64,000 bases of DNA from an uncultured Acidobacteriota bacterium. GTDB taxonomy: Bacteria > Acidobacteriota > UBA6911. Numbering within the stretch: position 1 is the first letter of the stretch; each line of letters opens with the position of its first letter. Of this stretch, positions 1 through 64,000 are shown one piece after another. The notes beneath the pieces were generated by a model. That model did not search any database and had not been told where the DNA came from. It saw nothing but the letters and a program-made list of their open reading frames with translations. Location: positions 62,519 through 126,518 of the forward strand of contig CAWHCF010000032.1 of the NCBI GenBank assembly GCA_963827655.1. The letters are read 5' to 3'. The position numbers and the translations under genes were made by a program.

Positions 1-364
1 AGGCGGTGCGCGGGCTCAGAAGCCGCTTCTGCCGCGCCACCGCGACCACTGCCGCCACGCGCTCGGCTTCGGCGCGGGCCACGTCGCGGCCGAATGAGGT
101 TAGCCGGTAATAACGCCGCCGCTCGTCGTCCAGGGCACGAGCCGGCCGGCGGCCGGATTCTTCGATCAGTCCATCGGCCAGCAGGCGCTTGACGATCCCG
201 TAGAGCGTTCCGGTGCTGAGCCGGACTTTGCCGTCCGTCAGATGCTCGACCTCCTTGATGACCGCGTAGCCGTGTTTTTCGCCATCCACCAGCGCCAGCA
301 GGGTATGGAACATTGCCGGGGTGAGCGGCAGGAGAATGTGCGGGTCGCGCCTTGCCGTTGTCAT
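1..364 (-). CDS. PadR-family transcriptional regulator (runs off the window edge; not in ORF track)
   Basis: Manual translation from ATG at 364: MTTARRDPHILLPLTPAMFHTLLALVDGEKHGYAVIKEVEHLTDGKVRLSTGTLYGIVKRLLADGLI...DDERRRYYRLT, with PadR wHTH motifs HGY, GTLY and RRYY; AGGAGG RBS upstream. Confidence 0.9.
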   Translation of the reverse strand, partial: MTTARRDPHILLPLTPAMFHTLLALVDGEKHGYAVIKEVEHLTDGKVRLSTGTLYGIVKRLLADGLIEESGRRPARALDDERRRYYRLTSFGRDVARAEAERVAAVVAVARQKRLLSPRTA

Positions 365-420
365 TGTTGCCTCCTGAACCGGGCCCATTGAGTCGCGCGG
401 CGAGCCTCTATCGCGAGTCA

Positions 421-449
421 CAATACATCGCGTCACGACTTATTGTCAA
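421..449 (-). promoter_or_regulatory. Putative sigma70 promoter of PadR gene with overlapping palindrome
   Basis: Minus strand TTGACA-N18-TATTGT; spacer contains the imperfect palindrome TAAGTCG-TGACG-CGATGTA. Confidence 0.5.
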
Positions 450-613
450 GATCACCGGTTGCCCGCGGGTTTGGAGGGGCGGGAAGCGCTCGCTGGACAA
501 GCCGGCGGGCTGTGCAAGCCCCGTCAAGCTCGGCAGAGCCGCGTAGGTAACAGGGCCTAAGGCCCGGCAGGGAATAGCCCCGCCCTCACGATACGTAACT
601 ACCATCATTACCG

Positions 614-1685
614 TCACCGCTGCCGGGATTCTTCCAGCAGCGCCGCCAGATGCTGCTGCCAGAGCTGGGGCCAGGAATGGGTGCCGTGACCGCGCGTCTG
701 ATCGCTGATGGGGATCAGGACGAACCGCCCGCGCGTTCACTCGTTTGATTTCCCGCTCGACAATACCCAATTCGGGCGGATTGACCTGATCGTCGGCGGA
801 ATTGATGGCCACGAGCGGGGCCTGAATCTTCTCCAGGTTCGGCGCCGGATCGTAGTCGCGCGATGCGTCAAAGTAGTAGAGCATGTCGTTGGCATCGGTT
901 CGCGCCAGCTGCGCGCGCACCTGGTCGTCAAACAACCGGTCCGCCGCCAGGCGCGTCGGCGCCTGCTTCTGCAGTTGCAGCGGGCTGCTGGTCATGAAGG
1001 TCAAGGCATAGACGGCCGCGGTGAGACCTCGCGGCTGCGTCTGGTATTCCCCGTTGTTCCATTCCGGATCGTCGCGGATGGAATCGAGGATCATCCGCCG
1101 AATCATCCGGTTTCGGCCCGAGATCTGAATGGGCAGGCAGGCCAAGGGCATGAGGGCATCCATGAACTCAGGATACTTTTGACCCCAGAGCCATGTGTGC
1201 ATACCGCCCATCGAAGTGCCCATCACCAACCTCAGATGATTGACGCCGAGCCCTTCGGTCAAAAGCCGGTGCTGCGCCACGACCATGTCGTTGTAGTTGT
1301 AGTGGGGAAACCGGGCGCGAAGGCCGTCGCTGGGCTTGCTCGACTGGCCGTGCCCAACGTTGTCGGGAAGGATGATGAAGTGCCTGGCCGCGTCCAGGAG
1401 CTGCCCGGGACCAAAGAGGACACCGCCAAACTGCGCGGAGAGAAAGCCGCGTCCGCTGCCCCCGGTGCCGTGGAGGATCAGTACTGCATTCCGCACTACC
1501 CCTCCCGCATCCCGGCGCGGCGTCCCGAGCGTGCGGTAATGAAGCTTCAATTCGGGCAGTTCCTCACCGCTCTCAAAGCGAAAGCCGCGAATTGTGAAAT
1601 CTCCTTCGACGGGAATTGGCTCCTGCGGCGCGGTGGCGAAGGCGCGCGCGCTCAGCAGAACTAACAGCGACACCAGTGTTTTCAT
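614..1685 (-). CDS. Exported alpha/beta hydrolase, homoserine O-acetyltransferase (MetX)-like; apparent +1 frameshift near 737
   Basis: Signal peptide MKTLVSLLVLL; LILHGTGGSG; nucleophile elbow GTSMGG; the C-terminus with catalytic His (RGRFVLIPISDQTRGHGTHSWPQLWQQHLAALLEESRQR*) is in another frame ending at 614. Confidence 0.8.
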
Positions 1686-1797
1686 GATCGAATACCCACG
1701 CTCAGTTACCATTTTTGGCACTCATTGTTGGATGAACCGTTCCCCGCGAATCGCAGGCCTAACAGAATTTGCTCATCAGGGTATTGCGAAGCCTCCT

Positions 1798-1908
1798 GTG
1801 GCGGCGGGTCATCAGACCCGTCGCAAGTAACGTAATGCGGGAGGATTTAGCTTTAAAAGTTCATTTGTGCCACTGGGGGGCCGGACGGGCTTGATAGCCC
1901 GTCCGCAC
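1798..1908. repeat. REP-like hairpin doublet (REPIN-like)
   Basis: GTGGCGGCGGGTC-ATCA-GACCCGTCGC on plus and GTGCGGACGGGCT-ATCA-AGCCCGTCCG on minus: same ATCA loop and GTG foot, inverted relative to each other. Confidence 0.55.
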
Positions 1909-2164
1909 ATGTATCGAGTCGTCTTGCGACAGCCTCTGATGACCCGCGCCACAGACTCAATTCTTCCACAGCTTGTGAGGTCGAAGAACAACAAACGCAG
2001 ACCCTGAGCGCCGTGGGCGCGCCTTCGCCTCCCGGAACAACGGGGTCGCGCTATCATTCGCTCTGGGCTCAATCCAAGATGCATGTAAGATTCAGATGCT
2101 AGTATCGAGATGTTTCAATGACAAGCCTTAGCTCGGACTTTGACTCGACGTTGTCGAAAGGGAG

Positions 2165-2623
2165 GTGCGCATGCGCTCAATGGCGAAGGCGGCGGCGAAC
2201 AGCCGAATCGTCTGGATGTCGATCGGATTCGGATTGGCCCTGACTCTGGGGCTGATAGCCCAGTCGGTCACGGAAGGAACGCGGTACATCAGCAGCGGCG
2301 GCACGCAGCTCCGCCTGTTGCTCGATGCGGCCAGCCTCGGCGGGACAGAAGTTGAACTGGGCGAGATAACTTTCCCTCCCGGCACTAACACGGAAGAGCA
2401 TGTTCACGGCGCGGTTGAAATCTTCTACGTCTTGTCGGGAGAGCTCGAGCATGAGGTCAACGGCAAGACCCATGTACTGAAGCAGGGGATGGCCGGTTTT
2501 GTCCGTCCTCCTGATAAGGTGCGCCATCGCGTTCGTGCGGACAGTCCCGCGAAGGCGCTCGTTATCTGGGCTCCGGGCGGCGAAGCAGCCCGTATCACGA
2601 GCCGGTGGCGCCGCGCAGAATGA
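2165..2623 (+). CDS. Cupin domain protein with N-terminal signal/TM segment
   Basis: Cupin motifs EEHVHGAVEIFYVLSGELE and GMAGFVRPPDKVRH. Confidence 0.85.
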   Translation: MRMRSMAKAAANSRIVWMSIGFGLALTLGLIAQSVTEGTRYISSGGTQLRLLLDAASLGGTEVELGEITFPPGTNTEEHVHGAVEIFYVLSGELEHEVNGKTHVLKQGMAGFVRPPDKVRHRVRADSPAKALVIWAPGGEAARITSRWRRAE

Positions 2624-2960
2624 CGCTTTGCGGCTGCTCGAGGCGGTTTGGACGGACTCGCGGGCCGTCGTTCTGAAAGCCGTCTCTATTGCTTTGCAAT
2701 GATCAGGTCTTTGATCTTGTCGTGGGTGGCCTGAGAAATGACCTTCCTGCCGGTCGGGTCGCCTTGCGCCTGTAGGGGCGGTGCTTGATGATCGCATCGG
2801 CATACGCCGTAAAAACCTTTGCGCTCTAAGGCACCGCCGCGATAAAAAGGCGTATAACCATTTGCAGCGGGAGAATCGGAATTCTGGCCGCTACCCGTCC
2901 GCGGCTGCCTCGGGTGGCGCCCAACCGCTTGCTGTTCAAAAACCCGGAGGAAGTCCTTTG

Positions 2961-5900
2961 ATGCTTAAACGGTCGCTTCACGCCGCGCTTCTGGCTGCGG
3001 CAGTCGTCACTGCGCCGGGCCTCGCCTCGGCCCAGACCAAGCTGCTGCACTTTCCCGACATCCACGGCGACAAGGCCGTCTTTACCTACGGCGGCGATTT
3101 GTGGATTGCTCCCGCCTCAGGCGGGACCGCGATCCGATTGACCGCTCATCCCGGGGTTGAGGTCTTCGGCAGGTTTTCGCCTGACGGAAAGTGGATCGCT
3201 TTCACCGGGCAATACGACGGCGACGAGCAGGTCTACGTCATACCCGCGACCGGGGGTGAGCCGAAGCAGCTCACGTTCTACCCGGCGCGCGGTCCGCTTA
3301 CGCCGCGCTGGGGTTATGACAATCAGGTGTACGGATGGACCAACGACGGCAAGGCCGTCATCTTTCGCTCGCTGCGAGATTCGTGGGCGCTGCCGATCGC
3401 GCGGCTTTACACCGTGGCCGCAACCGGTGGCCCGGCCGAGCCCCTCCCGATGCCTGAAGCGGGCTCGGGCGCCTTTTCACCGGATGGCTCGAAGATCGTC
3501 TATTCGCCTCAATCGCGCGACTTCAGATCCGAGAAGCGCTACGCCGGCGGGCAGGCAAACCAGCTCTACATCTTCGATCTCAAGACGCTGGAAACGAAAC
3601 GCATCAGCGACAGCCCGCATCCCAGCCGCGACCCCATGTGGATCGGCAACACGATCTACTTCAACTCGGATCGCGACGGCCGCTTCAATCTTTACGCCTA
3701 CGATGTCGCGGGCGGCAAAACCACGCCGGTAACCCGGCACGACCCCTGGGATGTCCGGTGGCCGAGCGCCGGCCCGGACGGCCGTATTATTTACGAGCTC
3801 GACGGCGAACTTCACGTATTCGACACCAGGACCAGGAAGGACGCGGCGATCTCCATTGCCGTTCCCGACGACGGGCTGGCGCGCAGGGCGAGCCGCATTT
3901 CAGTCGTCGAATTTCATGGAGGATTTTTCACTGAGCCCGAAGGGCGAGCGGGTCCTCTTCTGTGCTCGCGGCGAGATCTTTACTGCGCCGGTCGAAAAGG
4001 GCCCGACCCGTAACCTCACGCACTCATCGGGCGCGCACGACAAGTGGCCGCGCTGGTCGCCCGATGGTTCGCGAATCGCTTTCATTTCAGACAAGAGCGG
4101 GGAAGAAGAGGTCTGGGTGGTCGCCCAGGACGGATCGACCCCTCCCGAACAGTTGACCAGCGGCGGCAAGGCGATGCGCTACGCTCCCGAGTGGGCGCCT
4201 GATGGCAAGCGCATAGCCTTCGGCGACAAGGACGGAAAGGTGCTTGTCCTGACCGTGGCCGAGCGCACGCCCATCGAGATTGTCGATTCTCCCCGGGGCC
4301 AGATTCGCGACTACGCGTGGTCGCCGCGCGGCAACCACCTGGCATTCAGCATGGCCGAACGATACCGGCTTCCGTTCGATCTACATCTGGAGCGCGGGCG
4401 ATGGCCAGCTTCGCAGAGTAACCGATGAACTGTTCAATGCCGGCAATCCGGCCTGGGACCCGCAGGGGAATTATCTCTACTACTTGAGCGACCGCGAGTA
4501 CGCGCCGCAGATTTCATCGATCGAGTTCAACTATGCGTTGAACCGATCGACCGGCATCTTTGCGCTTGCGCTGCGCCGGGACGTCAAGAGTCCCTTTCCG
4601 CCGGAGAGCGATGAGGTGACCGTGACCAAGGACGACTCGGACCCGCCCAAGGAGCCGGAGAAGAAGGAACCCGCGCCCAAGCCGGGCGCGGACCTGGCGA
4701 TCGATTTCGACGGCCTGGGCTCGCGAGTGGCCCGAGTTCCGCTCGAAGCAAGCAACTATGGCGGCCTTGCGGTGAAGAACGGGCATCTTCTGTACGGAGT
4801 CAGGCCTGCGTTCTACTACGGACGGCAAGGCGAACGGCCGCAGTCGCTGCGCATTTACGCGATCAAGGAGCGCAAGGAGACCACGCTCGCCGAAGACGTC
4901 AGCGGATTCGCGCTTTCACACGACGGCTCGAAGGTGCTGGTCGCGGGTAGGGAGAGGAGCTTCAGCATATACGAAGCCACGCCCCAGGGGGAACGGACCA
5001 AGAAGCCGGTTTCGACCGCGGGACTCGCCATTGACCGCGTGCCCGCCGAAGAATGGAACCAGATTTTCAACGAGGTATGGCGGCGTTATCGCGACTTTTT
5101 CTACGTTGCCAACATGCACGGCTACGACTGGGAGGCCTTGCGCGAGCAGTATCGTCCGCAGCTCAAGCACGTCGCACACCGTTCGGACCTGAACTACGTC
5201 ATTGCCGAGATGATCTCGGAGCTGACTGTGCAGCACGCCTACGTCGAAGGGGGTGACTTCCAGATTCCACCGCGTCCCCGCGTGGCCCTGCCCGGCGCCA
5301 GGTTCGAGCTCGATCGGAAAGCCGGCCGCTTCAAGATAAAGAAGATCTTCGAAGGACAGAACGAAGAAGAGATCTATCGCTCGCCGCTCACCGAGATCGG
5401 GGTGGATGTGGCAGCCGGCGACTATGTGCTCGCCATCAACGGCGAAGAACTGACCGCGAACGACGACCCTTATCGATTGCTCAGAAACCGCGCCGACGGT
5501 CCGGTTCAGTTGACCGTAAACAAACAGCCGGACCCGACCGGCGCGCGGACCGTGTCTTACCGGCCGATCACGGACGAAACCAGCCTGATCTATCTGGACT
5601 GGGTGAATCGCAACCGCCGGAAGGTTGCGGAGATGACCGGCGGACGCGTCGGCTACATCCATATCCCGGACATGGGAGCGGCAGGCCTGCGTGAGTTCAT
5701 CAAGTGCGTATTACGGTCAGATCACCAGGGAAGGCCTGGTCGTCGATGTGCGGGCAAACGGCGGCGGGAATGTCTCGCAAATGCTGATCGAGCGTCTGCG
5801 GCGGAAGGTGCTCGCGCTCAACTATTCCCGTAACGTGGACGAAGCGAATACCTATCCGGGCGGTGTCTTCGTCGGACCGATGGCGGCGATCCTCAACCAG

Positions 5901-6275
5901 AATTCCGCATCGGACGGCGATATCTTCCCGGCCATGTTTCGCGAAGCCGGTCTCGGGCCGCTGATCGGGAAGCGTTCGTGGGGCGGCGTCATCGGCATCG
6001 GCAATCGCGGCACGCTCATCGACGGCGGAAACATCTTCGTGCCCGAGTCAGCGTTCGCAAATGCCAGGGGAGAGTGGATCATCGAAGGTTATGGCGTCGA
6101 TCCCGACATCGAGGTCGAGAATGATCCGAAGTCCGAGATCGAAGGGCGGGACCCGCAGCTCGAACGGGCGGTCGCCGAGGTGATGAAGAAGCTGAAGGAG
6201 AAACCGGTGAAGCTGCCGCCTCGCCCGGCAGCGCCGGTGAAAACCCCTGATACCAGGATGCGCAATTCTCACTGA
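2961..6275 (+). CDS. Tricorn-like S41 protease (beta-propellers + PDZ + S41), split by three apparent frameshifts (~3905, ~4357, ~5707)
   Basis: ORFs 2781-4013, 3751-4428, 4280-5833 and 5691-6275 are consecutive parts: PD40 repeats ([10 protein letters not shown]), PDZ (GDYVLAING), [17 protein letters not shown], catalytic [15 protein letters not shown]. Confidence 0.9.
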
Positions 6276-6707
6276 GGCTGAGCAGAAGCGCTGAGCTACC
6301 AACAGTCGAGGTCGGCGGGTCATGCCTTACAATTTCACAACACCTCGTGTCGACCTTAAGCGGTCGAGAATGTATCCAACGGGATAGCCCGACTATCTGA
6401 TCGGACAGAACCCGGCCGGTCCCGAGCGCAAGAGGCCAGCGCGCGGCAATAAATCTCTATTCGAGGCCATCTCTTGTCTGGCCGGCAGTTCCGGCGAATG
6501 AGTACCCGGCTGTACGTTCGAGGCTTGCGTGCTGGCGCAGCGATTGCATTCTCCGGAGTAGCTCAACGCTTTTCAAAACTGTTGAGCCGGATTGAACCTG
6601 AGTAGAGGGTGGGGGGAGTGGCCAATTGATCGCCAGACAAATTCCACCAAACTAACACCGTCAACCCGCGAGCTCCCTCGGGCTAACGACGCCTGGGGAG
6701 GGTTTCG

Positions 6708-7781
6708 ATGCCCGGCATCTTCATCAGCTATCGGCGGGAAGACAGCGCAGGTCACGCGGGCCGCCTGTTCGACCGGCTGGGCGCGAAGTTCGGTCGTGAA
6801 CGTGTCTTCATGGATGTCAGCGCGATCGAAGTAGGCCTGGACTTCGTCGATACCATCGAGCGCGCGATCGGATCGTGCGACGTCCTGCTCGCCGTCATCG
6901 GCCGAGAGTGGGCGACCTGCAAGGACCAGTCGGGACGCCGCCGCCTCGACGATCCCAACGACTTCATCCGTCTCGAGATCGCCACCGCGTTGAGTCGCAA
7001 CGTCCGGGTTATTCCCGTCCTCGTCCAGGGCACACCGGTACCGGACGCCGACACGCTGCCGCCCGACTTGAAGCGCCTGACGCGGCGGCAAACCGCCGAA
7101 CTGCGCGACACCCGATGGGGCGCCGACGTCGACAACCTCATCGTCGCCCTGGAGCCCACGCTTGCCGTACCGCCTCACGTGCCCGCTGGCGTCCCCTCGG
7201 AACGATCGACAGGTCAACCGGCGCCAGTGTTCTCGGAATCGCCCTTTCCGTTAGATTTACAGGTTCCAAGACGATCCACGCGTCGATGGCCGCTGGCGGG
7301 AGGCGCCATCGTGCTTCTGTCTACAGCAGCACTGCTACGGTTCGGTACCGGCACCCTTGAGATCGCTTCTTCGGGCCCAACGGCGACACAAATCCCGGTT
7401 TCGGCAGCTACGCCAACGGCGGACCCGGCGCCCGGCACGGTCGTTCGGCAGGCACCCGCCACGGGGGCCGAGCTCCGCGCTGACTCGCGGCCCGTCGCGA
7501 TCGTCTTGGCTGAAAGACCCACTCCACCGGCCGACACCAGGGTCGCCGTGCCGAGGGTCGTGGGTAAGCCGCTCGACCGGGCGTTCGAGGAAATCCGCAA
7601 GGCGGGTCTCGCCATTGGCTTGCAGCAAGCCAAGTCGAAGCGGGGAGCGGCTCGATTCGAAGTCCTCAGCCAGACGCCGTCCGGTGGCACTCGAGCTGCT
7701 CGAGGGACTCGGATCGACGTCGTCTACGCCCGGCCCGCGGCCAAAGGATTCGCCCGGTGGTTCGGTCGATTGGGAGGGTGA
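6708..7781 (+). CDS. TIR domain + transmembrane segment + PASTA domain protein
   Basis: TIR_2 start IFISYRREDS...VFMDV...DFIRLEIATAL...VIPVLV; hydrophobic WPLAGGAIVLLSTAALL; Pro/Ala linker; PASTA-like VAVPRVVGKPLDRAFEEIRKAGL...VLSQTPSGGTRAARGTRIDVVY. Confidence 0.85.
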   Translation: MPGIFISYRREDSAGHAGRLFDRLGAKFGRERVFMDVSAIEVGLDFVDTIERAIGSCDVLLAVIGREWATCKDQSGRRRLDDPNDFIRLEIATALSRNVRVIPVLVQGTPVPDADTLPPDLKRLTRRQTAELRDTRWGADVDNLIVALEPTLAVPPHVPAGVPSERSTGQPAPVFSESPFPLDLQVPRRSTRRWPLAGGAIVLLSTAALLRFGTGTLEIASSGPTATQIPVSAATPTADPAPGTVVRQAPATGAELRADSRPVAIVLAERPTPPADTRVAVPRVVGKPLDRAFEEIRKAGLAIGLQQAKSKRGAARFEVLSQTPSGGTRAARGTRIDVVYARPAAKGFARWFGRLGG

Positions 7782-7908
7782 ACAAGGTCTCCTTTTCCGC
7801 ACACTTCCCCTTCAGTGCAAGAAGAGGCCGTAGTTGCTCCTGGAGTCTCCCTCCTGGGAAGGCAATTCCGACTGAGCGTGATGAGGAGCCTGAACTCCAG
7901 CGTGGATG

Positions 7909-9589
7909 TTACCAGCCCAAAGCGCACCCATCTTTGCGGGGGTCCGATCCTCCGAACAAGGCTCCGGTCCTGGGATCGATCATGATCGCCTGATAGCCGC
8001 CGAACATCCCGGGCGAGGAAACCATGCGATGGCCTTTGGCTTCCAGCCCGCGCAGCACGTCTTGCCCGATAGACGATTCCAGTGCGAGCCCGCTTTCGAA
8101 ATGCCGGAAGCGCGGCTGCTCACCCGCGCGCTGCACGTCCATTCCGTAATCGATGAGGTTGAGCAGAACCTGCACGTGGCCCTGGGTCTGCATATCGCCG
8201 CCCATAACGCCAAAAGTTACCCAGGGCTTGCCGTCGCGAAAGACCATCGCAGGCACCAGCGTGTGGAATGGGCGTTTGCCGCCTTCGAGCCGGTTGGGAT
8301 GGTTGGGGTCGAAGGAAAAGCCGGCGCCTCGATTGTGCAGCACGATGCCCGTGTCCCCGGCTACCAGGCCGGATCCGAAAGCGCTGAAGATGCTTTGAAT
8401 GAACGAAACCACGTTACGGTCCTTGTCCACGACCGTCAGGTAGACAGTGTCTTCGCCGCCCCGCGGACCCGATGTGGATTCGCCAACCGTTCGGCTTCGA
8501 TCAATCCGTTTGCGCAATCCGGCTGCGTACTCTTTCGAGAGCAGCTGAGCAAGAGGCGCCTGGTAGAAAGCCGGGTCCGCGATGTGTCGCGCGCGATCGG
8601 CGAAAGCCAGCTTTTTGGCTTCGACCAGAAGGTGCAAGTATTCGGTCGAGTTGTGGCCGAGTACACGCACGTCAAAGCCTTCCAGAAGGTTGAGCCAGAG
8701 CAGCGCGGTCAGCCCCTGGGTATTGGGCGGCATTTCATAAACCACGTTGCCGCGATAGGTAGTGCTGATGGGCTCGACCCAGTTGGAGCTGTGTTCGGCA
8801 AAATCGCCCATCGCGTGAAACCCGCCCTGACTCCTGGCAAACTTCACTATCTTTTCTGCAATCTCCCCCTGGTAGAAAACGTCGCGCCCGCCGGCGGCGA
8901 TCTTCTTGAGCGTCTCAGCCAGATTCTTGTTGGTGAAGATCTCTCCGGGGCCGGGTGGCTGACCCTTGGGCTTGAAGGTCCTGGCAAAATCGGTGTCATC
9001 GGGGAGCATTTGCACCAGCTTCCAGTCATGACGCGATGACATCCGTGACCGGGAAACCACGTTCGGCATATTCAATTGCAGGCTGCAATACCTGTGCCAG
9101 CGTCATGGTGCCGAAGCGTTCCATCAGTTTCGCCCAGCCATCCACAGCGCCCGGCACCGTGACGGCGTGAATGCCACTCTCCGGCATCCGATCGAAGCTG
9201 CGCTTTTTCAACTCATCGATGCTTGCGGCTTTGGGCGCGCGTCCGCTGGCGTTCAGGGCTTTCAGCTCTTTTTTCTTCGCATCCCATATCATCGCGAACA
9301 GATCGCCGCCGGGACTCACCATCATCGGCTCGACCACGCACAGCACCGCCGCCGCCGCCACTGCGGCATCAATCGCGTTGCCGCCCTGCTGCAAGATGCG
9401 CAGACCGGCGGCCGATGCCAGGGGCTGGCTGGTTGCGATCATCCCGTTCATCGCGCGCACGGCAGAACGGGTTCGGCCGCCGCCGGGACCGGGTTTATCA
9501 CCGACAGGTTGTTGTGATTCGACAGGAAGTGCGGACGAGAGGATCATCGAGATTGTCAAAGAGGCAAGTGTGAGTTTTGCGTCTGGCAT
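7909..9589 (-). CDS. ggt: Gamma-glutamyltransferase, apparent +1 frameshift near 9030
   Basis: GMIATSQPLAS, GGNAIDAAVA, VTVPGAVDGW, AIEYAERGFPV; nucleophile Thr in EDTVYLTVVD; GKRPFHTL, GVMGGDMQTQG, GGSDPRKDG. Confidence 0.9.
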
Positions 9590-9664
9590 CGTTTTTTATC
9601 TGATCCCATTGGCGAAGCGATCACGACACGGTAGGCTGAACCAAGGCTGCGCCGCCCACGCCGG

Positions 9665-10560
9665 CTAGCGGGGCGAAAACTTCTGGGCGCGCCAGTTCTT
9701 GATCTCGGCCACGTAAATGCTGCCGCTGCGGCCCACCGTGAGATGGTGCGCGTAATCCAATTGACCGGGCAGCCTGCCGGGTTCCGCGACCGAGCCCAGG
9801 ATCTGACCTTCAGGATTCAGCTTGAGAATCCGGTTGTTGTACCCATCGCACATGAAAATCGATTGGTCGTCGGTGATGTAGAGGCCCCAGGGCGAGCCGA
9901 CGTGCTTCCACTGATTGAGGAATTTGCCCTCGGCGTCGAAGATCTGGATGCGGCGGTTTTCGCGATCCCCCACGTAAACACGCCCCTGCTTGTCGACGGC
10001 CACCGAGTGGACCAGGTTGAATTCACCCTCGCCGGTTCCTTTCTTGCCCCAGGCCTTGAGGAACTTCCCGTCTTTGGAAAACTTCACCACCCGGGAGTTC
10101 CCGTAGCCGTCGGAGACGTAGAAATCTCCGTTAGCTGCAAACGCGATGTCGGTGGGCCGGTTGAAAGTATCCGGGGTTTCGCCGGGGAGCTCTTCCGACC
10201 GAGCACCATGCGAACGCGGCCTGCGGAATCCATCTTGACCACGAAGTGGCCGCCGTCATCGATGGCCCAGAGGTTTCCTTCAGGGTCGAAGCGGACCCCG
10301 TGCGGCCGCACAAAAACACGCTCGCCGAAAGAGCGGATCATCTTGCCATCACGATCGAATTCGATGATGGCGTGCTCGCCCCGGCTGAACACGAACACGT
10401 GCTCGTTGCGGTCCGCAGCAATACCGGGAGTCTCCTGAAGGATCCAGCCGGCAGGCAGCTGGGGCCAGTTGGGATCGACCTTGAAGTTCAGCGTGGGGAT
10501 GGACTGGGCCAGTGCGCAGGAGGCAAACATGGCAAACAGACACAACGTACGCGATCGCAT
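9665..10560 (-). CDS. Exported NHL-repeat protein (PAL-like beta-propeller), apparent frameshift near 10190
   Basis: Signal peptide; FKVDPNWPQLP, RPHGVRFDPEGNLW; second frame FNRPTDIAFAANGDFYVSDGYGNSRVVKF...HSVAVD..GRVYVGDRENRRIQIFD. Confidence 0.85.
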
Positions 10561-10669
10561 CAGATTCTCCTCAACGGGCGGTTTCGCAAGAATACCACTT
10601 TCGCCTGGAGACCCATGCAACCCCGACCGGCAATCGGACAGTATCCCGCAAACGTTAGAACGTGAGCGA

Positions 10670-12370
10670 TCACTTTGCCGCGGGCCCTTGCGCGCTGGAT
10701 TGTTCCGGCGGAGCGCCGGGAGCCGCAATACCAAGCGCCCAGCAGATGCCGTTGAGCAGGAGCTTTCGAAACGCGGCGTTGCCGAAATCGTCGGGATGTC
10801 CAAACGAAGTATAGAAGACACGCGACTGGCCGCTGCGCGGTGAATTCGTCCATGCCACCGGCTCCGGTTCCTGGCCGGAGATCGACCCGATGAGAAGCGG
10901 TGTCGTGGAACCTGCAAGAGGAGTGACCCGGTAAAGCGACCCGTTGCCCGCGAGCTGCCTCAAGTCCAACCCCCGCAGGATCGGGTGCTTCTCTGCTCCG
11001 GGGGCGGCAGCCGTCGTGACCTTGGGCCCGCCGCCGTGATGACCGATGTAGTGTCCGCCCAGCACTTCCGGATCGAAGGCCGGCCAGGTGGCCGCGCCGC
11101 TTGGGAGGGGTGCGCTCCCGTCTCGCAAGGCAAAGGCGTGACTCGCGGTGCGGATGCCGACGAGCGGTTTGCCCGCGGCCAGATGCGCGCGGATTGCATC
11201 GAGCTGTTCCTTCGGCGGCGTGCGACGCCGGATGCTGATGAGCACGAGATCGGCGCGAGCCACCGCCTGGGCCAGACCGGGAAAGGTATTTTTGTCGGAC
11301 GGATCGGCCTGCACGAAACGAACCTGGAAGCCGTGTGGCTCCAGCTGCTGCCGGGCAAACACGGGCAGCGTGACGTCGGTCTTGTACTCGTCCTCACCGA
11401 TCACCATCAGGATCGAACGCCGGTCGTTCTTGAATTGAAACGGGTCGCCACCGAGAAAATCGACGCTGGTAATGGTCGGGCAGACAAACTTCTCGATGTG
11501 CTCGACGATCAGGTCAGTGCCGGCGAAGTGGGTCACGTACGGCCAGCGTTCGGGATTGTACATGGTATCGGTCATGTCGCGCATGAGCACTACGTTCTTG
11601 CCGTTCTTGGCCATCTGCCGCAGGCCGAACGGGCGACCGAGCACGCACATGTTGGTGTGTACGCCCAGGAGGATCACGTTCTTGATACGCCGGTGTTCGA
11701 GCAGGTTCCAGATCTCGACGCCCGAGTCGCTGATTGCGTCCTGGTCGTGAATCTTCAAAAGATCAATCTGGGCCTTCCACGGTGATTTCGGATTGCGTCC
11801 CATGCCGGCCAGCCGCTGGTGCCACTGCTCGTGCTCGACCAAATCGTCATCCTCTCCGCCGTCCGACTGGTCGATCGGATATTTCCCCTTTTCCTCCGAT
11901 GGGATCTGCCGGCACCACTCGCCGATGTCCGCGGGCAGGTTCGCGGCGCGCGGGGCCTCCTGCGCCCTCTTGCGCCCCGGGTGGTCCTTGTACGGATCCA
12001 TGCAACTCGACGGCGCGTGTACGATAAGCACACCCCGGCTGCGGGCGTTCTCCAGCACCTGGTTCATGCGCGGGCCCATTTCTTCGGCGCGGCGCACGGC
12101 ATTCAAGCAGTGATGAGCGTCCCACATGTCACATACGATGATGGCCGTTTCACTTGGGTTCCACTGCTCGGCCTTCTCGCGGATCGTGTAGGCGCCCTGG
12201 GGCGTCGCCTCGCGAAAGCGCTTGTGAATCGTGACCGGGGCTCCACTGCTCGATTGGGCACGAACGAAGTCATACACGATCGCCAATGTTAATACGGCAG
12301 AACACCCTGCGGCGCAAAGTATTCGCCTTACCGGAAGCCCTGACAGAAAACGAGGAGAGGTGAAAATCAT
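10670..12370 (-). CDS. Isochorismatase/nicotinamidase-like domain fused to ThuA-like (class I GATase-like) domain, exported
   Basis: TAIIVCDMWD, VILLGVHTNMCV (cysteine hydrolase); C-terminal MVIGEDEYKT, GKPLVGIRTASHAF, SRVFYTSFGHPDDF. Confidence 0.75.
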   Translation of the reverse strand: MIFTSPRFLSGLPVRRILCAAGCSAVLTLAIVYDFVRAQSSSGAPVTIHKRFREATPQGAYTIREKAEQWNPSETAIIVCDMWDAHHCLNAVRRAEEMGPRMNQVLENARSRGVLIVHAPSSCMDPYKDHPGRKRAQEAPRAANLPADIGEWCRQIPSEEKGKYPIDQSDGGEDDDLVEHEQWHQRLAGMGRNPKSPWKAQIDLLKIHDQDAISDSGVEIWNLLEHRRIKNVILLGVHTNMCVLGRPFGLRQMAKNGKNVVLMRDMTDTMYNPERWPYVTHFAGTDLIVEHIEKFVCPTITSVDFLGGDPFQFKNDRRSILMVIGEDEYKTDVTLPVFARQQLEPHGFQVRFVQADPSDKNTFPGLAQAVARADLVLISIRRRTPPKEQLDAIRAHLAAGKPLVGIRTASHAFALRDGSAPLPSGAATWPAFDPEVLGGHYIGHHGGGPKVTTAAAPGAEKHPILRGLDLRQLAGNGSLYRVTPLAGSTTPLLIGSISGQEPEPVAWTNSPRSGQSRVFYTSFGHPDDFGNAAFRKLLLNGICWALGIAAPGAPPEQSSAQGPAAK

Positions 12371-12482
12371 GTCGGTCGCTCCTTTTGAGAAAGCACCAGG
12401 TGGAACGCCTGGAACTTGGCTAAAACCGGAGTTTCCACCCTTCGATGCCCAAGGGCAACTGTTTTCTGTTCGAAGAATCAGG

Positions 12483-12777
12483 TTCTCGGTGTTTCTTCGA
12501 GTCTTAGGGCTCGCGCAAAAATAACTTCACATTCTGGCGCGCGAGTCGGTGGTCAATCATGAATCGATTTTATTAGCTACGCACGCTGGGATCGCGCCCC
12601 TTCGGGCTGCGGCCCGCAGGCCCGCTGGCTTTGTTGCTCGCTCCTCACGTACCGCACCGGGTACGCATCGTCGCTCGCGCCTCGCCAGCGGGTCTGGGGG
12701 CCTGCAGCAGAATGCGAACTTATTTCTGCGCGAACCCTTAGTGTCCTGGAGGTTGGTTTTTGTTCGCCGCACTAACC
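12483..12777. repeat. CTTCGTGTC/GACACGAAG nonamer repeat element interrupted by the MITE
   Basis: Removing the MITE rejoins TTCTCGGTGTTTCTTCGAGTCTTAGTGTCCTGGAGGTTGGTTTTTGTTCGCCGCACTAACC, which matches the uninterrupted copy at ~34258-34317. Confidence 0.7.
12507..12737 (+). mobile_element. MITE copy 1 (231 bp), IS5-type ends, TTA target duplication
   Basis: TIRs GGGCTCGCGCAAAAATAACTTC...GAACTTATTTCTGCGCGAACCC flanked by C-TTA and TTA-G; near-identical to copies at 17655 and 20085. Confidence 0.9.
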
Positions 12778-12837
12778 GCAATTGCGAAATGCTGCAGCTT
12801 TCCCTTAGAATGCCGGTTCCGGCTGGAGGGGACAGTC

Positions 12838-14781
12838 ATGCGGAAAGCAATCCTGTCAGTTGCTCTGCTGTGCGTGGTAGCGGGTTGGGCGCGAGCGGCC
12901 GTGGTGCGGGTCGACGCGAAAGAGGAGCCCGCCGGGCCTTACACAAAGATCACGGGCAAGGTTTACTTCGCGGTCGATGCCAGGCTAGCGGCCAACCGCA
13001 TCATCACCGACATCGATTATGGTCCGCGAAACGAGAAGGGACTGGTGGAGTTCTCGGCGGATCTCTACATGCTCCGGCCCGCCAAACACAACGGCACGAT
13101 TTTCTTCGAAGTGTCAAACCGCGGGCGGAAGGGGATGTTGGGGACCTTCAACCTGAGAGACGCCGGGGCCTCTTCGGATCCGCGGACGGCGGCTGAGTTC
13201 GGAGACAACTTTCTACTGGAGCAGGGATTCACGCTGCTGTGGCTGGGATGGCAGTGGGATGTCCCGCCGGACCCGCCCGGGCTGATGCGGTTTTACGCGC
13301 CCTCTGCCAAGGGCATCAAGGGCGTGGTGCGATCCGATTACGTCCCTGACGAGAAGATCAACCGGTTCTACGTGGCGGACCGGACCCATATTGCCTACCC
13401 GGTGGCCGACCCGGCGAGCGTCCGGATGACCGTGCGTGATCGCGCCGACGGCCCGCGCCGCGAGATTCCGCCCAGCCAGTGGCGGCTCGAAGAAGATCGC
13501 ACTCATATCTATATGGAGAGCGGGTTTGAGCCGGGCCGGATCTACGAAGTGACCTACACCGGACAAGACCCTGCGCTGGCCGGCCTGGGTCCCGCGGGCA
13601 TTCGGGACTACATCTCGTACCTGAAGGACAAGGAAGGGTACCAGCATGCCATTGCGATCGGTTCCTCGCAGAGCGGGCGATTTCTGCGCAAGTTCCTCTA
13701 CGACGGATTCAACGCCAGCGAGCAGGGCAAGAAGGTGTTTGACGGAATCTGGGCGCACGTCTCGGGCGGCGGGCGCGGCAGCTTCAATCACCGGTTCGCG
13801 CAGCCCTCGCGTGACGCGCGCCCCTTCTTCAATTTTCTCTATCCTACCGACATCTTTCCTTTCACGCTTCAGACGCAGACCGATCCCGAGACCGGCCTGA
13901 CGGATGGTCTGCTGATCCGCGCCGAGAAGGCCGGCGTCGTGCCCAGGATGTTCTTCAGCCACTCGTCGTACGAGTACTATGGTCGGTCCGCGTCGCTGAT
14001 TCACACGACCATCGACGGCAAGCGCGACCTGCCGCCGCCGCCGAACGCGCGGATCTACTTTATCGCCGGGGCGCAGCACGGGCCCGGCCAGTTCCCGCCG
14101 CGTCGCAACGGGACGCAGAATCCGGCCAACGCAAACGACTTCCGCTGGGCGATGCGGGCGCTTCTGGTCGCGATGCACCGGTGGGTAGCGGCCGGCGTCG
14201 AGCCGCCGGCCTCGCAGTACCCGCAGATCGCCGACAAAAAACTGGTCCCGCTCGCTGCCCTGCAGTTTCCCAAGATCCCGGGAGTGGCATTTCCCATCCG
14301 GATGCACAAGGCGTACCGCGTGGATTACGGGCCGGAATTTCTCGGCAAAGGAATTATCGCGAACGAGCCGCCCAAGGTCGGCAACGCGTTCCCGATGTTC
14401 GTGCCGCAGGTGAACGCCGAGGACGGCAACGAAACCTCAGGAATCCGGCTGCCGGTCATTCAGGCGCCGCTTGGGACATACATGGGATGGAATCTCCGCG
14501 ATCCCAAGATCGGGGCGCCGGACGAACTTTTCAGCATGGTGGGGTCGTACCTCCAGTTCCCGGGCACCAGAGCCGAGAGGCAGAAGAGCGGCGATCCTCG
14601 GAAGTCGATCGAGGAGTTGTATCAGAACCGCGACGACTACCTTCAGAAAATCACGGCGTCGGCGCGGAGCCTGGCGAAGAGCGGGTATGTACTGGAGCGG
14701 GATATCCCGAAGATCGTCGAAAAGGCGGCGGCGCAGTGGGACCACACGATGGGCACGGCCGGCCGCACGGCAGCCCGGTAG
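12838..14781 (+). CDS. Exported alpha/beta-hydrolase-domain protein
   Basis: Signal MRKAILSVALL; FEVSNRG, WLGWQWD, nucleophile-like GSSQSGRFL, YFIAGAQH, DGNETSGIRLP. Confidence 0.75.
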   Translation: MRKAILSVALLCVVAGWARAAVVRVDAKEEPAGPYTKITGKVYFAVDARLAANRIITDIDYGPRNEKGLVEFSADLYMLRPAKHNGTIFFEVSNRGRKGMLGTFNLRDAGASSDPRTAAEFGDNFLLEQGFTLLWLGWQWDVPPDPPGLMRFYAPSAKGIKGVVRSDYVPDEKINRFYVADRTHIAYPVADPASVRMTVRDRADGPRREIPPSQWRLEEDRTHIYMESGFEPGRIYEVTYTGQDPALAGLGPAGIRDYISYLKDKEGYQHAIAIGSSQSGRFLRKFLYDGFNASEQGKKVFDGIWAHVSGGGRGSFNHRFAQPSRDARPFFNFLYPTDIFPFTLQTQTDPETGLTDGLLIRAEKAGVVPRMFFSHSSYEYYGRSASLIHTTIDGKRDLPPPPNARIYFIAGAQHGPGQFPPRRNGTQNPANANDFRWAMRALLVAMHRWVAAGVEPPASQYPQIADKKLVPLAALQFPKIPGVAFPIRMHKAYRVDYGPEFLGKGIIANEPPKVGNAFPMFVPQVNAEDGNETSGIRLPVIQAPLGTYMGWNLRDPKIGAPDELFSMVGSYLQFPGTRAERQKSGDPRKSIEELYQNRDDYLQKITASARSLAKSGYVLERDIPKIVEKAAAQWDHTMGTAGRTAAR

Positions 14782-14800
14782 CCGTGACGGACCCCAAATC

Positions 14801-14840
14801 AACCTCTAAGACACGAAGACACGAAGAAACTCTACGAAGC
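14801..14840. repeat. GACACGAAG nonamer repeat
   Basis: AACCTCTAAGACACGAAGACACGAAGAAACTCTACGAAG between convergent genes. Confidence 0.65.
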
Positions 14841-14866
14841 TTGAACGCCAGCAGGTGCGCAGACCA

Positions 14867-16088
14867 TCAGCGAGACAGGAGTTCTGCAATTTTGTTGGTC
14901 AACTCGGTCAATTGAGACCAGCCGTCGCGATTGGCCATGACCGCCACGGCTACGCCTGATTGAGGCAGCGACATGAGGAGCGTGCTCGTGCCGTTCTGCC
15001 CGCCCCCATGCGATAGCATCTGCTTTCCGTTCAGCGTGCCGACGCTGATGCCCATTCCGTAGTAGTTCGCGCCCGTGTCAGGTCCGGGCTGACCAAGCAA
15101 GGATAGGCCGCGCAATCATTTGATTGCGTGTCTCCGCTCTCACGATCTTGCCATCGTTGAATGCCAGCACGAAGCGGACGAGGTCGGCTGCCGTGGACAG
15201 GTGGCCGCCGGCCGGCAGGTTCTCGCTGACGTCGCGGAACGGCGTGCGCATCAACTTGCCATTGGGATCCTTGCTGTAGCCGGCGGTTCTGTGAGGAGTG
15301 ATCGCGAATGCATCGTCCTCGGTGATGTCCTGCATGTGCGCGGGTCGAAAGACCAGGTTTCGCATGAGCTCGCGATACGGGACTCCCGCCGCGCCTTGCA
15401 GCACACAACCCAATAGCCGGTAACCGTGCGATGTGTAGTTGAATCGAGCGCCGGGCTGAAAGAGCAATGGATCGTCTTTGAACGTGTCCAGCGGCTTGAT
15501 CACGTCCGTGTAGCGAATGACCTGTCCCGCCGCCTCGCGACGCCTGGCCTCTTCGAGCTTGCGGCGCTCGGCGTCCGTGCTCGGATTCTCGCGATTCGCG
15601 CCATGATAGTGGCGGACTCCACCAAGGTGGCTGAGCAGGTGACGCGACGCAAGCGGCCACTGTTTTTCGGGATACTGCGGACAGTAGCGCTGCACCGGCG
15701 CATCCAGGTCAAGCTTGCCATCCTCGACCAGCCGCAGGGCAGCCGATGCGGTGAGCCACTTCGAGATCGATGCAGTCCGGTACAGGGTTTCGGCCGTCGC
15801 CGGGACATTGTTCTCCACGTCCGCCAGACCGTATCCATCGCTCCAAACCAGCTTTCCAGCTTTGGCGACCGCGACCGAGACTCCCCCCACAACGTCCTTG
15901 GACATTGCCGAAGTCACCAGAGCGTTAATGGCCTCGATCTGTTGCTCCGACAATCCTTCCTGCGTCTGCGCGCGAGGTTGCGCGGCAAGGGTGATGGTCA
16001 GAAAGAGCAGCACCAGCCGCGCCGCCAGCCGGACAGGCGCGCGCGTCGATCTCGTAACACTCGATGAAATGGCATTTCGGCGTGTCAT
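14867..16088 (-). CDS. Serine hydrolase, beta-lactamase class C/PBP-like; apparent +1 frameshift near 15100
   Basis: SxxK in TASISKW, LLSHLGG, FNYTSHGY, PAGGHLST; C-terminal YGMG...SHGGGQNG...VAVMAN in ORF 14867-15115. Confidence 0.85.
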
Positions 16089-16283
16089 CTTCTTGCCTCC
16101 GTTCGTAGCTTGGTGCCTGCCCTTCTCTTTGAGTGTTAAATCCAACAGGTTGGCCATACTATAGCGACGAATCTAACAATGATATACCCCGGAGCTGCGT
16201 GACCCCTCATCATCTCTACACGCGGCCCGGCGAAACCCAGTCGCTCGGCCGCGAAAGCAAACGCGCGACTGTCGAGGAGAACC

Positions 16284-16688
16284 GTGCCCAAGACGCATGT
16301 CAATCCCAATACGCTTTTCCCCAGCCTCCCACACGGCTTTTCCCAGATTGTTACATCGCAGGGCGGGAAAACAGTTTACCTCTCCGGCCAGACCGCCTGG
16401 GATGCCGAAAAGCGAATCGTCGGGGGCCGGGATCTAGCCGCCCAGGCAAGGCAGGCATTGCGAAACGTTCAGGCTGCCATGGAAGCCGTGCGGGGTGGAA
16501 TTGAAGATGTCGTTTCCCTCCGCATCTACCTGGTGAATTATAAGCCTGCAGATGCGGCGGCAATCAGCGCCGTACTGAAGGAGTTCTTTCCTTCGGAGAG
16601 GGCGCCGGCCAGCACCTGGATTGGAGTGTCATCGCTGGCAGTCGCCGATTTTCTGATAGAGATAGAGGCGATTGCGGTGGTGGAATGA
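16284..16688 (+). CDS. RidA/YjgF family protein
   Basis: GFSQIV, VYLSGQ, PASTWIGVSSL, LIEIEAIAV. Confidence 0.9.
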   Translation: MPKTHVNPNTLFPSLPHGFSQIVTSQGGKTVYLSGQTAWDAEKRIVGGRDLAAQARQALRNVQAAMEAVRGGIEDVVSLRIYLVNYKPADAAAISAVLKEFFPSERAPASTWIGVSSLAVADFLIEIEAIAVVE

Positions 16689-16824
16689 TACGAAGTCTCT
16701 CGACCGCGCCGGGCCCTTGAGGCATCATCGTCAACCGTCGAGACGCCGATGCTCCGTTTCATCTCGAGCAGCTAGCCTGATCCTGCTCGAAAACATGCAA
16801 CCTGATTCGTTCTGAAGGAAAGCT

Positions 16825-17608
16825 ATGGAATGGCTTGCGGATCCTAAGATCTGGATTGCACTCCTGACCCTGACCGTGCTGGAAATCGTTCTGGGTGTGG
16901 ATAACATCATCTTCATATCAATCCTGGCCGGAAAGCTTCGCGCCGACCAGCAGCGTCCGGGCACGCCGGCTGGGGCTGGCGCTCGCGATGTTCATGCGCA
17001 TCGCCCTCCTGGCTTCGATTGCGTGGATCGTCCGGCTGACGGCGCCACTTTTTGAAGTTCTCGGCCAGGAGATATCGGGCCGCGACCTTATCCTGATCCT
17101 GGGGGGCCTCTTCCTGATCGCCAAGAGCACGCACGAGATTCATGACAAGCTCGAAGGCGAAGAGGGGCACTCGTCGGCCACGGTACGAAGTTCCTTCACG
17201 GGCGTCATCGTGCAGATTCTTCTCCTGGACATCGTCTTCTCGCTCGATTCGGTCATCACGGCAATCGGAATGGCTGAAGACCTCTGGGTCATGATCGCGG
17301 CCGTGGTGATTGCCGTCGGCGTAATGATGCTCTCCGCGGGAACTATCGGCGACTTCGTCGAACGACATCCGACGGTCAAGGTCCTTGCTCTCAGTTTCCT
17401 GCTTCTGATCGGGCTGGCACTGCTGGCCGACGGATTCGACCGGCACATACCCAAGGGGTACATTTATTTTGCGATGGGATTTTCGGTCTTCGTCGAGATG
17501 ATCAACTTGAAGATGCACAGCCGGAAGCCCAAACCCGTTCACCTGCGCAGCGCCTACGTGGAGGAGGAAAATGCATCCGGTGAAGCCGAGGGCGATACTT
17601 GCGCATGA
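16825..17608 (+). CDS. TerC family membrane protein, apparent +1 frameshift near 16955
   Basis: [16 protein letters not shown] in first frame; [27 protein letters not shown] and [13 protein letters not shown] in second. Confidence 0.9.
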
Positions 17609-17654
17609 AACCAGCGGTTGACCTCACGAGCATGGCGGAACACCCCGCGCCTTA

Positions 17655-17887
17655 GGGCTCGCGCAGAAATAACTTCACATTCTGGCGCGAAAGCCGGCGG
17701 TCAATCATGAACCGGTTTCTGTTCGCTAAGCACGCTGAGGATCGCGCCCCTTCGGGCTGCGGCCCGCAGGCCCGCTGGCTTTGTTGCTCGCTCCTCACGT
17801 ACCGCACCGGGTACGCATCGTCGCTCGCGCCTCGCCAGCAGGCCTGGGGGCCTGCAGCAGAACGCGAACTTATTTCTGCGCGAACCC
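17655..17887 (+). mobile_element. MITE copy 2 (233 bp)
   Basis: Same TIRs GGGCTCGCGCAGAAATAA...TTATTTCTGCGCGAACCC, TTA duplicated on both sides. Confidence 0.9.
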
Positions 17888-17928
17888 TTAGGTCGCTCTC
17901 CGCGGCTCGAGGCTCCTGTGCGCGAGTC

Positions 17929-19872
17929 TTACGCGGAAGCCTTCTCCTGCGCTGTCAGCTGCTGCAGATTGTCGGGAATCCAGAAGGTGAAGACCGTCCC
18001 TCTTCCGAGCTCGCTTTCAACCTGGATATCCCCTCGGTGGCTCTGCAGGATGTAGTAGCTGGCAAAGAGGCCGGTAGTCATCCTCACGCTTGGGCCTGCC
18101 GTGGTAAATCCGGGATCGAACAGACGGCTCATACTCTCGGGAGGAATTCCTTTCCCGTCGTCGGAAATCCGGATGTAGACCCGGCCGTCGCGGGCATAGG
18201 TCTGGATCTCGATGCATCCCTCTTCGCGGACTGCCTGTGCCGCATTCTTCACCAGATTCATGAAGACCTGGTTCAACTCGCCGGGATAGCAATAGACGTC
18301 AGGGATCGCTCCATAGTCCTCGACGACCTTCACACCCCTCTTAAGCTCATGCTGCAGCAGGGCCAGAGTGCTCTCCATGTCCTCGTTGAGATTTGCCAGC
18401 TGAAGCGCCGCCCCGTCGAGGCGTACGAACTTTTTTATACCCTGGATGATGGTTTCGAGACGTCCGGCCCCCGCCGCAAGAGTGAGATTCGTGTTCTTCA
18501 GTATTTGCAGGGGCCCCTCCAGCTCTCCCCTGCCCCCCAAGCTCTCCGGCAGCGAAGCGGAATCCAGGATTCCCAGGACCTTTTCGATCCCGCGGTTCAG
18601 CAGGTCCGCAGAGCTCTTGATCGCGCCCAGGGGGGTGTTGATTTCGTGGACGATGCCAGCGACGAGGTCGCCGAGCGCGCTCATCTTTCCGGCCTGGATC
18701 AACTGAGCTTGCGTGACGTTGAGGTTCTTGAGAGCTTCCTCGAGATCCGCGTTCTTTGCCCGCAGCTCCACATTGGTGAGCCGGAAGATCTCGGCTTCGC
18801 GCCGGGAGACCTCGACCTGGTACAGAGACTGCAGGTTTTTGAGCTGTTTGTCAGTGTCCTCGTGGAAAACCTCACTCTCAACCCGGTGAAACTCCTCGAG
18901 ATGAAACAGAGCGCGCTCGAACTCCCCGAGACGCTTGTAGATGTTGGAGAGAAGATGGTGGGCGCGGCAGACCTTGGGCTTGGCGAGGATCTGGGTGGAT
19001 AGCTGGAGGGCACGCTCGGCCGCCGCCCGAGCCTCCTCATGCCGGTTCTGCTTGAGCCAGAGATCGGCCAGGTCGAGGAGCGTCGTAGTCTCGCCCGGAA
19101 CGTATCCCGCATCTCTTCGCAGCGCGAGGCTCTGATCATAATATCGGGCCGCTTCGTCGAACCGGGCAAGGCTTTGATAGATGCGCCCGATGTCGTTGAT
19201 AGTCTTGGCTTCCCCGAGACGGTCGCCCGTCGAGCGGTGGATCGCCAGGCTGGCGAACTCGAACTCGAGCGCCCCTTCCCAGTCGTTCAGGGCGTTGAGG
19301 GCATTGCCGATGCCGTTGAGGGCGCGGGCTTCCCCCTCTCGGTCCCCGAGGCCTCGGAACAGGTCTCGGGCCTTGAGGAAGCACTCCTGCGACTCGCGGT
19401 AATCCTTCCAGTCGTAGTGGAACGTGCCGAGGGTATGCAGGGCCCAGGCCTTTCCTTCCTCGTCCGGGATCGCTTCGAAGCCGGCCAGCGTTTTCAAGGC
19501 GAGATCCAGCCCACGCTTGAAATCGCCGAATCCCCAGTAGATGTGAGCGAGGGCCAGGTTGACGATGGCTTCGCCCCTTCGGTCGTCGTGCGCCTCGAAC
19601 CACGCGAGCGCTTCCAGTTGCAAGCGCATCGCCTGCTCCACCTCCGATCGCATGTAGTGGAGCAGGCCGAGGTTCTTGCGCGCGTGGGCGAGGCCGCCGC
19701 CGTATTCGAGTTCCTCGGCGTCGGCGAGGCTCTCGCGCGTTAGCTCACCGGCGCGCGCAGGGTTGGTGGCCCAGATCTCCCAGGCGATTTGGTTGAGAAG
19801 ATCGATCCTCTCCCTGGATTTTTCAGGCGCTGCCTCCAGCCGAGCCTCCAGGGTTGCCAGCTTGTCGGTCAT
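17929..19872 (-). CDS. Cytoplasmic TPR-repeat sensor histidine kinase (orphan)
   Basis: MalT-like TPRs (GEARALNGIGN, GEAKTINDIGRIY); H-box IVHEINTPL, N-box LNQVFMNLVKNA, G1 ISDDGKGI, F-box LFDPGFTT. Confidence 0.9.
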   Translation of the reverse strand: MTDKLATLEARLEAAPEKSRERIDLLNQIAWEIWATNPARAGELTRESLADAEELEYGGGLAHARKNLGLLHYMRSEVEQAMRLQLEALAWFEAHDDRRGEAIVNLALAHIYWGFGDFKRGLDLALKTLAGFEAIPDEEGKAWALHTLGTFHYDWKDYRESQECFLKARDLFRGLGDREGEARALNGIGNALNALNDWEGALEFEFASLAIHRSTGDRLGEAKTINDIGRIYQSLARFDEAARYYDQSLALRRDAGYVPGETTTLLDLADLWLKQNRHEEARAAAERALQLSTQILAKPKVCRAHHLLSNIYKRLGEFERALFHLEEFHRVESEVFHEDTDKQLKNLQSLYQVEVSRREAEIFRLTNVELRAKNADLEEALKNLNVTQAQLIQAGKMSALGDLVAGIVHEINTPLGAIKSSADLLNRGIEKVLGILDSASLPESLGGRGELEGPLQILKNTNLTLAAGAGRLETIIQGIKKFVRLDGAALQLANLNEDMESTLALLQHELKRGVKVVEDYGAIPDVYCYPGELNQVFMNLVKNAAQAVREEGCIEIQTYARDGRVYIRISDDGKGIPPESMSRLFDPGFTTAGPSVRMTTGLFASYYILQSHRGDIQVESELGRGTVFTFWIPDNLQQLTAQEKASA

Positions 19873-20084
19873 ATGCTATTTCCCTGCGGCAAGAGTGGGA
19901 TGGACGTTTCTCTCCGGCGATTTGGCCTGCGGACCGGCGTCCACGAAACCTGGACGGGACTCACCCGAGGTGGCGGCCGGGGCCGAATTGCTCAAAGATT
20001 GAAGTTCAGTAGAGATTCGGACCAGACGAATTTCGAACCGAGGCGCTATCGGCTTGACTCGCCTGCTTCCGGAGATTGCGCTTA

Positions 20085-20317
20085 GGGTTCGCGCAGAAAT
20101 AAGTTCGCATTCTGCTGCAGGCCCCCAGGCCTGCTGGCGAGGCGCGAGCGACGATGCGTACCCGGTGCGGTACGTGAGGAGCGAGCAACAAAGCCAGCGG
20201 GCCTGCGGGCCGCAGCCCGAAGGGGCGCGATCCTCAGCCTGCTTAGCGAACAGCAACCGGTTCATGATTGACTACCGACTCTCGCGCCAGAATGTGAAGT
20301 TATTTCTGCGCGAGCCC
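20085..20317 (-). mobile_element. MITE copy 3 (233 bp), inverted
   Basis: Reverse complement of copy 2 with few differences; flanks C-TTA and TTA-G. Confidence 0.9.
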
Positions 20318-20474
20318 TTAGGTCAACCGCACTAACCACTCCGAAGCCCCCCGTTTCTATGAATCATACACCAGGCGCTGCGCCGGGGCAGAATTCGCTG
20401 AGGACCCGTGATACCGGTGGCTTGGAAATGCCCGGATGGGGCCGCAGTTTCGAGTGCCGGCCGATCGTAGACGG

Positions 20475-21353
20475 TCAGTGAGGCTGCCGTGGTCTCGGTT
20501 GCCCCACGGATTTTGCGGCCGGTTTCCTGGCAATGACCAGGAGGATGTCGAAGAGGTTGAGATAAATGGGAAAGTCCAGGCGCCCGCCGAGTGTCGCGAG
20601 CTGGTAGAGCCATCGAGTCTTCTTGTCCGGCAGCGCAAAGAGTCCGTACATCATGGCCCGAAAGCCGCGGGAGTATCCGGCGCAGGAAACGCTTTCAACC
20701 TGAAGACCTGCTTGCGCCAGAGCCTTGCCCAGCGTCGCCGCGGAGAAATAATAGAGATGCGTGGGTGGATGGATCTGGCGCCAGCGCTCCCCGCGGAGCC
20801 GGGCGAGCCGGCTTTCAATGTCCCCGGTTGTCAGGAGAAGCACTCCGCCCGGCTTGAGCCAGGTCGCCGCCTTCTGGAGGGTCAGGATGGGATGGGGAAG
20901 ATGCTCGATCGTGTCCCACAAGCAGATCACGTCCCAGCTCTCAGGCTCGTCAGGCAACGTGAGGAAGTCCTCCCGGAGAGCGTTCACGCCGATGACCTGT
21001 CGGGCATGATGGACGCCGGCGGCGGTGACGTCGATCCCTTTGACCTCCCAGTATTCTCTTGCCAGCTCCAGGAAGAAGCCGTAGGCGCACCCGAGCTCGA
21101 GCAAGCGGCCGGACGGCGCCAGGCGATGAAGTAGTTTGATATGTCTCCGGAAATTCCGCTGAATGATCTTCTTGTCACCGCGGTAGTCCAGGTACTCACC
21201 ACCGGAGAAGTATTCATCGCTGTAGAGATCGGCCGGCGGAGTGTTGCCCTCATAGAACACGAGCCCGCAGCCGGGACATTTGACGATGTCTTTGCCGGGG
21301 AACCAGCGGAGCATCGGTGAGGCATGTCCGCACAGGGCACAGGCGGGCTTCAA
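20475..21353 (-). CDS. Class I SAM-dependent methyltransferase with N-terminal CxxC pairs
   Basis: CALC, CPGC, LLELGCAYGFF, WDTIEHL, PPTHLYYFS; start overlaps upstream GT2 stop. Confidence 0.85.
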   Translation of the reverse strand: MKPACALCGHASPMLRWFPGKDIVKCPGCGLVFYEGNTPPADLYSDEYFSGGEYLDYRGDKKIIQRNFRRHIKLLHRLAPSGRLLELGCAYGFFLELAREYWEVKGIDVTAAGVHHARQVIGVNALREDFLTLPDEPESWDVICLWDTIEHLPHPILTLQKAATWLKPGGVLLLTTGDIESRLARLRGERWRQIHPPTHLYYFSAATLGKALAQAGLQVESVSCAGYSRGFRAMMYGLFALPDKKTRWLYQLATLGGRLDFPIYLNLFDILLVIARKPAAKSVGQPRPRQPH

Positions 21354-22327
21354 GATTTGGCCGACTCAGAAAACGGCACTCTCGCCGGGCGGCCCTCCGT
21401 GTTCCCGAGGCCGAGAGTGTCCCGAATCAGGTAGAGAGGACGCTGCTTTGTCTCCTCGTAGATCTTCCCGATGTAGACGCCGATAATGCCCATGATGATG
21501 AGCTGGATCCCGCCGACGAAAGACACAAGGATTATCAGAGAAGTCCAGCCTGGAACCACGTTGCCGGTGACGAGCCGCGCGTAGAGAACATAGAACATGT
21601 ACACGCAGCCGAGCAGAGCCATCAAGGCGCCGACGTATATGGCCATGTACAAAGGCGTCGCGGAGAAGGAGACGAGCCCGTCAATCGCAAAGCGCATCAT
21701 GCGGCGCGCGCTGTATTTGGATGTCCCGCTGTGCCGTGCCGGCGCCTCGTAAGGTACGGCGATGGAACGAAAACCTGCCCAGCCCACGAGACCGCGGAGA
21801 AATCGCGTTCTTTCCCGGATCTGACGAAAGGCCTCAACAACCCTGCGGTCCAGGAGACGGAAGTCGGCGGAGTTGGCCGGGACGTCGATTCCGCTCAAGG
21901 CACTAAATACTCGGTAGAAAAACTTCGCAGACCATCGCTTCAGCGTTGTCGCGTCTTGCGTGTCTTTGCGAATCGTGTAGACGACTTCGTAACCGTTCTT
22001 CCAGTGACCGAGAAATTCTCTGATCAGAGCCGGCGGATGCTGCAGGTCAGCATCCATCGCGATGACGGCGTCGCCCTGGGCATGGTCCATTCCGGCGGTC
22101 AGAGCTGTCTGGTGGCCGAAGTTTCGGGAGAGGGAGAGCAGTTTGACGCGGGGGTCGAAACGGTGAAGCGAGGCGATTTGATCGACCGAGGAATCCGTGC
22201 TGCCGTCGTCCACGAAAATAATCTCGAAGCCGCACGGCACGGATTCGAGTTCCGCAGCGACCCGCTGGTAGACCTCCCGGATGTTTGTTTCTTCATTGAA
22301 GACTGGAATGACAACCGAAAGCTCCAT
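21350..22327 (-). CDS. GT2 polyprenol-phosphate glycosyltransferase (GtrB/ArnC-like)
   Basis: LSVVIPVFNEE, FVDDGSTD, SRNFGHQ, MDADLQHPP, DFRLLDR, two C-terminal TM helices, RPLY. Confidence 0.92.
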   Translation of the reverse strand: MELSVVIPVFNEETNIREVYQRVAAELESVPCGFEIIFVDDGSTDSSVDQIASLHRFDPRVKLLSLSRNFGHQTALTAGMDHAQGDAVIAMDADLQHPPALIREFLGHWKNGYEVVYTIRKDTQDATTLKRWSAKFFYRVFSALSGIDVPANSADFRLLDRRVVEAFRQIRERTRFLRGLVGWAGFRSIAVPYEAPARHSGTSKYSARRMMRFAIDGLVSFSATPLYMAIYVGALMALLGCVYMFYVLYARLVTGNVVPGWTSLIILVSFVGGIQLIIMGIIGVYIGKIYEETKQRPLYLIRDTLGLGNTEGRPARVPFSESAKS

Positions 22328-22380
22328 AGGTCCGGAAGTTCAGTCTATTACTTTTAGTTGGCCGAATAGACGAAACAAAA

Positions 22381-22474
22381 TTCTTGGTGTTTCTTCGTGT
22401 CTTTGCGTCCTCGTGGTATTGTTTTGCAGTCTAACTAGACCACGAAGACATCAAAGACGCTAAGAGACGCGAAG
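22381..22474. repeat. Nonamer-based palindromic repeat
   Basis: TTCTTGGTGTTTCTTCGTGTCTTTGCGTCCTCGTGGT...ACCACGAAGACATCAAAGACGCTAAGAGACGCGAAG. Confidence 0.7.
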
Positions 22475-25216
22475 TAATCGGCGGCTCGGCGAAGGCCTTG
22501 TCATCACCATTGCGATTCCGAGGGCGGCGAGTGACAAGAGACTCACCGCGAGGCCCCACTGAAAGGTCTTCGACCGATAACGGAACTCGACCGTGTGTTT
22601 TCCGGCGGGGACGGGAACGGTTCTCAGGACATGATCTCCCCTGAGTATCGGCGCGGCTTTGCCGTCGATGAACGCTTCCCATCCTGGGTAGAAGACCTCA
22701 CTCAACACTACGAAGGAGGGGCGCGCGAGTTCTACCGCGACTGTCACCCTGTGAGGCTCGTGCAACATTATCGTGGCAGTGCCGGCGGGCGGCTCGCCTG
22801 GGCCCGGGGTCAGCCGGGCGATCCGGAGCGAATCTATGTTTGCGCTGCACGCCTCGGTCTTGCTGATCGAGAGACGGTATTCCTCGGGCGCGAGCGGGCC
22901 CAGATCGACAGCAGCCCGGCGCGGCAACTCCGTTTCGCGTGCGAGGTCCAGCGCTCCTGGCAGCTCCACCTTGATCTCCGATGCCTCGCGCGGGCTCTCG
23001 AGCGCGAGCGCGAGGCGCGAGCTGTCAGGGCCGGTGGGATAGTAATCGAAGATGACGAAGCAGTGCTCCAGCCGTGTCTCCGGCCGCAAAGAAATCGACA
23101 ACTCATCCCCAACGCTCCAGCCCCACGGAGCCTCGCGTCCGAATTGCTCCAGGCGCTCATTCTCGTCGCGCGCAGTTTGTGCCTTCTTCTGCGAGATCGT
23201 CCGGTGCGATCGAATGCGCACCTGTATTCCGTCATCTTCGTTGCGAACGCCTTCGAGCCAAGAGGGCGGGAGCCGGCTGGCTTCTTCCTCGGTCAGCAAG
23301 ACGGTTTCGCGCGGATTCAATAGCGGGCTCTTGAGCCACTCGAGCAACTCCGGTCCGGACCGGAACGCGCGATATTGCGAAACCACGAATGCTCTGGGAA
23401 CGGCTCGGACATTGCGATAGATCGGCTGCTCCCCGTCCAGCACCTTGCTCATTCCGGGCACGGGAACGCGGCTCACAACATAACGGACGTTCAGAAGGGC
23501 CGACGCGTTCGACGCCGGAGCCCACCCGGTACCGCGAAAATCGAAATAATCCACGAGGCCGGTTGCGCCGTACCCCATGGTGGCGTCGAGTCGAAGGACG
23601 TCTCCGTAGTTCCGCGGGAAATTGACATCAGGGTCGTCCACCCGGAAGAATTCCTGGTTTCGCAGCGCTCGGAGGTGCTCCATCGCGGGAGTCTTCTTCC
23701 AGACAAACCGGATGTCGGCGTCTTCCCACCTGGATGGGCGGTTCTTCTCCGCGGCGCTCCGGGAGATCTGCGACGAAAGATCCAGGCAGACGGCGGCGAT
23801 CATCAGCCCTCGAAAGAGAGGCGCCTGGATTCTACCGGTATGCAGCATGAAGAGGGCCAGTCCCAGCACAAACAGGAAGGTGGCAAGCCCCGCGCACGCC
23901 GTTACGTACGGATGATCGAAACTCACGTCTTTGAGGAAACGGAGCCCAGCCAGGACGCCCGCCGAGCCTGCGACCAGGACCGAGATTCCCCAACCCGCTC
24001 GCCGGACGAATTCTCCGACACCGGCGTCCCGGTCTCCCGTATACGCCGCCACCAGGTGATCGAGCCCCCAACCTGCCAGCAACGCGATGCAAGCCTGGAA
24101 CAGGACCAGGTAATAGTGGACTTCACGCGCGAACCAGAGGCCTGGGAGGAACGTGTTCACCCAGCCGTGGAGCGCCGAGAACTGACCCCAGCTCAGAAAG
24201 AAGTAAGCGATGGCCGCAAACGTGAAGAATTGCGCCTCGCGCTGGCGTACGAAAAGGATCCCCAGCAGCGCCAGGAAGACGACCACACAACCAGTGTACA
24301 TGTTGGCGCCAGTGCTGAGGTATGGGAATACCAGCGAAAGCATATCCTGTGGGAGGATGTTCGGCGCGCGCTGGAGTCTCGAGTAGGGAATCCTGTCACC
24401 CAATCGGACCGGGTCCCCTTCACCGACCCAGCGATAGACGTGCCGCGCCCATTCGGCCGACGGGAGCCATTGCAAGGCGGTGATTAAAGCCGCGATGATT
24501 CCGACCGAACCGAGGATGACGAGTGGCCCGATCCAGCTTTTCCTGGCGGATCCTCTCCAGTCCCGAATCACCACGAAGACGGCATAGCCCGCCAGTAGCA
24601 ATGCCGTGTGCACCGCCGGGACGTGATGGCCGGGAAGGAAAGTAAGCGCCAGACACGATCCGCTCGCGAGTGTCCAGCGGCAGCGACGCTTCCAGGGAGC
24701 GCTGGTCAGCGCCTTATGAAAACAGAGTAATACGAGCGGCATCCACACGAAACCGCTGAACGCATTGACATATCCGCCGAGCTGAGCTGTGTACCCCCCC
24801 AGCGCGAAGCTGATTCCGGCAAGCGCCGCTCCATATGGGCTCAGCGCGAGCGAGCGCGCGAGCAGATAAAAGAAATAGGCGGCAAGCAGATAGTCCAGGA
24901 TTAACAGTGCCTGCAGTCCGTCGAGGTTGATTCCTCCGCTTCGGGCAGGCAGAAGCATGAAAACCCAATTGAGGGGGTAGAATATTCCCGGCTGGGGTTC
25001 CCCCATGAAAGACTTGCCCGCGTAAACATACGGATCCCACAGGAGGAAAACACCCTTCTTGAGCCAGTACGCCGAAACGTCGAACCACGGGAAATACAGC
25101 GAGTTCATGTCGCCGCCGGCCAGGAGTGTGAAGTCGCCGTGAAAGATCACTTTCCAGAAGGCGAGGAGCACCACCGCAATGAAAAACAGGAGAGGATAGA
25201 TCGGTCGAAGACTCAT
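22460..25216 (-). CDS. YfhO-family membrane glycosyltransferase (GT-C)
   Basis: LWDPYVYAGKSFMGEPQPGIFYP, about 13 hydrophobic segments, LLNVRYVV, VPRAFVV, VLSEVFYPGWEAFIDG, VPAGKHTVEFRY. Confidence 0.85.
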   Translation of the reverse strand: MSLRPIYPLLFFIAVVLLAFWKVIFHGDFTLLAGGDMNSLYFPWFDVSAYWLKKGVFLLWDPYVYAGKSFMGEPQPGIFYPLNWVFMLLPARSGGINLDGLQALLILDYLLAAYFFYLLARSLALSPYGAALAGISFALGGYTAQLGGYVNAFSGFVWMPLVLLCFHKALTSAPWKRRCRWTLASGSCLALTFLPGHHVPAVHTALLLAGYAVFVVIRDWRGSARKSWIGPLVILGSVGIIAALITALQWLPSAEWARHVYRWVGEGDPVRLGDRIPYSRLQRAPNILPQDMLSLVFPYLSTGANMYTGCVVVFLALLGILFVRQREAQFFTFAAIAYFFLSWGQFSALHGWVNTFLPGLWFAREVHYYLVLFQACIALLAGWGLDHLVAAYTGDRDAGVGEFVRRAGWGISVLVAGSAGVLAGLRFLKDVSFDHPYVTACAGLATFLFVLGLALFMLHTGRIQAPLFRGLMIAAVCLDLSSQISRSAAEKNRPSRWEDADIRFVWKKTPAMEHLRALRNQEFFRVDDPDVNFPRNYGDVLRLDATMGYGATGLVDYFDFRGTGWAPASNASALLNVRYVVSRVPVPGMSKVLDGEQPIYRNVRAVPRAFVVSQYRAFRSGPELLEWLKSPLLNPRETVLLTEEEASRLPPSWLEGVRNEDDGIQVRIRSHRTISQKKAQTARDENERLEQFGREAPWGWSVGDELSISLRPETRLEHCFVIFDYYPTGPDSSRLALALESPREASEIKVELPGALDLARETELPRRAAVDLGPLAPEEYRLSISKTEACSANIDSLRIARLTPGPGEPPAGTATIMLHEPHRVTVAVELARPSFVVLSEVFYPGWEAFIDGKAAPILRGDHVLRTVPVPAGKHTVEFRYRSKTFQWGLAVSLLSLAALGIAMVMTRPSPSRRLLRVS

Positions 25217-25315
25217 CCGCGGCGGGCTTCAGAGGGAAGAATCATGATGGGGTCGAAACTAGGTCTTCGTGCCCTTTGCATTACTACGCCGTAACTTCTT
25301 GCTTTTTTGGCAAGA

Positions 25316-25490
25316 TTCTTGGTGTTTCTTCGTGTCTTTGAGTCTTCGTGGTATTTGTTAGACAGCTCTAACCACAAAGACACGAAGACACAAAGAAACA
25401 CTAAGAGCACTTCGGTTGCGGCCTCATGGCCGCTTGAGTCTTAGTGGTTTGGTTTGTTCGACCGCACTAACCACTAAGACGCGAAGCGCG
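25316..25490. repeat. Two nonamer-based palindromic repeats
   Basis: TTCTTGGTGTTTCTTCGTGTCTTTGAGTCTTCGTGGT...ACCACAAAGACACGAAGACACAAAGAAACACTAAGA, then GTCTTAGTGGTT...AACCACTAAGAC. Confidence 0.75.
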
Positions 25491-25524
25491 GCGGGCGCTA
25501 CATCGGCGGATCCCGGAAACGGAA

Positions 25525-28500
25525 TCAGAAATACACCTTTACTGCAAGCTGGATGATCCGCGGGTCGCGCGCGCCGTTGTATTCACCGAAGTACGTTCCG
25601 AGCACCGCGGTGCTACCGGACGGGCGCGTGTTATTGGTGACCGACAGTTTGGTGTAGTCGTTGAAGATGTTCGCGCCGGTTGCGCCTGCCGAGTTGGTAA
25701 CATTGGTGGTCCGGTTCACGCCCGAGAACTGGGTGTGGTTCAGGAAGTTGAACATCTCGAGACGCAGCTGCACGAACCGTTTCTCATCCCCCTTGAGCGG
25801 GAAGTTCTTCAGAATCGAAAGATCGTGGACGTTGAATCCCGGGTTACGCAGGTACATCCGCGGGAATGGACCTTTGTCTCCGATTCCAGGGACGGTAAAC
25901 GCCGCCGAGTTGATCTCGTTGGGGGCGCCCTGCGGGTTCCCGGTCACGTAGAAGCGGGGCTGCTGGCCCGACAGGTTGCCGGTGCTGTAAGCCCCGAGGA
26001 TGCGGTTGCCGGTGTCCTGACCGGTTACCGTAAGGCCGAGCTCTGCCGGGTTTCCGGAAGCGATCGACGAGACCCCGGAGATCACCCAGTTGTCACCCAC
26101 AGCGCGAGAAAGCCAGTTGTCGCCCAGGAACCCGCTCCCCGGCGGCAGATTCCAGACGTAGTTGGCCGCGAAGTAGTGCGGGCGGTCGAAGCCGGCAAGG
26201 GCGTAGTCGTAGCCCCGCGGGTCGGTCGCGTGGGTGAACGTGGTTTCGTCCGAGATCGTAGTCTTGGTCCTCGAAAACGTATACGCTACGCCGAGGCTCA
26301 GGCGTCGAGCGAAGCGCCGCTGCAGCGAAACCTGCAGAGAGTCGTAGGTCGAATTGGCGTCGAAGGAGTTGTAGGTGATGTCGCTATAGCCCTGGTAGGG
26401 CCGCAGGAAGTCGGCCGGAAGCGCGAACTGGCCGCTGAATGCCAGGCCGGCAGCCTGGTGGGCTGCGGGCAGGTTCGGTTCCGCGGACGGTATCACGCCG
26501 CCGGAGAACCTGGTGGGGTCCTGCCCCCCCGCCAGGAACGTCGTCCCGTAGGATATGGAGTTCAGGTTTCTCCTGCGCGGAAGGTGACGAGCCTGGGTTC
26601 CCACGTATGCCACATCGAGGACGGTATCCTTGAACAGCTCCTGCTGTATGCCAATGCTGTAGCTGTAGGTGACGGGCCAGTCTCCGACCTGGTCGACGCC
26701 GAAGATCGCCGAAGGAGAGAGCGCGCCACTTCCGCCGCTCTGGATCTCCTGCAGATAGCCAAAATTCAGGGTCGGGTTAAAGACATAGGGGGGGTTCGCG
26801 GCACCGCCGCCGTTGACGTCGCTGCGGTACCGATCATAGAAGGAGCCAAAGCCTCCCCGAACGACTGTCTTCCCGTTCCCGGAGGGGTTCCAGGCCACCC
26901 CCACCCTCGGCTGCCACAGAATCCCTTGACTATCGAGGCCGCCAGGCGGATAGCCGGCCGTCGTCTGGCCGAGACCGTTGGTGAGGTCTCCGGAGCTCGG
27001 TACCAGTTTTCCGACAAGGTATCCTGGCTGCGTGTTGGCAAGCGTGGGCGGGCCGGCGACGGCCGGGTCCAACGCCCGGTACGCCGCCTGCCCTGATGCG
27101 CAGGTGGCTGCGCCGACGCAGGCAGGACGAAAGATGCGAGGGGCCTTGTTGGGATCGAACAGACCGGAGTTGAAGATGCTCTCCGGGCCCACGATGTTGT
27201 GATACGGCTCGTAGTACGAGAACCGCATTCCAAGATCGAGCGTCACCCGCGGACTGAGCTTCCACGTGTCCTGGATGTATCCTGAGATGTCCTGATAGAA
27301 GTAGCTCTGGAGCACTTTTCGTGCTGGCCTGGGTGTACGAACTGTAGATGCCCAGGAGGGCGTTCGAGAACGGGTAGCCCGTGTTGAGCGGGTTGGAGGC
27401 GTTGTTCGAGAAGTCGATGTCGCTCTGGACGCGGTTCTGGGAGTTGCTCGCGTTCGAAGCGCGTTGATAGAAGAACCCGAACTTCCACGTGTGGTTTCCC
27501 CTCACCTTCGTGAGGTTGTCGAGGAAATTATTGATGACAAACCGCTGGTCGAACGTCCCGAACACCATGGTGTTTCCGACGGTTGCAACGCTGGCGATAC
27601 CTCCCAGCATGATGCTTGGGATCAGATTGGGGGTATTGGCGTCGGGGTAGAGGAGCGGCGTATTGATCCCGGTCGTCGTGCGGGTCGCCCTGTCGTCGGC
27701 CGGCGCGATGGTCACACCCCCGCGGCCGGTTCCGAAGACGAACTCGTTGACCAGCGTCGGATTGAAGCTGTGGGTGAGAGTGAAGGACAGAACGTTCCCC
27801 GGTCCGTTCTTGCGATCCGTCACGGTCAGCGGCCAGTTCCACGACGCAGTCGTGGTCCCGTATGCAAACTGCTGGTCGTCGTAGTTGTAGACCCAGCGTC
27901 CGCTCAAGCGGGTCGCAGCCGCGATCTGCCAGTCAATCCGAAGAATGTTCTCCCGGCGCGGGTAGGAGCTGGGCACCTGCGAGGTGTAGTTGTAGACATT
28001 ACCGCCCGCGGTGGTGTTCGGGTCGGGGAAGAGCCGGAGGATCGCCTGGCCTGGGCCGTACAGCCGGCTGGAGGGAATGACGTTGCCCGGGAACGCCTGG
28101 CCGGTCTGCGGATCGACTATCGTGATCGCCCGACCGCTGCCGTCGACGGAGCCGGCGAAGTTTCCGGCGCGTTCAGCCGGAGTCGGCACGCGGATGTTCA
28201 TCGACGCGAGCTGAGGAACCAGCTGGTCGTAGTATTCCTGGTTGATGAAGAAGAACAATTTCCCCTTGCCGACCAGCGGGACCGGGCCGCCGAAGTCCCA
28301 ACCGTAGAAGTTGTAGCGATACAGCGGGCGCGGGACATTGCGCGCGTTGTTGAAGAAGTTGTTGGCGTTGAGGCTGTCGTGGCGGCGGAAGTAACGCCCG
28401 GACCCATGGTACTCGTTGCTCCCGGAGCGGGTCGTGAGCGCGATGAACCCTCCAGCCGAGCGGCCGTATTCCGCCGAGTAGTTCGAGGTCAGGATACGGA

Positions 28501-29179
28501 CCTCTTCGAGCGCGTCGGGGTTGACGGAGACCAGCGCCCCGGTGTTGTTGCCGAGGTTGTAGTTGGTCACGCCGTCGACGGTATATTCGTGCATCGTATT
28601 GCGCGTGCCGTTGACGGTGAAACTCCCGGTGATGTTCGTAACGGTGGAGGCTCCGCTGCCCGAGGCGGCGCCACCGGAGATCACTCCCGGAACCAGCTTT
28701 GCCAGATCGATTACGTTGCGGCCATTGAGCCCGATGTTGCGGAGCTGTTTCCCGGTAAGGAGGTCCGATCGCTCGCCCGACTCGGACTGAATCTGGAGCC
28801 GCCCCGTGTCGGCCTCGACCGTCACGGTTTCGCTCACGTTCCCGACCGCGAGAACGAAGTCACCGACGTTAACCTTCGCCGCGCTCGGGAGAATGACGTC
28901 GCTCTTCTCTGTCTTCTTGAAACCCGGCAGCTCGACCGAGATCGTGTACGTTCCCGGCGGAAGCTGCGGGAAGACGAAGACTCCGTCCGGATTGGTCAGC
29001 GCGGTCTGACTGATCGCCTGCCCGGGATTGACGAGGATAACGGTCGCTCCGGGCAGGACGGCGTCGCTACTGTCCTTGACTGTGCCGGTAATCGTGCTTG
29101 CGCTCTGCGCGAGAGCAGCGGCGGCCATAGAGACCATCAACAAGATCGTCGCAATTCCAACCCTCAGAGTTCCGGTCAT
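25525..29179 (-). CDS. TonB-dependent receptor, Oar-like, with carboxypeptidase-regulatory-like N-domain; apparent +1 frameshift at an A-run near 27315
   Basis: ITGTVKDSSDAVLPGATV, LPPGTYTISVELPGF, NPDALEEVRILTSNYSAEYGR, YIQDTWK, RLEMFNFLNHTQF, C-terminal PRIIQLAVKVYF. Confidence 0.92.
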
Positions 29180-29332
29180 AGACTCCTCCTTCTTCGCCCC
29201 ATTCTGAGCTCTTCTCACCGTGTCGAACTTGAATCTGAATACTGACAGCTAAGCACGCTTGAGTTTCGCGAGTCAAAAGGAAAAACGAAATCTATAATAT
29301 TGTGCCGTGGTTCGGCTGAAGGACCCAGGTCG

Positions 29333-29467
29333 TGGTCATTGGTCATTATTTTTCATTAGTCATTTGTCATTTCATGGATTCTTCATTCGTCGCCGCATGT
29401 GATGGTCCAATCAACGGGAAACCCCAAAATGACAAATGTACAAATGACCAATGACCAATGACCAATG
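29333..29467. repeat. Inverted pair of heptamer tandem arrays (STRR2-like TT(G/T)GTCA)
   Basis: Left TGGTCATTGGTCATT...TCATTTGTCATTT; right AAATGACAAATG...AATGACCAATGACCAATGACCAATG. Confidence 0.75.
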
Positions 29468-29547
29468 CCTTGGTCGATCCGGTCGCGGTGCTGCGGCAGG
29501 ATTGAACGGGCGTCTATTCGATGTTGTGAATAAGGAAGGCTCCGCGG

Positions 29548-30732
29548 TTATCCGACAGCGGAAATGAACGCCTGGGCGAGCTCCTCGGGCGGGCGCCTAT
29601 TGAGCGTTTCATTGACGTTCATCAGGATCATCTTTCCGGAGGGCTGCGGATCGCGAATAAATATGTTCGCGTCCGCCAGTTTCTTCTGCGCCGCCTTGAG
29701 ATCATTCACCTGAAAGTGGAGTGCGAACACGTTGCTCCCCGAAGGAATTCGCTCCACACGGAAGCGCGGATGCTCGGAGAGCTTGCGCAGCATGACTTCG
29801 GATGCCTGAACCGCGTTTTTGAACCGATGGTCGAATCCCTTCGCGAAATGAAGGGCCACGGCGGCGTACTGCCACGCCTGGAACATTCCACCGCCGAACT
29901 GCCGGCGCGTGAAAGCCATGTTTTCCAGAAGACTGCGCGGACCCGCCAGAATCGCGCCGGCTCCGGCGTTGAAGTACTTGTATAGAGAGACGTACACCGT
30001 GTCGAACAGCGCGGAGTATTCCGCAGGCGAGATCCCGGTATAGGCTGAAGCCAGGAACAGTCGCGCTCCGTCCAGATGAAGGCCGATCTTCCTGGTGCGC
30101 GCGAAGGCCGAGATCTTCTTCATCTCGGCGAAATCAAAAACCTCGCCCGATTTGCGCCGCACCGGGCTCTCGATGGAAATCGCCCCGACGGGTACGGGAA
30201 GCGGCCCCCCGTCGAAACCGCGCATCTCCGCCTCAACCTCTTGAAGGGAAAACGTCGATCTGTCGGCGGCCAGGGGTACGAGGGTGAGGCCGCTAAGCAG
30301 CTGCGCGAAGTCCCCCTCGTCCTTGTAAAGGTGGCTCTCCCTCTGGACCAGCACCCGCCGGCGTTCGCCGGCCAGGAGCCGAATGGCGAGATTGTTGGCC
30401 AGTGTTCCGGTTGGAAGAAACACGGCGTGTTCCTTTCCCAGCACGCTCGCCATGTGCTTTTCCAGCTCGGCCACCGGTCCCCCTTCGCAGTAGACATCTC
30501 GCTGCAGTTTCTGCTCGTCGCACAGCCGCGCAAGCAATTGCGCATACTCCGCGGCAGTGAGGCCCAGGCCATCCCCTGAGAAAACGACGCGCGGCTTTGA
30601 GCTGCCTTCCGGTGATTCCCAGCCCGACCCGAGGCTCTCATCGGCAGCGCAGACTGCGAGCGGAGCAGCCGGAATGGCGATCGTCGAGAGCAATCCCGTA
30701 GAAAGAAATTGACGGCGGTTCAGGCTTTGCAT
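29548..30732 (-). CDS. Threonine aldolase-family PLP enzyme with Tat-like signal
   Basis: MQSLNRRQFL; FLPTGTLAN, ESHLY, LHLDGARL, PLP lysine in SLYKYF, GAILAG. Confidence 0.85.
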   Translation of the reverse strand: MQSLNRRQFLSTGLLSTIAIPAAPLAVCAADESLGSGWESPEGSSKPRVVFSGDGLGLTAAEYAQLLARLCDEQKLQRDVYCEGGPVAELEKHMASVLGKEHAVFLPTGTLANNLAIRLLAGERRRVLVQRESHLYKDEGDFAQLLSGLTLVPLAADRSTFSLQEVEAEMRGFDGGPLPVPVGAISIESPVRRKSGEVFDFAEMKKISAFARTRKIGLHLDGARLFLASAYTGISPAEYSALFDTVYVSLYKYFNAGAGAILAGPRSLLENMAFTRRQFGGGMFQAWQYAAVALHFAKGFDHRFKNAVQASEVMLRKLSEHPRFRVERIPSGSNVFALHFQVNDLKAAQKKLADANIFIRDPQPSGKMILMNVNETLNRRPPEELAQAFISAVG

Positions 30733-30937
30733 GTCGGATCCTCCCTGAAGTCTGTCCTGGAGAAATAATTCGGGGACAGTCACCGAATAAGCGCAAGAAT
30801 ACTAGGGGGGAGCCGGGTCCAACAAGGGAATTCGGGTACGCCAGGAAACGTTGTGGGAGTCGCGAAGCGCGCGATGGCTCTGAATCCATACACGCATCTT
30901 GGTATTGGTCCAGACACGAAACTGGTTACGCAAAACT

Positions 30938-31162
30938 CGCGCCCTGAAAGGGCGATGGAAATTAGCCGGGGGCAAGCGGAGCGCTGCCCCCGGGTCAGCA
31001 CACGACCAAAGAGACCCGCCCCGGAGGGGCGCTGGACGCTGCCCCTCAAGGGTCCTGCGGCCCTCAGCGGCGCGCTAGACTATAAACCGCCACAGGATGC
31101 TCCCGGGCTAAGCGCACTCGCTTGCCCCGCGGCTAAGTTTGCGATCGCCCCCTCCGGATGCC
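30938..31162. repeat. Large palindromic REP-cluster-like element
   Basis: Hairpins CGCCCTGAAAGGGCG and CGCCCCGGAGGGGCG; outer arms TTAGCCGGGGGCAAGCG and CGCTTGCCCCGCGGCTAA are complementary. Confidence 0.65.
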
Positions 31163-31469
31163 AAGTCGCCGAGAGCGATGAGATGCGTGTAAAGTTAAGA
31201 GCAAGCTTGCGCACTCCAAAGAGACGAACAAGGGATAATTTTCCGGCAGAGTGTCGATTCGGGCGCTCGCCGTTCGACGTACGGATGGAGGCCGCATCTT
31301 AAAATGCGCGACGTATCCCACGTCGAGAAGCGCTTCATTCCGCGTCAGGTCCCGCGCAAAAGCCGGCGGTCGCTGCTTTGAGGTAATGCCGGTCTTCCTT
31401 CATCCACGATAACTGCCGGCCTGCGGAACGTTCGCTGCCCGCCGTCTGGTAACATATGGGCAACGCGCC

Positions 31470-33701
31470 ATGATCGACAAGGTGCTGGGCCATTACCGGA
31501 TCATTTCGAAGCTCGGAGAAGGGGGCATGGGAATGGTCTACCGCGCGCAAGACCAGGTGCTGCAGCGCGACGTAGCGTTGAAATTCCTCGGCGAGGCGCT
31601 CGGCCTGGAAGCCCGGCAATTCTTGCTGCGGGAGGCGCGCGCGGCGTCCGCTCTCTCCCACCCGAATATCTGCACGGTGCATGAAGTCGGTGAAGCCGAG
31701 GGCGAGTTCTACATCGTGATGGAACTGATCGAAGGCAAGCCGCTGAGCGACTCGATCGGCACCGGAGGGCTGCCGTATGAATCGGTGATGCGATACGGCG
31801 CCCAGATAGCCGGGGCGCTGACCCATGCCCACGGGCGCAACATCGTTCATCGAGACCTGAAAAGCGCCAACATAATCGTGACGCCGGAAGGCCTGGTCAA
31901 AGTTCTGGATTTCGGCCTGGCGCGGCGTCTGGCAGCGGCGCAGGATGAAGGGACGCAGACCTTAGACACGCTGGCAACCGCTGTCACGACCGGCGGCACG
32001 CTGTCTTACATGTCGCCGGAAGTGCTGTGCGGCGAGCCGGGAGATTACCGCAGCGACTTGTGGGCGCTCGGAGTGGTGCTCTATGAGGCCCTGGCGGGTC
32101 AGGTGCCATTTCACGGGCGGACGACTTTCGAGGCCAGCTCCGCCATCCTGCATGAGCCGCCGCCACCTCTGCCCGCCTGGATACCGCCCGGCCTGGCGGC
32201 CATCGTTCAACGCTGCCTGGCGAAAGAGCCCGCGCTGCGCTATCAGCGCGCGAGCGAAGTACAGGCGGCGCTCGAGGCAATTCAATCGGCCAGCGCCGCG
32301 CCGCAGCCTCCGAGCGATCAGCGCGGGCCCATTACCACGGTGCACCGCGGGATCAAGCACCTCCAGGTCAGGAACGGCGATGTCCTGTTACTGGTCGGTA
32401 CAACGAAGGGAGTCTTTCTGCTGCGGTCCGCGGCGCAGCGCGCGCGCTGGGATGTCGCCGGACCGTACTTCCATGGGCAAGCCACGTATGCGTTGGCCTA
32501 TGACAGCCGGGAAGGACGGCACCGCTTGTGGGCTTCGACTTTCAGCATGCTGTGGGGCGCGTTCTTGCGCTCGAGCGACGATTACGGGAGGACCTGGACT
32601 AACCCGCAGGAGGCCCCGATTCGCTTTCCAACCGATTCGGGCGCCACCCTCAAGAACATCTGGCAGATTTGCCTTGGAAGGCCGGAGGAGCCGAACGTGA
32701 TCTATTGCGGCGTGGAGCCGGCGGCGCTTTACGAATCGCGTGATGACGGCCAAACATGGTCGCTGGTGCGGGGCTTGTTCAACCATCCGCACCGCCCGCG
32801 CTGGATGCCGGGGTTGGGCGGCCTGGCCCTGCACACGATCCTGCTCGACTCGCAGAATCCGGAGCGGATGTATATCGCCATTTCGGCCGGCGGCGTTTAC
32901 GCCACCGAAGACGGCGGGCGCACGTGGCAGGCGCGCAATCGCGGTATCCGCATGGTGCACATGCCGGAGAAGTATCCGGAGTTCGGCCAGTGTGTGCACA
33001 AGATCGTCATGCACCCCTCGCGGCCGGAACGCCTTTTTCTGCAGAACCATTGGGGTTTGTACCGCTCCGACAATCAGGGCGAAAGCTGGCAGGACATCGC
33101 CCATGGTGTGCCGTCGGACTTTGGTTACGCGATGGTCGTCCACCCGCACAATCCCGACTGCGTCTATATCCTGCCGATGGAGTCCGACGAGTTCCGCTGT
33201 GCTCCCGAGGGCTGCCTGCGTGTCTATCGCACCCGAAATGCCGGCGAATCGTGGGAACCGCTTGCGCGCGGCCTGCCCCGAAAAGGAGCCTATGAAACCG
33301 TGCTGCGCGATGCCATGGCAGCGGACTCGCTGAACCCGGTGGGCATCTACTTCGGCACGCGTAGCGGACAGCTCTACGGGTCGTCCGACGAAGGGAAAAC
33401 CTGGAAGAAGATTCTCGAGGGTTTGCCTCCGGTAGTTTGTGTGAAGAGCGCCGTGGTGGGCGAGCGCCGGGTCAGCGGCGCTCGGCGCGAGAAACCAGGC
33501 CGACCGCCTCTGGGAAGCGGAGCTCACCGCGGGGAAAGAGCAAGCTCGGGAGAAAACGATGAAGTGCCGACCACGTTTTTTCTACACGGCCTCTTGTGTC
33601 CTTTCGGCCGCCGGGAAATCCACACCGTCTCCCGTACTGCTGAAGCAAGGCTCGCTCTCGACATGGCGACTCTCAGCCGGAGTCAAGGAACGCGGGGGTA
33701 A
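31470..33701 (+). CDS. Hanks-type Ser/Thr kinase fused to BNR/Asp-box beta-propeller
   Basis: LGEGGMGMVY, VALKFL, HRDLKSAN, DFGLA, YMSPE; then LLVGTTKGVF and Asp-boxes SDDYGRTW, SRDDGQTW, TEDGGRTW, SDNQGESW, SSDEGKTW. Confidence 0.92.
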   Translation: MIDKVLGHYRIISKLGEGGMGMVYRAQDQVLQRDVALKFLGEALGLEARQFLLREARAASALSHPNICTVHEVGEAEGEFYIVMELIEGKPLSDSIGTGGLPYESVMRYGAQIAGALTHAHGRNIVHRDLKSANIIVTPEGLVKVLDFGLARRLAAAQDEGTQTLDTLATAVTTGGTLSYMSPEVLCGEPGDYRSDLWALGVVLYEALAGQVPFHGRTTFEASSAILHEPPPPLPAWIPPGLAAIVQRCLAKEPALRYQRASEVQAALEAIQSASAAPQPPSDQRGPITTVHRGIKHLQVRNGDVLLLVGTTKGVFLLRSAAQRARWDVAGPYFHGQATYALAYDSREGRHRLWASTFSMLWGAFLRSSDDYGRTWTNPQEAPIRFPTDSGATLKNIWQICLGRPEEPNVIYCGVEPAALYESRDDGQTWSLVRGLFNHPHRPRWMPGLGGLALHTILLDSQNPERMYIAISAGGVYATEDGGRTWQARNRGIRMVHMPEKYPEFGQCVHKIVMHPSRPERLFLQNHWGLYRSDNQGESWQDIAHGVPSDFGYAMVVHPHNPDCVYILPMESDEFRCAPEGCLRVYRTRNAGESWEPLARGLPRKGAYETVLRDAMAADSLNPVGIYFGTRSGQLYGSSDEGKTWKKILEGLPPVVCVKSAVVGERRVSGARREKPGRPPLGSGAHRGERASSGENDEVPTTFFLHGLLCPFGRREIHTVSRTAEARLALDMATLSRSQGTRG

Positions 33702-33780
33702 TAACGGAGTTCGTTTCGCGCGGCCAGTGGCTTTGCAGGCGTCTGCGAACCAGGTACGCGGACTTACCAAGCGCCGTTTC

Positions 33781-34233
33781 TCAAAATAACCTGGCCCCTC
33801 TGAATACGATCAGGTATCCATGAACGAACATCGGAAGGGCGGCCACGACGGTCGTGGCGAGCAACGTCCGGAGTGCAATGCCGCAACGTCGGTGAACCAG
33901 ACTCGTGAACCATCCGAAGTAGGGCAAGTACAGAAGTGTGGCTGTTACGACGCCCGGCGAATACTTTGCATGCACCGCAGTACCGGCCAGGTGTAAAACG
34001 GCATTCGCGAACATGAGAAAACCCAGCCAGCCCACCGCCACGAGCATTGCCACGCGACTACGGGCCGCTGCGGCAACGCCGGCGATCAGTAATGTGATCA
34101 GGAATGCCATCACGTTTACGACCAGGAACTGATCCCAGGAAATGCCGCGTTGCACCAGGCTGTTGAACCAGCGAACAAACCCAGGCGCCTCCTCCAGAAC
34201 GTGGACGCCAAACACCAATGGCGCAAGGAGCAC
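33781..34233 (-). CDS. HXXEE-domain membrane protein (start uncertain)
   Basis: FGVHVLEEAPGF, NAVLHL, YSPGVVTA, several hydrophobic helices; upstream part of the track ORF overlaps a repeat and the next gene. Confidence 0.75.
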   Translation of the reverse strand: MLLAPLVFGVHVLEEAPGFVRWFNSLVQRGISWDQFLVVNVMAFLITLLIAGVAAAARSRVAMLVAVGWLGFLMFANAVLHLAGTAVHAKYSPGVVTATLLYLPYFGWFTSLVHRRCGIALRTLLATTVVAALPMFVHGYLIVFRGARLF

Positions 34234-34257
34234 GATTCGCGATGGATCGGACCAAGG

Positions 34258-34317
34258 TTCTTGGCGTTTCTTCGAGTCTTCGTGTCTTAGAGGTTGGTGT
34301 TTGTTCCGCCCCACTAA
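34258..34317. repeat. Nonamer repeat element
   Basis: TTCTTGGCGTTTCTTCGAGTCTTCGTGTCTTAGAGGTTGGTGTTTGTTCCGCCCCACTAA. Confidence 0.7.
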
Positions 34318-35165
34318 TGCCCTCCCAGCATTGGTCGGATGGCGCCGGCCAGTGCTATCCACGAATTGCCCGGCTCCACCGCGAATCCGTCTTCGACCGC
34401 CCAGATGGCGGCTAGAACAGCCTGCGCGAAGCCCCAGGCCAGCGTCCGGTTGACGTTCAGATTCAGCTCGAGGGCAAAGCGTTCGACTCTTTTCTCGATC
34501 GTCGAGGCCCGAACGAACAACTCCGGTCTCTCGCAAGGATTCCGGAGCACAGCTCCAACCTCGTACTCGAGTTCACCGACTATTCCTTTCGGATCGATAG
34601 CCAACCAGCCGCGCTCGGAATCGAACAAGACATTGTAGTGGTGGAGGTCGCCATGGAGCAGCCGCGGCCGTGATTGCGAACTACACAGCTCGGAATACAC
34701 CATATCTGCTTCCCGAAGGAGATCCCGCGGAATCTGACAATTTTCGCTCGCGCCATGACGCTCAAAGGCTTTAGCCCATCCTTGGACCGTAAGCATCGGC
34801 TTGACCGGAGTACACGGAGACATCTTCTTGATGACGTCAGCAAGAATCCGGGTGGCCTGGTCATCCCTTCCCTCCAGGGCCATGCTTGCAAGGGAATGGC
34901 CTGGAGTGACACGTTCGAGCAGCATCGCGCCCTCCGCGTACTCATAGACTCGAACGACTCCCTTCCCCTCGAACGCCTCCAGTATCTCGCCGGACCGCCA
35001 TTCGTCTCCATGGTTCTTGACTACCTTCAATGTAACCGGCTGACCGTCGCGTCGGCCAAACGCAACGAAGGAGCTCTCGGTTTCCAAACGGCGCTCGACA
35101 ACCACGCGCCAGGCGCGGATCCGATCCTCTACGCGACTCCGGACTTCCCTGGTTGCCTCATCCAT
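34314..35165 (-). CDS. APH(6)/StrB-like aminoglycoside-hydroxyurea resistance kinase family
   Basis: ETESSFVAFG, VTLKV, MLLERV, LHGDLHHYNVL, WLAIDPKG..GE. Confidence 0.85.
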   Translation of the reverse strand: MDEATREVRSRVEDRIRAWRVVVERRLETESSFVAFGRRDGQPVTLKVVKNHGDEWRSGEILEAFEGKGVVRVYEYAEGAMLLERVTPGHSLASMALEGRDDQATRILADVIKKMSPCTPVKPMLTVQGWAKAFERHGASENCQIPRDLLREADMVYSELCSSQSRPRLLHGDLHHYNVLFDSERGWLAIDPKGIVGELEYEVGAVLRNPCERPELFVRASTIEKRVERFALELNLNVNRTLAWGFAQAVLAAIWAVEDGFAVEPGNSWIALAGAIRPMLGGH

Positions 35166-35313
35166 CGCAAGAATTCAGCTTACGCCTCACGTCCGCGCGT
35201 TGAGCGGCGGGGAGGTTTGCATCTGGTTGAACCGGTTGACGGCGTCTCCGGTCCAATCCCAGGGTGGAGCCCCGATGCGGCATGACCATGCATAATCCGC
35301 GGGGGCGTTCGTT

Positions 35314-36558
35314 CTACGGAGTTCGGACCCAGAGGGCTTCCGGCCCACGGAACGAGATATTTGGCGGAAACGAGAGTTTCTGGCCCTCGACGAGCCTGAG
35401 ACGAGGGAATCGGCGCGTCAATCCCTCGAGCGCGATCTGCGTCTCCAGCTTACCAAGCGCGGCGCCAAGGCAGTAGTGGATCCCCTTGCCAAACGCCAGC
35501 GTCTTGGTCGAGTTTGCGCGCTGCAGGTCGAAGATCTCGGGTTCCGGGAAGACGGAAGCATCGCGACCAGATGCGGCCAGCCAGAGAAAGAGCTTCGCGC
35601 CCTGCGGCAAGTCTACGCCGCCAAGCCTCACGGGCCGCTTCGTCACGCGCCGCCAGGCCGGGACCGACGTGTCGTAGCGAAGGATCTCGTTGACGGCGCT
35701 CGGAATCAACTGAGGGTCGGCGGCCACTGCGTCCCAGCGCCCTGGTTCCTCCAGCAACCGGTGCACAGCGTTACCAATCAGATAATTCGTCGTCTCGTGT
35801 CCGGCGAAGGTCAGCGAGTAGAGGATCGAGGTGATCTCTTCGTGTGTGAGCGCGTCGGGATCCTCGTTGTGAATTGCGAGCAGCGCGGCGGCGAAGTCGT
35901 CGCCGTGCGCATGCGCCTTGGCTGCAACGAGCGCGCGAAGGTAGTGACGATAGGCCGCCATGTTCTCGGCGTGGCGCACCTGTTCTGCAGGTGTCGGTCG
36001 TCCCCAGACCAGGCCGGCACGATGGCCGCACCACTTCTTTAACTGTGGCCAGTCGCGCTCGGGGATGCCGACGAAGCTGAAGATGATTGTGGCTGGTAGC
36101 GGGAAGGTGAGCGTGGACACCAGGTCGAAAGGCGCGGACGGGTCGACGGCGTCCAGCAGCTGGTCGACCGTGGCTCGGATCCGCGGCTCCATCTCGGCAA
36201 CTCGTCGCGGCGTGAACGCCCGCGCAGTCGGCGACCGCAGACGCGTGTGCGCCGGCGGGTCGAGACTGACCATCGACGGCTGCGGTTTGTGTCCACCCGC
36301 GAGCAGGATCTGCGCCGCCTCCGGCAGGAGCTGAACGAGTGGGAGCTGCGCGGGCGCGGAGGAGTATGTCTCATGGTCGAGCAAGACCGCTTCGATGTCC
36401 GCGTAGCGTGTGACGACGTAGTAGTCGATGGCCGGGGCGTAGAACACCTGGGACTCACGCGGAAGCGAGTCCAACACTGCGAACGGATCGGCAAGAAATT
36501 CGGGCGAGAGCGGATCGAAGTTGGCGTGAATGGGGCATGCGATCCGTTCGTCCGTCAT
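35314..36558 (-). CDS. Cytochrome P450
   Basis: DPPAHTRLR, I-helix AGHETT, ExxR (EILR), heme loop FGKGIHYCLG. Confidence 0.95.
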   Translation of the reverse strand: MTDERIACPIHANFDPLSPEFLADPFAVLDSLPRESQVFYAPAIDYYVVTRYADIEAVLLDHETYSSAPAQLPLVQLLPEAAQILLAGGHKPQPSMVSLDPPAHTRLRSPTARAFTPRRVAEMEPRIRATVDQLLDAVDPSAPFDLVSTLTFPLPATIIFSFVGIPERDWPQLKKWCGHRAGLVWGRPTPAEQVRHAENMAAYRHYLRALVAAKAHAHGDDFAAALLAIHNEDPDALTHEEITSILYSLTFAGHETTNYLIGNAVHRLLEEPGRWDAVAADPQLIPSAVNEILRYDTSVPAWRRVTKRPVRLGGVDLPQGAKLFLWLAASGRDASVFPEPEIFDLQRANSTKTLAFGKGIHYCLGAALGKLETQIALEGLTRRFPRLRLVEGQKLSFPPNISFRGPEALWVRTP

Positions 36559-36717
36559 CGCGCTCTTGGTTCCTCCTGACCGCCGTATCAACCGTTCAGA
36601 GTGGGAAGGCTGTCACGTGTTCAGCGCCTGTCGGCAAACCGGAAACTTGAATCTGCCGGAAGAATTCAGGTCAGGCGCGATCGATCCACGATCCAGCCAC
36701 AGGACTGTCCGGCGCAC

Positions 36718-36987
36718 TCAAGCGCCGAATCTCTCTGCAGCGCGAGCTTTCGCTTTCGCAGCTTCTTCTTCTCGATTCTTGGGCGGTGCGTTCGTTTCAA
36801 GCCCACCGAGAAGACGAGTCGCGATGCCGGCTATTTCATCTACCGCAACCAGGAACGAGCCCTCGTTTGCCTTTGACGGTTTGTTAAAACCGCTGATTTT
36901 TCTCACGAACTGGAGTGAAGCAGCTCGGATCTCTTCGGCAGTGACGGGCGGATCGAAGTTGAAGAGGGTTTTGATATTCCTGCACAT
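36718..36987 (-). CDS. DUF2277 family protein
   Basis: MCRNIKTLFNFDPPVT.EEIRAASLQFVRKISGF.KPSKANE. Confidence 0.9.
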   Translation of the reverse strand: MCRNIKTLFNFDPPVTAEEIRAASLQFVRKISGFNKPSKANEGSFLVAVDEIAGIATRLLGGLETNAPPKNREEEAAKAKARAAERFGA

Positions 36988-36990
36988 AAC

Positions 36991-37176
36991 CCAAGTAAAA
37001 AGTAAAAAGTGCTAAAAAGTGCTGAGTAAAAAGTAGCACCCCAAGTAAAAAGTAGAAAGTGCTGAGTAAAAAGTGGAAAGTAGCCAGGGCGACATAAAAC
37101 GGTGAGCGAACCTGGCCGCCAGGGAAAGAACCTGGTTTCTTTTCTACTCAGCACTTTTTACTTTTTACTTGCTTGG
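36991..37176. repeat. AT-rich heptamer (AGTAAAA/AGTGCTG) tandem arrays forming an inverted repeat
   Basis: CCAAGTAAAAAGTAAAAAGTGCT.. twice on the left; TACTCAGCACTTTTTACTTTTTACTTGCTTGG on the right. Confidence 0.8.
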
Positions 37177-37179
37177 CCG

Positions 37180-37917
37180 ATGAACGTCTCTGATCCAGTT
37201 AGCCTGCTCTTCGGTGGGCTCGAGAAACTTGGCCCAGGCGGCAACACACATACGCTGCACGCCCTTCGTCTTCTTCCGAAACAGCAGTTTCGACTCGTCG
37301 TCGATGCCGGTTGCGGTACGGGTCGTCAGACGCTGGTGCTTGCCAGGGAGCTTGGCGTCGTGGTCCACGCCGTGGATTCTTATGAGCCGTTCTTGAATGA
37401 CCTGCAGAGTCGCGCCAGTGAAGCGAAGATAGAGCCGTTTGTGCAGACACATTGCATGGACATGAAAGACATCCCGGGGATTTTTTCAGGCATCGACCTG
37501 CTGTGGTCAGAAGGCGCGGCCTACAACATCGGCTTTTCCAACGCTCTTGCGACCTGGGCATCGGCCATGGTTTCTGGCGGCTTTGCCGTTATCAGCGAAT
37601 TGTCGTGGCTGAAGGAGCAAGCTCCGGATGCGGTACGCGAGTTCTTCCGATCCGGCTATCCCGACATGCAATCCGTTCAACACAACATAGCGGTTGCGGA
37701 AACCGCCGGCTACAAACTGCTTGCCACGTACACGCTGCCGCGGGAGGCCTGGGTGGATGGCTACTATGACATTCTTGCGCCGCGCGCGAAAGCGCTTCTT
37801 GCTCATCCAGATCCTCCGGTCCGCGATTTCGCCGCCGAAACGGTCAAAGAAATTGAGATCTTTGACTCTTGCGAAGACAGCTATGGCTACGTGTTCTACG
37901 TGCTTCAACGCGTCTGA
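37180..37917 (+). CDS. Class I SAM-dependent methyltransferase
   Basis: LGPGG, VVDAGCGTGRQT, DLLWSEGAAYNIGF, YGYVFY. Confidence 0.9.
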   Translation: MNVSDPVSLLFGGLEKLGPGGNTHTLHALRLLPKQQFRLVVDAGCGTGRQTLVLARELGVVVHAVDSYEPFLNDLQSRASEAKIEPFVQTHCMDMKDIPGIFSGIDLLWSEGAAYNIGFSNALATWASAMVSGGFAVISELSWLKEQAPDAVREFFRSGYPDMQSVQHNIAVAETAGYKLLATYTLPREAWVDGYYDILAPRAKALLAHPDPPVRDFAAETVKEIEIFDSCEDSYGYVFYVLQRV

Positions 37918-38020
37918 CCAACCGCAGCAGAAAAGAGTTCATCGGATCAAGCGCGTGGCGTTCACGTATCTCGAATACTTGGTTGCTGCCCGCGTGCTAC
38001 TGTCGAGTTTGCCGGATTGC

Positions 38021-38467
38021 CTACTTCACGATCTCGATCAATTCGATGTCATAGTGTCGGATGGCACCTGGCGGAATGAATGTCGGATCAAACTTCCGCC
38101 CGTCAAGCGACGGTGGGACGAGAAGCTTGCGGCGTTCTCCGACGCGCATGCCCGTCACTCCTTCTTCTACTCCCGGAATCACCTGATTGCCTCCAAGAAG
38201 GAATGTAACGGGGTGGTTGTTCTTGCGGCTCGTGAACACGACCGTGCCGTCTGGAAGGCTCAATGTCTCGTGGATTCGGACCTTGTGACCGCGTTTGGCG
38301 ACTGGGCCGGTTCCTCTTGCCATGATCTCATAAACCAGTCCTGATTTGGTCCTGACTTGACCTTCAGCGGGAGCGCTGGCGGTCGGCGTCCCGGGCACCT
38401 GCGCCAAAAGAGCGAGTGGCATTAGAGTGGCGAAGACGATCACCGCAGTCAATTCGGTCGACTTCAT
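38021..38467 (-). CDS. FKBP-type peptidyl-prolyl isomerase, exported
   Basis: Signal peptide; TKSGLVYEI..GTG, LPDGTV, LGGNQVIPGVEEGVTGMRVGERRKLLVPP. Confidence 0.9.
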   Translation of the reverse strand: MKSTELTAVIVFATLMPLALLAQVPGTPTASAPAEGQVRTKSGLVYEIMARGTGPVAKRGHKVRIHETLSLPDGTVVFTSRKNNHPVTFLLGGNQVIPGVEEGVTGMRVGERRKLLVPPSLDGRKFDPTFIPPGAIRHYDIELIEIVK

Positions 38468-38557
38468 ATGAGTGAGCTCCCGTTGAAACCAGCCGCAACT
38501 GGGGTATGGCATCTGTGATGCGCGCAATCCCGACAATTGTATGGGGACCGTGACAAG

Positions 38558-38650
38558 GTCGCCAAGGGATTTGTCAGATCCGCGGATCCCCGCCACCCAA
38601 AATCCTCAGATCCGAGCAAGTGGATACTATTGCAACCTGTTTTCCTCGAT
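38558..38650 (-). repeat. Degenerate copy of the ADOP-associated palindromic element
   Basis: GTCGCCAAGGGATTTGTCAGATCCGCGGATCCC...CCGAGCAAGTGG...CCTGTTTTCCTC resembles the reverse complement of 55320-55423. Confidence 0.45.
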
Positions 38651-38690
38651 GCGGCTGGCATACAATATTGAAACATCAACCGTTCATCAA

Positions 38691-41106
38691 ATGCGCGACC
38701 TGTGGAAGGACCTTACCCTCGCCTCCCGAATGCTACTCAAAACTCCCGCTGTGACGATTGCGGTCATTGCGACCCTGGCCGTCGGAATCGCAGCCAACAG
38801 CGTGGCTTTCGCACTGATGAACAGCATTCTTCATCCGCCCGCTGCCCGTCCAGGAGCCGGAACAGCTCGTGCGCATATACTCGAGCTTCGCGAGTGGCTT
38901 CCAGCACTTCACCGTCTCGTATCCCGATTATGCCGACATCCAGCAGTTAACCGCGGTATTCTCGGCGGTCATGATCGATGAACCGGCTGCAGTCAGCCTC
39001 GGCGTGTTCGGCGCGAACGAACGCCTTTGGGGCAGCAGCGTTTCGGGCAACTATTTCTCCGTGCTAGGCGTTAGGCCCGCGCATGGTCGTTTCTTCAGCC
39101 CTGAGGAAGCGTCCGGATCCGGAGCCAATCCGCTGGTCATTCTTAGCTACGGACTCTGGCAGCGTCGCTTCAACGGAAGCCGCGACGTTCTTGGCGACAC
39201 GGTGACCCTGAATGGAAAGCTATGCACGGTCATTGGAGTTGCTCCCAAGGATTTCCACGGCATTCACCTTGGGCTGCGCCCGGAGTTGTGGCTGCCCATC
39301 AGTATGGCAGGCCGAGACCGCGGGGCCAGGCAATATTTCGCTACCGCGCGCCTGCGGCCCGGCGTCAGCGCCAATCAGGCGAGGGCGTCCCTCGACGTGC
39401 TCTGGCGCCAGCTGCAAGAGACGTATCCTGATACCAACAAAGGAATCCGCTTCAGTATGCTCCCGGAGTCAGAGGGTAGGGTCCATCCAATGGCCCGTGG
39501 TGATCTCTTAGGCTTCTCAGGAGTGCTGATTGCGGTCGCGGCGCTCGTGCTCGTTGTCGCATGCGCCAATGTTGCCGGTATTCTGCTGGTGCGTGCGATG
39601 TCACGTCGCAAAGAAATCGGCACACGCCTGGCTCTGGGAGCCACACGAGGTCGTATCATCCGGCAGTTTCTGACCGAGAGCACTCTCCTTTCGGTTCTCA
39701 GCGGGGGGGTCGGCCTCACTCTTGCCTGGGTGGTGACGAGAGTCATGGGCGCGATCCATTTTCCAACGCGCGTTCCCATATACTTCGACATCGGACTCGA
39801 TGACCGCGTACTCGGCTTCAGCTTTGCGGTCACAGTTCTTGCCGGCGTCTTGTTCGGGTTGAGCCCGGCGCTCGAGGCTTCAAAGTCTGATCTGATGACT
39901 ATGCTGAGGGAGAGGGAGGGTGCGGGAGGGTGGCGACGGACGCGACTGCGCAACACTCTCGTTATGATTCAAGTGGCGCTTTCGACGGCGTTGCTCATCG
40001 GCGCCGGTCTCTTCTTGCGAAGCCTGCAGAACGCACACCGGGTGAATGTGGGCTTTGATCCTGAAGGTGTCGTGCGGACGTCTCTGGACCTGGGACTCCA
40101 GGGATACCAGGCCGTGGAGGCCAGGCAGTTCTGGAGACGCCTCGTCGAACGGCTTGCTGCGCTCCCTGGCACAGAGTCGGTAAGCCTCGCGAGCGCGGTT
40201 CCCTTCGAGCTGAACATCACGACGCTGGAAATCGCCCCGGAAGGGTACCAGGCCATACCGGATGGAGGTTGGTCCTCCGTCGATTTCGCGATTGTCCACT
40301 CGGGCTATTTCGAGACCTTACGTATTCCACTTCTCGCGGGAAGAGACTTCACCCAAAGGGATACCGAATTTTCTCGCCCGGTAGTCATCGTGAACGACGT
40401 GCTGGCGCGGCAATTCTGGCCCGGGAGGAGCGCCGTGGGGAAGAGCATCACGACGAGTGGGGGAAGATTGCGCGAAGTGATCGGAGTGGCAAGACGCGGC
40501 AAGTACCTCACCCTCGGCGAGCAGCCTAAACCCTATGTCTACTTTCCTCTGGGCCAAAGCGACGCGCGCGCCATGACTGTTCTGATAAGGGGCGCCGGCA
40601 ACGCGAACACCGTGCTTCAGAAGGTGCGCGACACGATACGAGCGATGGACAACACCGTGCCGCTCTACAATGTCAGCTCGATGTCCGAGCACGTCAACTT
40701 TGCGCTCCTTCCAGCCAAGGGCGGAGCCATAGCACTCAATTTCGTGGGCATGGTCGCGTTAACACTCATGGCGTTGGGCCTCTACGGGACGATGGCCCAC
40801 ATGGTCAGTCGGCGAAGATTTGAGATCGGCGTGCGGCGCGCTCTGGGGGCTCAGGACGGCGACGTTATCGTGCTGGTGGTAACACAGGCCACGCGTCTCG
40901 TGCTGGCTGGTGTGGTCGTGGGAATCAGTTTTGGCCTCGCCGGCTCGCGCCTCCTCGGAAGCCTGCTCTACGGCGTTGAAGCGGCGGATCCCCTCGTCTT
41001 CGTCCTCGCCCCAGTCGTGCTCGCGCTCGTCAGTGTCCTCGCTGCCTGGATACCCACGTATCGGGCAGTTCGCATCGATCCTGCCAGGGCCTTGCGGTAC
41101 GAATGA
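38691..41106 (+). CDS. ADOP-type duplicated MacB/FtsX permease without N-terminal prefix domain; apparent +1 frameshift near 38827
   Basis: MRDLWKDLTLASRMLLKTP..TLAVGIAANS, VSGNYFSVLG, ACANVAGILL..R.KEIGTRLALGA, second repeat RRFEIGVRRALGA, C-terminal DPARALRYE. Confidence 0.9.
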
Positions 41107-41199
41107 GTTCTCCGATCGGCTCACACGGTCGGGTGCCGTTTCATTTTCGGTTCTGGGACAGGCGCAGAGTGAGGGTTGAATCCTCTCTGAAATGCGTGT

Positions 41200-41358
41200 G
41201 TCCTTTGTTGACCCGTTATCAATGGACACAGTCCGGTACGCGGAGAACTGGCGGTAAACGGGCGATTCCTTGAGGATACCAACCCGCCACCTCTACGTTG
41301 TGCGCGGCTGAAATCAGGTGACCGGGCGCCCACGCGTGGTTTCTAAACCCGTGGCGAT
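41200..41358 (+). repeat. ADOP-associated palindromic element copy A
   Basis: CAATGGAC..AGTCCGG..CGGAGAACTGGCGG...TGAGGATAC..CCCGCCACCTCTACG...CAGGTG...TAAACCCGTGGCGA, colinear with 59071-59211. Confidence 0.6.
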
Positions 41359-41367
41359 TTGCCCGGG

Positions 41368-42627
41368 CTATCGGTTCTGCCGGGCTGGAGGAACTCGCGT
41401 CGTCAGAGCGGATCCCGTCCCGGGCAGCCAAGACTGCGTGGCCTTCGCTGCATCGGAGACGTGCTTTGTCCTGGCGTCCGTGAACCAGCCGTTATGGATC
41501 GCCAGCATGATCACGAGCAGGCCGACGGCCGAGGCCGTGGCGATAGAGAAACCGCGCTGCACGCTGGTTCTGGCCGCATAGGCGCCGATCGCCGCTGGGA
41601 TCAGGACCCAGCCGATAGAGCCGATCGCAAAGAAGACGCCGACGGCGCGGCCGAAGAGCGCCACAGGAACGTGCTGGCTCAAGAGCGCGATCAAGGTGGG
41701 GAATACCGGCCCGAACACGAGCCCGGTCCCGATCACACCGATGATTGACAGTCGGCGGCTTCCGCTCACGACCATTGTCCCGAGCAGCACGATGCAGCCG
41801 ACCGCCAGCCAGGTGAGCACGAGACTCTCGCTTCCCGGCGGCAGGGTGAAGGCCGCCAGGAGCCGGCCGACCATGAAGGTCAGCCAGAAAAACGTCAGCA
41901 TGGCCGACGCGCGAGACTCACTGAGTCCCTGGTCGCTCAAGTAGGTCGTGGCCCAGGCCGCCACTGAGGACTCCAGCGGTCCGTAGAAGCAGAGCGCGAT
42001 TCCCAGGAGCCAGACCATCGGGTTGCCGAGCAAGTCCCTCGCGCCGGCGATCATGCCGATGGCGGGATCAAGGCTGTCGTGTTGGACGTGGAGGGCGATA
42101 GCGGCCGGGGGCAGGATCAGGAGCGCCAGAGCCACAAGGCCAGCGGTATAGCCTGCCTGCCGGATCAGCCCCGCCGCCAGCAGGGGGGTTACCAGTGCTC
42201 CGAGGCCGAAGAAGACGTTCAACAGGTTGAAAGCGAACGCCGGGCTGTGCGTTCCCTGCAGGGCGGGCGCGGTGAGGACGTTCGTGACGTTCACCAGGAC
42301 CGACCAGCCGCCGCTCAGCAGGAGGACCCCCAGCAAGGCTTGCCCGTACCGCCGGGCCAGGGCCAGCACAACCATGCTCCCGGTCATCACGCCGCCGCCG
42401 ACGACTATTACCCAACGCTTGTCGATCGCGTCGGTGGCGAACCCGGCAGCCAGGATGGCCGGACCCATGATGAAGCCGAACAGCGAGACCAGCCCTCCAA
42501 CGCGCGTCTCGTCGATCGCCAGTCGCTTGGCCAGCGCGAGCTTGATGCTTCCCAGGATCGCCACGCCGAAGCCTCCGACCATCCCGGCGAGGACGACCAT
42601 CCATTGAAACTCTCCCCAGCTGGTCAT
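41368..42627 (-). CDS. MFS transporter
   Basis: About 12 hydrophobic helices, motif-A-like GFATDAIDKR, FFGLGALVTP, GPVFPTL. Confidence 0.85.
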   Translation of the reverse strand: MTSWGEFQWMVVLAGMVGGFGVAILGSIKLALAKRLAIDETRVGGLVSLFGFIMGPAILAAGFATDAIDKRWVIVVGGGVMTGSMVVLALARRYGQALLGVLLLSGGWSVLVNVTNVLTAPALQGTHSPAFAFNLLNVFFGLGALVTPLLAAGLIRQAGYTAGLVALALLILPPAAIALHVQHDSLDPAIGMIAGARDLLGNPMVWLLGIALCFYGPLESSVAAWATTYLSDQGLSESRASAMLTFFWLTFMVGRLLAAFTLPPGSESLVLTWLAVGCIVLLGTMVVSGSRRLSIIGVIGTGLVFGPVFPTLIALLSQHVPVALFGRAVGVFFAIGSIGWVLIPAAIGAYAARTSVQRGFSIATASAVGLLVIMLAIHNGWFTDARTKHVSDAAKATQSWLPGTGSALTTRVPPARQNR

Positions 42628-42721
42628 GCGTGTTGGTCCGTTCGTACCAGCTTCAGCCTGACTGCGATTGACATTGGCGGCATCTTCCCGTCCGTTCCAC
42701 GCGTCCGGTCTTCGAATCGGC

Positions 42722-43564
42722 TCAGGGACCTACATACCCTTTGGCGGCGAGCATCTCGGCTACCTGGGTACCCTTCGTGGCGCAGGGCTGGAGCTCGACT
42801 GGCACAACGACGAGCGCTTCGGCCGACTCGCCGTAGGGCCCCCGGGCGAGGAGCTCGCCGCCCGGTCCCACCGCGAGCGAGCAGCCGATGCACTTTCGGC
42901 CGCGCCACGCGCCCCCATTAATCCTGCCGACGTTGCTCACGCCCACAACCGTCATGTCGTAGAGCCGTGCCAGGGTCGTGTAAGGGACCGTCCAGGTCTC
43001 CCCGTACGGCTCCTTCTGGTTGTCGTGGTCGGCCTCCACTGCCCAGGCCGAGGGGGAGACGAGGAGGCGCGCCCCCATACGGCCGAGCGAGTGGCCAAGC
43101 GCCAGTGAGCTCGAGAAGTTGTCGGCGCAGATTGTCAGGCCGATTCTTCCCAGTGCTGTTTCGGCGACGGAAAGGCGGTCGCCGGTCGCATAGAGATCGT
43201 GAGCAATCTCAAGTTCGTTGATCTTTCGGTGCTTCACCAGGATTTCGCCTTCGGGCGAGACGACGACGGCGCTATTGTAAATTCGCTCGCCGTCGCGCTC
43301 GGTGAGGCCCGCCGCGACGTAGATTCCCGCCTGTCGTGCTGCTCCTGCCAGGAGATCGCTGTGCCGGCCTGGGATAGGCTCGGCCAGCCGTCGGGCCTCG
43401 GGGTGCGCCCAGCCGGCGTCCAGACACTCGGGCAGGACCACGATGCGGCAACCCTGGGCGGCGGCGTCCTCGACCATGCGGACCGCGCGGCGGAGATTCT
43501 CGTCACGACACCCACCTTCGACGAGCATCTGGCCCATCGCCAACTTGAACCGGATGTTGTTCAT
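42722..43564 (-). CDS. Carbon-nitrogen hydrolase (nitrilase superfamily)
   Basis: E-K-C triad in VLPECL, KHRKIN, TICAD; IYNSAV. Confidence 0.9.
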   Translation of the reverse strand: MNNIRFKLAMGQMLVEGGCRDENLRRAVRMVEDAAAQGCRIVVLPECLDAGWAHPEARRLAEPIPGRHSDLLAGAARQAGIYVAAGLTERDGERIYNSAVVVSPEGEILVKHRKINELEIAHDLYATGDRLSVAETALGRIGLTICADNFSSSLALGHSLGRMGARLLVSPSAWAVEADHDNQKEPYGETWTVPYTTLARLYDMTVVGVSNVGRINGGAWRGRKCIGCSLAVGPGGELLARGPYGESAEALVVVPVELQPCATKGTQVAEMLAAKGYVGP

Positions 43565-43933
43565 CGGTCAACCGAGCGCGGCGCCTCGCCGCGCTCCTCC
43601 GGAAAACAGCCGCCAGAATACTCGATCCGCGCCGCCGTCGCCATCATTTCGGCGGACGACATGTTTTGCGGAGATTCTGCAAATTGCGACAACTCTGGCT
43701 TCTTCGATAGTGTAAGATCCAGTCGAGTTGCCATAAAAGCCAGGAAAAAGCGTCGTCGACGATGAGTACAACGCCCCACAGATTTTTTTGACGGGACACG
43801 AAGCCACTTGCCCGCGAAGACATTTTCGAGCCGCCGGTCGAACGACCGGAGACAGTCGAAGCCGTGAACTCCCATGCGCGCCGCGCTCGTGAATCCTCAT
43901 CCATGATCCCCGGAATCCAACAGGAAGGCTGAC

Positions 43934-45763
43934 ATGAAGGCGTCGGTTTGGTTCCTCGCACTCGGCCTGTTGCCGACATGCTCGGCGCAGGTAAGCATCT
44001 GGGCGGTGAGTGACAGCGTGCGTGTCAACCCCGTAACGGGAAAACTACTCGAAGATCGGACGGACATCCACAAGGACTATCCGACGGGCGACTACCGCTC
44101 CTCCAACAGCGTCTGGAATGCCTCGTCGAAGACGGTCTCTCTGAAAGCGGCGCGCAACGAGTTTGTTGCATTCCAATTGATCGTCGATGCTTCCCAGCCT
44201 GTGGCCCAGGTGGATATTGACGCGCTTGAGCTGGCGCATTCCTCGGGCATGCGACTCACCGGCCGCAACGTACAGCTTTTCAAGGAGTGGTACGTCGAAG
44301 TGCGGCGGCCCTCCACCGGATACGAGGGCACGTCCCTTGGACCGGCCTGGTACCCGGACGCATTGCTTCCGAAGCGGCCCGCGAGGCTGAACACGGGCTT
44401 CCCCTTCTCGATTCCCGACCTGTACAACAACATCCCCGGCCAGAAGAACCATGCGGTGTGGGTGGATGTGTACGTGCCTGACGATCGAGCTGCCGCGCCG
44501 CCGGGGCGCTACTCTGGAAAGCTCCAGGTTCGCTGGAAAGGCGGACAGGACGCTATCGACGTCGCTCTCGACGTCTGGGATTTTGCGCTGTCTCACGAAA
44601 GCCATCTCAAAGGCGACATCTGGAACGGTTCGATGCGGCAGATGGAGCCGGCCGAAGAGCTGCTCTATTACCAGTTGGCCCGGCAGCATCGTTTTCACCC
44701 GCTGATCTATGCCTATCGCCCGAAGCTGAGCGTCTCGGGAACCAATGTCTCTCTGGACTGGACCGAGTACGACGAAAGAATCTCGCGCTACCTCGATGGC
44801 TCGGCGTTCACCGAGAAGCACGGCTATTGGGGCCCGGGGTACGGCGTTCCGGTCTCGCACATGATGCTGCCCTTTGATATCGAGAAGGGGGAGGCGAAGA
44901 CGGGCGCGTGGCCCATGCCGTTGCCTGCCGCCGGCCGCACGCCGGAGTACGAGGCGGCATGGAAAGAGGTTGCCCGGCAGGTTCGAGCGCACCTCGACAG
45001 CAAGCCGGAATGGCGCAAGGTGATGAAGGTCGCTTTCCTCAATGGACTCGATGAATCGTACAACGAGGCCGCCTACGAAAAGATGCTCTATTACGGCAAG
45101 CTGCTGCACGACGCGATGGGCCGCGGATGGTTCAAATACCGCGTCGATGGCGGCTATTCCCGCGAGGCGATGGAGAAACTCTCAGCCGAGGTTGAATTGT
45201 GGGTATGCCACACAGTCTCGTTCGATGCTGATACAGTCGACTACTTCCGCAAGCGTGGCGTCGAGGCCTGGTTCTACGGCCCGATGATCTATGAACAGCG
45301 CCGGAACTCCGGGTGCGGCTCCAATACTTTCCTCGACCTCGATCTGCTGGTCAATCGCGCCATCGGCTGGGTAGGTTGGAAATACCGCTCGGGTTGGGTG
45401 GAGTGGGAGTTCGACTGGAACGCCTACGCCTCCTGGTACGAAGCCGAGAACTTCAAGGAGCCCGGTCGGGTCTTTAACGGCTCGGGCCAACTCATCTATC
45501 GCGGCGCTGTCATGGGTTACCGACACCCGATCGCCAGCATCCGCCTCAAGGCACAGCGGCGCGGGTTGCAGGATCACGAATACTTCTGGCTTCTCGCCGG
45601 GCGCACCGGCAGCAAGGACGCCTCGGACGCGCTCGTGAACGGCGTGATCTACAAGAAGCCCTTCGGGAAGGCCGCCATGCTCGACACCGAGATCTGGAAG
45701 AACAACCCCGATCTGTGGGACCAGGCTCGGAATGCCGCAGGCGCCAGGATCGCAGCCAAGTAG
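43934..45763 (+). CDS. Exported glycoside-hydrolase-like protein (DUF4091/GH123-like)
   Basis: Signal peptide; LKAARNEFVAFQL, WYPDALLP, VWVDVYVP, PGRYSG, VWDFAL, LDE, GQLIYRG, ASIRLKAQRRGLQDHEY. Confidence 0.65.
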   Translation: MKASVWFLALGLLPTCSAQVSIWAVSDSVRVNPVTGKLLEDRTDIHKDYPTGDYRSSNSVWNASSKTVSLKAARNEFVAFQLIVDASQPVAQVDIDALELAHSSGMRLTGRNVQLFKEWYVEVRRPSTGYEGTSLGPAWYPDALLPKRPARLNTGFPFSIPDLYNNIPGQKNHAVWVDVYVPDDRAAAPPGRYSGKLQVRWKGGQDAIDVALDVWDFALSHESHLKGDIWNGSMRQMEPAEELLYYQLARQHRFHPLIYAYRPKLSVSGTNVSLDWTEYDERISRYLDGSAFTEKHGYWGPGYGVPVSHMMLPFDIEKGEAKTGAWPMPLPAAGRTPEYEAAWKEVARQVRAHLDSKPEWRKVMKVAFLNGLDESYNEAAYEKMLYYGKLLHDAMGRGWFKYRVDGGYSREAMEKLSAEVELWVCHTVSFDADTVDYFRKRGVEAWFYGPMIYEQRRNSGCGSNTFLDLDLLVNRAIGWVGWKYRSGWVEWEFDWNAYASWYEAENFKEPGRVFNGSGQLIYRGAVMGYRHPIASIRLKAQRRGLQDHEYFWLLAGRTGSKDASDALVNGVIYKKPFGKAAMLDTEIWKNNPDLWDQARNAAGARIAAK

Positions 45764-46096
45764 CGGTCAGCCTTTTCCGGCGATCAATCCGACACCCGGT
45801 CCGCGCTTGGCCGCGCCGACCTGCAAGATTACGCGCCATGAGGGACCGCTCGTGCGACCCGGTGCGGGGTGATCACGCCATTGATCTTCGAATGCGAGCT
45901 TGCCCCCAACAACGCCGTCCGAAAAGATCCTGATCCGCGTGACGCGCTTCAACGATTTTAACAGCCTCACCTGAACCGGGCGTTTGTGCCAAGAATATTG
46001 GACGATCGATCAAGTAATCACGACCCTGCTGGCCGTATAGTAGGAAGCGTATCGCGAGAAGTACGGATCAAGACAAGCATGAAAGGAGGCTCCAGC

Positions 46097-46930
46097 ATGG
46101 ATACGACTGGGAAAGAGACACAGACGACCAAAGATTTGGACCAGCTCAAGATTCGTCTGAAGACGACATGGATGACGGGAGACTACGACCTTTTCTCCCG
46201 CTATCTCGAAAAGGACGCGGAGCAGTTTTTCCGGCGGCTCGGCGTCACACCGGGAACGCGGCTGCTTGATGTCGGCTGCGGTGCCGGGCAAATCGCCCTG
46301 ATTGCCGCAAGGGCGGGCGCACAGGTTATCGGCTGCGACATTTCCACCAACTGGCTCGAGAAAGCCAGGGACCGCGCGGCCGCCGAGGGACTTGAGATCA
46401 CCTTTGAAGAAGCCGATGCCGAATCGCTGCCGTATCGAGATGCTCAGTTTGACGCAGTGGTCAGCCTGCTCGGGGCGATGTTCGCGCCTCGACCGGATCG
46501 GGTTGCGGCCGAACTCACCCGCGTGTGCCGGCCAGGCGGTATGATTGCCATGGCTAATTGGACACCCGGCGGGTTCATCGGGCAAATGTTCAAAACGATT
46601 TCCAAGCATATCGCTCCGTCCGGCATGCCCGCGCCGGTGCTGTGGGGAGATGAAGCTACCGTTCGCGATCGTCTCCGTGAAGGAATTGCCGATCTGAAGT
46701 GTACCCTTCGCATCTATCACTTTGATTATCCGTTCAGCCCGGATGGAGTAGTGGAATTCTACCGTGCCAACTACGGTCCAATGTCACGCGCGTTTGCATC
46801 TCTCGACGTGAACGGGCAGGAGACGCTGCGGAGTGAACTTGTGCGACTATGGTCCGCACATAACAACGCCGTTGGTGATGCCACCAAGGTCGACGCCGAA
46901 TACCTCGAGGTAATTGCGACTCGCGGCTGA
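46097..46930 (+). CDS. Class I SAM-dependent methyltransferase
   Basis: WMTGDY, LLDVGCGAG, ADAESLPY, GAMFAP, RVCRPGG.I.MANWTP; AGGAGG RBS. Confidence 0.9.
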   Translation: MDTTGKETQTTKDLDQLKIRLKTTWMTGDYDLFSRYLEKDAEQFFRRLGVTPGTRLLDVGCGAGQIALIAARAGAQVIGCDISTNWLEKARDRAAAEGLEITFEEADAESLPYRDAQFDAVVSLLGAMFAPRPDRVAAELTRVCRPGGMIAMANWTPGGFIGQMFKTISKHIAPSGMPAPVLWGDEATVRDRLREGIADLKCTLRIYHFDYPFSPDGVVEFYRANYGPMSRAFASLDVNGQETLRSELVRLWSAHNNAVGDATKVDAEYLEVIATRG

Positions 46931-47035
46931 GGGATTGCTCCTCGTGAGAGATGGAGGTGTCAGTCCTGGGATTAAATGATCGATGACCGAGGGGCCATTG
47001 TCGTCGACGTTGTCGGTCTGCCGGCGCGTAGACAC

Positions 47036-48343
47036 TCAGCGCTTGGCCGCCACCACCTTGAACGCCTCGTCCACTACCTCGAGTGTCTGATCCACGTCCG
47101 CGTCCGTATGCGCGATCGAGATATAGAACTTCTCGTTCGGATTCACCAGCAGTCCCCGCCTCAGCAGCTCCATCCCCCACTTCAGACCCAGCGCGGGGTC
47201 GTGCTTCTGCAGATCCATCCATGTCTTCGGCCGTGGCCCATCGATGAACCGTACCCCAAACACTGCATCCTCTCCCAGCGCCTGCGTCGGGAGGCCATGG
47301 CGCTTTCCCGACTCCTCGATCCCCGCTCGCAGCCTTCCACCAATCCGGCTCAAGCCCTCGTACGTCCCCGGCCTCGACAAAACGTCCAGTGCCGCGTTTC
47401 CTGCCGATGCGCTGATCGGGTTCCCATTCAGCGTCCCGCTCGCCCACGCCAGGTTCGTTCGCTCCGTGCGCCGTGCGTCCAGTGGCGCGAGCATCTCGGC
47501 TTTCCCACCGATGCAAGCCATCGGGAACCCACCCGCCATCGCCTTCCCGTAGGTCGCCAGGTCCGGCATCACTCCGTACTTCTCCTGCGCCCCACCCCAC
47601 GCGATCCGAAATCCCGTCACGATCTCATCGAAGATCAGCACGATCCCGTAGCGGGACGTCACCTCCCGCAGCGCTTCCAGGAACCCGGGCTCCGGGAGCA
47701 GTACGCGCTGCAGCGGCTCGACCAGCACCGCCGCCAGCTCATGCGCGTGCTTCTCGATCAGGGGTACCGTGCGCTCCACGTCGTTGAAAGGCGCCACCAG
47801 CACCTGTTCCCCGACTTCCGGTGGGATGCCCGTCGAATCCGGCTTCGCGCGCGGGTAGTCGCTCGGCGCCGATGGCACCGTTCCCCACAGTGCGTAGTCG
47901 TGCATCCCGTGCCACCCACCCTCCAGCTTCATGATTTTCGGCCGGCCCGTCAACGAGCGCGCCACCCGAAGCGCAAAGAACGTTGCTTCCGTGCCCGACC
48001 CCGTGAACTGCACCTGCTCCGCGCACGGGATAGCCTCCACCAGCCGCTCTGCCAGGCGCACGACCTGCTCGTTCAGGAAGTAGTACGTCGTTCCCTTCGG
48101 CAGCTGCGCTGAGACCGCCTCCGTGATGGCCGGGTGCGCGTGCCCCAACAGCGCCGGTCCCGACCCCATGTGGTAGTCGATGTACTCCTTCCCCGCCACG
48201 GACCTGATCCGAGACCCACTCCCCTCACGAATTACAAGATTGACCTCCGGCGGCAGCGTGAACAACCCCAGCCCACCCCCGGCCAAATAACTGTCCGCCT
48301 TCCCAAGCAGCTCGTCCTGTTGCGTGCCAACTGTTGTACTCAT
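47036..48343 (-). CDS. Class III aminotransferase, glutamate-1-semialdehyde aminomutase-like
   Basis: GKEYIDY, LLGHAHP, SGTEAT, GGWHG, LIFDEIVTGFR, PDLATYGKAMAGG, GTLNGNP. Confidence 0.9.
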   Translation of the reverse strand: MSTTVGTQQDELLGKADSYLAGGGLGLFTLPPEVNLVIREGSGSRIRSVAGKEYIDYHMGSGPALLGHAHPAITEAVSAQLPKGTTYYFLNEQVVRLAERLVEAIPCAEQVQFTGSGTEATFFALRVARSLTGRPKIMKLEGGWHGMHDYALWGTVPSAPSDYPRAKPDSTGIPPEVGEQVLVAPFNDVERTVPLIEKHAHELAAVLVEPLQRVLLPEPGFLEALREVTSRYGIVLIFDEIVTGFRIAWGGAQEKYGVMPDLATYGKAMAGGFPMACIGGKAEMLAPLDARRTERTNLAWASGTLNGNPISASAGNAALDVLSRPGTYEGLSRIGGRLRAGIEESGKRHGLPTQALGEDAVFGVRFIDGPRPKTWMDLQKHDPALGLKWGMELLRRGLLVNPNEKFYISIAHTDADVDQTLEVVDEAFKVVAAKR

Positions 48344-48845
48344 CCTCGCCTCCTTTGGGGCCTTTTAGCGCCGCGTAGCTGGTAGCACAGGAAAGTGACC
48401 CCTAAGCGGAACATTGCCGTACTCGTCAGACACATAGCGACCGGTTCACCGGTATGGAAGAGGCCGCTCGCCGCTACCCCACACAGCCGGATCATCGTCG
48501 CATTCTACTTCAATGACACTTCCAGAGTCCTTGAGGCGACGACTTCATCCGATCCGCGAACCTGTGAGTATCGGTAACCCTCCGGCCGCTGCGCGCTCCC
48601 CATCACGTCCGTGAATTGCATTTTACATCGATGAATGCCTGTGGGCGCCCGGTTTTCGCACACCTCCTCCTTCGAGCTCGAATTTCTGGTGGTCACCCGT
48701 TCGGAGAATCAGCTGTTCGTCGATATCGCCGTCCGGTGATGCGGCACTTCACGCATTGCGGAACCTACCGTTATACGGACAAATGGCTCAGGGATCCCGT
48801 GCTTCCGGAGCACGGGGGGTGATGGGAGCATCCGCTTCGCCCGCC

Positions 48846-51473
48846 TCATTCACTCCGCAGTGCGACGATCGGATCAGCATGGGCCGCCCGTCGAGCCGGT
48901 CCATAGCATGCAATCAGGGCGGCAAGCAGAAGGAGCACCGCAACGGCTAGGAATGTCAATGGATCGCGCGCGCTAACGCCGAACAACAGAGCGTCGAGCA
49001 CACGTGTCAGCCCCATTGCACCGCCAAGGCCAGTGGCAACACCGATCAGCGCCAAGCCGAGTCCCTGGGCCAGTACGAGCTTGAGCAGATTGCCAGGTCG
49101 CGCACCCAAAGCCATGCGCACGCCAAACTCCTGGCGGCGAAGAGTCACCAGATACGCGAGCACACCGTAGATCCCAATCATGCCGAGTGCCAGCGCCACG
49201 CCGGCCAACAGTGCAAGCACCCATGTTCTGATCCGAGCGGGGGCCGAACTGTTCTCCACCCAGTCCCGCATAGATCGGTAGCCATAGGCCGGCAAGTTCG
49301 GATCGATCTCCCAAAGTCTTTCTCTGATCAGGGTGGCGGCGGCTTCGGGGGATCCATCGTGGGTCCGCACGAACAAGGCGAAGACTGCAAAGCGACCGCC
49401 CTGCGATATGGGAAGGTAGACAACGTGGCCTGGAGGATCGGTGATGTTTTTCATGCGAACGTCGCCGACTACCCCTATAACCTCCCCCACAGCGTCATTA
49501 ACTCGGAGTGGACGGCCGACCGGATCTTCGGCGCCGTACAGGCTCCGGGCGGCCTCCTGGCTGAGTACGAACACACGCTGTCTGTCGGGCCCATCCTCTG
49601 GGCCGAAGACGCGGCCGCGAAGAACGGGGATGCGAAGAGCCACAAAGAAGCCGGCATCCACGGACCGCCACTCGCAGTCAATTGATTGCCCCACCGACGG
49701 GTCAGACGGTGCGACCGCGGCAGCACTGCCCAGCGTGCGGGATCCGGGACCGAGTGGGATGGCGCTGGAGACCCCGGCGGAGCTCACGCCGGGCGCAGAC
49801 CGGAGTGCGTCGGTCAAGCGAGACAGCAACGCCGAGATCGCCGCTCCAGTCTCGTATCTCGGTCTTGGCAGTGCGATCCGCGCCGTGAGCACGTTGTCCG
49901 GATCGACGCCCAGCGAAACTTGTTGTAGACGCGCAAAGCTCTGTATCAGCAGCCCTGCTCCTATCAGAAGCACAGTTGCCAGCGACACCTGCGCGACCAC
50001 CAGCAGCGCCCGTAGGCGCGTGCGCGGTGCGGGTTGCGAAGTTCGGCCCGCTTGGTGCAGCGAGTCAAGACTCCGCATCCTCCCAAGTTGCACAATTGGA
50101 GCCATTCCGAAAAGCAGACCCGTGATGAGGGATATTCCGAGGGCAAAACCGAGCACGTTCAGATCAATAGAGACCTTGTCCGCCCGAGGAACGATCTCGA
50201 CGAGGTATTGTCGGGCGATCCGAACCATAGCGCCACCTAAAGCAACGCCGAGTGCTCCACCGGCGAGCGACAGCAGCACGCTTTCGGTAAACAGTTGCCG
50301 TGAGATCCGGGCTGTTCCAGCACCAAGGGCTGCGCGGATAGCGATCTCCTTGCGCCGAGCCTCCGCCCGCGCCAGTAGCAAGTTTGCCACGTTCGCGCAG
50401 GCGATGAGCATTGCCATTCCAACCGCTCCAAGCAGCACGGTCAGCGCGGTGCGAATCTCCAGTGGAATGAGCCACTGCAGGAGTGGCACGACTGCGACAC
50501 TCCAGCCCTTGTTCGATCCGGGGAACTGCCGCTCCAGTTCGCGAGCGATCGAAAGCATGTCCGCCCGCGCGTGCTGTAATGTGAAACTGGGCCTGAGGCG
50601 TCCGATCACGGTGTACTGGCGATTCCCCCGATTCGCATTCGGATCGATGATCAGTGGAACCCAGAGATCAGGCGCCGATGGAACCGTAAGCCCTGGGGAC
50701 GCTACACCGATAACGGTATAAGGCTCTCCATTCAGGAGTAGCTTGCGACCGACCACGTCACTATCCTGGCCAAACCGTCGTTTCCAGAACACCTCGCTCA
50801 AAACGGCCACTCGATGCTGACCGGGCCGCTGCTCGTCTTCGACGAACCAGCGGCCCATACGCACTGTCGTTCCCAGGACGGGCAGAAAGGACGAGGTAGC
50901 TGCGATGCCTTCGAGTCGCTCCGGCTCACCGTCCCCGGTCCAGTTCGGGGCATACCCCTGGAAGGCCGCAAGTTCCAGGCTGCGCGCCTGGTCCTTCCAT
51001 GACAGATAGTTCGGCACCGACGCGGAAAAGGTCCACAGATTACGGCTTGGATTGGTTTCGTAAATGCGCACGAGTTGATCCGGCTCGCGCACCTGCAGCG
51101 GGCGGAGCATCACGGCGTGGACAATGCTGTACATGGCAGTATTGGCGCCGATGCCAAGAGCCAGCGTCACTACGGCGACCGTCGTGAATCCCGGGTTCTT
51201 CCGCAATATGCGGGTAGCGTAGCGCAGATCCTGTGCCAGACTCTCCACTGAAGGAAGGCTTCTTCGATCTCGATACTTTTCCTTGGTTGACTCGATACTA
51301 CCAAATTTTAGGAGTGCGTCCCGACGCGCATCCTCGGGATTCATGCCGGCCCGGAGATTATCTTCAATATGGAGTTGCAGGTGGCTCTCAATTTCTTCAG
51401 ACAGCTCGCGATCGCGCCACTCCTTTTGAAACAGGCCGGCAAACCGCAGGAAGAAAGCACGTATTCGTTTCAT
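48846..51473 (-). CDS. ADOP-type duplicated permease with N-terminal helical prefix (module 1)
   Basis: Prefix RELSEEIESHLQL....GMNPEDARRDALLKFG; DLRYATRILRKNPGFT; two FtsX repeats; DPIVALRSE; start overlaps PadR stop (TGATG). Confidence 0.92.
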   Translation of the reverse strand: MKRIRAFFLRFAGLFQKEWRDRELSEEIESHLQLHIEDNLRAGMNPEDARRDALLKFGSIESTKEKYRDRRSLPSVESLAQDLRYATRILRKNPGFTTVAVVTLALGIGANTAMYSIVHAVMLRPLQVREPDQLVRIYETNPSRNLWTFSASVPNYLSWKDQARSLELAAFQGYAPNWTGDGEPERLEGIAATSSFLPVLGTTVRMGRWFVEDEQRPGQHRVAVLSEVFWKRRFGQDSDVVGRKLLLNGEPYTVIGVASPGLTVPSAPDLWVPLIIDPNANRGNRQYTVIGRLRPSFTLQHARADMLSIARELERQFPGSNKGWSVAVVPLLQWLIPLEIRTALTVLLGAVGMAMLIACANVANLLLARAEARRKEIAIRAALGAGTARISRQLFTESVLLSLAGGALGVALGGAMVRIARQYLVEIVPRADKVSIDLNVLGFALGISLITGLLFGMAPIVQLGRMRSLDSLHQAGRTSQPAPRTRLRALLVVAQVSLATVLLIGAGLLIQSFARLQQVSLGVDPDNVLTARIALPRPRYETGAAISALLSRLTDALRSAPGVSSAGVSSAIPLGPGSRTLGSAAAVAPSDPSVGQSIDCEWRSVDAGFFVALRIPVLRGRVFGPEDGPDRQRVFVLSQEAARSLYGAEDPVGRPLRVNDAVGEVIGVVGDVRMKNITDPPGHVVYLPISQGGRFAVFALFVRTHDGSPEAAATLIRERLWEIDPNLPAYGYRSMRDWVENSSAPARIRTWVLALLAGVALALGMIGIYGVLAYLVTLRRQEFGVRMALGARPGNLLKLVLAQGLGLALIGVATGLGGAMGLTRVLDALLFGVSARDPLTFLAVAVLLLLAALIACYGPARRAAHADPIVALRSE

Positions 51474-51814
51474 CAACGTTCCTCTCCAGGGGACAGGAAA
51501 CGTGCCATGATCCCAGTTGTTTGCTCCCATTGACGCGCTTCCTTCTCAAGCTGCTTCCGCCCGGCTCGTGTCAAGCGATAGTATTTGGCTTTGCGATTGT
51601 TATCAGAAACTCCCCATTCCGAGGAGATGTAACCCTCCTGCTCCAGTTTGAGAAGCGCCGGATACAGGGTACCGTAGTTCACCAACAGCAAACCGCCGCT
51701 GGTTTGCTCGATCCGGCGAGCGATTCCGTAGCCGTGGAGAGGCCCCATTGTTTCGAGGGTCCTCAGCGCCATAAGGGCGAGCGTCCCTTGCCAAACGTCC
51801 GCCTTCTTATCCAT
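51473..51814 (-). CDS. Acidobacterial-type PadR regulator (module 1)
   Basis: QGTLALMAL, HGYGIARRI, GTLYPAL, EWGVSDNNRKAKYY. Confidence 0.92.
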   Translation of the reverse strand: MDKKADVWQGTLALMALRTLETMGPLHGYGIARRIEQTSGGLLLVNYGTLYPALLKLEQEGYISSEWGVSDNNRKAKYYRLTRAGRKQLEKEARQWEQTTGIMARFLSPGEER

Positions 51815-51824
51815 CACTCTCCCT

Positions 51825-51876
51825 CCTATTTGATGCCAATATCAGCCTGGCACACTTCCTATGGGAATGCAATAGG
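51825..51876 (-). promoter_or_regulatory. Promoter and twin operators, module 1
   Basis: Minus strand TTGCAT-N17-CAGGCT; palindromes CCTATTGC-ATT-CCCATAGG over -35 and GATATTGG-CAT-CAAATAGG after -10. Confidence 0.65.
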
Positions 51877-51965
51877 TAGGATCACAAACCGATATCACGT
51901 CCTGCACACGAAAACCCCTGCTTTGGATTGCCGGCGCCCGTCCGTTCGGCGGCCACCTCGATGGC

Positions 51966-52089
51966 GGATGGATAGTCGGCAAATCGGAAAGTGGAGCGGA
52001 GCCGAGATGGGTCCTTGCGGATGCCCGCCACTTGTACGGTTTGCCCCTAAAACGTCAACTTGACTTGATTTTGATAAACATTAGGCGAC
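51966..52089 (+). repeat. ADOP-associated palindromic element copy B
   Basis: ATAGTCGGCAAATCGGAAAGTGGAGCGGA...GGATGCCCGCCACTTGTACGGTTTGCCCCTAAAACGTCAACT...TAAACATTAGGCGAC. Confidence 0.75.
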
Positions 52090-52150
52090 TGATCCTATCC
52101 ACAAAAGCCTTTTACGCGCGCGGCTAGTGCCTGGCTGCGAGTACGAAGAG

Positions 52151-52207
52151 TGTTGTTGACATTCGACACCAGCGCGCGATAACATGTTGTCGAGATTCGA
52201 CAACATG
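52151..52207 (+). promoter_or_regulatory. Promoter and twin operators, module 2
   Basis: TTGACA(52156)-N18-TAACAT; TGTTGA-CAT-TCGACA over -35; perfect CATGTTGTCGA-GAT-TCGACAACATG (52183-52207) ending in the start codon. Confidence 0.75.
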
Positions 52208-52540
52208 AGCAAGAGCGCCAGGCTTGACGTACTACAAGGCACCCTCGACCTACTGATCCTCCGGACGTTGCAGCTAGGCGCTATGCACGGATGGGCAATC
52301 TCGGAGCGGATACAGCAAGCCTCGCAGGATGTGTTGCGCGTCAATCAGGGTTCTCTGTATCCCGCACTTCATCGGTTGGAACACCAGGGGTGGATTGCGG
52401 CGGAATGGGGGGTTTCCGAACTTGGCCGACGAGCGCGATTTTACACACTGACGACGGCGGGAAAGAAACAACTGCAGCGGGAAACCGAGATGTGGGCCAG
52501 GTTCGCGGGCGCGATCGCTCAGGTTCTGGATATGGCCTGA
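52205..52540 (+). CDS. Acidobacterial-type PadR regulator (module 2)
   Basis: LQGTLDLLIL, HGWAISERI, NQGSLYPALHRL, EWGVSELGRRARFY. Confidence 0.92.
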   Translation: MSKSARLDVLQGTLDLLILRTLQLGAMHGWAISERIQQASQDVLRVNQGSLYPALHRLEHQGWIAAEWGVSELGRRARFYTLTTAGKKQLQRETEMWARFAGAIAQVLDMA

Positions 52541-52541
52541 T

Positions 52542-55181
52542 ATGAATTGGAACGACATCAGACTTCGGCTTCGTGCGCTGTTTCAGCACAACCGTGTTGA
52601 GGATGAGCTCGAAGAGGAAGTGAACACCCATCTTGAGATGCAGGCGAGGAAGAATCAAAATCAAAACCGAGGAATAGATCCAGCCGAAGCGTCTCGCCTC
52701 GCGCGCATTCAGTTTGGCAGCCTTGACGTGACAAAGGAGGAATGCCGGGATGCGCGCGGCACACGCCTGATCGAAGACGCGCTGGCTGACGTGCGTTACG
52801 CGGTCAGGAGCTTTTGGCGCACGCCAGTATTTGCCCTGACAGTTGTCGCTACTATAGCGTTGCCCCTCGGCCTGAATACGGCCCTCTTCACCATTTTCAA
52901 CGCCTATGTTCTCCGACCGGTCGCGGTCAGCGATCCGAATAGCCTCTATCAATACTCATGGACTGACCGGCGTGGAGCAACGCACTCGTTCTCGTGGGCG
53001 GAATATGAGAGCTTCCGAGATGGTAACCCAGTGTTTTCCGAGGTAGCGGCCACCAGGCCGATCTTCGCTCGCGTTGAGGGCCGGCCGCTTTTCGGCGAAC
53101 TGGTAACGCCTAACTACTTCCGCATGCTTGGCGTGGGAGCGCTTTCTGGTCGGACATTTGTAGCGGAAGACGGCGCGTCTGCAGGATCGGCCCCTGTTGT
53201 TGTCCTTAGTCACTCCGCCTGGCAGAACAAGTTCGGTGGCAACAACGACCTGCTCGGCAAGACAATCGTGATTCGCGGCCATCCTATGGAAGTGATTGGG
53301 ATCACAAAACCCGAATTCAGTGGCCTGAACGCAAAGACACTCGACTTCTGGGTGCCAATTACCATGGCGGACCAGTTGGAGGGTGGACCGAGTCTCTTCG
53401 GTCCCGATCATCCGAACCGACTCGATATTGCCGGTCGGCTAAGACCGGGGCTCACTTCAAGGCAGGCTGAGGCAGCCCTCCTTGTGTGGGCGCTACATCG
53501 GACGGACGGCAAGGGAGAGGATGAGAAAGCCGTGGGTGTGGTTCTCGAATCGCGTGCGACTTCGATTCGCCTGACGCCTCAACTGATTGCAGCTGCTATC
53601 CCTGTCGTTGCGGCTTTCCTGCTGGTGCTACTCATGGCCTGCGCAAACATCGCAAGCATGATGCTTGCGCGTGCCATTGGCCGACAGCGTGAAATCGGGT
53701 TAAGACTGTCGTTAGGCGCGGCTCGCATTCGACTTGTTCGCCAACTATTGACCGAGAGTTTAGTCCTGGCGGTGCCAGCCGCCATGGCCGGTGCTGCGCT
53801 CTCGGAGTTGGCGCTTCGCGTCGGTCAACGGATCTTGTTCTCAGCCATGCCGCCGGACCTTGCTCAGATCGTCACCATACCATCACTGGGATTCGATATT
53901 CGCCTATTCGGGTTCTTGATCGCTATCGCCGCTTCCTCTGCCACCCTGTTTGGGCTGGCACCCGCACTTCAAGCCACCCGCCTCGATCTTGCGCAAGTTA
54001 CCAAAGGCGAGTTTGCGCCCGACATCCGACCAACCAGACTCCGCAACGCGTTAGTGATTTTGCAGATCACCGTGTGCGTGATGTTGCTTACCGTGGCAGG
54101 GCTGGCCCTGCGCGCCAGCTCACGGATGAACAGGCAGGAGGTGGGCTTTACGACAAGGGGAGTCTTGGAAATGGATATCAACGAGAAGTACCGGTCCCAA
54201 CTCCTCTCCCGGCTGGCGGAGCAACCCGTAGTTGAAGGGATTGCGTCGGCGCAGTCCATCCCACTAAACGGAATGCTGTTGACTGTACCAATGATCTCGG
54301 GCGAAGAAACTGCAGTTCGTGGCTCGTACAACTTCGTCTCACCCACATTCTTCCAGCTTCTCGGCATTCCCATTTTGAGCGGCCGTAACTTTAGCGTGGA
54401 AGAAGCCCAGGTGGGAGCAGCCGTCGCTATTGTGAGCCAGAAGACGGCGTTACGTTTCTGGCCCGGGCAGCAGCCGCTGGGCCAAACTCTTCGGCTAGCT
54501 CCAGATCCCCGCGTCGCACCGGGCTCAAGGGTACGCCACTTTCCATCAGTACGAATAATCGGCGTAGCAGCGGATATCGTCAGTTGCTGTTTCACGGTCG
54601 GCATGGACCCTACTCTCCTGTATTTGCCTACGACCTCCACCGCCGCGGGGAACAGCCTGCTGGTGCGTGTTCACGGCAATTCGGAACAGGCGCGCCGCAA
54701 CCTGGATGCGGATTTCTCCGCGATCAGCCCCAGTGCAGTCGACCAGATTCATACGCTGGAGACATTCCGGGCGGCAGGAATATTCCCATTCCAGATCGCG
54801 GCGGGTGTCTGCACGGTGATCGGTGGGCTCGCCCTCTTCCTTGCGGTGTCAGGAGTCTATGGCGTGCTCTCGTACTCAGTCTCCCAGCGAACGCGGGAGA
54901 TAGGAATCAGAATGGCGATTGGGGCCCCGGCAAGTGCGGTCGCGCGTCTGGTGCTAACGCAATCGATGAGGCTCGCCCTTATCGGTGGCGTCGCTGGCTC
55001 GCTCCTGGCATTGGCAGTATGGCGCATTCTGGCCTCCCGACTGTTCTTCATACAGGCATTTGACGGCATTGCGTTCTTCATCGGAGTGCTGGTACCTCTG
55101 GCCGCTGCCGCTTTGGCAGCGTATGCGCCCGCGCGACGGGCTATCCTGGTCGATCCTACAACTACCCTCAGATACGATTGA
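52542..55181 (+). CDS. ADOP-type duplicated permease with prefix (module 2)
   Basis: RLRALF..RVEDELEEEVNTHL...EASRLARIQFG...KEECRDARG; two FtsX repeats; DPTTTLRYD. Confidence 0.92.
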   Translation: MNWNDIRLRLRALFQHNRVEDELEEEVNTHLEMQARKNQNQNRGIDPAEASRLARIQFGSLDVTKEECRDARGTRLIEDALADVRYAVRSFWRTPVFALTVVATIALPLGLNTALFTIFNAYVLRPVAVSDPNSLYQYSWTDRRGATHSFSWAEYESFRDGNPVFSEVAATRPIFARVEGRPLFGELVTPNYFRMLGVGALSGRTFVAEDGASAGSAPVVVLSHSAWQNKFGGNNDLLGKTIVIRGHPMEVIGITKPEFSGLNAKTLDFWVPITMADQLEGGPSLFGPDHPNRLDIAGRLRPGLTSRQAEAALLVWALHRTDGKGEDEKAVGVVLESRATSIRLTPQLIAAAIPVVAAFLLVLLMACANIASMMLARAIGRQREIGLRLSLGAARIRLVRQLLTESLVLAVPAAMAGAALSELALRVGQRILFSAMPPDLAQIVTIPSLGFDIRLFGFLIAIAASSATLFGLAPALQATRLDLAQVTKGEFAPDIRPTRLRNALVILQITVCVMLLTVAGLALRASSRMNRQEVGFTTRGVLEMDINEKYRSQLLSRLAEQPVVEGIASAQSIPLNGMLLTVPMISGEETAVRGSYNFVSPTFFQLLGIPILSGRNFSVEEAQVGAAVAIVSQKTALRFWPGQQPLGQTLRLAPDPRVAPGSRVRHFPSVRIIGVAADIVSCCFTVGMDPTLLYLPTTSTAAGNSLLVRVHGNSEQARRNLDADFSAISPSAVDQIHTLETFRAAGIFPFQIAAGVCTVIGGLALFLAVSGVYGVLSYSVSQRTREIGIRMAIGAPASAVARLVLTQSMRLALIGGVAGSLLALAVWRILASRLFFIQAFDGIAFFIGVLVPLAAAALAAYAPARRAILVDPTTTLRYD

Positions 55182-55262
55182 GGTCGCCACTCAGGGGCAG
55201 ACCTTGAGGTCTGAGGTGCGCGAGTTGTCGCTTCAGGCACTGCCGGAGCGGATAGCTCCTCA

Positions 55263-55423
55263 CGCCGCAGTGTTTACTAACCCAGTTCACTTGGACGAGT
55301 AGTCGGCTTATCGGACAAGTGGAGGAAAACGGGACGTTTCTTTCGGACGCCCCGCCAGTTGTCCGGTTTGTCCGTTAACCAGGAGTTAGCAGGGACTCGC
55401 GGGATCGGTAAATCCTTGGCGAC
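55263..55423 (+). repeat. ADOP-associated palindromic element copy C (most complete)
   Basis: CGCCGCAGTGTTTACTAACCC...TAGTCGGCTTATCGGACAAGTGG...CCCGCCAGTTGTCCGG...GGGATCGGTAAATCCTTGGCGAC; CGGACAA/TTGTCCG and TTTAC/GTAAA pair. Confidence 0.75.
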
Positions 55424-55505
55424 TTATCAGGACTGATGGCGGGCGCTCGCCCCGTCCTGCGTCGTGGCAGTTCGATTCCTATCAGGGTCCCCCCGAGGCA
55501 CCTTA

Positions 55506-55563
55506 CCTATTGACATTCGATAGGAGTGGGTGCACACTCTCGCTCATATAGAGGGTCGATAGC
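55506..55563 (+). promoter_or_regulatory. Promoter and twin operators, module 3
   Basis: TTGACA(55510)-N17-CACACT; CCTATTGA-CAT-TCGATAGG over -35; CATATAGA-GGG-TCGATAGC downstream. Confidence 0.7.
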
Positions 55564-55575
55564 AGGAGAACTCCG

Positions 55576-55905
55576 ATGCCAGGCCGCCGCGTCACGTTAC
55601 TTCAAGGTACGCTTGATCTCCTCATTCTGAAGGCCCTTTCTGCCGGTGCGCTCCACGGGCTCGGCGTGTCGCGCCGCATCAAGCAGATCACTGGCGGCAC
55701 GTTCGTCGTGCAACCGGGCTCACTGTTCCCTGCGCTCCATCGTCTGGAGGAAGCCGGCTGGCTCACATCCGACTGGCACCCCTCCGAGAACAACCGACGT
55801 GCGAAGTACTACACGCTCACAAAGGCCGGACGCCGACAACTGGGCGAAGAAGCCACACAGTGGAATCAGATTTCGCTGGCAATTGCGCGCGCGATGAAAG
55901 CATGA
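55576..55905 (+). CDS. Acidobacterial-type PadR regulator (module 3)
   Basis: LLQGTLDLLILKAL, HGLGVSRRI, QPGSLFPALHRL, SENNRRAKYY. Confidence 0.92.
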   Translation: MPGRRVTLLQGTLDLLILKALSAGALHGLGVSRRIKQITGGTFVVQPGSLFPALHRLEEAGWLTSDWHPSENNRRAKYYTLTKAGRRQLGEEATQWNQISLAIARAMKA

Positions 55906-56017
55906 GGTGATAGTGACCACCGGACGCTGCGGTGTTTCGGTAATCAGAGGTTCAGCAGGGTCGCCCGTCGACTAAGGGCAACCGAGGGTTCGACCACAGA
56001 AAAACTGGAGACACGTC

Positions 56018-58657
56018 ATGGCCCGCCTTTTCAGTCTCTGGGGCAATCTCGTGCACCGGAACCGGGTCGATCGCGATCTCGACGAGGAGCTGCATGCCGC
56101 ATTCGAGTTGCTGGTCGACGAGAAAATCCGAGCAGGCATGCATCCGGACGATGCCCGTCGCGCCGCTCGACTGGAGCTGGGGAGCCTGGAATCCTTGAAG
56201 AGCGAGGTCCGCGACGCGCGTGCGGGTGCCAGGGTGGACACCCTTTTCCAGGACATCCGCTACGCGCTGCGGCTGTTCCGACGAGCCCCCGGCTTTACGG
56301 CCGTCGCGGTCGTGACGCTGGCCCTGGGCATCGGCGCCAACGCCGCCATCTTCGGCGTGGTGAAATCGGTGTTGCTCGACGCGCTGCCCTACGCCGACGC
56401 CGACCGCCTGGTGCGCGTGTACGGGCGCTTCCTCCTCAGCACGCAGGAAAGCGCCCTGCTGAGGGCCAGCCAGGTCCACACTATCGCTCAGCGACAGCGG
56501 TCATTCGAGAGCCTCGCCGCATTCGACTCCGCGCGCGATGCCGTGTACGGAAGTGATGACGTCCCACGTATCGTGAGGATCGCGTGGGTGGAGCCCGGAC
56601 TCTTCAAGACCCTGGGTGTCCCGGCTGCGCTCGGGCGAATCTTCCACGACGACGATCGCGCCAAAGGCCACGTGCCTGTCAGCGGCGGGGAGAGCGGTCC
56701 CGACACTGCTCGTGTCGTGCTGTTGGCCCATGACGCTTGGCAGGGGCTATTCGCGGGTGACCCGGGTATCGTTGGCCGAGATGTCCGCATCAACGGGATC
56801 CCGCGTACGGTGATCGGCGTCCTGCCGCGCGGCTTCGTGGGACTCAGGGGCCAGGCCGACTTCTACTTTGCATTCGATCTCACCCCGGCCCTCGCCAGCG
56901 GTGCGGGCTGGCTCGGCCTAGTCGGCCGCCTGAAGTCGGGCATGACCCTGGAAGCCGCGCGGCGCGAGATCGCCGCAATCTGGGCCGACGAGCACCCGCA
57001 GGAGAACAGCGGCGTGAGCATCTCGGCAATGCCACTGCGTGATGCGATGGTCGGCGGCACCCGCACGCCGCTCCTCGTGCTGCTGGCGAGCGCCGCTCTG
57101 GTCCTCCTCATTGCCTGTGCGAACCTCGCCGCAGCCCTGCTATCCCGCGGCCTCTCCCGGCGCAGAGAGTTCGCCGTCCGCGTCGCGCTCGGTGCTGGGC
57201 GCCGGCGTCTCGTACGGCAGCTGCTCACCGAGAGCGCCGCGCTCGCCCTGGCCGGCGGCGCGGCTGGGTTGCTGGTCGCCCAGTCGATGCTGTCCCTCCT
57301 GCACGGCCTCGCGAGACCCGTGCTGCCGGCCTACACCCAATTGTCGCTCGATCCGGGCGTGGTGCTCGTCACGGCGGTTGTTGCTTTGTGCACCGGCCTG
57401 GCGTTTGGCGTGGTGCCGGCGCTCTCCATCGGGCGCTCGGACGCGCAGGGTACGCTGCGCGACGAGGCGCGGGGCGCGAGCGAGGGGCGCCGCCCGCGCC
57501 GCCTGCGCGGCGTGCTGGTGGCGGCGCAGCTAGCGCTCTGCGCCAGCCTGCTCGCGGGTGCCGGCTTGCTGGCGCGCAGCTCATGGGAGATGGCGACGGC
57601 ACCGCTCGGCTTGGATCCGGCCGGCGTCCTGACCGCGAGGTTCCGGCTATCGATACCTGACTACCCGACACTTGAGACACGCGCCCGCTTCCACGAGCAA
57701 GTCGCGGAGCGGCTGCGGCTCCTCCCCGGCGTGGACGCCGTCGCGATCGCGAACAAGGTTCCCACGGTCGAAACCCCGAGACGGGATCCCTTCACCATCG
57801 AAGCGGCGCTCCCGACCGACGCGCAGCTCTCCGTCGTGTATGCGAGCGTGTCGGACGACTACTTCCGCACGCTCCGGATACCGCTCCGGCAGGGACGCAC
57901 GTTCGACGCGTCGGACCGCGATGGCGCGCCGCCGACCGCTGTCATCAGCGAGAGCCTGGCGCGCCAGCATTGGCCCGCCGGCGAGGCGCTCGGTGCTCGC
58001 ATTCGCTTGGGTGGGCGCCTGGTGACGGTCGTCGGCGTCGTCGGCGACGTGCGCAACGACCTCGCCCGGCCTGAGGCCGAACCGATGACGTATAGGTCAC
58101 ACCGGCAGGAATCGACGCAAAGGTTCTGCGTCCTGCTGCGCACGCACGGCGATCCGCTCGCCCTCGTGAGACCCCTCCAGCGAGAGGTGGCGGCGCTCGA
58201 CCCCTCATTGCCGGTCCAGCAGGCCATGACGCTCGATGCGGCGGTCGGCGAAGGGCTCGCCGCTCGGCGGCTTCCGGTGATGCTGATGACCGCGTTTTCT
58301 GCCCTGGCGCTGCTCCTCGCGTCGGTCGGCGTCTACGGCATGTTCGCCAGCATGGCGGCGGCGCGGGAGCGGGAGTTCGGCGTTCGCATGGCGCTCGGCT
58401 CGCGCCCGAGCGCGATTGCCGGGCTGATGCTGCGGCAGGGCGTCGGCTGGATGGCCGTCGGCCTGTCGGGTGGTGCCCTCGGCATCACGCTGGTCGTACA
58501 GCTTCTGCGCGGCATGCTCTATGGAGTGCCGCCGTTCGACCCGATCGCCCTCGGCAGTGCCGTCGCGATCCTGGTGGGTTGCGCGACGGTCGCACTGCTC
58601 ATCCCAGTCCGCCGCGCCATGCGCGTGGACCCAATGGTCGCGCTCCGCGCCGAATGA
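56018..58657 (+). CDS. ADOP-type duplicated permease with prefix (module 3)
   Basis: RVDRDLDEELHA....GMHPDDARRAARLELG; QDIRYALRLFRRAPGFT; two FtsX repeats; DPMVALRAE. Confidence 0.92.
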   Translation: MARLFSLWGNLVHRNRVDRDLDEELHAAFELLVDEKIRAGMHPDDARRAARLELGSLESLKSEVRDARAGARVDTLFQDIRYALRLFRRAPGFTAVAVVTLALGIGANAAIFGVVKSVLLDALPYADADRLVRVYGRFLLSTQESALLRASQVHTIAQRQRSFESLAAFDSARDAVYGSDDVPRIVRIAWVEPGLFKTLGVPAALGRIFHDDDRAKGHVPVSGGESGPDTARVVLLAHDAWQGLFAGDPGIVGRDVRINGIPRTVIGVLPRGFVGLRGQADFYFAFDLTPALASGAGWLGLVGRLKSGMTLEAARREIAAIWADEHPQENSGVSISAMPLRDAMVGGTRTPLLVLLASAALVLLIACANLAAALLSRGLSRRREFAVRVALGAGRRRLVRQLLTESAALALAGGAAGLLVAQSMLSLLHGLARPVLPAYTQLSLDPGVVLVTAVVALCTGLAFGVVPALSIGRSDAQGTLRDEARGASEGRRPRRLRGVLVAAQLALCASLLAGAGLLARSSWEMATAPLGLDPAGVLTARFRLSIPDYPTLETRARFHEQVAERLRLLPGVDAVAIANKVPTVETPRRDPFTIEAALPTDAQLSVVYASVSDDYFRTLRIPLRQGRTFDASDRDGAPPTAVISESLARQHWPAGEALGARIRLGGRLVTVVGVVGDVRNDLARPEAEPMTYRSHRQESTQRFCVLLRTHGDPLALVRPLQREVAALDPSLPVQQAMTLDAAVGEGLAARRLPVMLMTAFSALALLLASVGVYGMFASMAAAREREFGVRMALGSRPSAIAGLMLRQGVGWMAVGLSGGALGITLVVQLLRGMLYGVPPFDPIALGSAVAILVGCATVALLIPVRRAMRVDPMVALRAE

Positions 58658-58744
58658 GGCTCCACGATGATCATGCAAGCTCAAACCATTTGAACGGCAG
58701 GTACGGCCAATTCCAGATCAGGCTTGCGGCCGAAGAGAAGTGAC

Positions 58745-58903
58745 GATGAAGGCCGAACGATCCAGGTGTATGTCGGACTCGTCAAATCACCCACACTCGA
58801 AATCCGAAAGCTCGGGCCACACGATCGAGGCATGGTTGGCTTGTGGACGGGCAACAACAGCGACGGCGACTTCGCGAATCTCCGCATCATCCAGATGAAG
58901 TGA
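58745..58903 (+). pseudogene. 3' remnant of a beta-rich protein gene
   Basis: Manual translation DEGRTIQVYVGLVKSPTLEIRKLGPHDRGMVGLWTGNNSDGDFANLRIIQMK* reads like the C-terminus of a ConA-like/DUF1080-type fold; no N-terminal part is present. Confidence 0.5.
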
Positions 58904-59049
58904 CGGCGCGGTGAGGCTGGTACGGCTGCAACGGCGGCTTCAAAAGACGGCGGTACGCCGCGACCGCAGGGCAAGTTGGCATGCGCTTGCGAGCGTGGTG
59001 GGCCCTGGCGCTGCCTTGCTCTGCCGTCTGATCGATCCCGTGTAATGCA

Positions 59050-59211
59050 GTTGTGTTTACTCATCCGGCTCAATGGACGTATAGTCGGCTTACCGGAGAA
59101 GTGGGGCGGAGTTGGAAGGTACCGTGAGGATGCTCCGCCACTTGTACGAGTAGCCCGTAATACGTCCAGGTGGCCAGGATCTACGCAGAAGATTGGTAAA
59201 CATTAGGCGAC
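59050..59211 (+). repeat. ADOP-associated palindromic element copy D
   Basis: GTGTTTACTCATCC..CAATGGACGTATAGTCGGCTTACCGGAGAAGTGGGGCGGA...CCGCCACTTGTACGAGTAGCCCGTAATACGTCCA...GATTGGTAAACATTAGGCGAC. Confidence 0.78.
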
Positions 59212-59307
59212 AAGGGTGGAGTAATCCGAGAAAGTCCAGTCATTCTTCCGATTCCCGACGGCCATCCGCCGCATAACCCTCGCTGCGCTCCGCCGCTACG
59301 GAATTGC

Positions 59308-60630
59308 TCACCTTGACTTCGCTGGCGAGGGCGTGGAGCCAGTTGGGGCACCAGCGGCTGCCCGATAGATAACCCTCCCCTCCCGCACTGTATACCGTAC
59401 CGTCGCAAACGTTCGAACGTTCTGTGAGGGATCGCCACTCAGGACGACGAGATCCGCAACGTACCCTGGGACAATCCGTCCGCGTTGTTTCGATTCACCG
59501 AACCGCTCGGCGGGCGCCGTTGTCAGAGAAGCAAGAATCTGGCGAAAACTCATTCCGGATTGGGCCATAAGAGCATATTCATCGCTCGGATCGTAGTCAT
59601 TCATATAGCCGACATCAGTTCCGAACAGGATGACTCCGCCGAAGGCGAGCCAGGATCGCAGTTGGCCGGCGCCGCGTTCGGTGAACTGGTCGCGGTTTGA
59701 ATCACGGTCGTGACGCAGTTCGTACTTCCAGAGTTTCAAAGTTGGTATGAGGGCGACCTGCCTCTCCTTCATCGCCGCCAGGACCGTCTCATCCCATGGT
59801 TCTGACTGCGGCGTCGTGTGCACCACTACGTCCGCTCCAGCGCGAACTGCTGCCAGTAAGCCCTCGCGTTTCGTCGGGTGTGCGAAGACAGGTTTGCCTC
59901 TGCGGTGGGCTTCATCCGCCGCGGCTCGCATGGCGGTCTCCGGAATAGCTGCAAACGGGGGCCACCAGGTTACCGCATACAGCTTGATCCCATCGGTTCC
60001 TGCATCGAGTAGCTTCTTCGAAGCTCCCAGCGCTTCGGGAGCATCCGCGACCTCCGGAGACTGGACCTTCATGAATCCCAAGGCATCCATCAATTGCGGC
60101 GGCGTGCCACTGAAAGCGCCCTTCGGGTACAGAATCTCACCCGTCGAGCGGATTTTCGGACCATGTATTTCGCCGGACTCAATGCGGTCGCGAAGCAGCC
60201 GCGTATTTTCCCACATCGACCCGGTATCGAACACGCTCGTAAACCCGTATTGCGTAAGCATTGCCTGAAGCTGCCCGCTGAGCTCGGCAGCCGGAATGTT
60301 GGCCGCGTCCGCCCATTTTCTCTCCATGAAGTGAACGTGGCTGTTCCAAAAACCTGAGATAATTGTCAGTCCAGAACAATCCAGAATCTGGGCGCCCGAT
60401 GGTATCTGTATGGACCCCCTGCGGCCCACCGCAGCAATCTTGCCGTCTCGGACGACAACGACGCCATCGCGGACCGGATTCTCGGTCGGACTCACATAAA
60501 TCGTCCCGCCGCTCAGAACTAGTTGCGCTTCTGTGATGGAGCGGGGTTGGCCGAAGATCGACTGGCCGAAGAAGCACAGAATAATAGCCAGCGCGTGGGT
60601 CTGGCAGAGAACCGGTCTCTTTCGCATCAT
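59308..60630 (-). CDS. Exported amidohydrolase family protein
   Basis: VVVRDGKIAAVG, SGFWNSHVH (HxH), DGIKLY, VFAHP, VVHT, FGTDVG, GRIVPGYVADLVVL. Confidence 0.9.
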   Translation of the reverse strand: MMRKRPVLCQTHALAIILCFFGQSIFGQPRSITEAQLVLSGGTIYVSPTENPVRDGVVVVRDGKIAAVGRRGSIQIPSGAQILDCSGLTIISGFWNSHVHFMERKWADAANIPAAELSGQLQAMLTQYGFTSVFDTGSMWENTRLLRDRIESGEIHGPKIRSTGEILYPKGAFSGTPPQLMDALGFMKVQSPEVADAPEALGASKKLLDAGTDGIKLYAVTWWPPFAAIPETAMRAAADEAHRRGKPVFAHPTKREGLLAAVRAGADVVVHTTPQSEPWDETVLAAMKERQVALIPTLKLWKYELRHDRDSNRDQFTERGAGQLRSWLAFGGVILFGTDVGYMNDYDPSDEYALMAQSGMSFRQILASLTTAPAERFGESKQRGRIVPGYVADLVVLSGDPSQNVRTFATVRYTVREGRVIYRAAAGAPTGSTPSPAKSR

Positions 60631-60725
60631 CACATATACGCTTTCGGTTGGTGTCTTTGTTCCCGGATTTTGTGAACGGTGGCGGGCGATCCAACCAGTT
60701 CCAACAGTGTCGAGATAGCTCAATC

Positions 60726-60823
60726 CTGGGCGGTTTTCGGCGATCTACTGAGAATTGCTGGTTATCCATCCAAGTGGGTGGCAGCATCGGTAAACACTAG
60801 GCGACTAGGATTTACCAATCCCC
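60726..60823 (+). repeat. Truncated palindromic element copy E with end-to-end junction
   Basis: CTGGGCGGTTTTCGGCGATCTACTGAGAAT resembles 41248-41277; then ATCGGTAAACACTAG-GCGA-CTAGGATTTACCAAT (60786-60819). Confidence 0.6.
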
Positions 60824-60850
60824 ACCAAGGGACAATCAATAGCAGGGGCT

Positions 60851-60904
60851 CCCCTTGACAGCTTAGGAGAAGGTTGGGTATCTTCTTCCTAATTAATTTA
60901 GGAG
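60851..60904 (+). promoter_or_regulatory. Promoter and twin operators, module 4
   Basis: TTGACA(60855)-N18-TATCTT; CCTTGA-CAG-CTTAGG over -35; CCTAAT-TAA-TTTAGG overlapping the AGGAG RBS. Confidence 0.7.
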
Positions 60905-60908
60905 AGAG

Positions 60909-61250
60909 ATGTCGGACCGCACAAATGTGATGCCTGGAACCCTGGATCTGCTGATTCTCAAGGCCGTCTCGCTGGGGCCACAACACGGCTACGGCGTTCT
61001 TCTTCGGATCGAGCAGATCACCGGGCAAGTCCTTGTCATCGAGCAGGGTGCGCTCTACCCGGCACTCTATCGCCTGGAACATCAGGGCCTGATCGAGTCG
61101 GAATGGGGCACATCGGACAACAACCGCCGCGCGAAGTTCTACCGACTGACGACAGCCGGCCGGAAACGGTTGAAGGACGAGACAGCTGGTTGGGAGCGGT
61201 TCGCGGCGGCGATCGCCCTTGCCCTCAAGGCTCGTCCTGAGGAGGTGTAG
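60909..61250 (+). CDS. Acidobacterial-type PadR regulator (module 4)
   Basis: PGTLDLLILKAV, HGYGVLLRI, EQGALYPALYRL, EWGTSDNNRRAKFY. Confidence 0.92.
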   Translation: MSDRTNVMPGTLDLLILKAVSLGPQHGYGVLLRIEQITGQVLVIEQGALYPALYRLEHQGLIESEWGTSDNNRRAKFYRLTTAGRKRLKDETAGWERFAAAIALALKARPEEV

Positions 61251-61252
61251 CA

Positions 61253-63946
61253 ATGCTCAGTCGCATTCGATCGTGGCTCGACAGCGTTCTGCGCCGCAGC
61301 AAGGTGGAGAAGGAAATGGCCAGCGAGATGGAGTTTCACCTCGCCGTGCGCAGGGATGACCTCATCCGCCGGGGTCTTTCAGCCGACGAGGCGTCGCGGC
61401 ATGCGCGGCTTGAGTTCGGAGCGGTCGAGCGCTACAAGGAAGAGTGCCGTGAGTCTCTGGGCTTGCGCTTGCTCGACCAGCTGCGCGGCGATCTGCGCTA
61501 CGCGTGGCGGCAACTCGGCAAGACCCCAACGTTCACGATCCTGGCGGTGGCCATTCTCGCCATTGGAATCGGCGCCAACACGGCCATCTTCAGTGCCATT
61601 GATGCGTTCTTATTGCGGATGCTGCCCGTTCAACAACCGGAACAGCTCCGGCGGCTGGAATGGGCGGCTCGGAAGACGGGGTTTTTCCGCTCGTACGACG
61701 GAGACACAAAAAAGAACTCGGCTGGGGAGCGGGTCGCATGGTCGATCTCTTATCCTGTCTACAAGTACCTGCGCGATCACACGTCAACCCTCTCCGGCCT
61801 CATCACGTTCAGTAGCGTGCAAAGGATTAACCTCACGATCCGCGGACACGCTGAATTAGCGGGAGGCCAGGTTGTCTCCGGCAATTATTTCTCGACGCTC
61901 GGGAGCCAGACGCTTCTCGGCCGGACGCTCACGCCTGAGGACGACCAGCCGGGCGGGATCTCCGCGCTTGCCGTGCTGAGCTACGGCTTCTGGCAGCGGA
62001 TGTTCGGCGGCGACGCGCAGGTCCTGAGACAGAGCTTCGCCGTAAACGGAACGCCCGTGGTCATCGTTGGGGTGCTGCCCAAGAACTCCTGTGGCATCAG
62101 CCCATACTGTCCGGACGTCATCTTACCGATGGCGATGGAGCCGGTCCTATACCCTGGCTCGGACGTGCTGCAGAAACCGGATCGCTGGAACTTGGAGGCC
62201 ATGGGGCGGCTGAAGCCCGGAGTTTCCGAAGAGCGGGCTCGAGCGGAGATCGAGTTGCTGATGCGCCAGGCGATTCTCGACTACAAGCCTGATCGTGAAT
62301 ACGATCCGCCACGCGTGGCGTTGATTCCCGGCGGCCAGGGACTCGACCGCGTGCGCAACACGCTCGAGCAACCCTTCAGGATCCTCGCCTGGGCGGTCGG
62401 CGCGGTGTTGGTGATCGCTTGCGCGAACATCGCGGGATTGCTGCTGGCGAGGGCTACGGCACGCCACCGCGAAATTGGGATACGGTTGGCCATCGGGGCG
62501 AGCCGCGGACGCCTGGTCCGGCAACTGCTCACCGAGAGCCTGCTCTTGTCCGCATTAGGCGGGGCTGCAGGCGTTCTCCTGGCGTACCTCGCGGGAGACT
62601 CAATCGCCCGCCTATTTGTGACGGATCCGAGACCGCTTGCCGTCGAGGTTGCCCTTAACTTCCGGATGCTGGCGTTTTCGGTTGCAATGTGTGTCGCCAC
62701 GGGCCTCGTATTTGGCCTGGCCCCCGCGTTGCGCGCAACGCGCGTCGATCTGCTTCCGATGCTCAAGACCTCCAGCGCAACGGCGGAGCGGTCGCGCTAC
62801 CGCATCGGGAAGGCGCTGATCGCCGTCCAGGTGGCGCTGTCGCTGATTCTCGCGGTGGGCGCAACCGTTTTCGTGCGCACGCTGATCAATCTCAACTCAG
62901 AGCCGATCGGTTTCCGGCCCGAAAACCTGCTCGTGTTTCAGTTAAACCCCACCTTGAACGGCTACAAGGAGCAACGGCTCCTCAACTTCCACGAGGACGT
63001 TGTCCGGCGGCTTGGGCAGATTCCCGGCGTTCGGTCCGCCTCAATGTCACGATGGGGCATATTGAGCGGAGGCGCGACGCGGGACGGAGTGACTCTACCG
63101 GGTCAGCAGAAGGGAGTGCCGGTCTACATCCACTACGTCTCGCCGCGGTTCTTCGAGACGATCGGTTTCCCGCTGCTCGCCGGCCGCGATATCGCCTGGA
63201 GCGACCGGGAGACCTCGCAGCGCGTGATGGTCATCAATGAGACGTTGGCCAAGCAGATCTTTGCGGGCCAAAATCCCGTGGGACGCAGCGTCGAGATGAA
63301 CGGCAATGACGTCGAGATCGTTGGCCTGGCGGGTGACACCAAGTTCGAAAGCTTGCGGCGGTCGGTCCCGGCGACGGTCTACATTCCTTTCCGCCAGAAT
63401 GTGCAGTTCTCGATGACCTACGTGGTCCGCTCCGAAACCGAGCTGCAGGCGCTAGTCACGGCGGTCCGGCGGGTGGTGGAAAGCGTCGATCCGAACGTTC
63501 CAATGTATGAAGTCAAGACGCAGGTGGAGCAGATCAACGACCTGATCCGGCGCGAGCGGCTGTTTGCAGCCCTGCTCTCCGGATTCGCGGTGCTGGCGCT
63601 AGTGCTCGCCTGCATGGGCATCTACGGAACCCTGGCCTACCTGGTGACGCGCCGGACACCGGAGATCGGGTTGCGGCAGGCGCTCGGCGCCAAGCGTGCG
63701 GATATCGTAGGACTCGTGCTCCGGGAGTCGATAACGCCGGTCACGGTCGGGGTCGTGATCGGCGTTGCCGGATCCCTTGCGGCGGGGAAGCTGGTAGAAA
63801 GTATCCTCTTCGGCTTGAAGCCGCAGGACCCGCTGGCGCTGGCCACGGCGTCCGCCATCCTGCTGGGAAGCGCTATCCTCGCCGGCTGGTGGCCTGCGCA
63901 TCGCGCGTCGCGAATCGCTCCGATGGCAGCGCTCCGGCAGGAGTGA
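61253..63946 (+). CDS. ADOP-type duplicated permease with prefix (module 4)
   Basis: RRSKVEKEMASEMEFHL....GLSADEASRHARLEFG...KEECRESLG; VSGNYFSTLG; two FtsX repeats; APMAALRQE. Confidence 0.92.
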   Translation: MLSRIRSWLDSVLRRSKVEKEMASEMEFHLAVRRDDLIRRGLSADEASRHARLEFGAVERYKEECRESLGLRLLDQLRGDLRYAWRQLGKTPTFTILAVAILAIGIGANTAIFSAIDAFLLRMLPVQQPEQLRRLEWAARKTGFFRSYDGDTKKNSAGERVAWSISYPVYKYLRDHTSTLSGLITFSSVQRINLTIRGHAELAGGQVVSGNYFSTLGSQTLLGRTLTPEDDQPGGISALAVLSYGFWQRMFGGDAQVLRQSFAVNGTPVVIVGVLPKNSCGISPYCPDVILPMAMEPVLYPGSDVLQKPDRWNLEAMGRLKPGVSEERARAEIELLMRQAILDYKPDREYDPPRVALIPGGQGLDRVRNTLEQPFRILAWAVGAVLVIACANIAGLLLARATARHREIGIRLAIGASRGRLVRQLLTESLLLSALGGAAGVLLAYLAGDSIARLFVTDPRPLAVEVALNFRMLAFSVAMCVATGLVFGLAPALRATRVDLLPMLKTSSATAERSRYRIGKALIAVQVALSLILAVGATVFVRTLINLNSEPIGFRPENLLVFQLNPTLNGYKEQRLLNFHEDVVRRLGQIPGVRSASMSRWGILSGGATRDGVTLPGQQKGVPVYIHYVSPRFFETIGFPLLAGRDIAWSDRETSQRVMVINETLAKQIFAGQNPVGRSVEMNGNDVEIVGLAGDTKFESLRRSVPATVYIPFRQNVQFSMTYVVRSETELQALVTAVRRVVESVDPNVPMYEVKTQVEQINDLIRRERLFAALLSGFAVLALVLACMGIYGTLAYLVTRRTPEIGLRQALGAKRADIVGLVLRESITPVTVGVVIGVAGSLAAGKLVESILFGLKPQDPLALATASAILLGSAILAGWWPAHRASRIAPMAALRQE

Positions 63947-64000
63947 AGGGCCTGCGCCAAAGCGTTGAGGCAACCGCGCGATTGATCCCGCAAAACGCCG

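Follow-up and report, generated by a model that had tools for sequence, protein, structure and literature searches.

REPINs are paired inverted REP sequences that are mobilised by a RAYT, and CALINs are clusters of attC sites that lack an integrase. Repeats found in an uncultured Acidobacteriota bacterium recall both. They were first noticed in a 64,000-nucleotide stretch of its DNA (the window; contig CAWHCF010000032.1), where a sequence-only reading took them for candidate cassette recombination sites through which ADOP-type permease modules are accumulated. The hairpin-forming repeat family is real and apparently undescribed so far; among the parts of that reading that did not hold are an inverted copy, a uniform hairpin fold and an exclusive tie to ADOP genes. 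Members of the family are non-coding DNA elements of about 160–250 bp, each built as a nested palindrome.

A covariance model based on nine full-length copies from the genome finds four diverged, colinear copies in the window, all on the plus strand (E values from 6e-34 to 1.3e-18), close to positions 41200, 51966, 55263 and 59050 as first proposed. The copy at 41189–41358 (89.8 bits, E = 1.3e-18; also matched by nhmmer) is full and lies between a converging ADOP (38869–41106) and MFS gene (41368–42627, minus strand). At 51930–52089 (92.6 bits, E = 3e-19; also seen in alignments), a copy with no recognisable 5' outer arm separates diverging PadR genes (51473–51817, minus strand, and 52184–52540). 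The full copy at 55258–55423 (133.1 bits, E = 8.7e-29), which was also recovered in repeat-finder families, is located 77 nt past the stop of an ADOP (52542–55181) and 153 nt ahead of a PadR gene (55576–55905). The fourth, also full (59041–59211; 155.1 bits, E = 6e-34), is flanked by an ADOP (56018–58657) and a converging amidohydrolase gene (59308–60723, minus strand; Pfam Amidohydro_1 and Amidohydro_3), and the repeat finder detected its internal inverted repeat (59074–59104 and 59138–59168).

A truncated copy had also been proposed at 60726–60805 (plus strand), in the gap that separates the amidohydrolase start from a PadR gene (60909–61250); in MAFFT it covers only the 3' arms of both the inner hairpin and the outer inverted pair, end motif included, and it is weak by profile (nhmmer E = 0.26; 3'-arm profile E = 0.72). 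The window closes, about 30 nt past the stop of an ADOP (61253–63946), with 25 bases (63976–64000, plus strand) that agree on direct reading with the 5' outer-arm block found upstream of other copies; here another copy begins, cut by the contig end. The inverted copy claimed at 38558–38650 (minus strand) is a doubtful remnant, missed by both nhmmer and the covariance model and aligned by MAFFT at the 3' terminal motif alone. Sequence blocks common to the copies, as originally described, were recovered by the repeat finder (52025–52056, 55352–55383 and 59135–59166; also 55292–55322 and 59074–59104) and in the MAFFT alignment of the six claimed copies, where the 3' motif AAA..GGCGA is invariant. 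In agreement with the sequence-only reading, the initial 38 kb of the window contain no match to the model. Plus-strand PadR–ADOP modules lie between the copies at 51930 and 55258 (52184–55181), between those at 55258 and 59041 (55576–58657), and between the 60726 partial copy and the cut copy at 63976 (60909–63946), and the amidohydrolase gene lies between the 59041 copy and the 60726 partial copy; by Pfam, the flanking genes are PadR, ADOP-type MacB_PCD/FtsX permeases and an amidohydrolase.

The elements have a nested layout in which an inner hairpin is enclosed by outer inverted arms, which pair with each other in the folds. The 5' outer arm has the sequence ..GATAGATCC..GTAACGCCGTAGTGTTTAC in this genome, its 3' counterpart being GGTAAAC..TAGGCGAC.., and the inner hairpin is made of two inverted copies of an imperfectly palindromic core of ~34 bp, with a variable loop between them. 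The first core, of the type CACTTGGACGTATA-GTCGGC-TTATCGGACAAGTG with a centre of 6 bp, is the most conserved part of the element (the 'box'); in the 55258–55423 copy the box match begins at 55287, and the core (site A, ~55288–55321) has its inverted partner (site B) at ~55352–55387. Partial, split and mosaic copies also occur. In a split copy on contig C2, a 650-nt insert is flanked by a duplicated half-core, and the junction, which falls at the 6-nt centre, looks site-specific.

A single long bulged hairpin, which had been proposed for each copy, is the fold of the 59041–59211 copy only (−60.6 kcal/mol); the minimum-energy folds of the others are partly branched. Folding is strand-asymmetric: in 23 of 28 copies the strand of the model is more stable than the opposite strand, with a mean gain of 6.5 kcal/mol (Wilcoxon P = 4.8e-6). 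Among the nine copies of this genome, pairing is not maintained by compensatory changes (62.9% paired cells versus 63.0% in shuffles), as expected if the palindromes are decaying. In an alignment of 37 sequences, whose fitting to the structure biases the count, double changes number 117 versus 71.7 in shuffles (0 of 500 shuffles reach 117), and this excess therefore points to some pairing constraint across genera.

The family occurs at low to moderate copy number and is dispersed in the intergenic regions of several acidobacterial lineages, this genome and related ones from soil among them. In the genome under study (G000, 90% complete), nhmmer gives 17 non-overlapping hits at about 14 loci on 10 contigs. 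The claim that copies occur only at the boundaries of ADOP/PadR modules is true within the window, but 10 of the 14 loci have no ADOP nearby, and neighbours besides ADOP are MOSC, beta-lactamase-like, glyoxalase, PhyH, alcohol dehydrogenase, kinase and PSCyt genes. ADOP/PadR neighbours, present at only four loci, are still enriched (P about 0.001), and the ADOP link probably reflects such enrichment and not a dedicated permease-capture system. Likeness between copies ends at the element edges; one pair has 92% identity over 88 nt, and the PadR neighbours of this pair do not match each other. The model matches nine of the 61 relatives searched, G000 included (E ≤ 0.01), in mixed gene contexts, with 24 and 22 hits in the relatives G137 and G138. 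Of 137 genomes of the class, 35 contain the box pattern, with 1–7 copies each (0–2 for a reversed control pattern), and it is also present in many Terriglobia MAG records. Homologues in other acidobacterial lineages adjoin many gene families, and many copies are solitary.

Adjacent copies share one orientation: this holds for 16/16 pairs within 12 kb in relatives (10/10 when both hits have E ≤ 0.01) and for 4/4 to 6/6 pairs of G000, whatever the gene direction (e.g. G023:C21). Such uniformity counts against random transposition, which does not predict it. The arrays bound one or two unrelated genes, and the permeases between copies are ancient paralogues, not tandem duplicates. Indeed, the seven element-adjacent ADOPs are scattered in a tree of 46 paralogues (7 changes versus a shuffled-label mean of 6.7), the ADOP of the 55576–58657 module is not sister to its neighbours, and terminal branches of neighbouring ADOPs measure about 0.9–1.5 changes per site.

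Element copies also sit where gene blocks were reshuffled. In three closely related genomes (G137, G138 and G139), blocks that are 94–99% identical occupy different places. Synteny breakpoints lying outside the elements would have spoken against the sequence-only reading; this is not the pattern observed, because five of the eight block ends lie within 35 nt of an element. A 1.49-kb MFS block, 99% identical, is found in two contexts in G137 and G139, and its own 3' hairpin moves along with it (88% identical, same loop). A 1.19-kb aldo-keto-reductase block starts exactly at an element end in G137 and is placed elsewhere in G138 and G139, beside a palindrome of outer arms only. Further block ends lie 21–32 nt (G137:C10) and 10 nt (G137:C2) from an element, and the same box is joined to different right-hand modules. 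Recombination is the probable cause of these block ends. Neither a target-site duplication nor a clean empty site could be made out, since the flanks of the three elements examined in G137–G139 are themselves rearranged and the element ends in G000 are too diverged.

We favour, with somewhat less than even confidence, a dispersed non-autonomous palindromic repeat, REPIN- or MITE-like, that acts as a recombination breakpoint. The repeat would act at the DNA level, probably as a folded single strand, and would be mobilised in trans by an enzyme encoded elsewhere. Its copies may be preferred recombination points, and would therefore be found at the edges of accessory gene modules (PadR–ADOP here; PSCyt/DUF1501 pairs, Ser/Thr kinases, MFS and aldo-keto-reductase genes elsewhere), where they would form same-orientation arrays.

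The search for a partner gave no tyrosine recombinase or transposase that could be called linked; in the genomes and loci searched, no recombinase, transposase or RAYT consistently accompanies the elements. Two MAG loci have a Xer-like integrase 110 nt away from the box, and an integrase/Y2-type neighbour was rejected as a general partner since the box occurs in 0 of 30 orthologous loci of this integrase. In one MAG, an IS110-type element adjoins two copies (hairpin part 96.5% identical, IS part 99.6%, counted from the sequences plus a 1703-nt match). The box was found in 0 of 30 related IS110 loci, which argues against the repeat being the non-coding end (bridge-RNA region) of that family; the copies are more probably targets of other mobile DNA, such as an IS110-type element. 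Y1_Tnp (PF01797) has no match in G137 or G138, the most copy-rich of the genomes searched, and a single match in G000 that is not near a copy. No long flanks in common, as a partner insertion sequence would leave, were found among 50 acidobacterial loci.

A dedicated cassette system for these repeats is possible, if rather doubtful. Here a tyrosine-type recombinase, either the host's or an unrecognised one, would use as its crossover site the inner core, two inverted arms about a 6-bp centre in a hairpin of one strand, and circular modules carrying one element would integrate at resident elements to give direct-orientation arrays of unrelated modules. The cassette reading is partly supported: co-oriented arrays round unrelated blocks, ADOP neighbours that are not tandem copies, relocated blocks with ends at elements, the split-copy junction at the core centre, the exchange of right-hand modules at one box and the strand-asymmetric folding all agree with it, while ADOP exclusivity, dif resemblance, attC class and a linked recombinase do not stand. 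Rearrangement at any dispersed repeat would, however, yield similar block ends, many copies are solitary, and the modules are large, each bringing a regulator and promoter-like sites of its own. Four soil metagenomes, whose contigs are too short to tell, showed neither circular nor deletion junctions. No recombinase co-occurs with the elements, and the integron integrase model TIGR02249 stays below its 265-bit cut-off in all five genomes searched (G000, G023, G137, G138 and G139; best 105.7 bits).

That the repeats are cis-acting regulatory elements, either structured untranslated-region RNAs or large protein-binding operators, we consider unlikely. The better folding of one strand and the excess of double changes would suit such a role, as would recurrence upstream of PadR–ADOP in G000 and G007, upstream of a LamG-type PSCyt/DUF1501 pair in G000 and G137 (proteins 42% identical versus 35–37% for a paralogue), and ~80 nt upstream of the start in at least five paralogues of a 1504-aa DUF7948/SBBP gene. 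Orientation is nevertheless untied to gene direction (11 co-directional and 4 antisense in tandem contexts, by hand count), copies also lie between converging genes, and half, split and mosaic copies exist. Moreover, the elements are not followed by T-tract terminators, the promoter-like sites are located beyond their ends, and the distribution across the class is patchy. Rfam gave no match in the window at gathering scores and, for seven loci at E ≤ 1, one chance-level viral match only. Finally, leftover intergenic sequence of tandemly duplicated PadR–ADOP units is a highly improbable origin, since, although three co-oriented elements precede PadR genes by 95–153 nt, neighbouring ADOPs are not mutual closest paralogues in the tree, the element-to-PadR sequence differs between copies, and most loci of the genome have no ADOP nearby.

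Among known systems, the loose likeness to dif architecture noted in the sequence-only reading proved no closer than chance. The single dif-like site in G000 (C29:198152) gives best ungapped matches of 12–16/28 with four elements, a level reached by 462, 497, 383 and 15 of 500 shuffles, respectively; with similarity to the host's 28-bp dif within the shuffle range, we rejected dif-like Xer sites of the IMEX or pdif kind. The elements do resemble the folded single-strand attP of CTX-type phages and Xer-dependent elements in having two inverted recombinase-type cores in a hairpin with a partly unpaired centre, and the pdif modules of Acinetobacter plasmids in that short recombination sites flank modules with no dedicated recombinase nearby. 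Unlike Xer/dif-type sites, they are scattered and not at dif, and the sites on either side of a module are in direct instead of inverted orientation.

Assignment to the integron attC class, tested through the R'' (RYYYAAC) and R' (GTTRRRY) boxes of the hairpin base, was also rejected, because the AAC/GTT triplets vary and none of the five genomes searched has an integron integrase that passes the cut-off. Most copies have a 5' end ..TAAC-GCC.. and a 3' end GAC or GAT where attC has GTT, and read in reverse they give GCCTAAT, GCCAAGG, GCCACGG and GCCTAGT. The published Acidobacteria attC model, in the portion available to us, begins GCCUAAC with a near-invariant AAC. As in attC arrays and CALINs, co-oriented imperfect palindromes that fold on one strand separate unrelated blocks, each block appears to bring its own site at one end, and close relatives differ in block placement. 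Unlike attC, the elements are conserved in sequence across lineages and not in structure alone, are nested and longer, and bound larger modules with their own regulators; many small arrays and solitary copies also differ from the one platform of an integron.

Like REPINs, the elements comprise two inverted short imperfect palindromes which, with a spacer, make a long hairpin, and they are intergenic, non-coding and dispersed. They differ in their tens of copies instead of hundreds, in their extra outer arms, in arrays that are gene-spaced and of one orientation, and in that no Y1/RAYT gene was found in G137 or G138. MITEs and ERIC/Correia-type repeats differ in that no insertion sequence with ends matching those of the elements was found and in the uniform orientation of the element arrays. 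The elements nevertheless have the terminal inverted repeats, small size, lack of coding capacity and several dispersed copies of a MITE, and they share with MITEs and ERIC/Correia-type repeats the size and inverted ends, the whole-element hairpin, intergenic dispersal, decayed or partial copies and an association with rearrangement points. An old MITE, the alternative named in the sequence-only reading, is at least as likely as cassette sites.

A conserved hairpin in the DNA lies at the edges of paralogue-family modules and, in close relatives, also at sites where the order of genes has changed. The sequence-only reading had described it as a repeat family with common blocks, and this family was recovered for the most part by a repeat finder, MAFFT, nhmmer and a covariance model. 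Within the window, the repeat finder retrieved the common blocks in three to four copies, as well as the inverted repeat inside the 59-kb copy, and alignment of the six claimed stretches with MAFFT showed the blocks together with an invariant 3' motif. An nhmmer profile iterated over the whole source genome (G000; 8.18 Mb in 53 contigs, with the window at positions 62519-126518 of contig C32) yielded 17 non-overlapping matches with E < 1e-3 at convergence, and nine full-length copies from this genome were used to build the covariance model.

The model places four copies in the window, all on the plus strand, at 59041-59211 (155.1 bits), 55258-55423 (133.1 bits), 51930-52089 (92.6 bits) and 41189-41358 (89.8 bits), which are the four main copies proposed earlier. 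In the MAFFT alignment, positions 60726-60805 plausibly represent a 3' fragment (E 0.26 by profile), and the claimed inverted copy at 38558-38650 (minus strand) was not detected by any profile. The final 25 bases of the window, approximately 30 nt after the last permease gene, are the start of a further copy, at which the contig stops. The first 38 kb, where copies had been reported absent, likewise gave zero matches to the model. Pfam searches confirmed the gene map, with PadR regulator genes, MacB_PCD/FtsX-type orphan permeases (ADOPs), an amidohydrolase and an MFS gene; the ADOP model TIGR03434 has 70 matches across the whole genome. The first ADOP frame (38869-41106, 745 aa) has an N terminus about 135 aa shorter than those of its neighbours (879-897 aa) and is overlapped by a 146-aa frame (38541-38981) with no Pfam match; a frameshift, an assembly error or a truncated gene may explain the arrangement at 38541-41106. 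Separate inverted and direct repeats of AAAAAGT-type words, unrelated to the element, lie at 36990-37175 (repeat-finder families D13, I4 and I12).

The element is a nested palindrome whose outer arms pair with each other. In the source genome the 5' outer arm is of the form ..GATAGATCC..GTAACGCCGTAGTGTTTAC and the 3' outer arm of the form GGTAAAC..TAGGCGAC.., and inside them lies a hairpin composed of two inverted copies of a unit of approximately 34 bp. This unit is itself an imperfect palindrome with a 6-bp centre, of the type CACTTGGACGTATA-GTCGGC-TTATCGGACAAGTG, and since its partner has a different centre, the fold contains a conserved internal loop. The loop that separates the two units is variable in both sequence and length. 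The first inner core, or box, is the most conserved part, and in the source genome at least three different sequences follow it on the right-hand side. A related clade carries an outer-arms-only form of approximately 115 nt, as well as forms without one outer arm. A fold into one long bulged hairpin, previously attributed to every copy, holds for the 59-kb copy and not for the others.

The 17 matches in the source genome correspond to approximately 14 independent loci. Four of these have an ADOP gene no more than 1.2 kb away, where the expected share is 3.3% of intergenic bases (P 9e-4), and the association with ADOPs is therefore an enrichment and not a rule: the anticipated enrichment beside ADOP/PadR genes is present, but exclusivity to their boundaries fails genome-wide, most loci having other contexts. 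Pfam analysis of the flanks identified MOSC/beta-lactamase-like, glyoxalase/PhyH, alcohol dehydrogenase/glyoxalase, NAD-binding/ACT and PNPOx/hydrolase settings, as well as copies upstream of a kinase, upstream of a PSCyt/DUF1549/DUF1553-DUF1501 pair and after a TonB-type barrel gene. At L010:4600-4761 (contig C42 of the source genome) and L234:11647-11806 (contig C2 of the related genome G137), the element is positioned shortly upstream of a PSCyt/DUF1549/DUF1553 gene that contains LamG and has DUF1501 as its next neighbour. The LamG-type proteins of the two loci share 42% identity over their full length, versus 35-37% in parts for a paralogue, and the arrangement is either an old linkage or a repeated association. 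As to replication direction, GC skew adjusted for orientation takes negative values at 11 of 13 loci when calculated over 50 kb but at only 9 of 13 over 20 kb; the plus strand of the element tends toward the C-rich strand, with very small skews.

Four contigs of the source genome (the end of C2, the start of C27 and the ends of C32 and C33) stop inside a copy or within approximately 35 nt of one, and copy counts are therefore lower bounds. The hairpin seems to break short-read assemblies, so that the element would also be responsible for broken contigs in these genomes, and further copies are probably hidden in assembly gaps. Contigs of other metagenome-assembled genomes (MAGs) also stop at copies (L047, L085, L096 and contig C516 of G007).

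Homologues matching the model were detected in 9 of the 61 relatives searched, the source genome included, and in 7 of 36 other genomes of the same family. Their flanks are mixed: of 23 loci, 4 adjoin PadR/ADOP genes and about 6 adjoin Ser/Thr kinases or PD40 proteins, with catalase, SecA, proteases and others elsewhere. Among 137 genomes of the class, 35 contain the box pattern with one mismatch allowed, each in 1-7 copies (0-2 for the reversed control pattern). A scan with one genome per species gave, among the matches listed, many MAG records from Terriglobia, Korobacteraceae, Acidoferrales and Bryobacterales; because by our own arithmetic approximately 280 random matches to a 16-base pattern are expected in 596 Gb, those outside Acidobacteriota were taken as chance. 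Three closely related Terriglobia MAGs, G137, G138 and G139, carry 18-24 model matches each.

These three genomes, whose common genes are 90-99% identical at the nucleotide level, allowed gene order to be compared around copies. In G137, an MFS gene and an aldo-keto-reductase gene are bracketed by three elements. The MFS block (1.49 kb) is 99% identical in G139, where it lies 1.37 Mb from the reductase block and keeps its own 3' hairpin (88% identical, with the same loop). The first base of the reductase block (1.19 kb, 94-95% identical) directly follows the element in G137, and in G138 and G139 the block is found in a different, mutually syntenic context, adjoining an outer-arms-only palindrome. 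On contig C10 of G137, the two flanks of an element each have their counterpart at a different megabase position in both relatives, with blocks that stop 21-23 nt before the element and resume 32 nt after it. At 271.9 kb of contig C2 of G137, blocks of 0.3-2.4 kb form a patchwork with counterparts in five places, and one of these blocks stops 10 nt before the element. The comparison of related genomes for breakpoints, which had been suggested earlier, placed 5 of 8 measured block ends within 35 nt of a model boundary (G137 versus G138/G139). A second repeat of approximately 133 nt directly follows one element of G137 (L234:8451-8592); it has many copies in G138 and G139 at 90-95% identity, and these are also located at block edges. 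G137 also carries, on the minus strand at L253:3721-8235 (contig C10), a member of a multi-copy gene family encoding a 1504-aa DUF7948/SBBP beta-propeller/BACON protein, in which the N-terminal coding part, an 80-nt leader and the initial part of the element are jointly alike (76-83%) in at least five paralogues of G138 and G139.

Public soil metagenomes contained 16-40% of the window's sampled words in twenty rows. In four runs, which offered short contigs only, no contig linked element to element across a module; the joints had sides of 19-33 letters or intervening other letters, and look like paralogues or other copies. Contigs of this length are too short to reveal junctions, and the result weighs neither way on excision.

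The safest account, which we favour tentatively, is that the element is a dispersed non-autonomous palindromic repeat of REPIN/MITE-like build whose copies are recombination points. Copies acting in this way would therefore line the edges of accessory modules. Pairing in the nine copies of the source genome fits a decaying palindrome, as each arm pairs with its own partner no better than with the arms of other copies, and this speaks against a dedicated cassette system.

Somewhat unlikely is an integron-like assembly of modules that proceeds without an integrase in several acidobacterial lineages. The conserved nested hairpin would carry in its inner core a recombinase-type site folded on one strand, at which circularised gene blocks (PadR-ADOP permease units, PSCyt/DUF1501 pairs, kinases, transporters and reductases) would be captured in many small arrays along the chromosome and exchanged there by a host tyrosine recombinase or one so far unrecognised. 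Neighbouring copies up to 12 kb apart, counted after opposite-strand matches at one place were collapsed, share the same orientation in 16 of 16 pairs from G019, G023, G137, G138 and G139, and in 10 of 10 pairs when both matches need E <= 0.01; in the source genome the figure is 4 to 6 of 4 to 6 pairs. Orientation is not simply tied to gene direction, our count in tandem gene contexts being 11 co-directional and 4 antisense copies, and it flips many times along the large contigs of G138. A split copy at the end of contig C2 of the source genome holds an insert of 650 nt with a duplicated half-core on its flanks, the junction being at the 6-nt centre, and on C34 two half copies bracket ACT- and PNPOx-domain genes. 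Uniform orientation, an MFS block travelling with its own hairpin and a junction at the core centre would all be hard to obtain by random transposition. The original cassette idea survives in generalised, integrase-less form; its attC class, dif likeness and ADOP exclusivity do not.

Against such a system, the elements do not show the sequence signature of attC sites when set beside the published Acidobacteria attC model (PMC8352920), as far as the accessible part of that source describes it, and an integron integrase scored above cut-off in 0 of 5 genomes; membership of the attC class is not supported. The sole close match in the source genome to a canonical dif site (C29:198152, minus strand, outside the window) resembles the elements no more than shuffled sequence does, and the loose likeness to dif noted earlier is not supported. 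A tyrosine recombinase gene approximately 5 kb from this site (C29:203454-204194, within a 439-aa open frame) may belong to an element integrated at dif.

The search for a linked recombinase or transposase, also suggested by the sequence-only reading, gave candidates that all fail co-occurrence tests, which again weighs against cassettes. In two MAGs (L043:978-1892 and L046:2138-3049), an Xer-like tyrosine recombinase of 303-304 aa starts at a distance of approximately 110 nt from the box; in the former it adjoins a Y2 (IS91-type) transposase. Its family is multi-copy in other genomes (up to 9 identical copies), with no box nearby there; it was dropped because the box was found at 0 of 30 orthologous loci and the gene in 0 of 15 genomes of the box-rich family f12. 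On two contigs of one Acidobacteriaceae MAG (L053 and L071), an IS110-family insertion sequence sits at the same position beside two different copies, the hairpin part being 96.5% and the IS part 99.6% identical. We read this transposase not as part of the element; the sequences suggest instead that the insertion sequence targets the repeat, much as IS110 relatives target REP sequences. RAYT showed no consistent link, and a search for the Phage_integrase/DUF3489 gene that lies near one copy in G137, run without a positive control, returned 0 of 137 genomes of the class.

A cis-regulatory RNA or operator is less likely, and we consider it improbable. The model strand is more stable than its complement in 23 of 28 copies (mean 6.5 kcal/mol, P 4.8e-6), a bias that is partly circular because the model was built on the fold of that strand; the same bias is seen in 13 of 18 copies from other genomes. 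A cross-genus alignment fitted to the model showed an excess of double changes, which would also be expected from a symmetric protein site. RNAalifold found no consensus structure in the MAFFT alignment of the copies (2 pairs only), because the arms are misregistered, and no Rfam family was matched. Scans were at chance level both for promoters (5 promoter-like sites versus 4.8 expected) and for terminators (14 terminator-like sites versus 13.8 expected), with no T-tract after the elements. A residue of tandem duplication is contradicted and very improbable, since the seven element-adjoining ADOPs are scattered in a quick IQ-TREE phylogeny of 46 full-length paralogues (7 changes needed, versus a mean of 6.7 for shuffled labels) and DNA similarity between copies ends at the element edges.

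To our knowledge, the growth and movement of the very large paralogous permease, receptor and kinase families of soil Acidobacteriota are unexplained. The accessible parts of the literature on acidobacterial MITEs, REPINs, attC sites and gene cassettes, and duplicated orphan permeases gave no description of the repeat. If it is a mobile palindrome, as in the account that we favour, it would still be a useful marker of plastic regions. If modules are instead exchanged as cassettes, it would provide a mechanism for the large paralogue families of these soil bacteria, and a dedicated site would represent a second cassette system, independent of an integrase.
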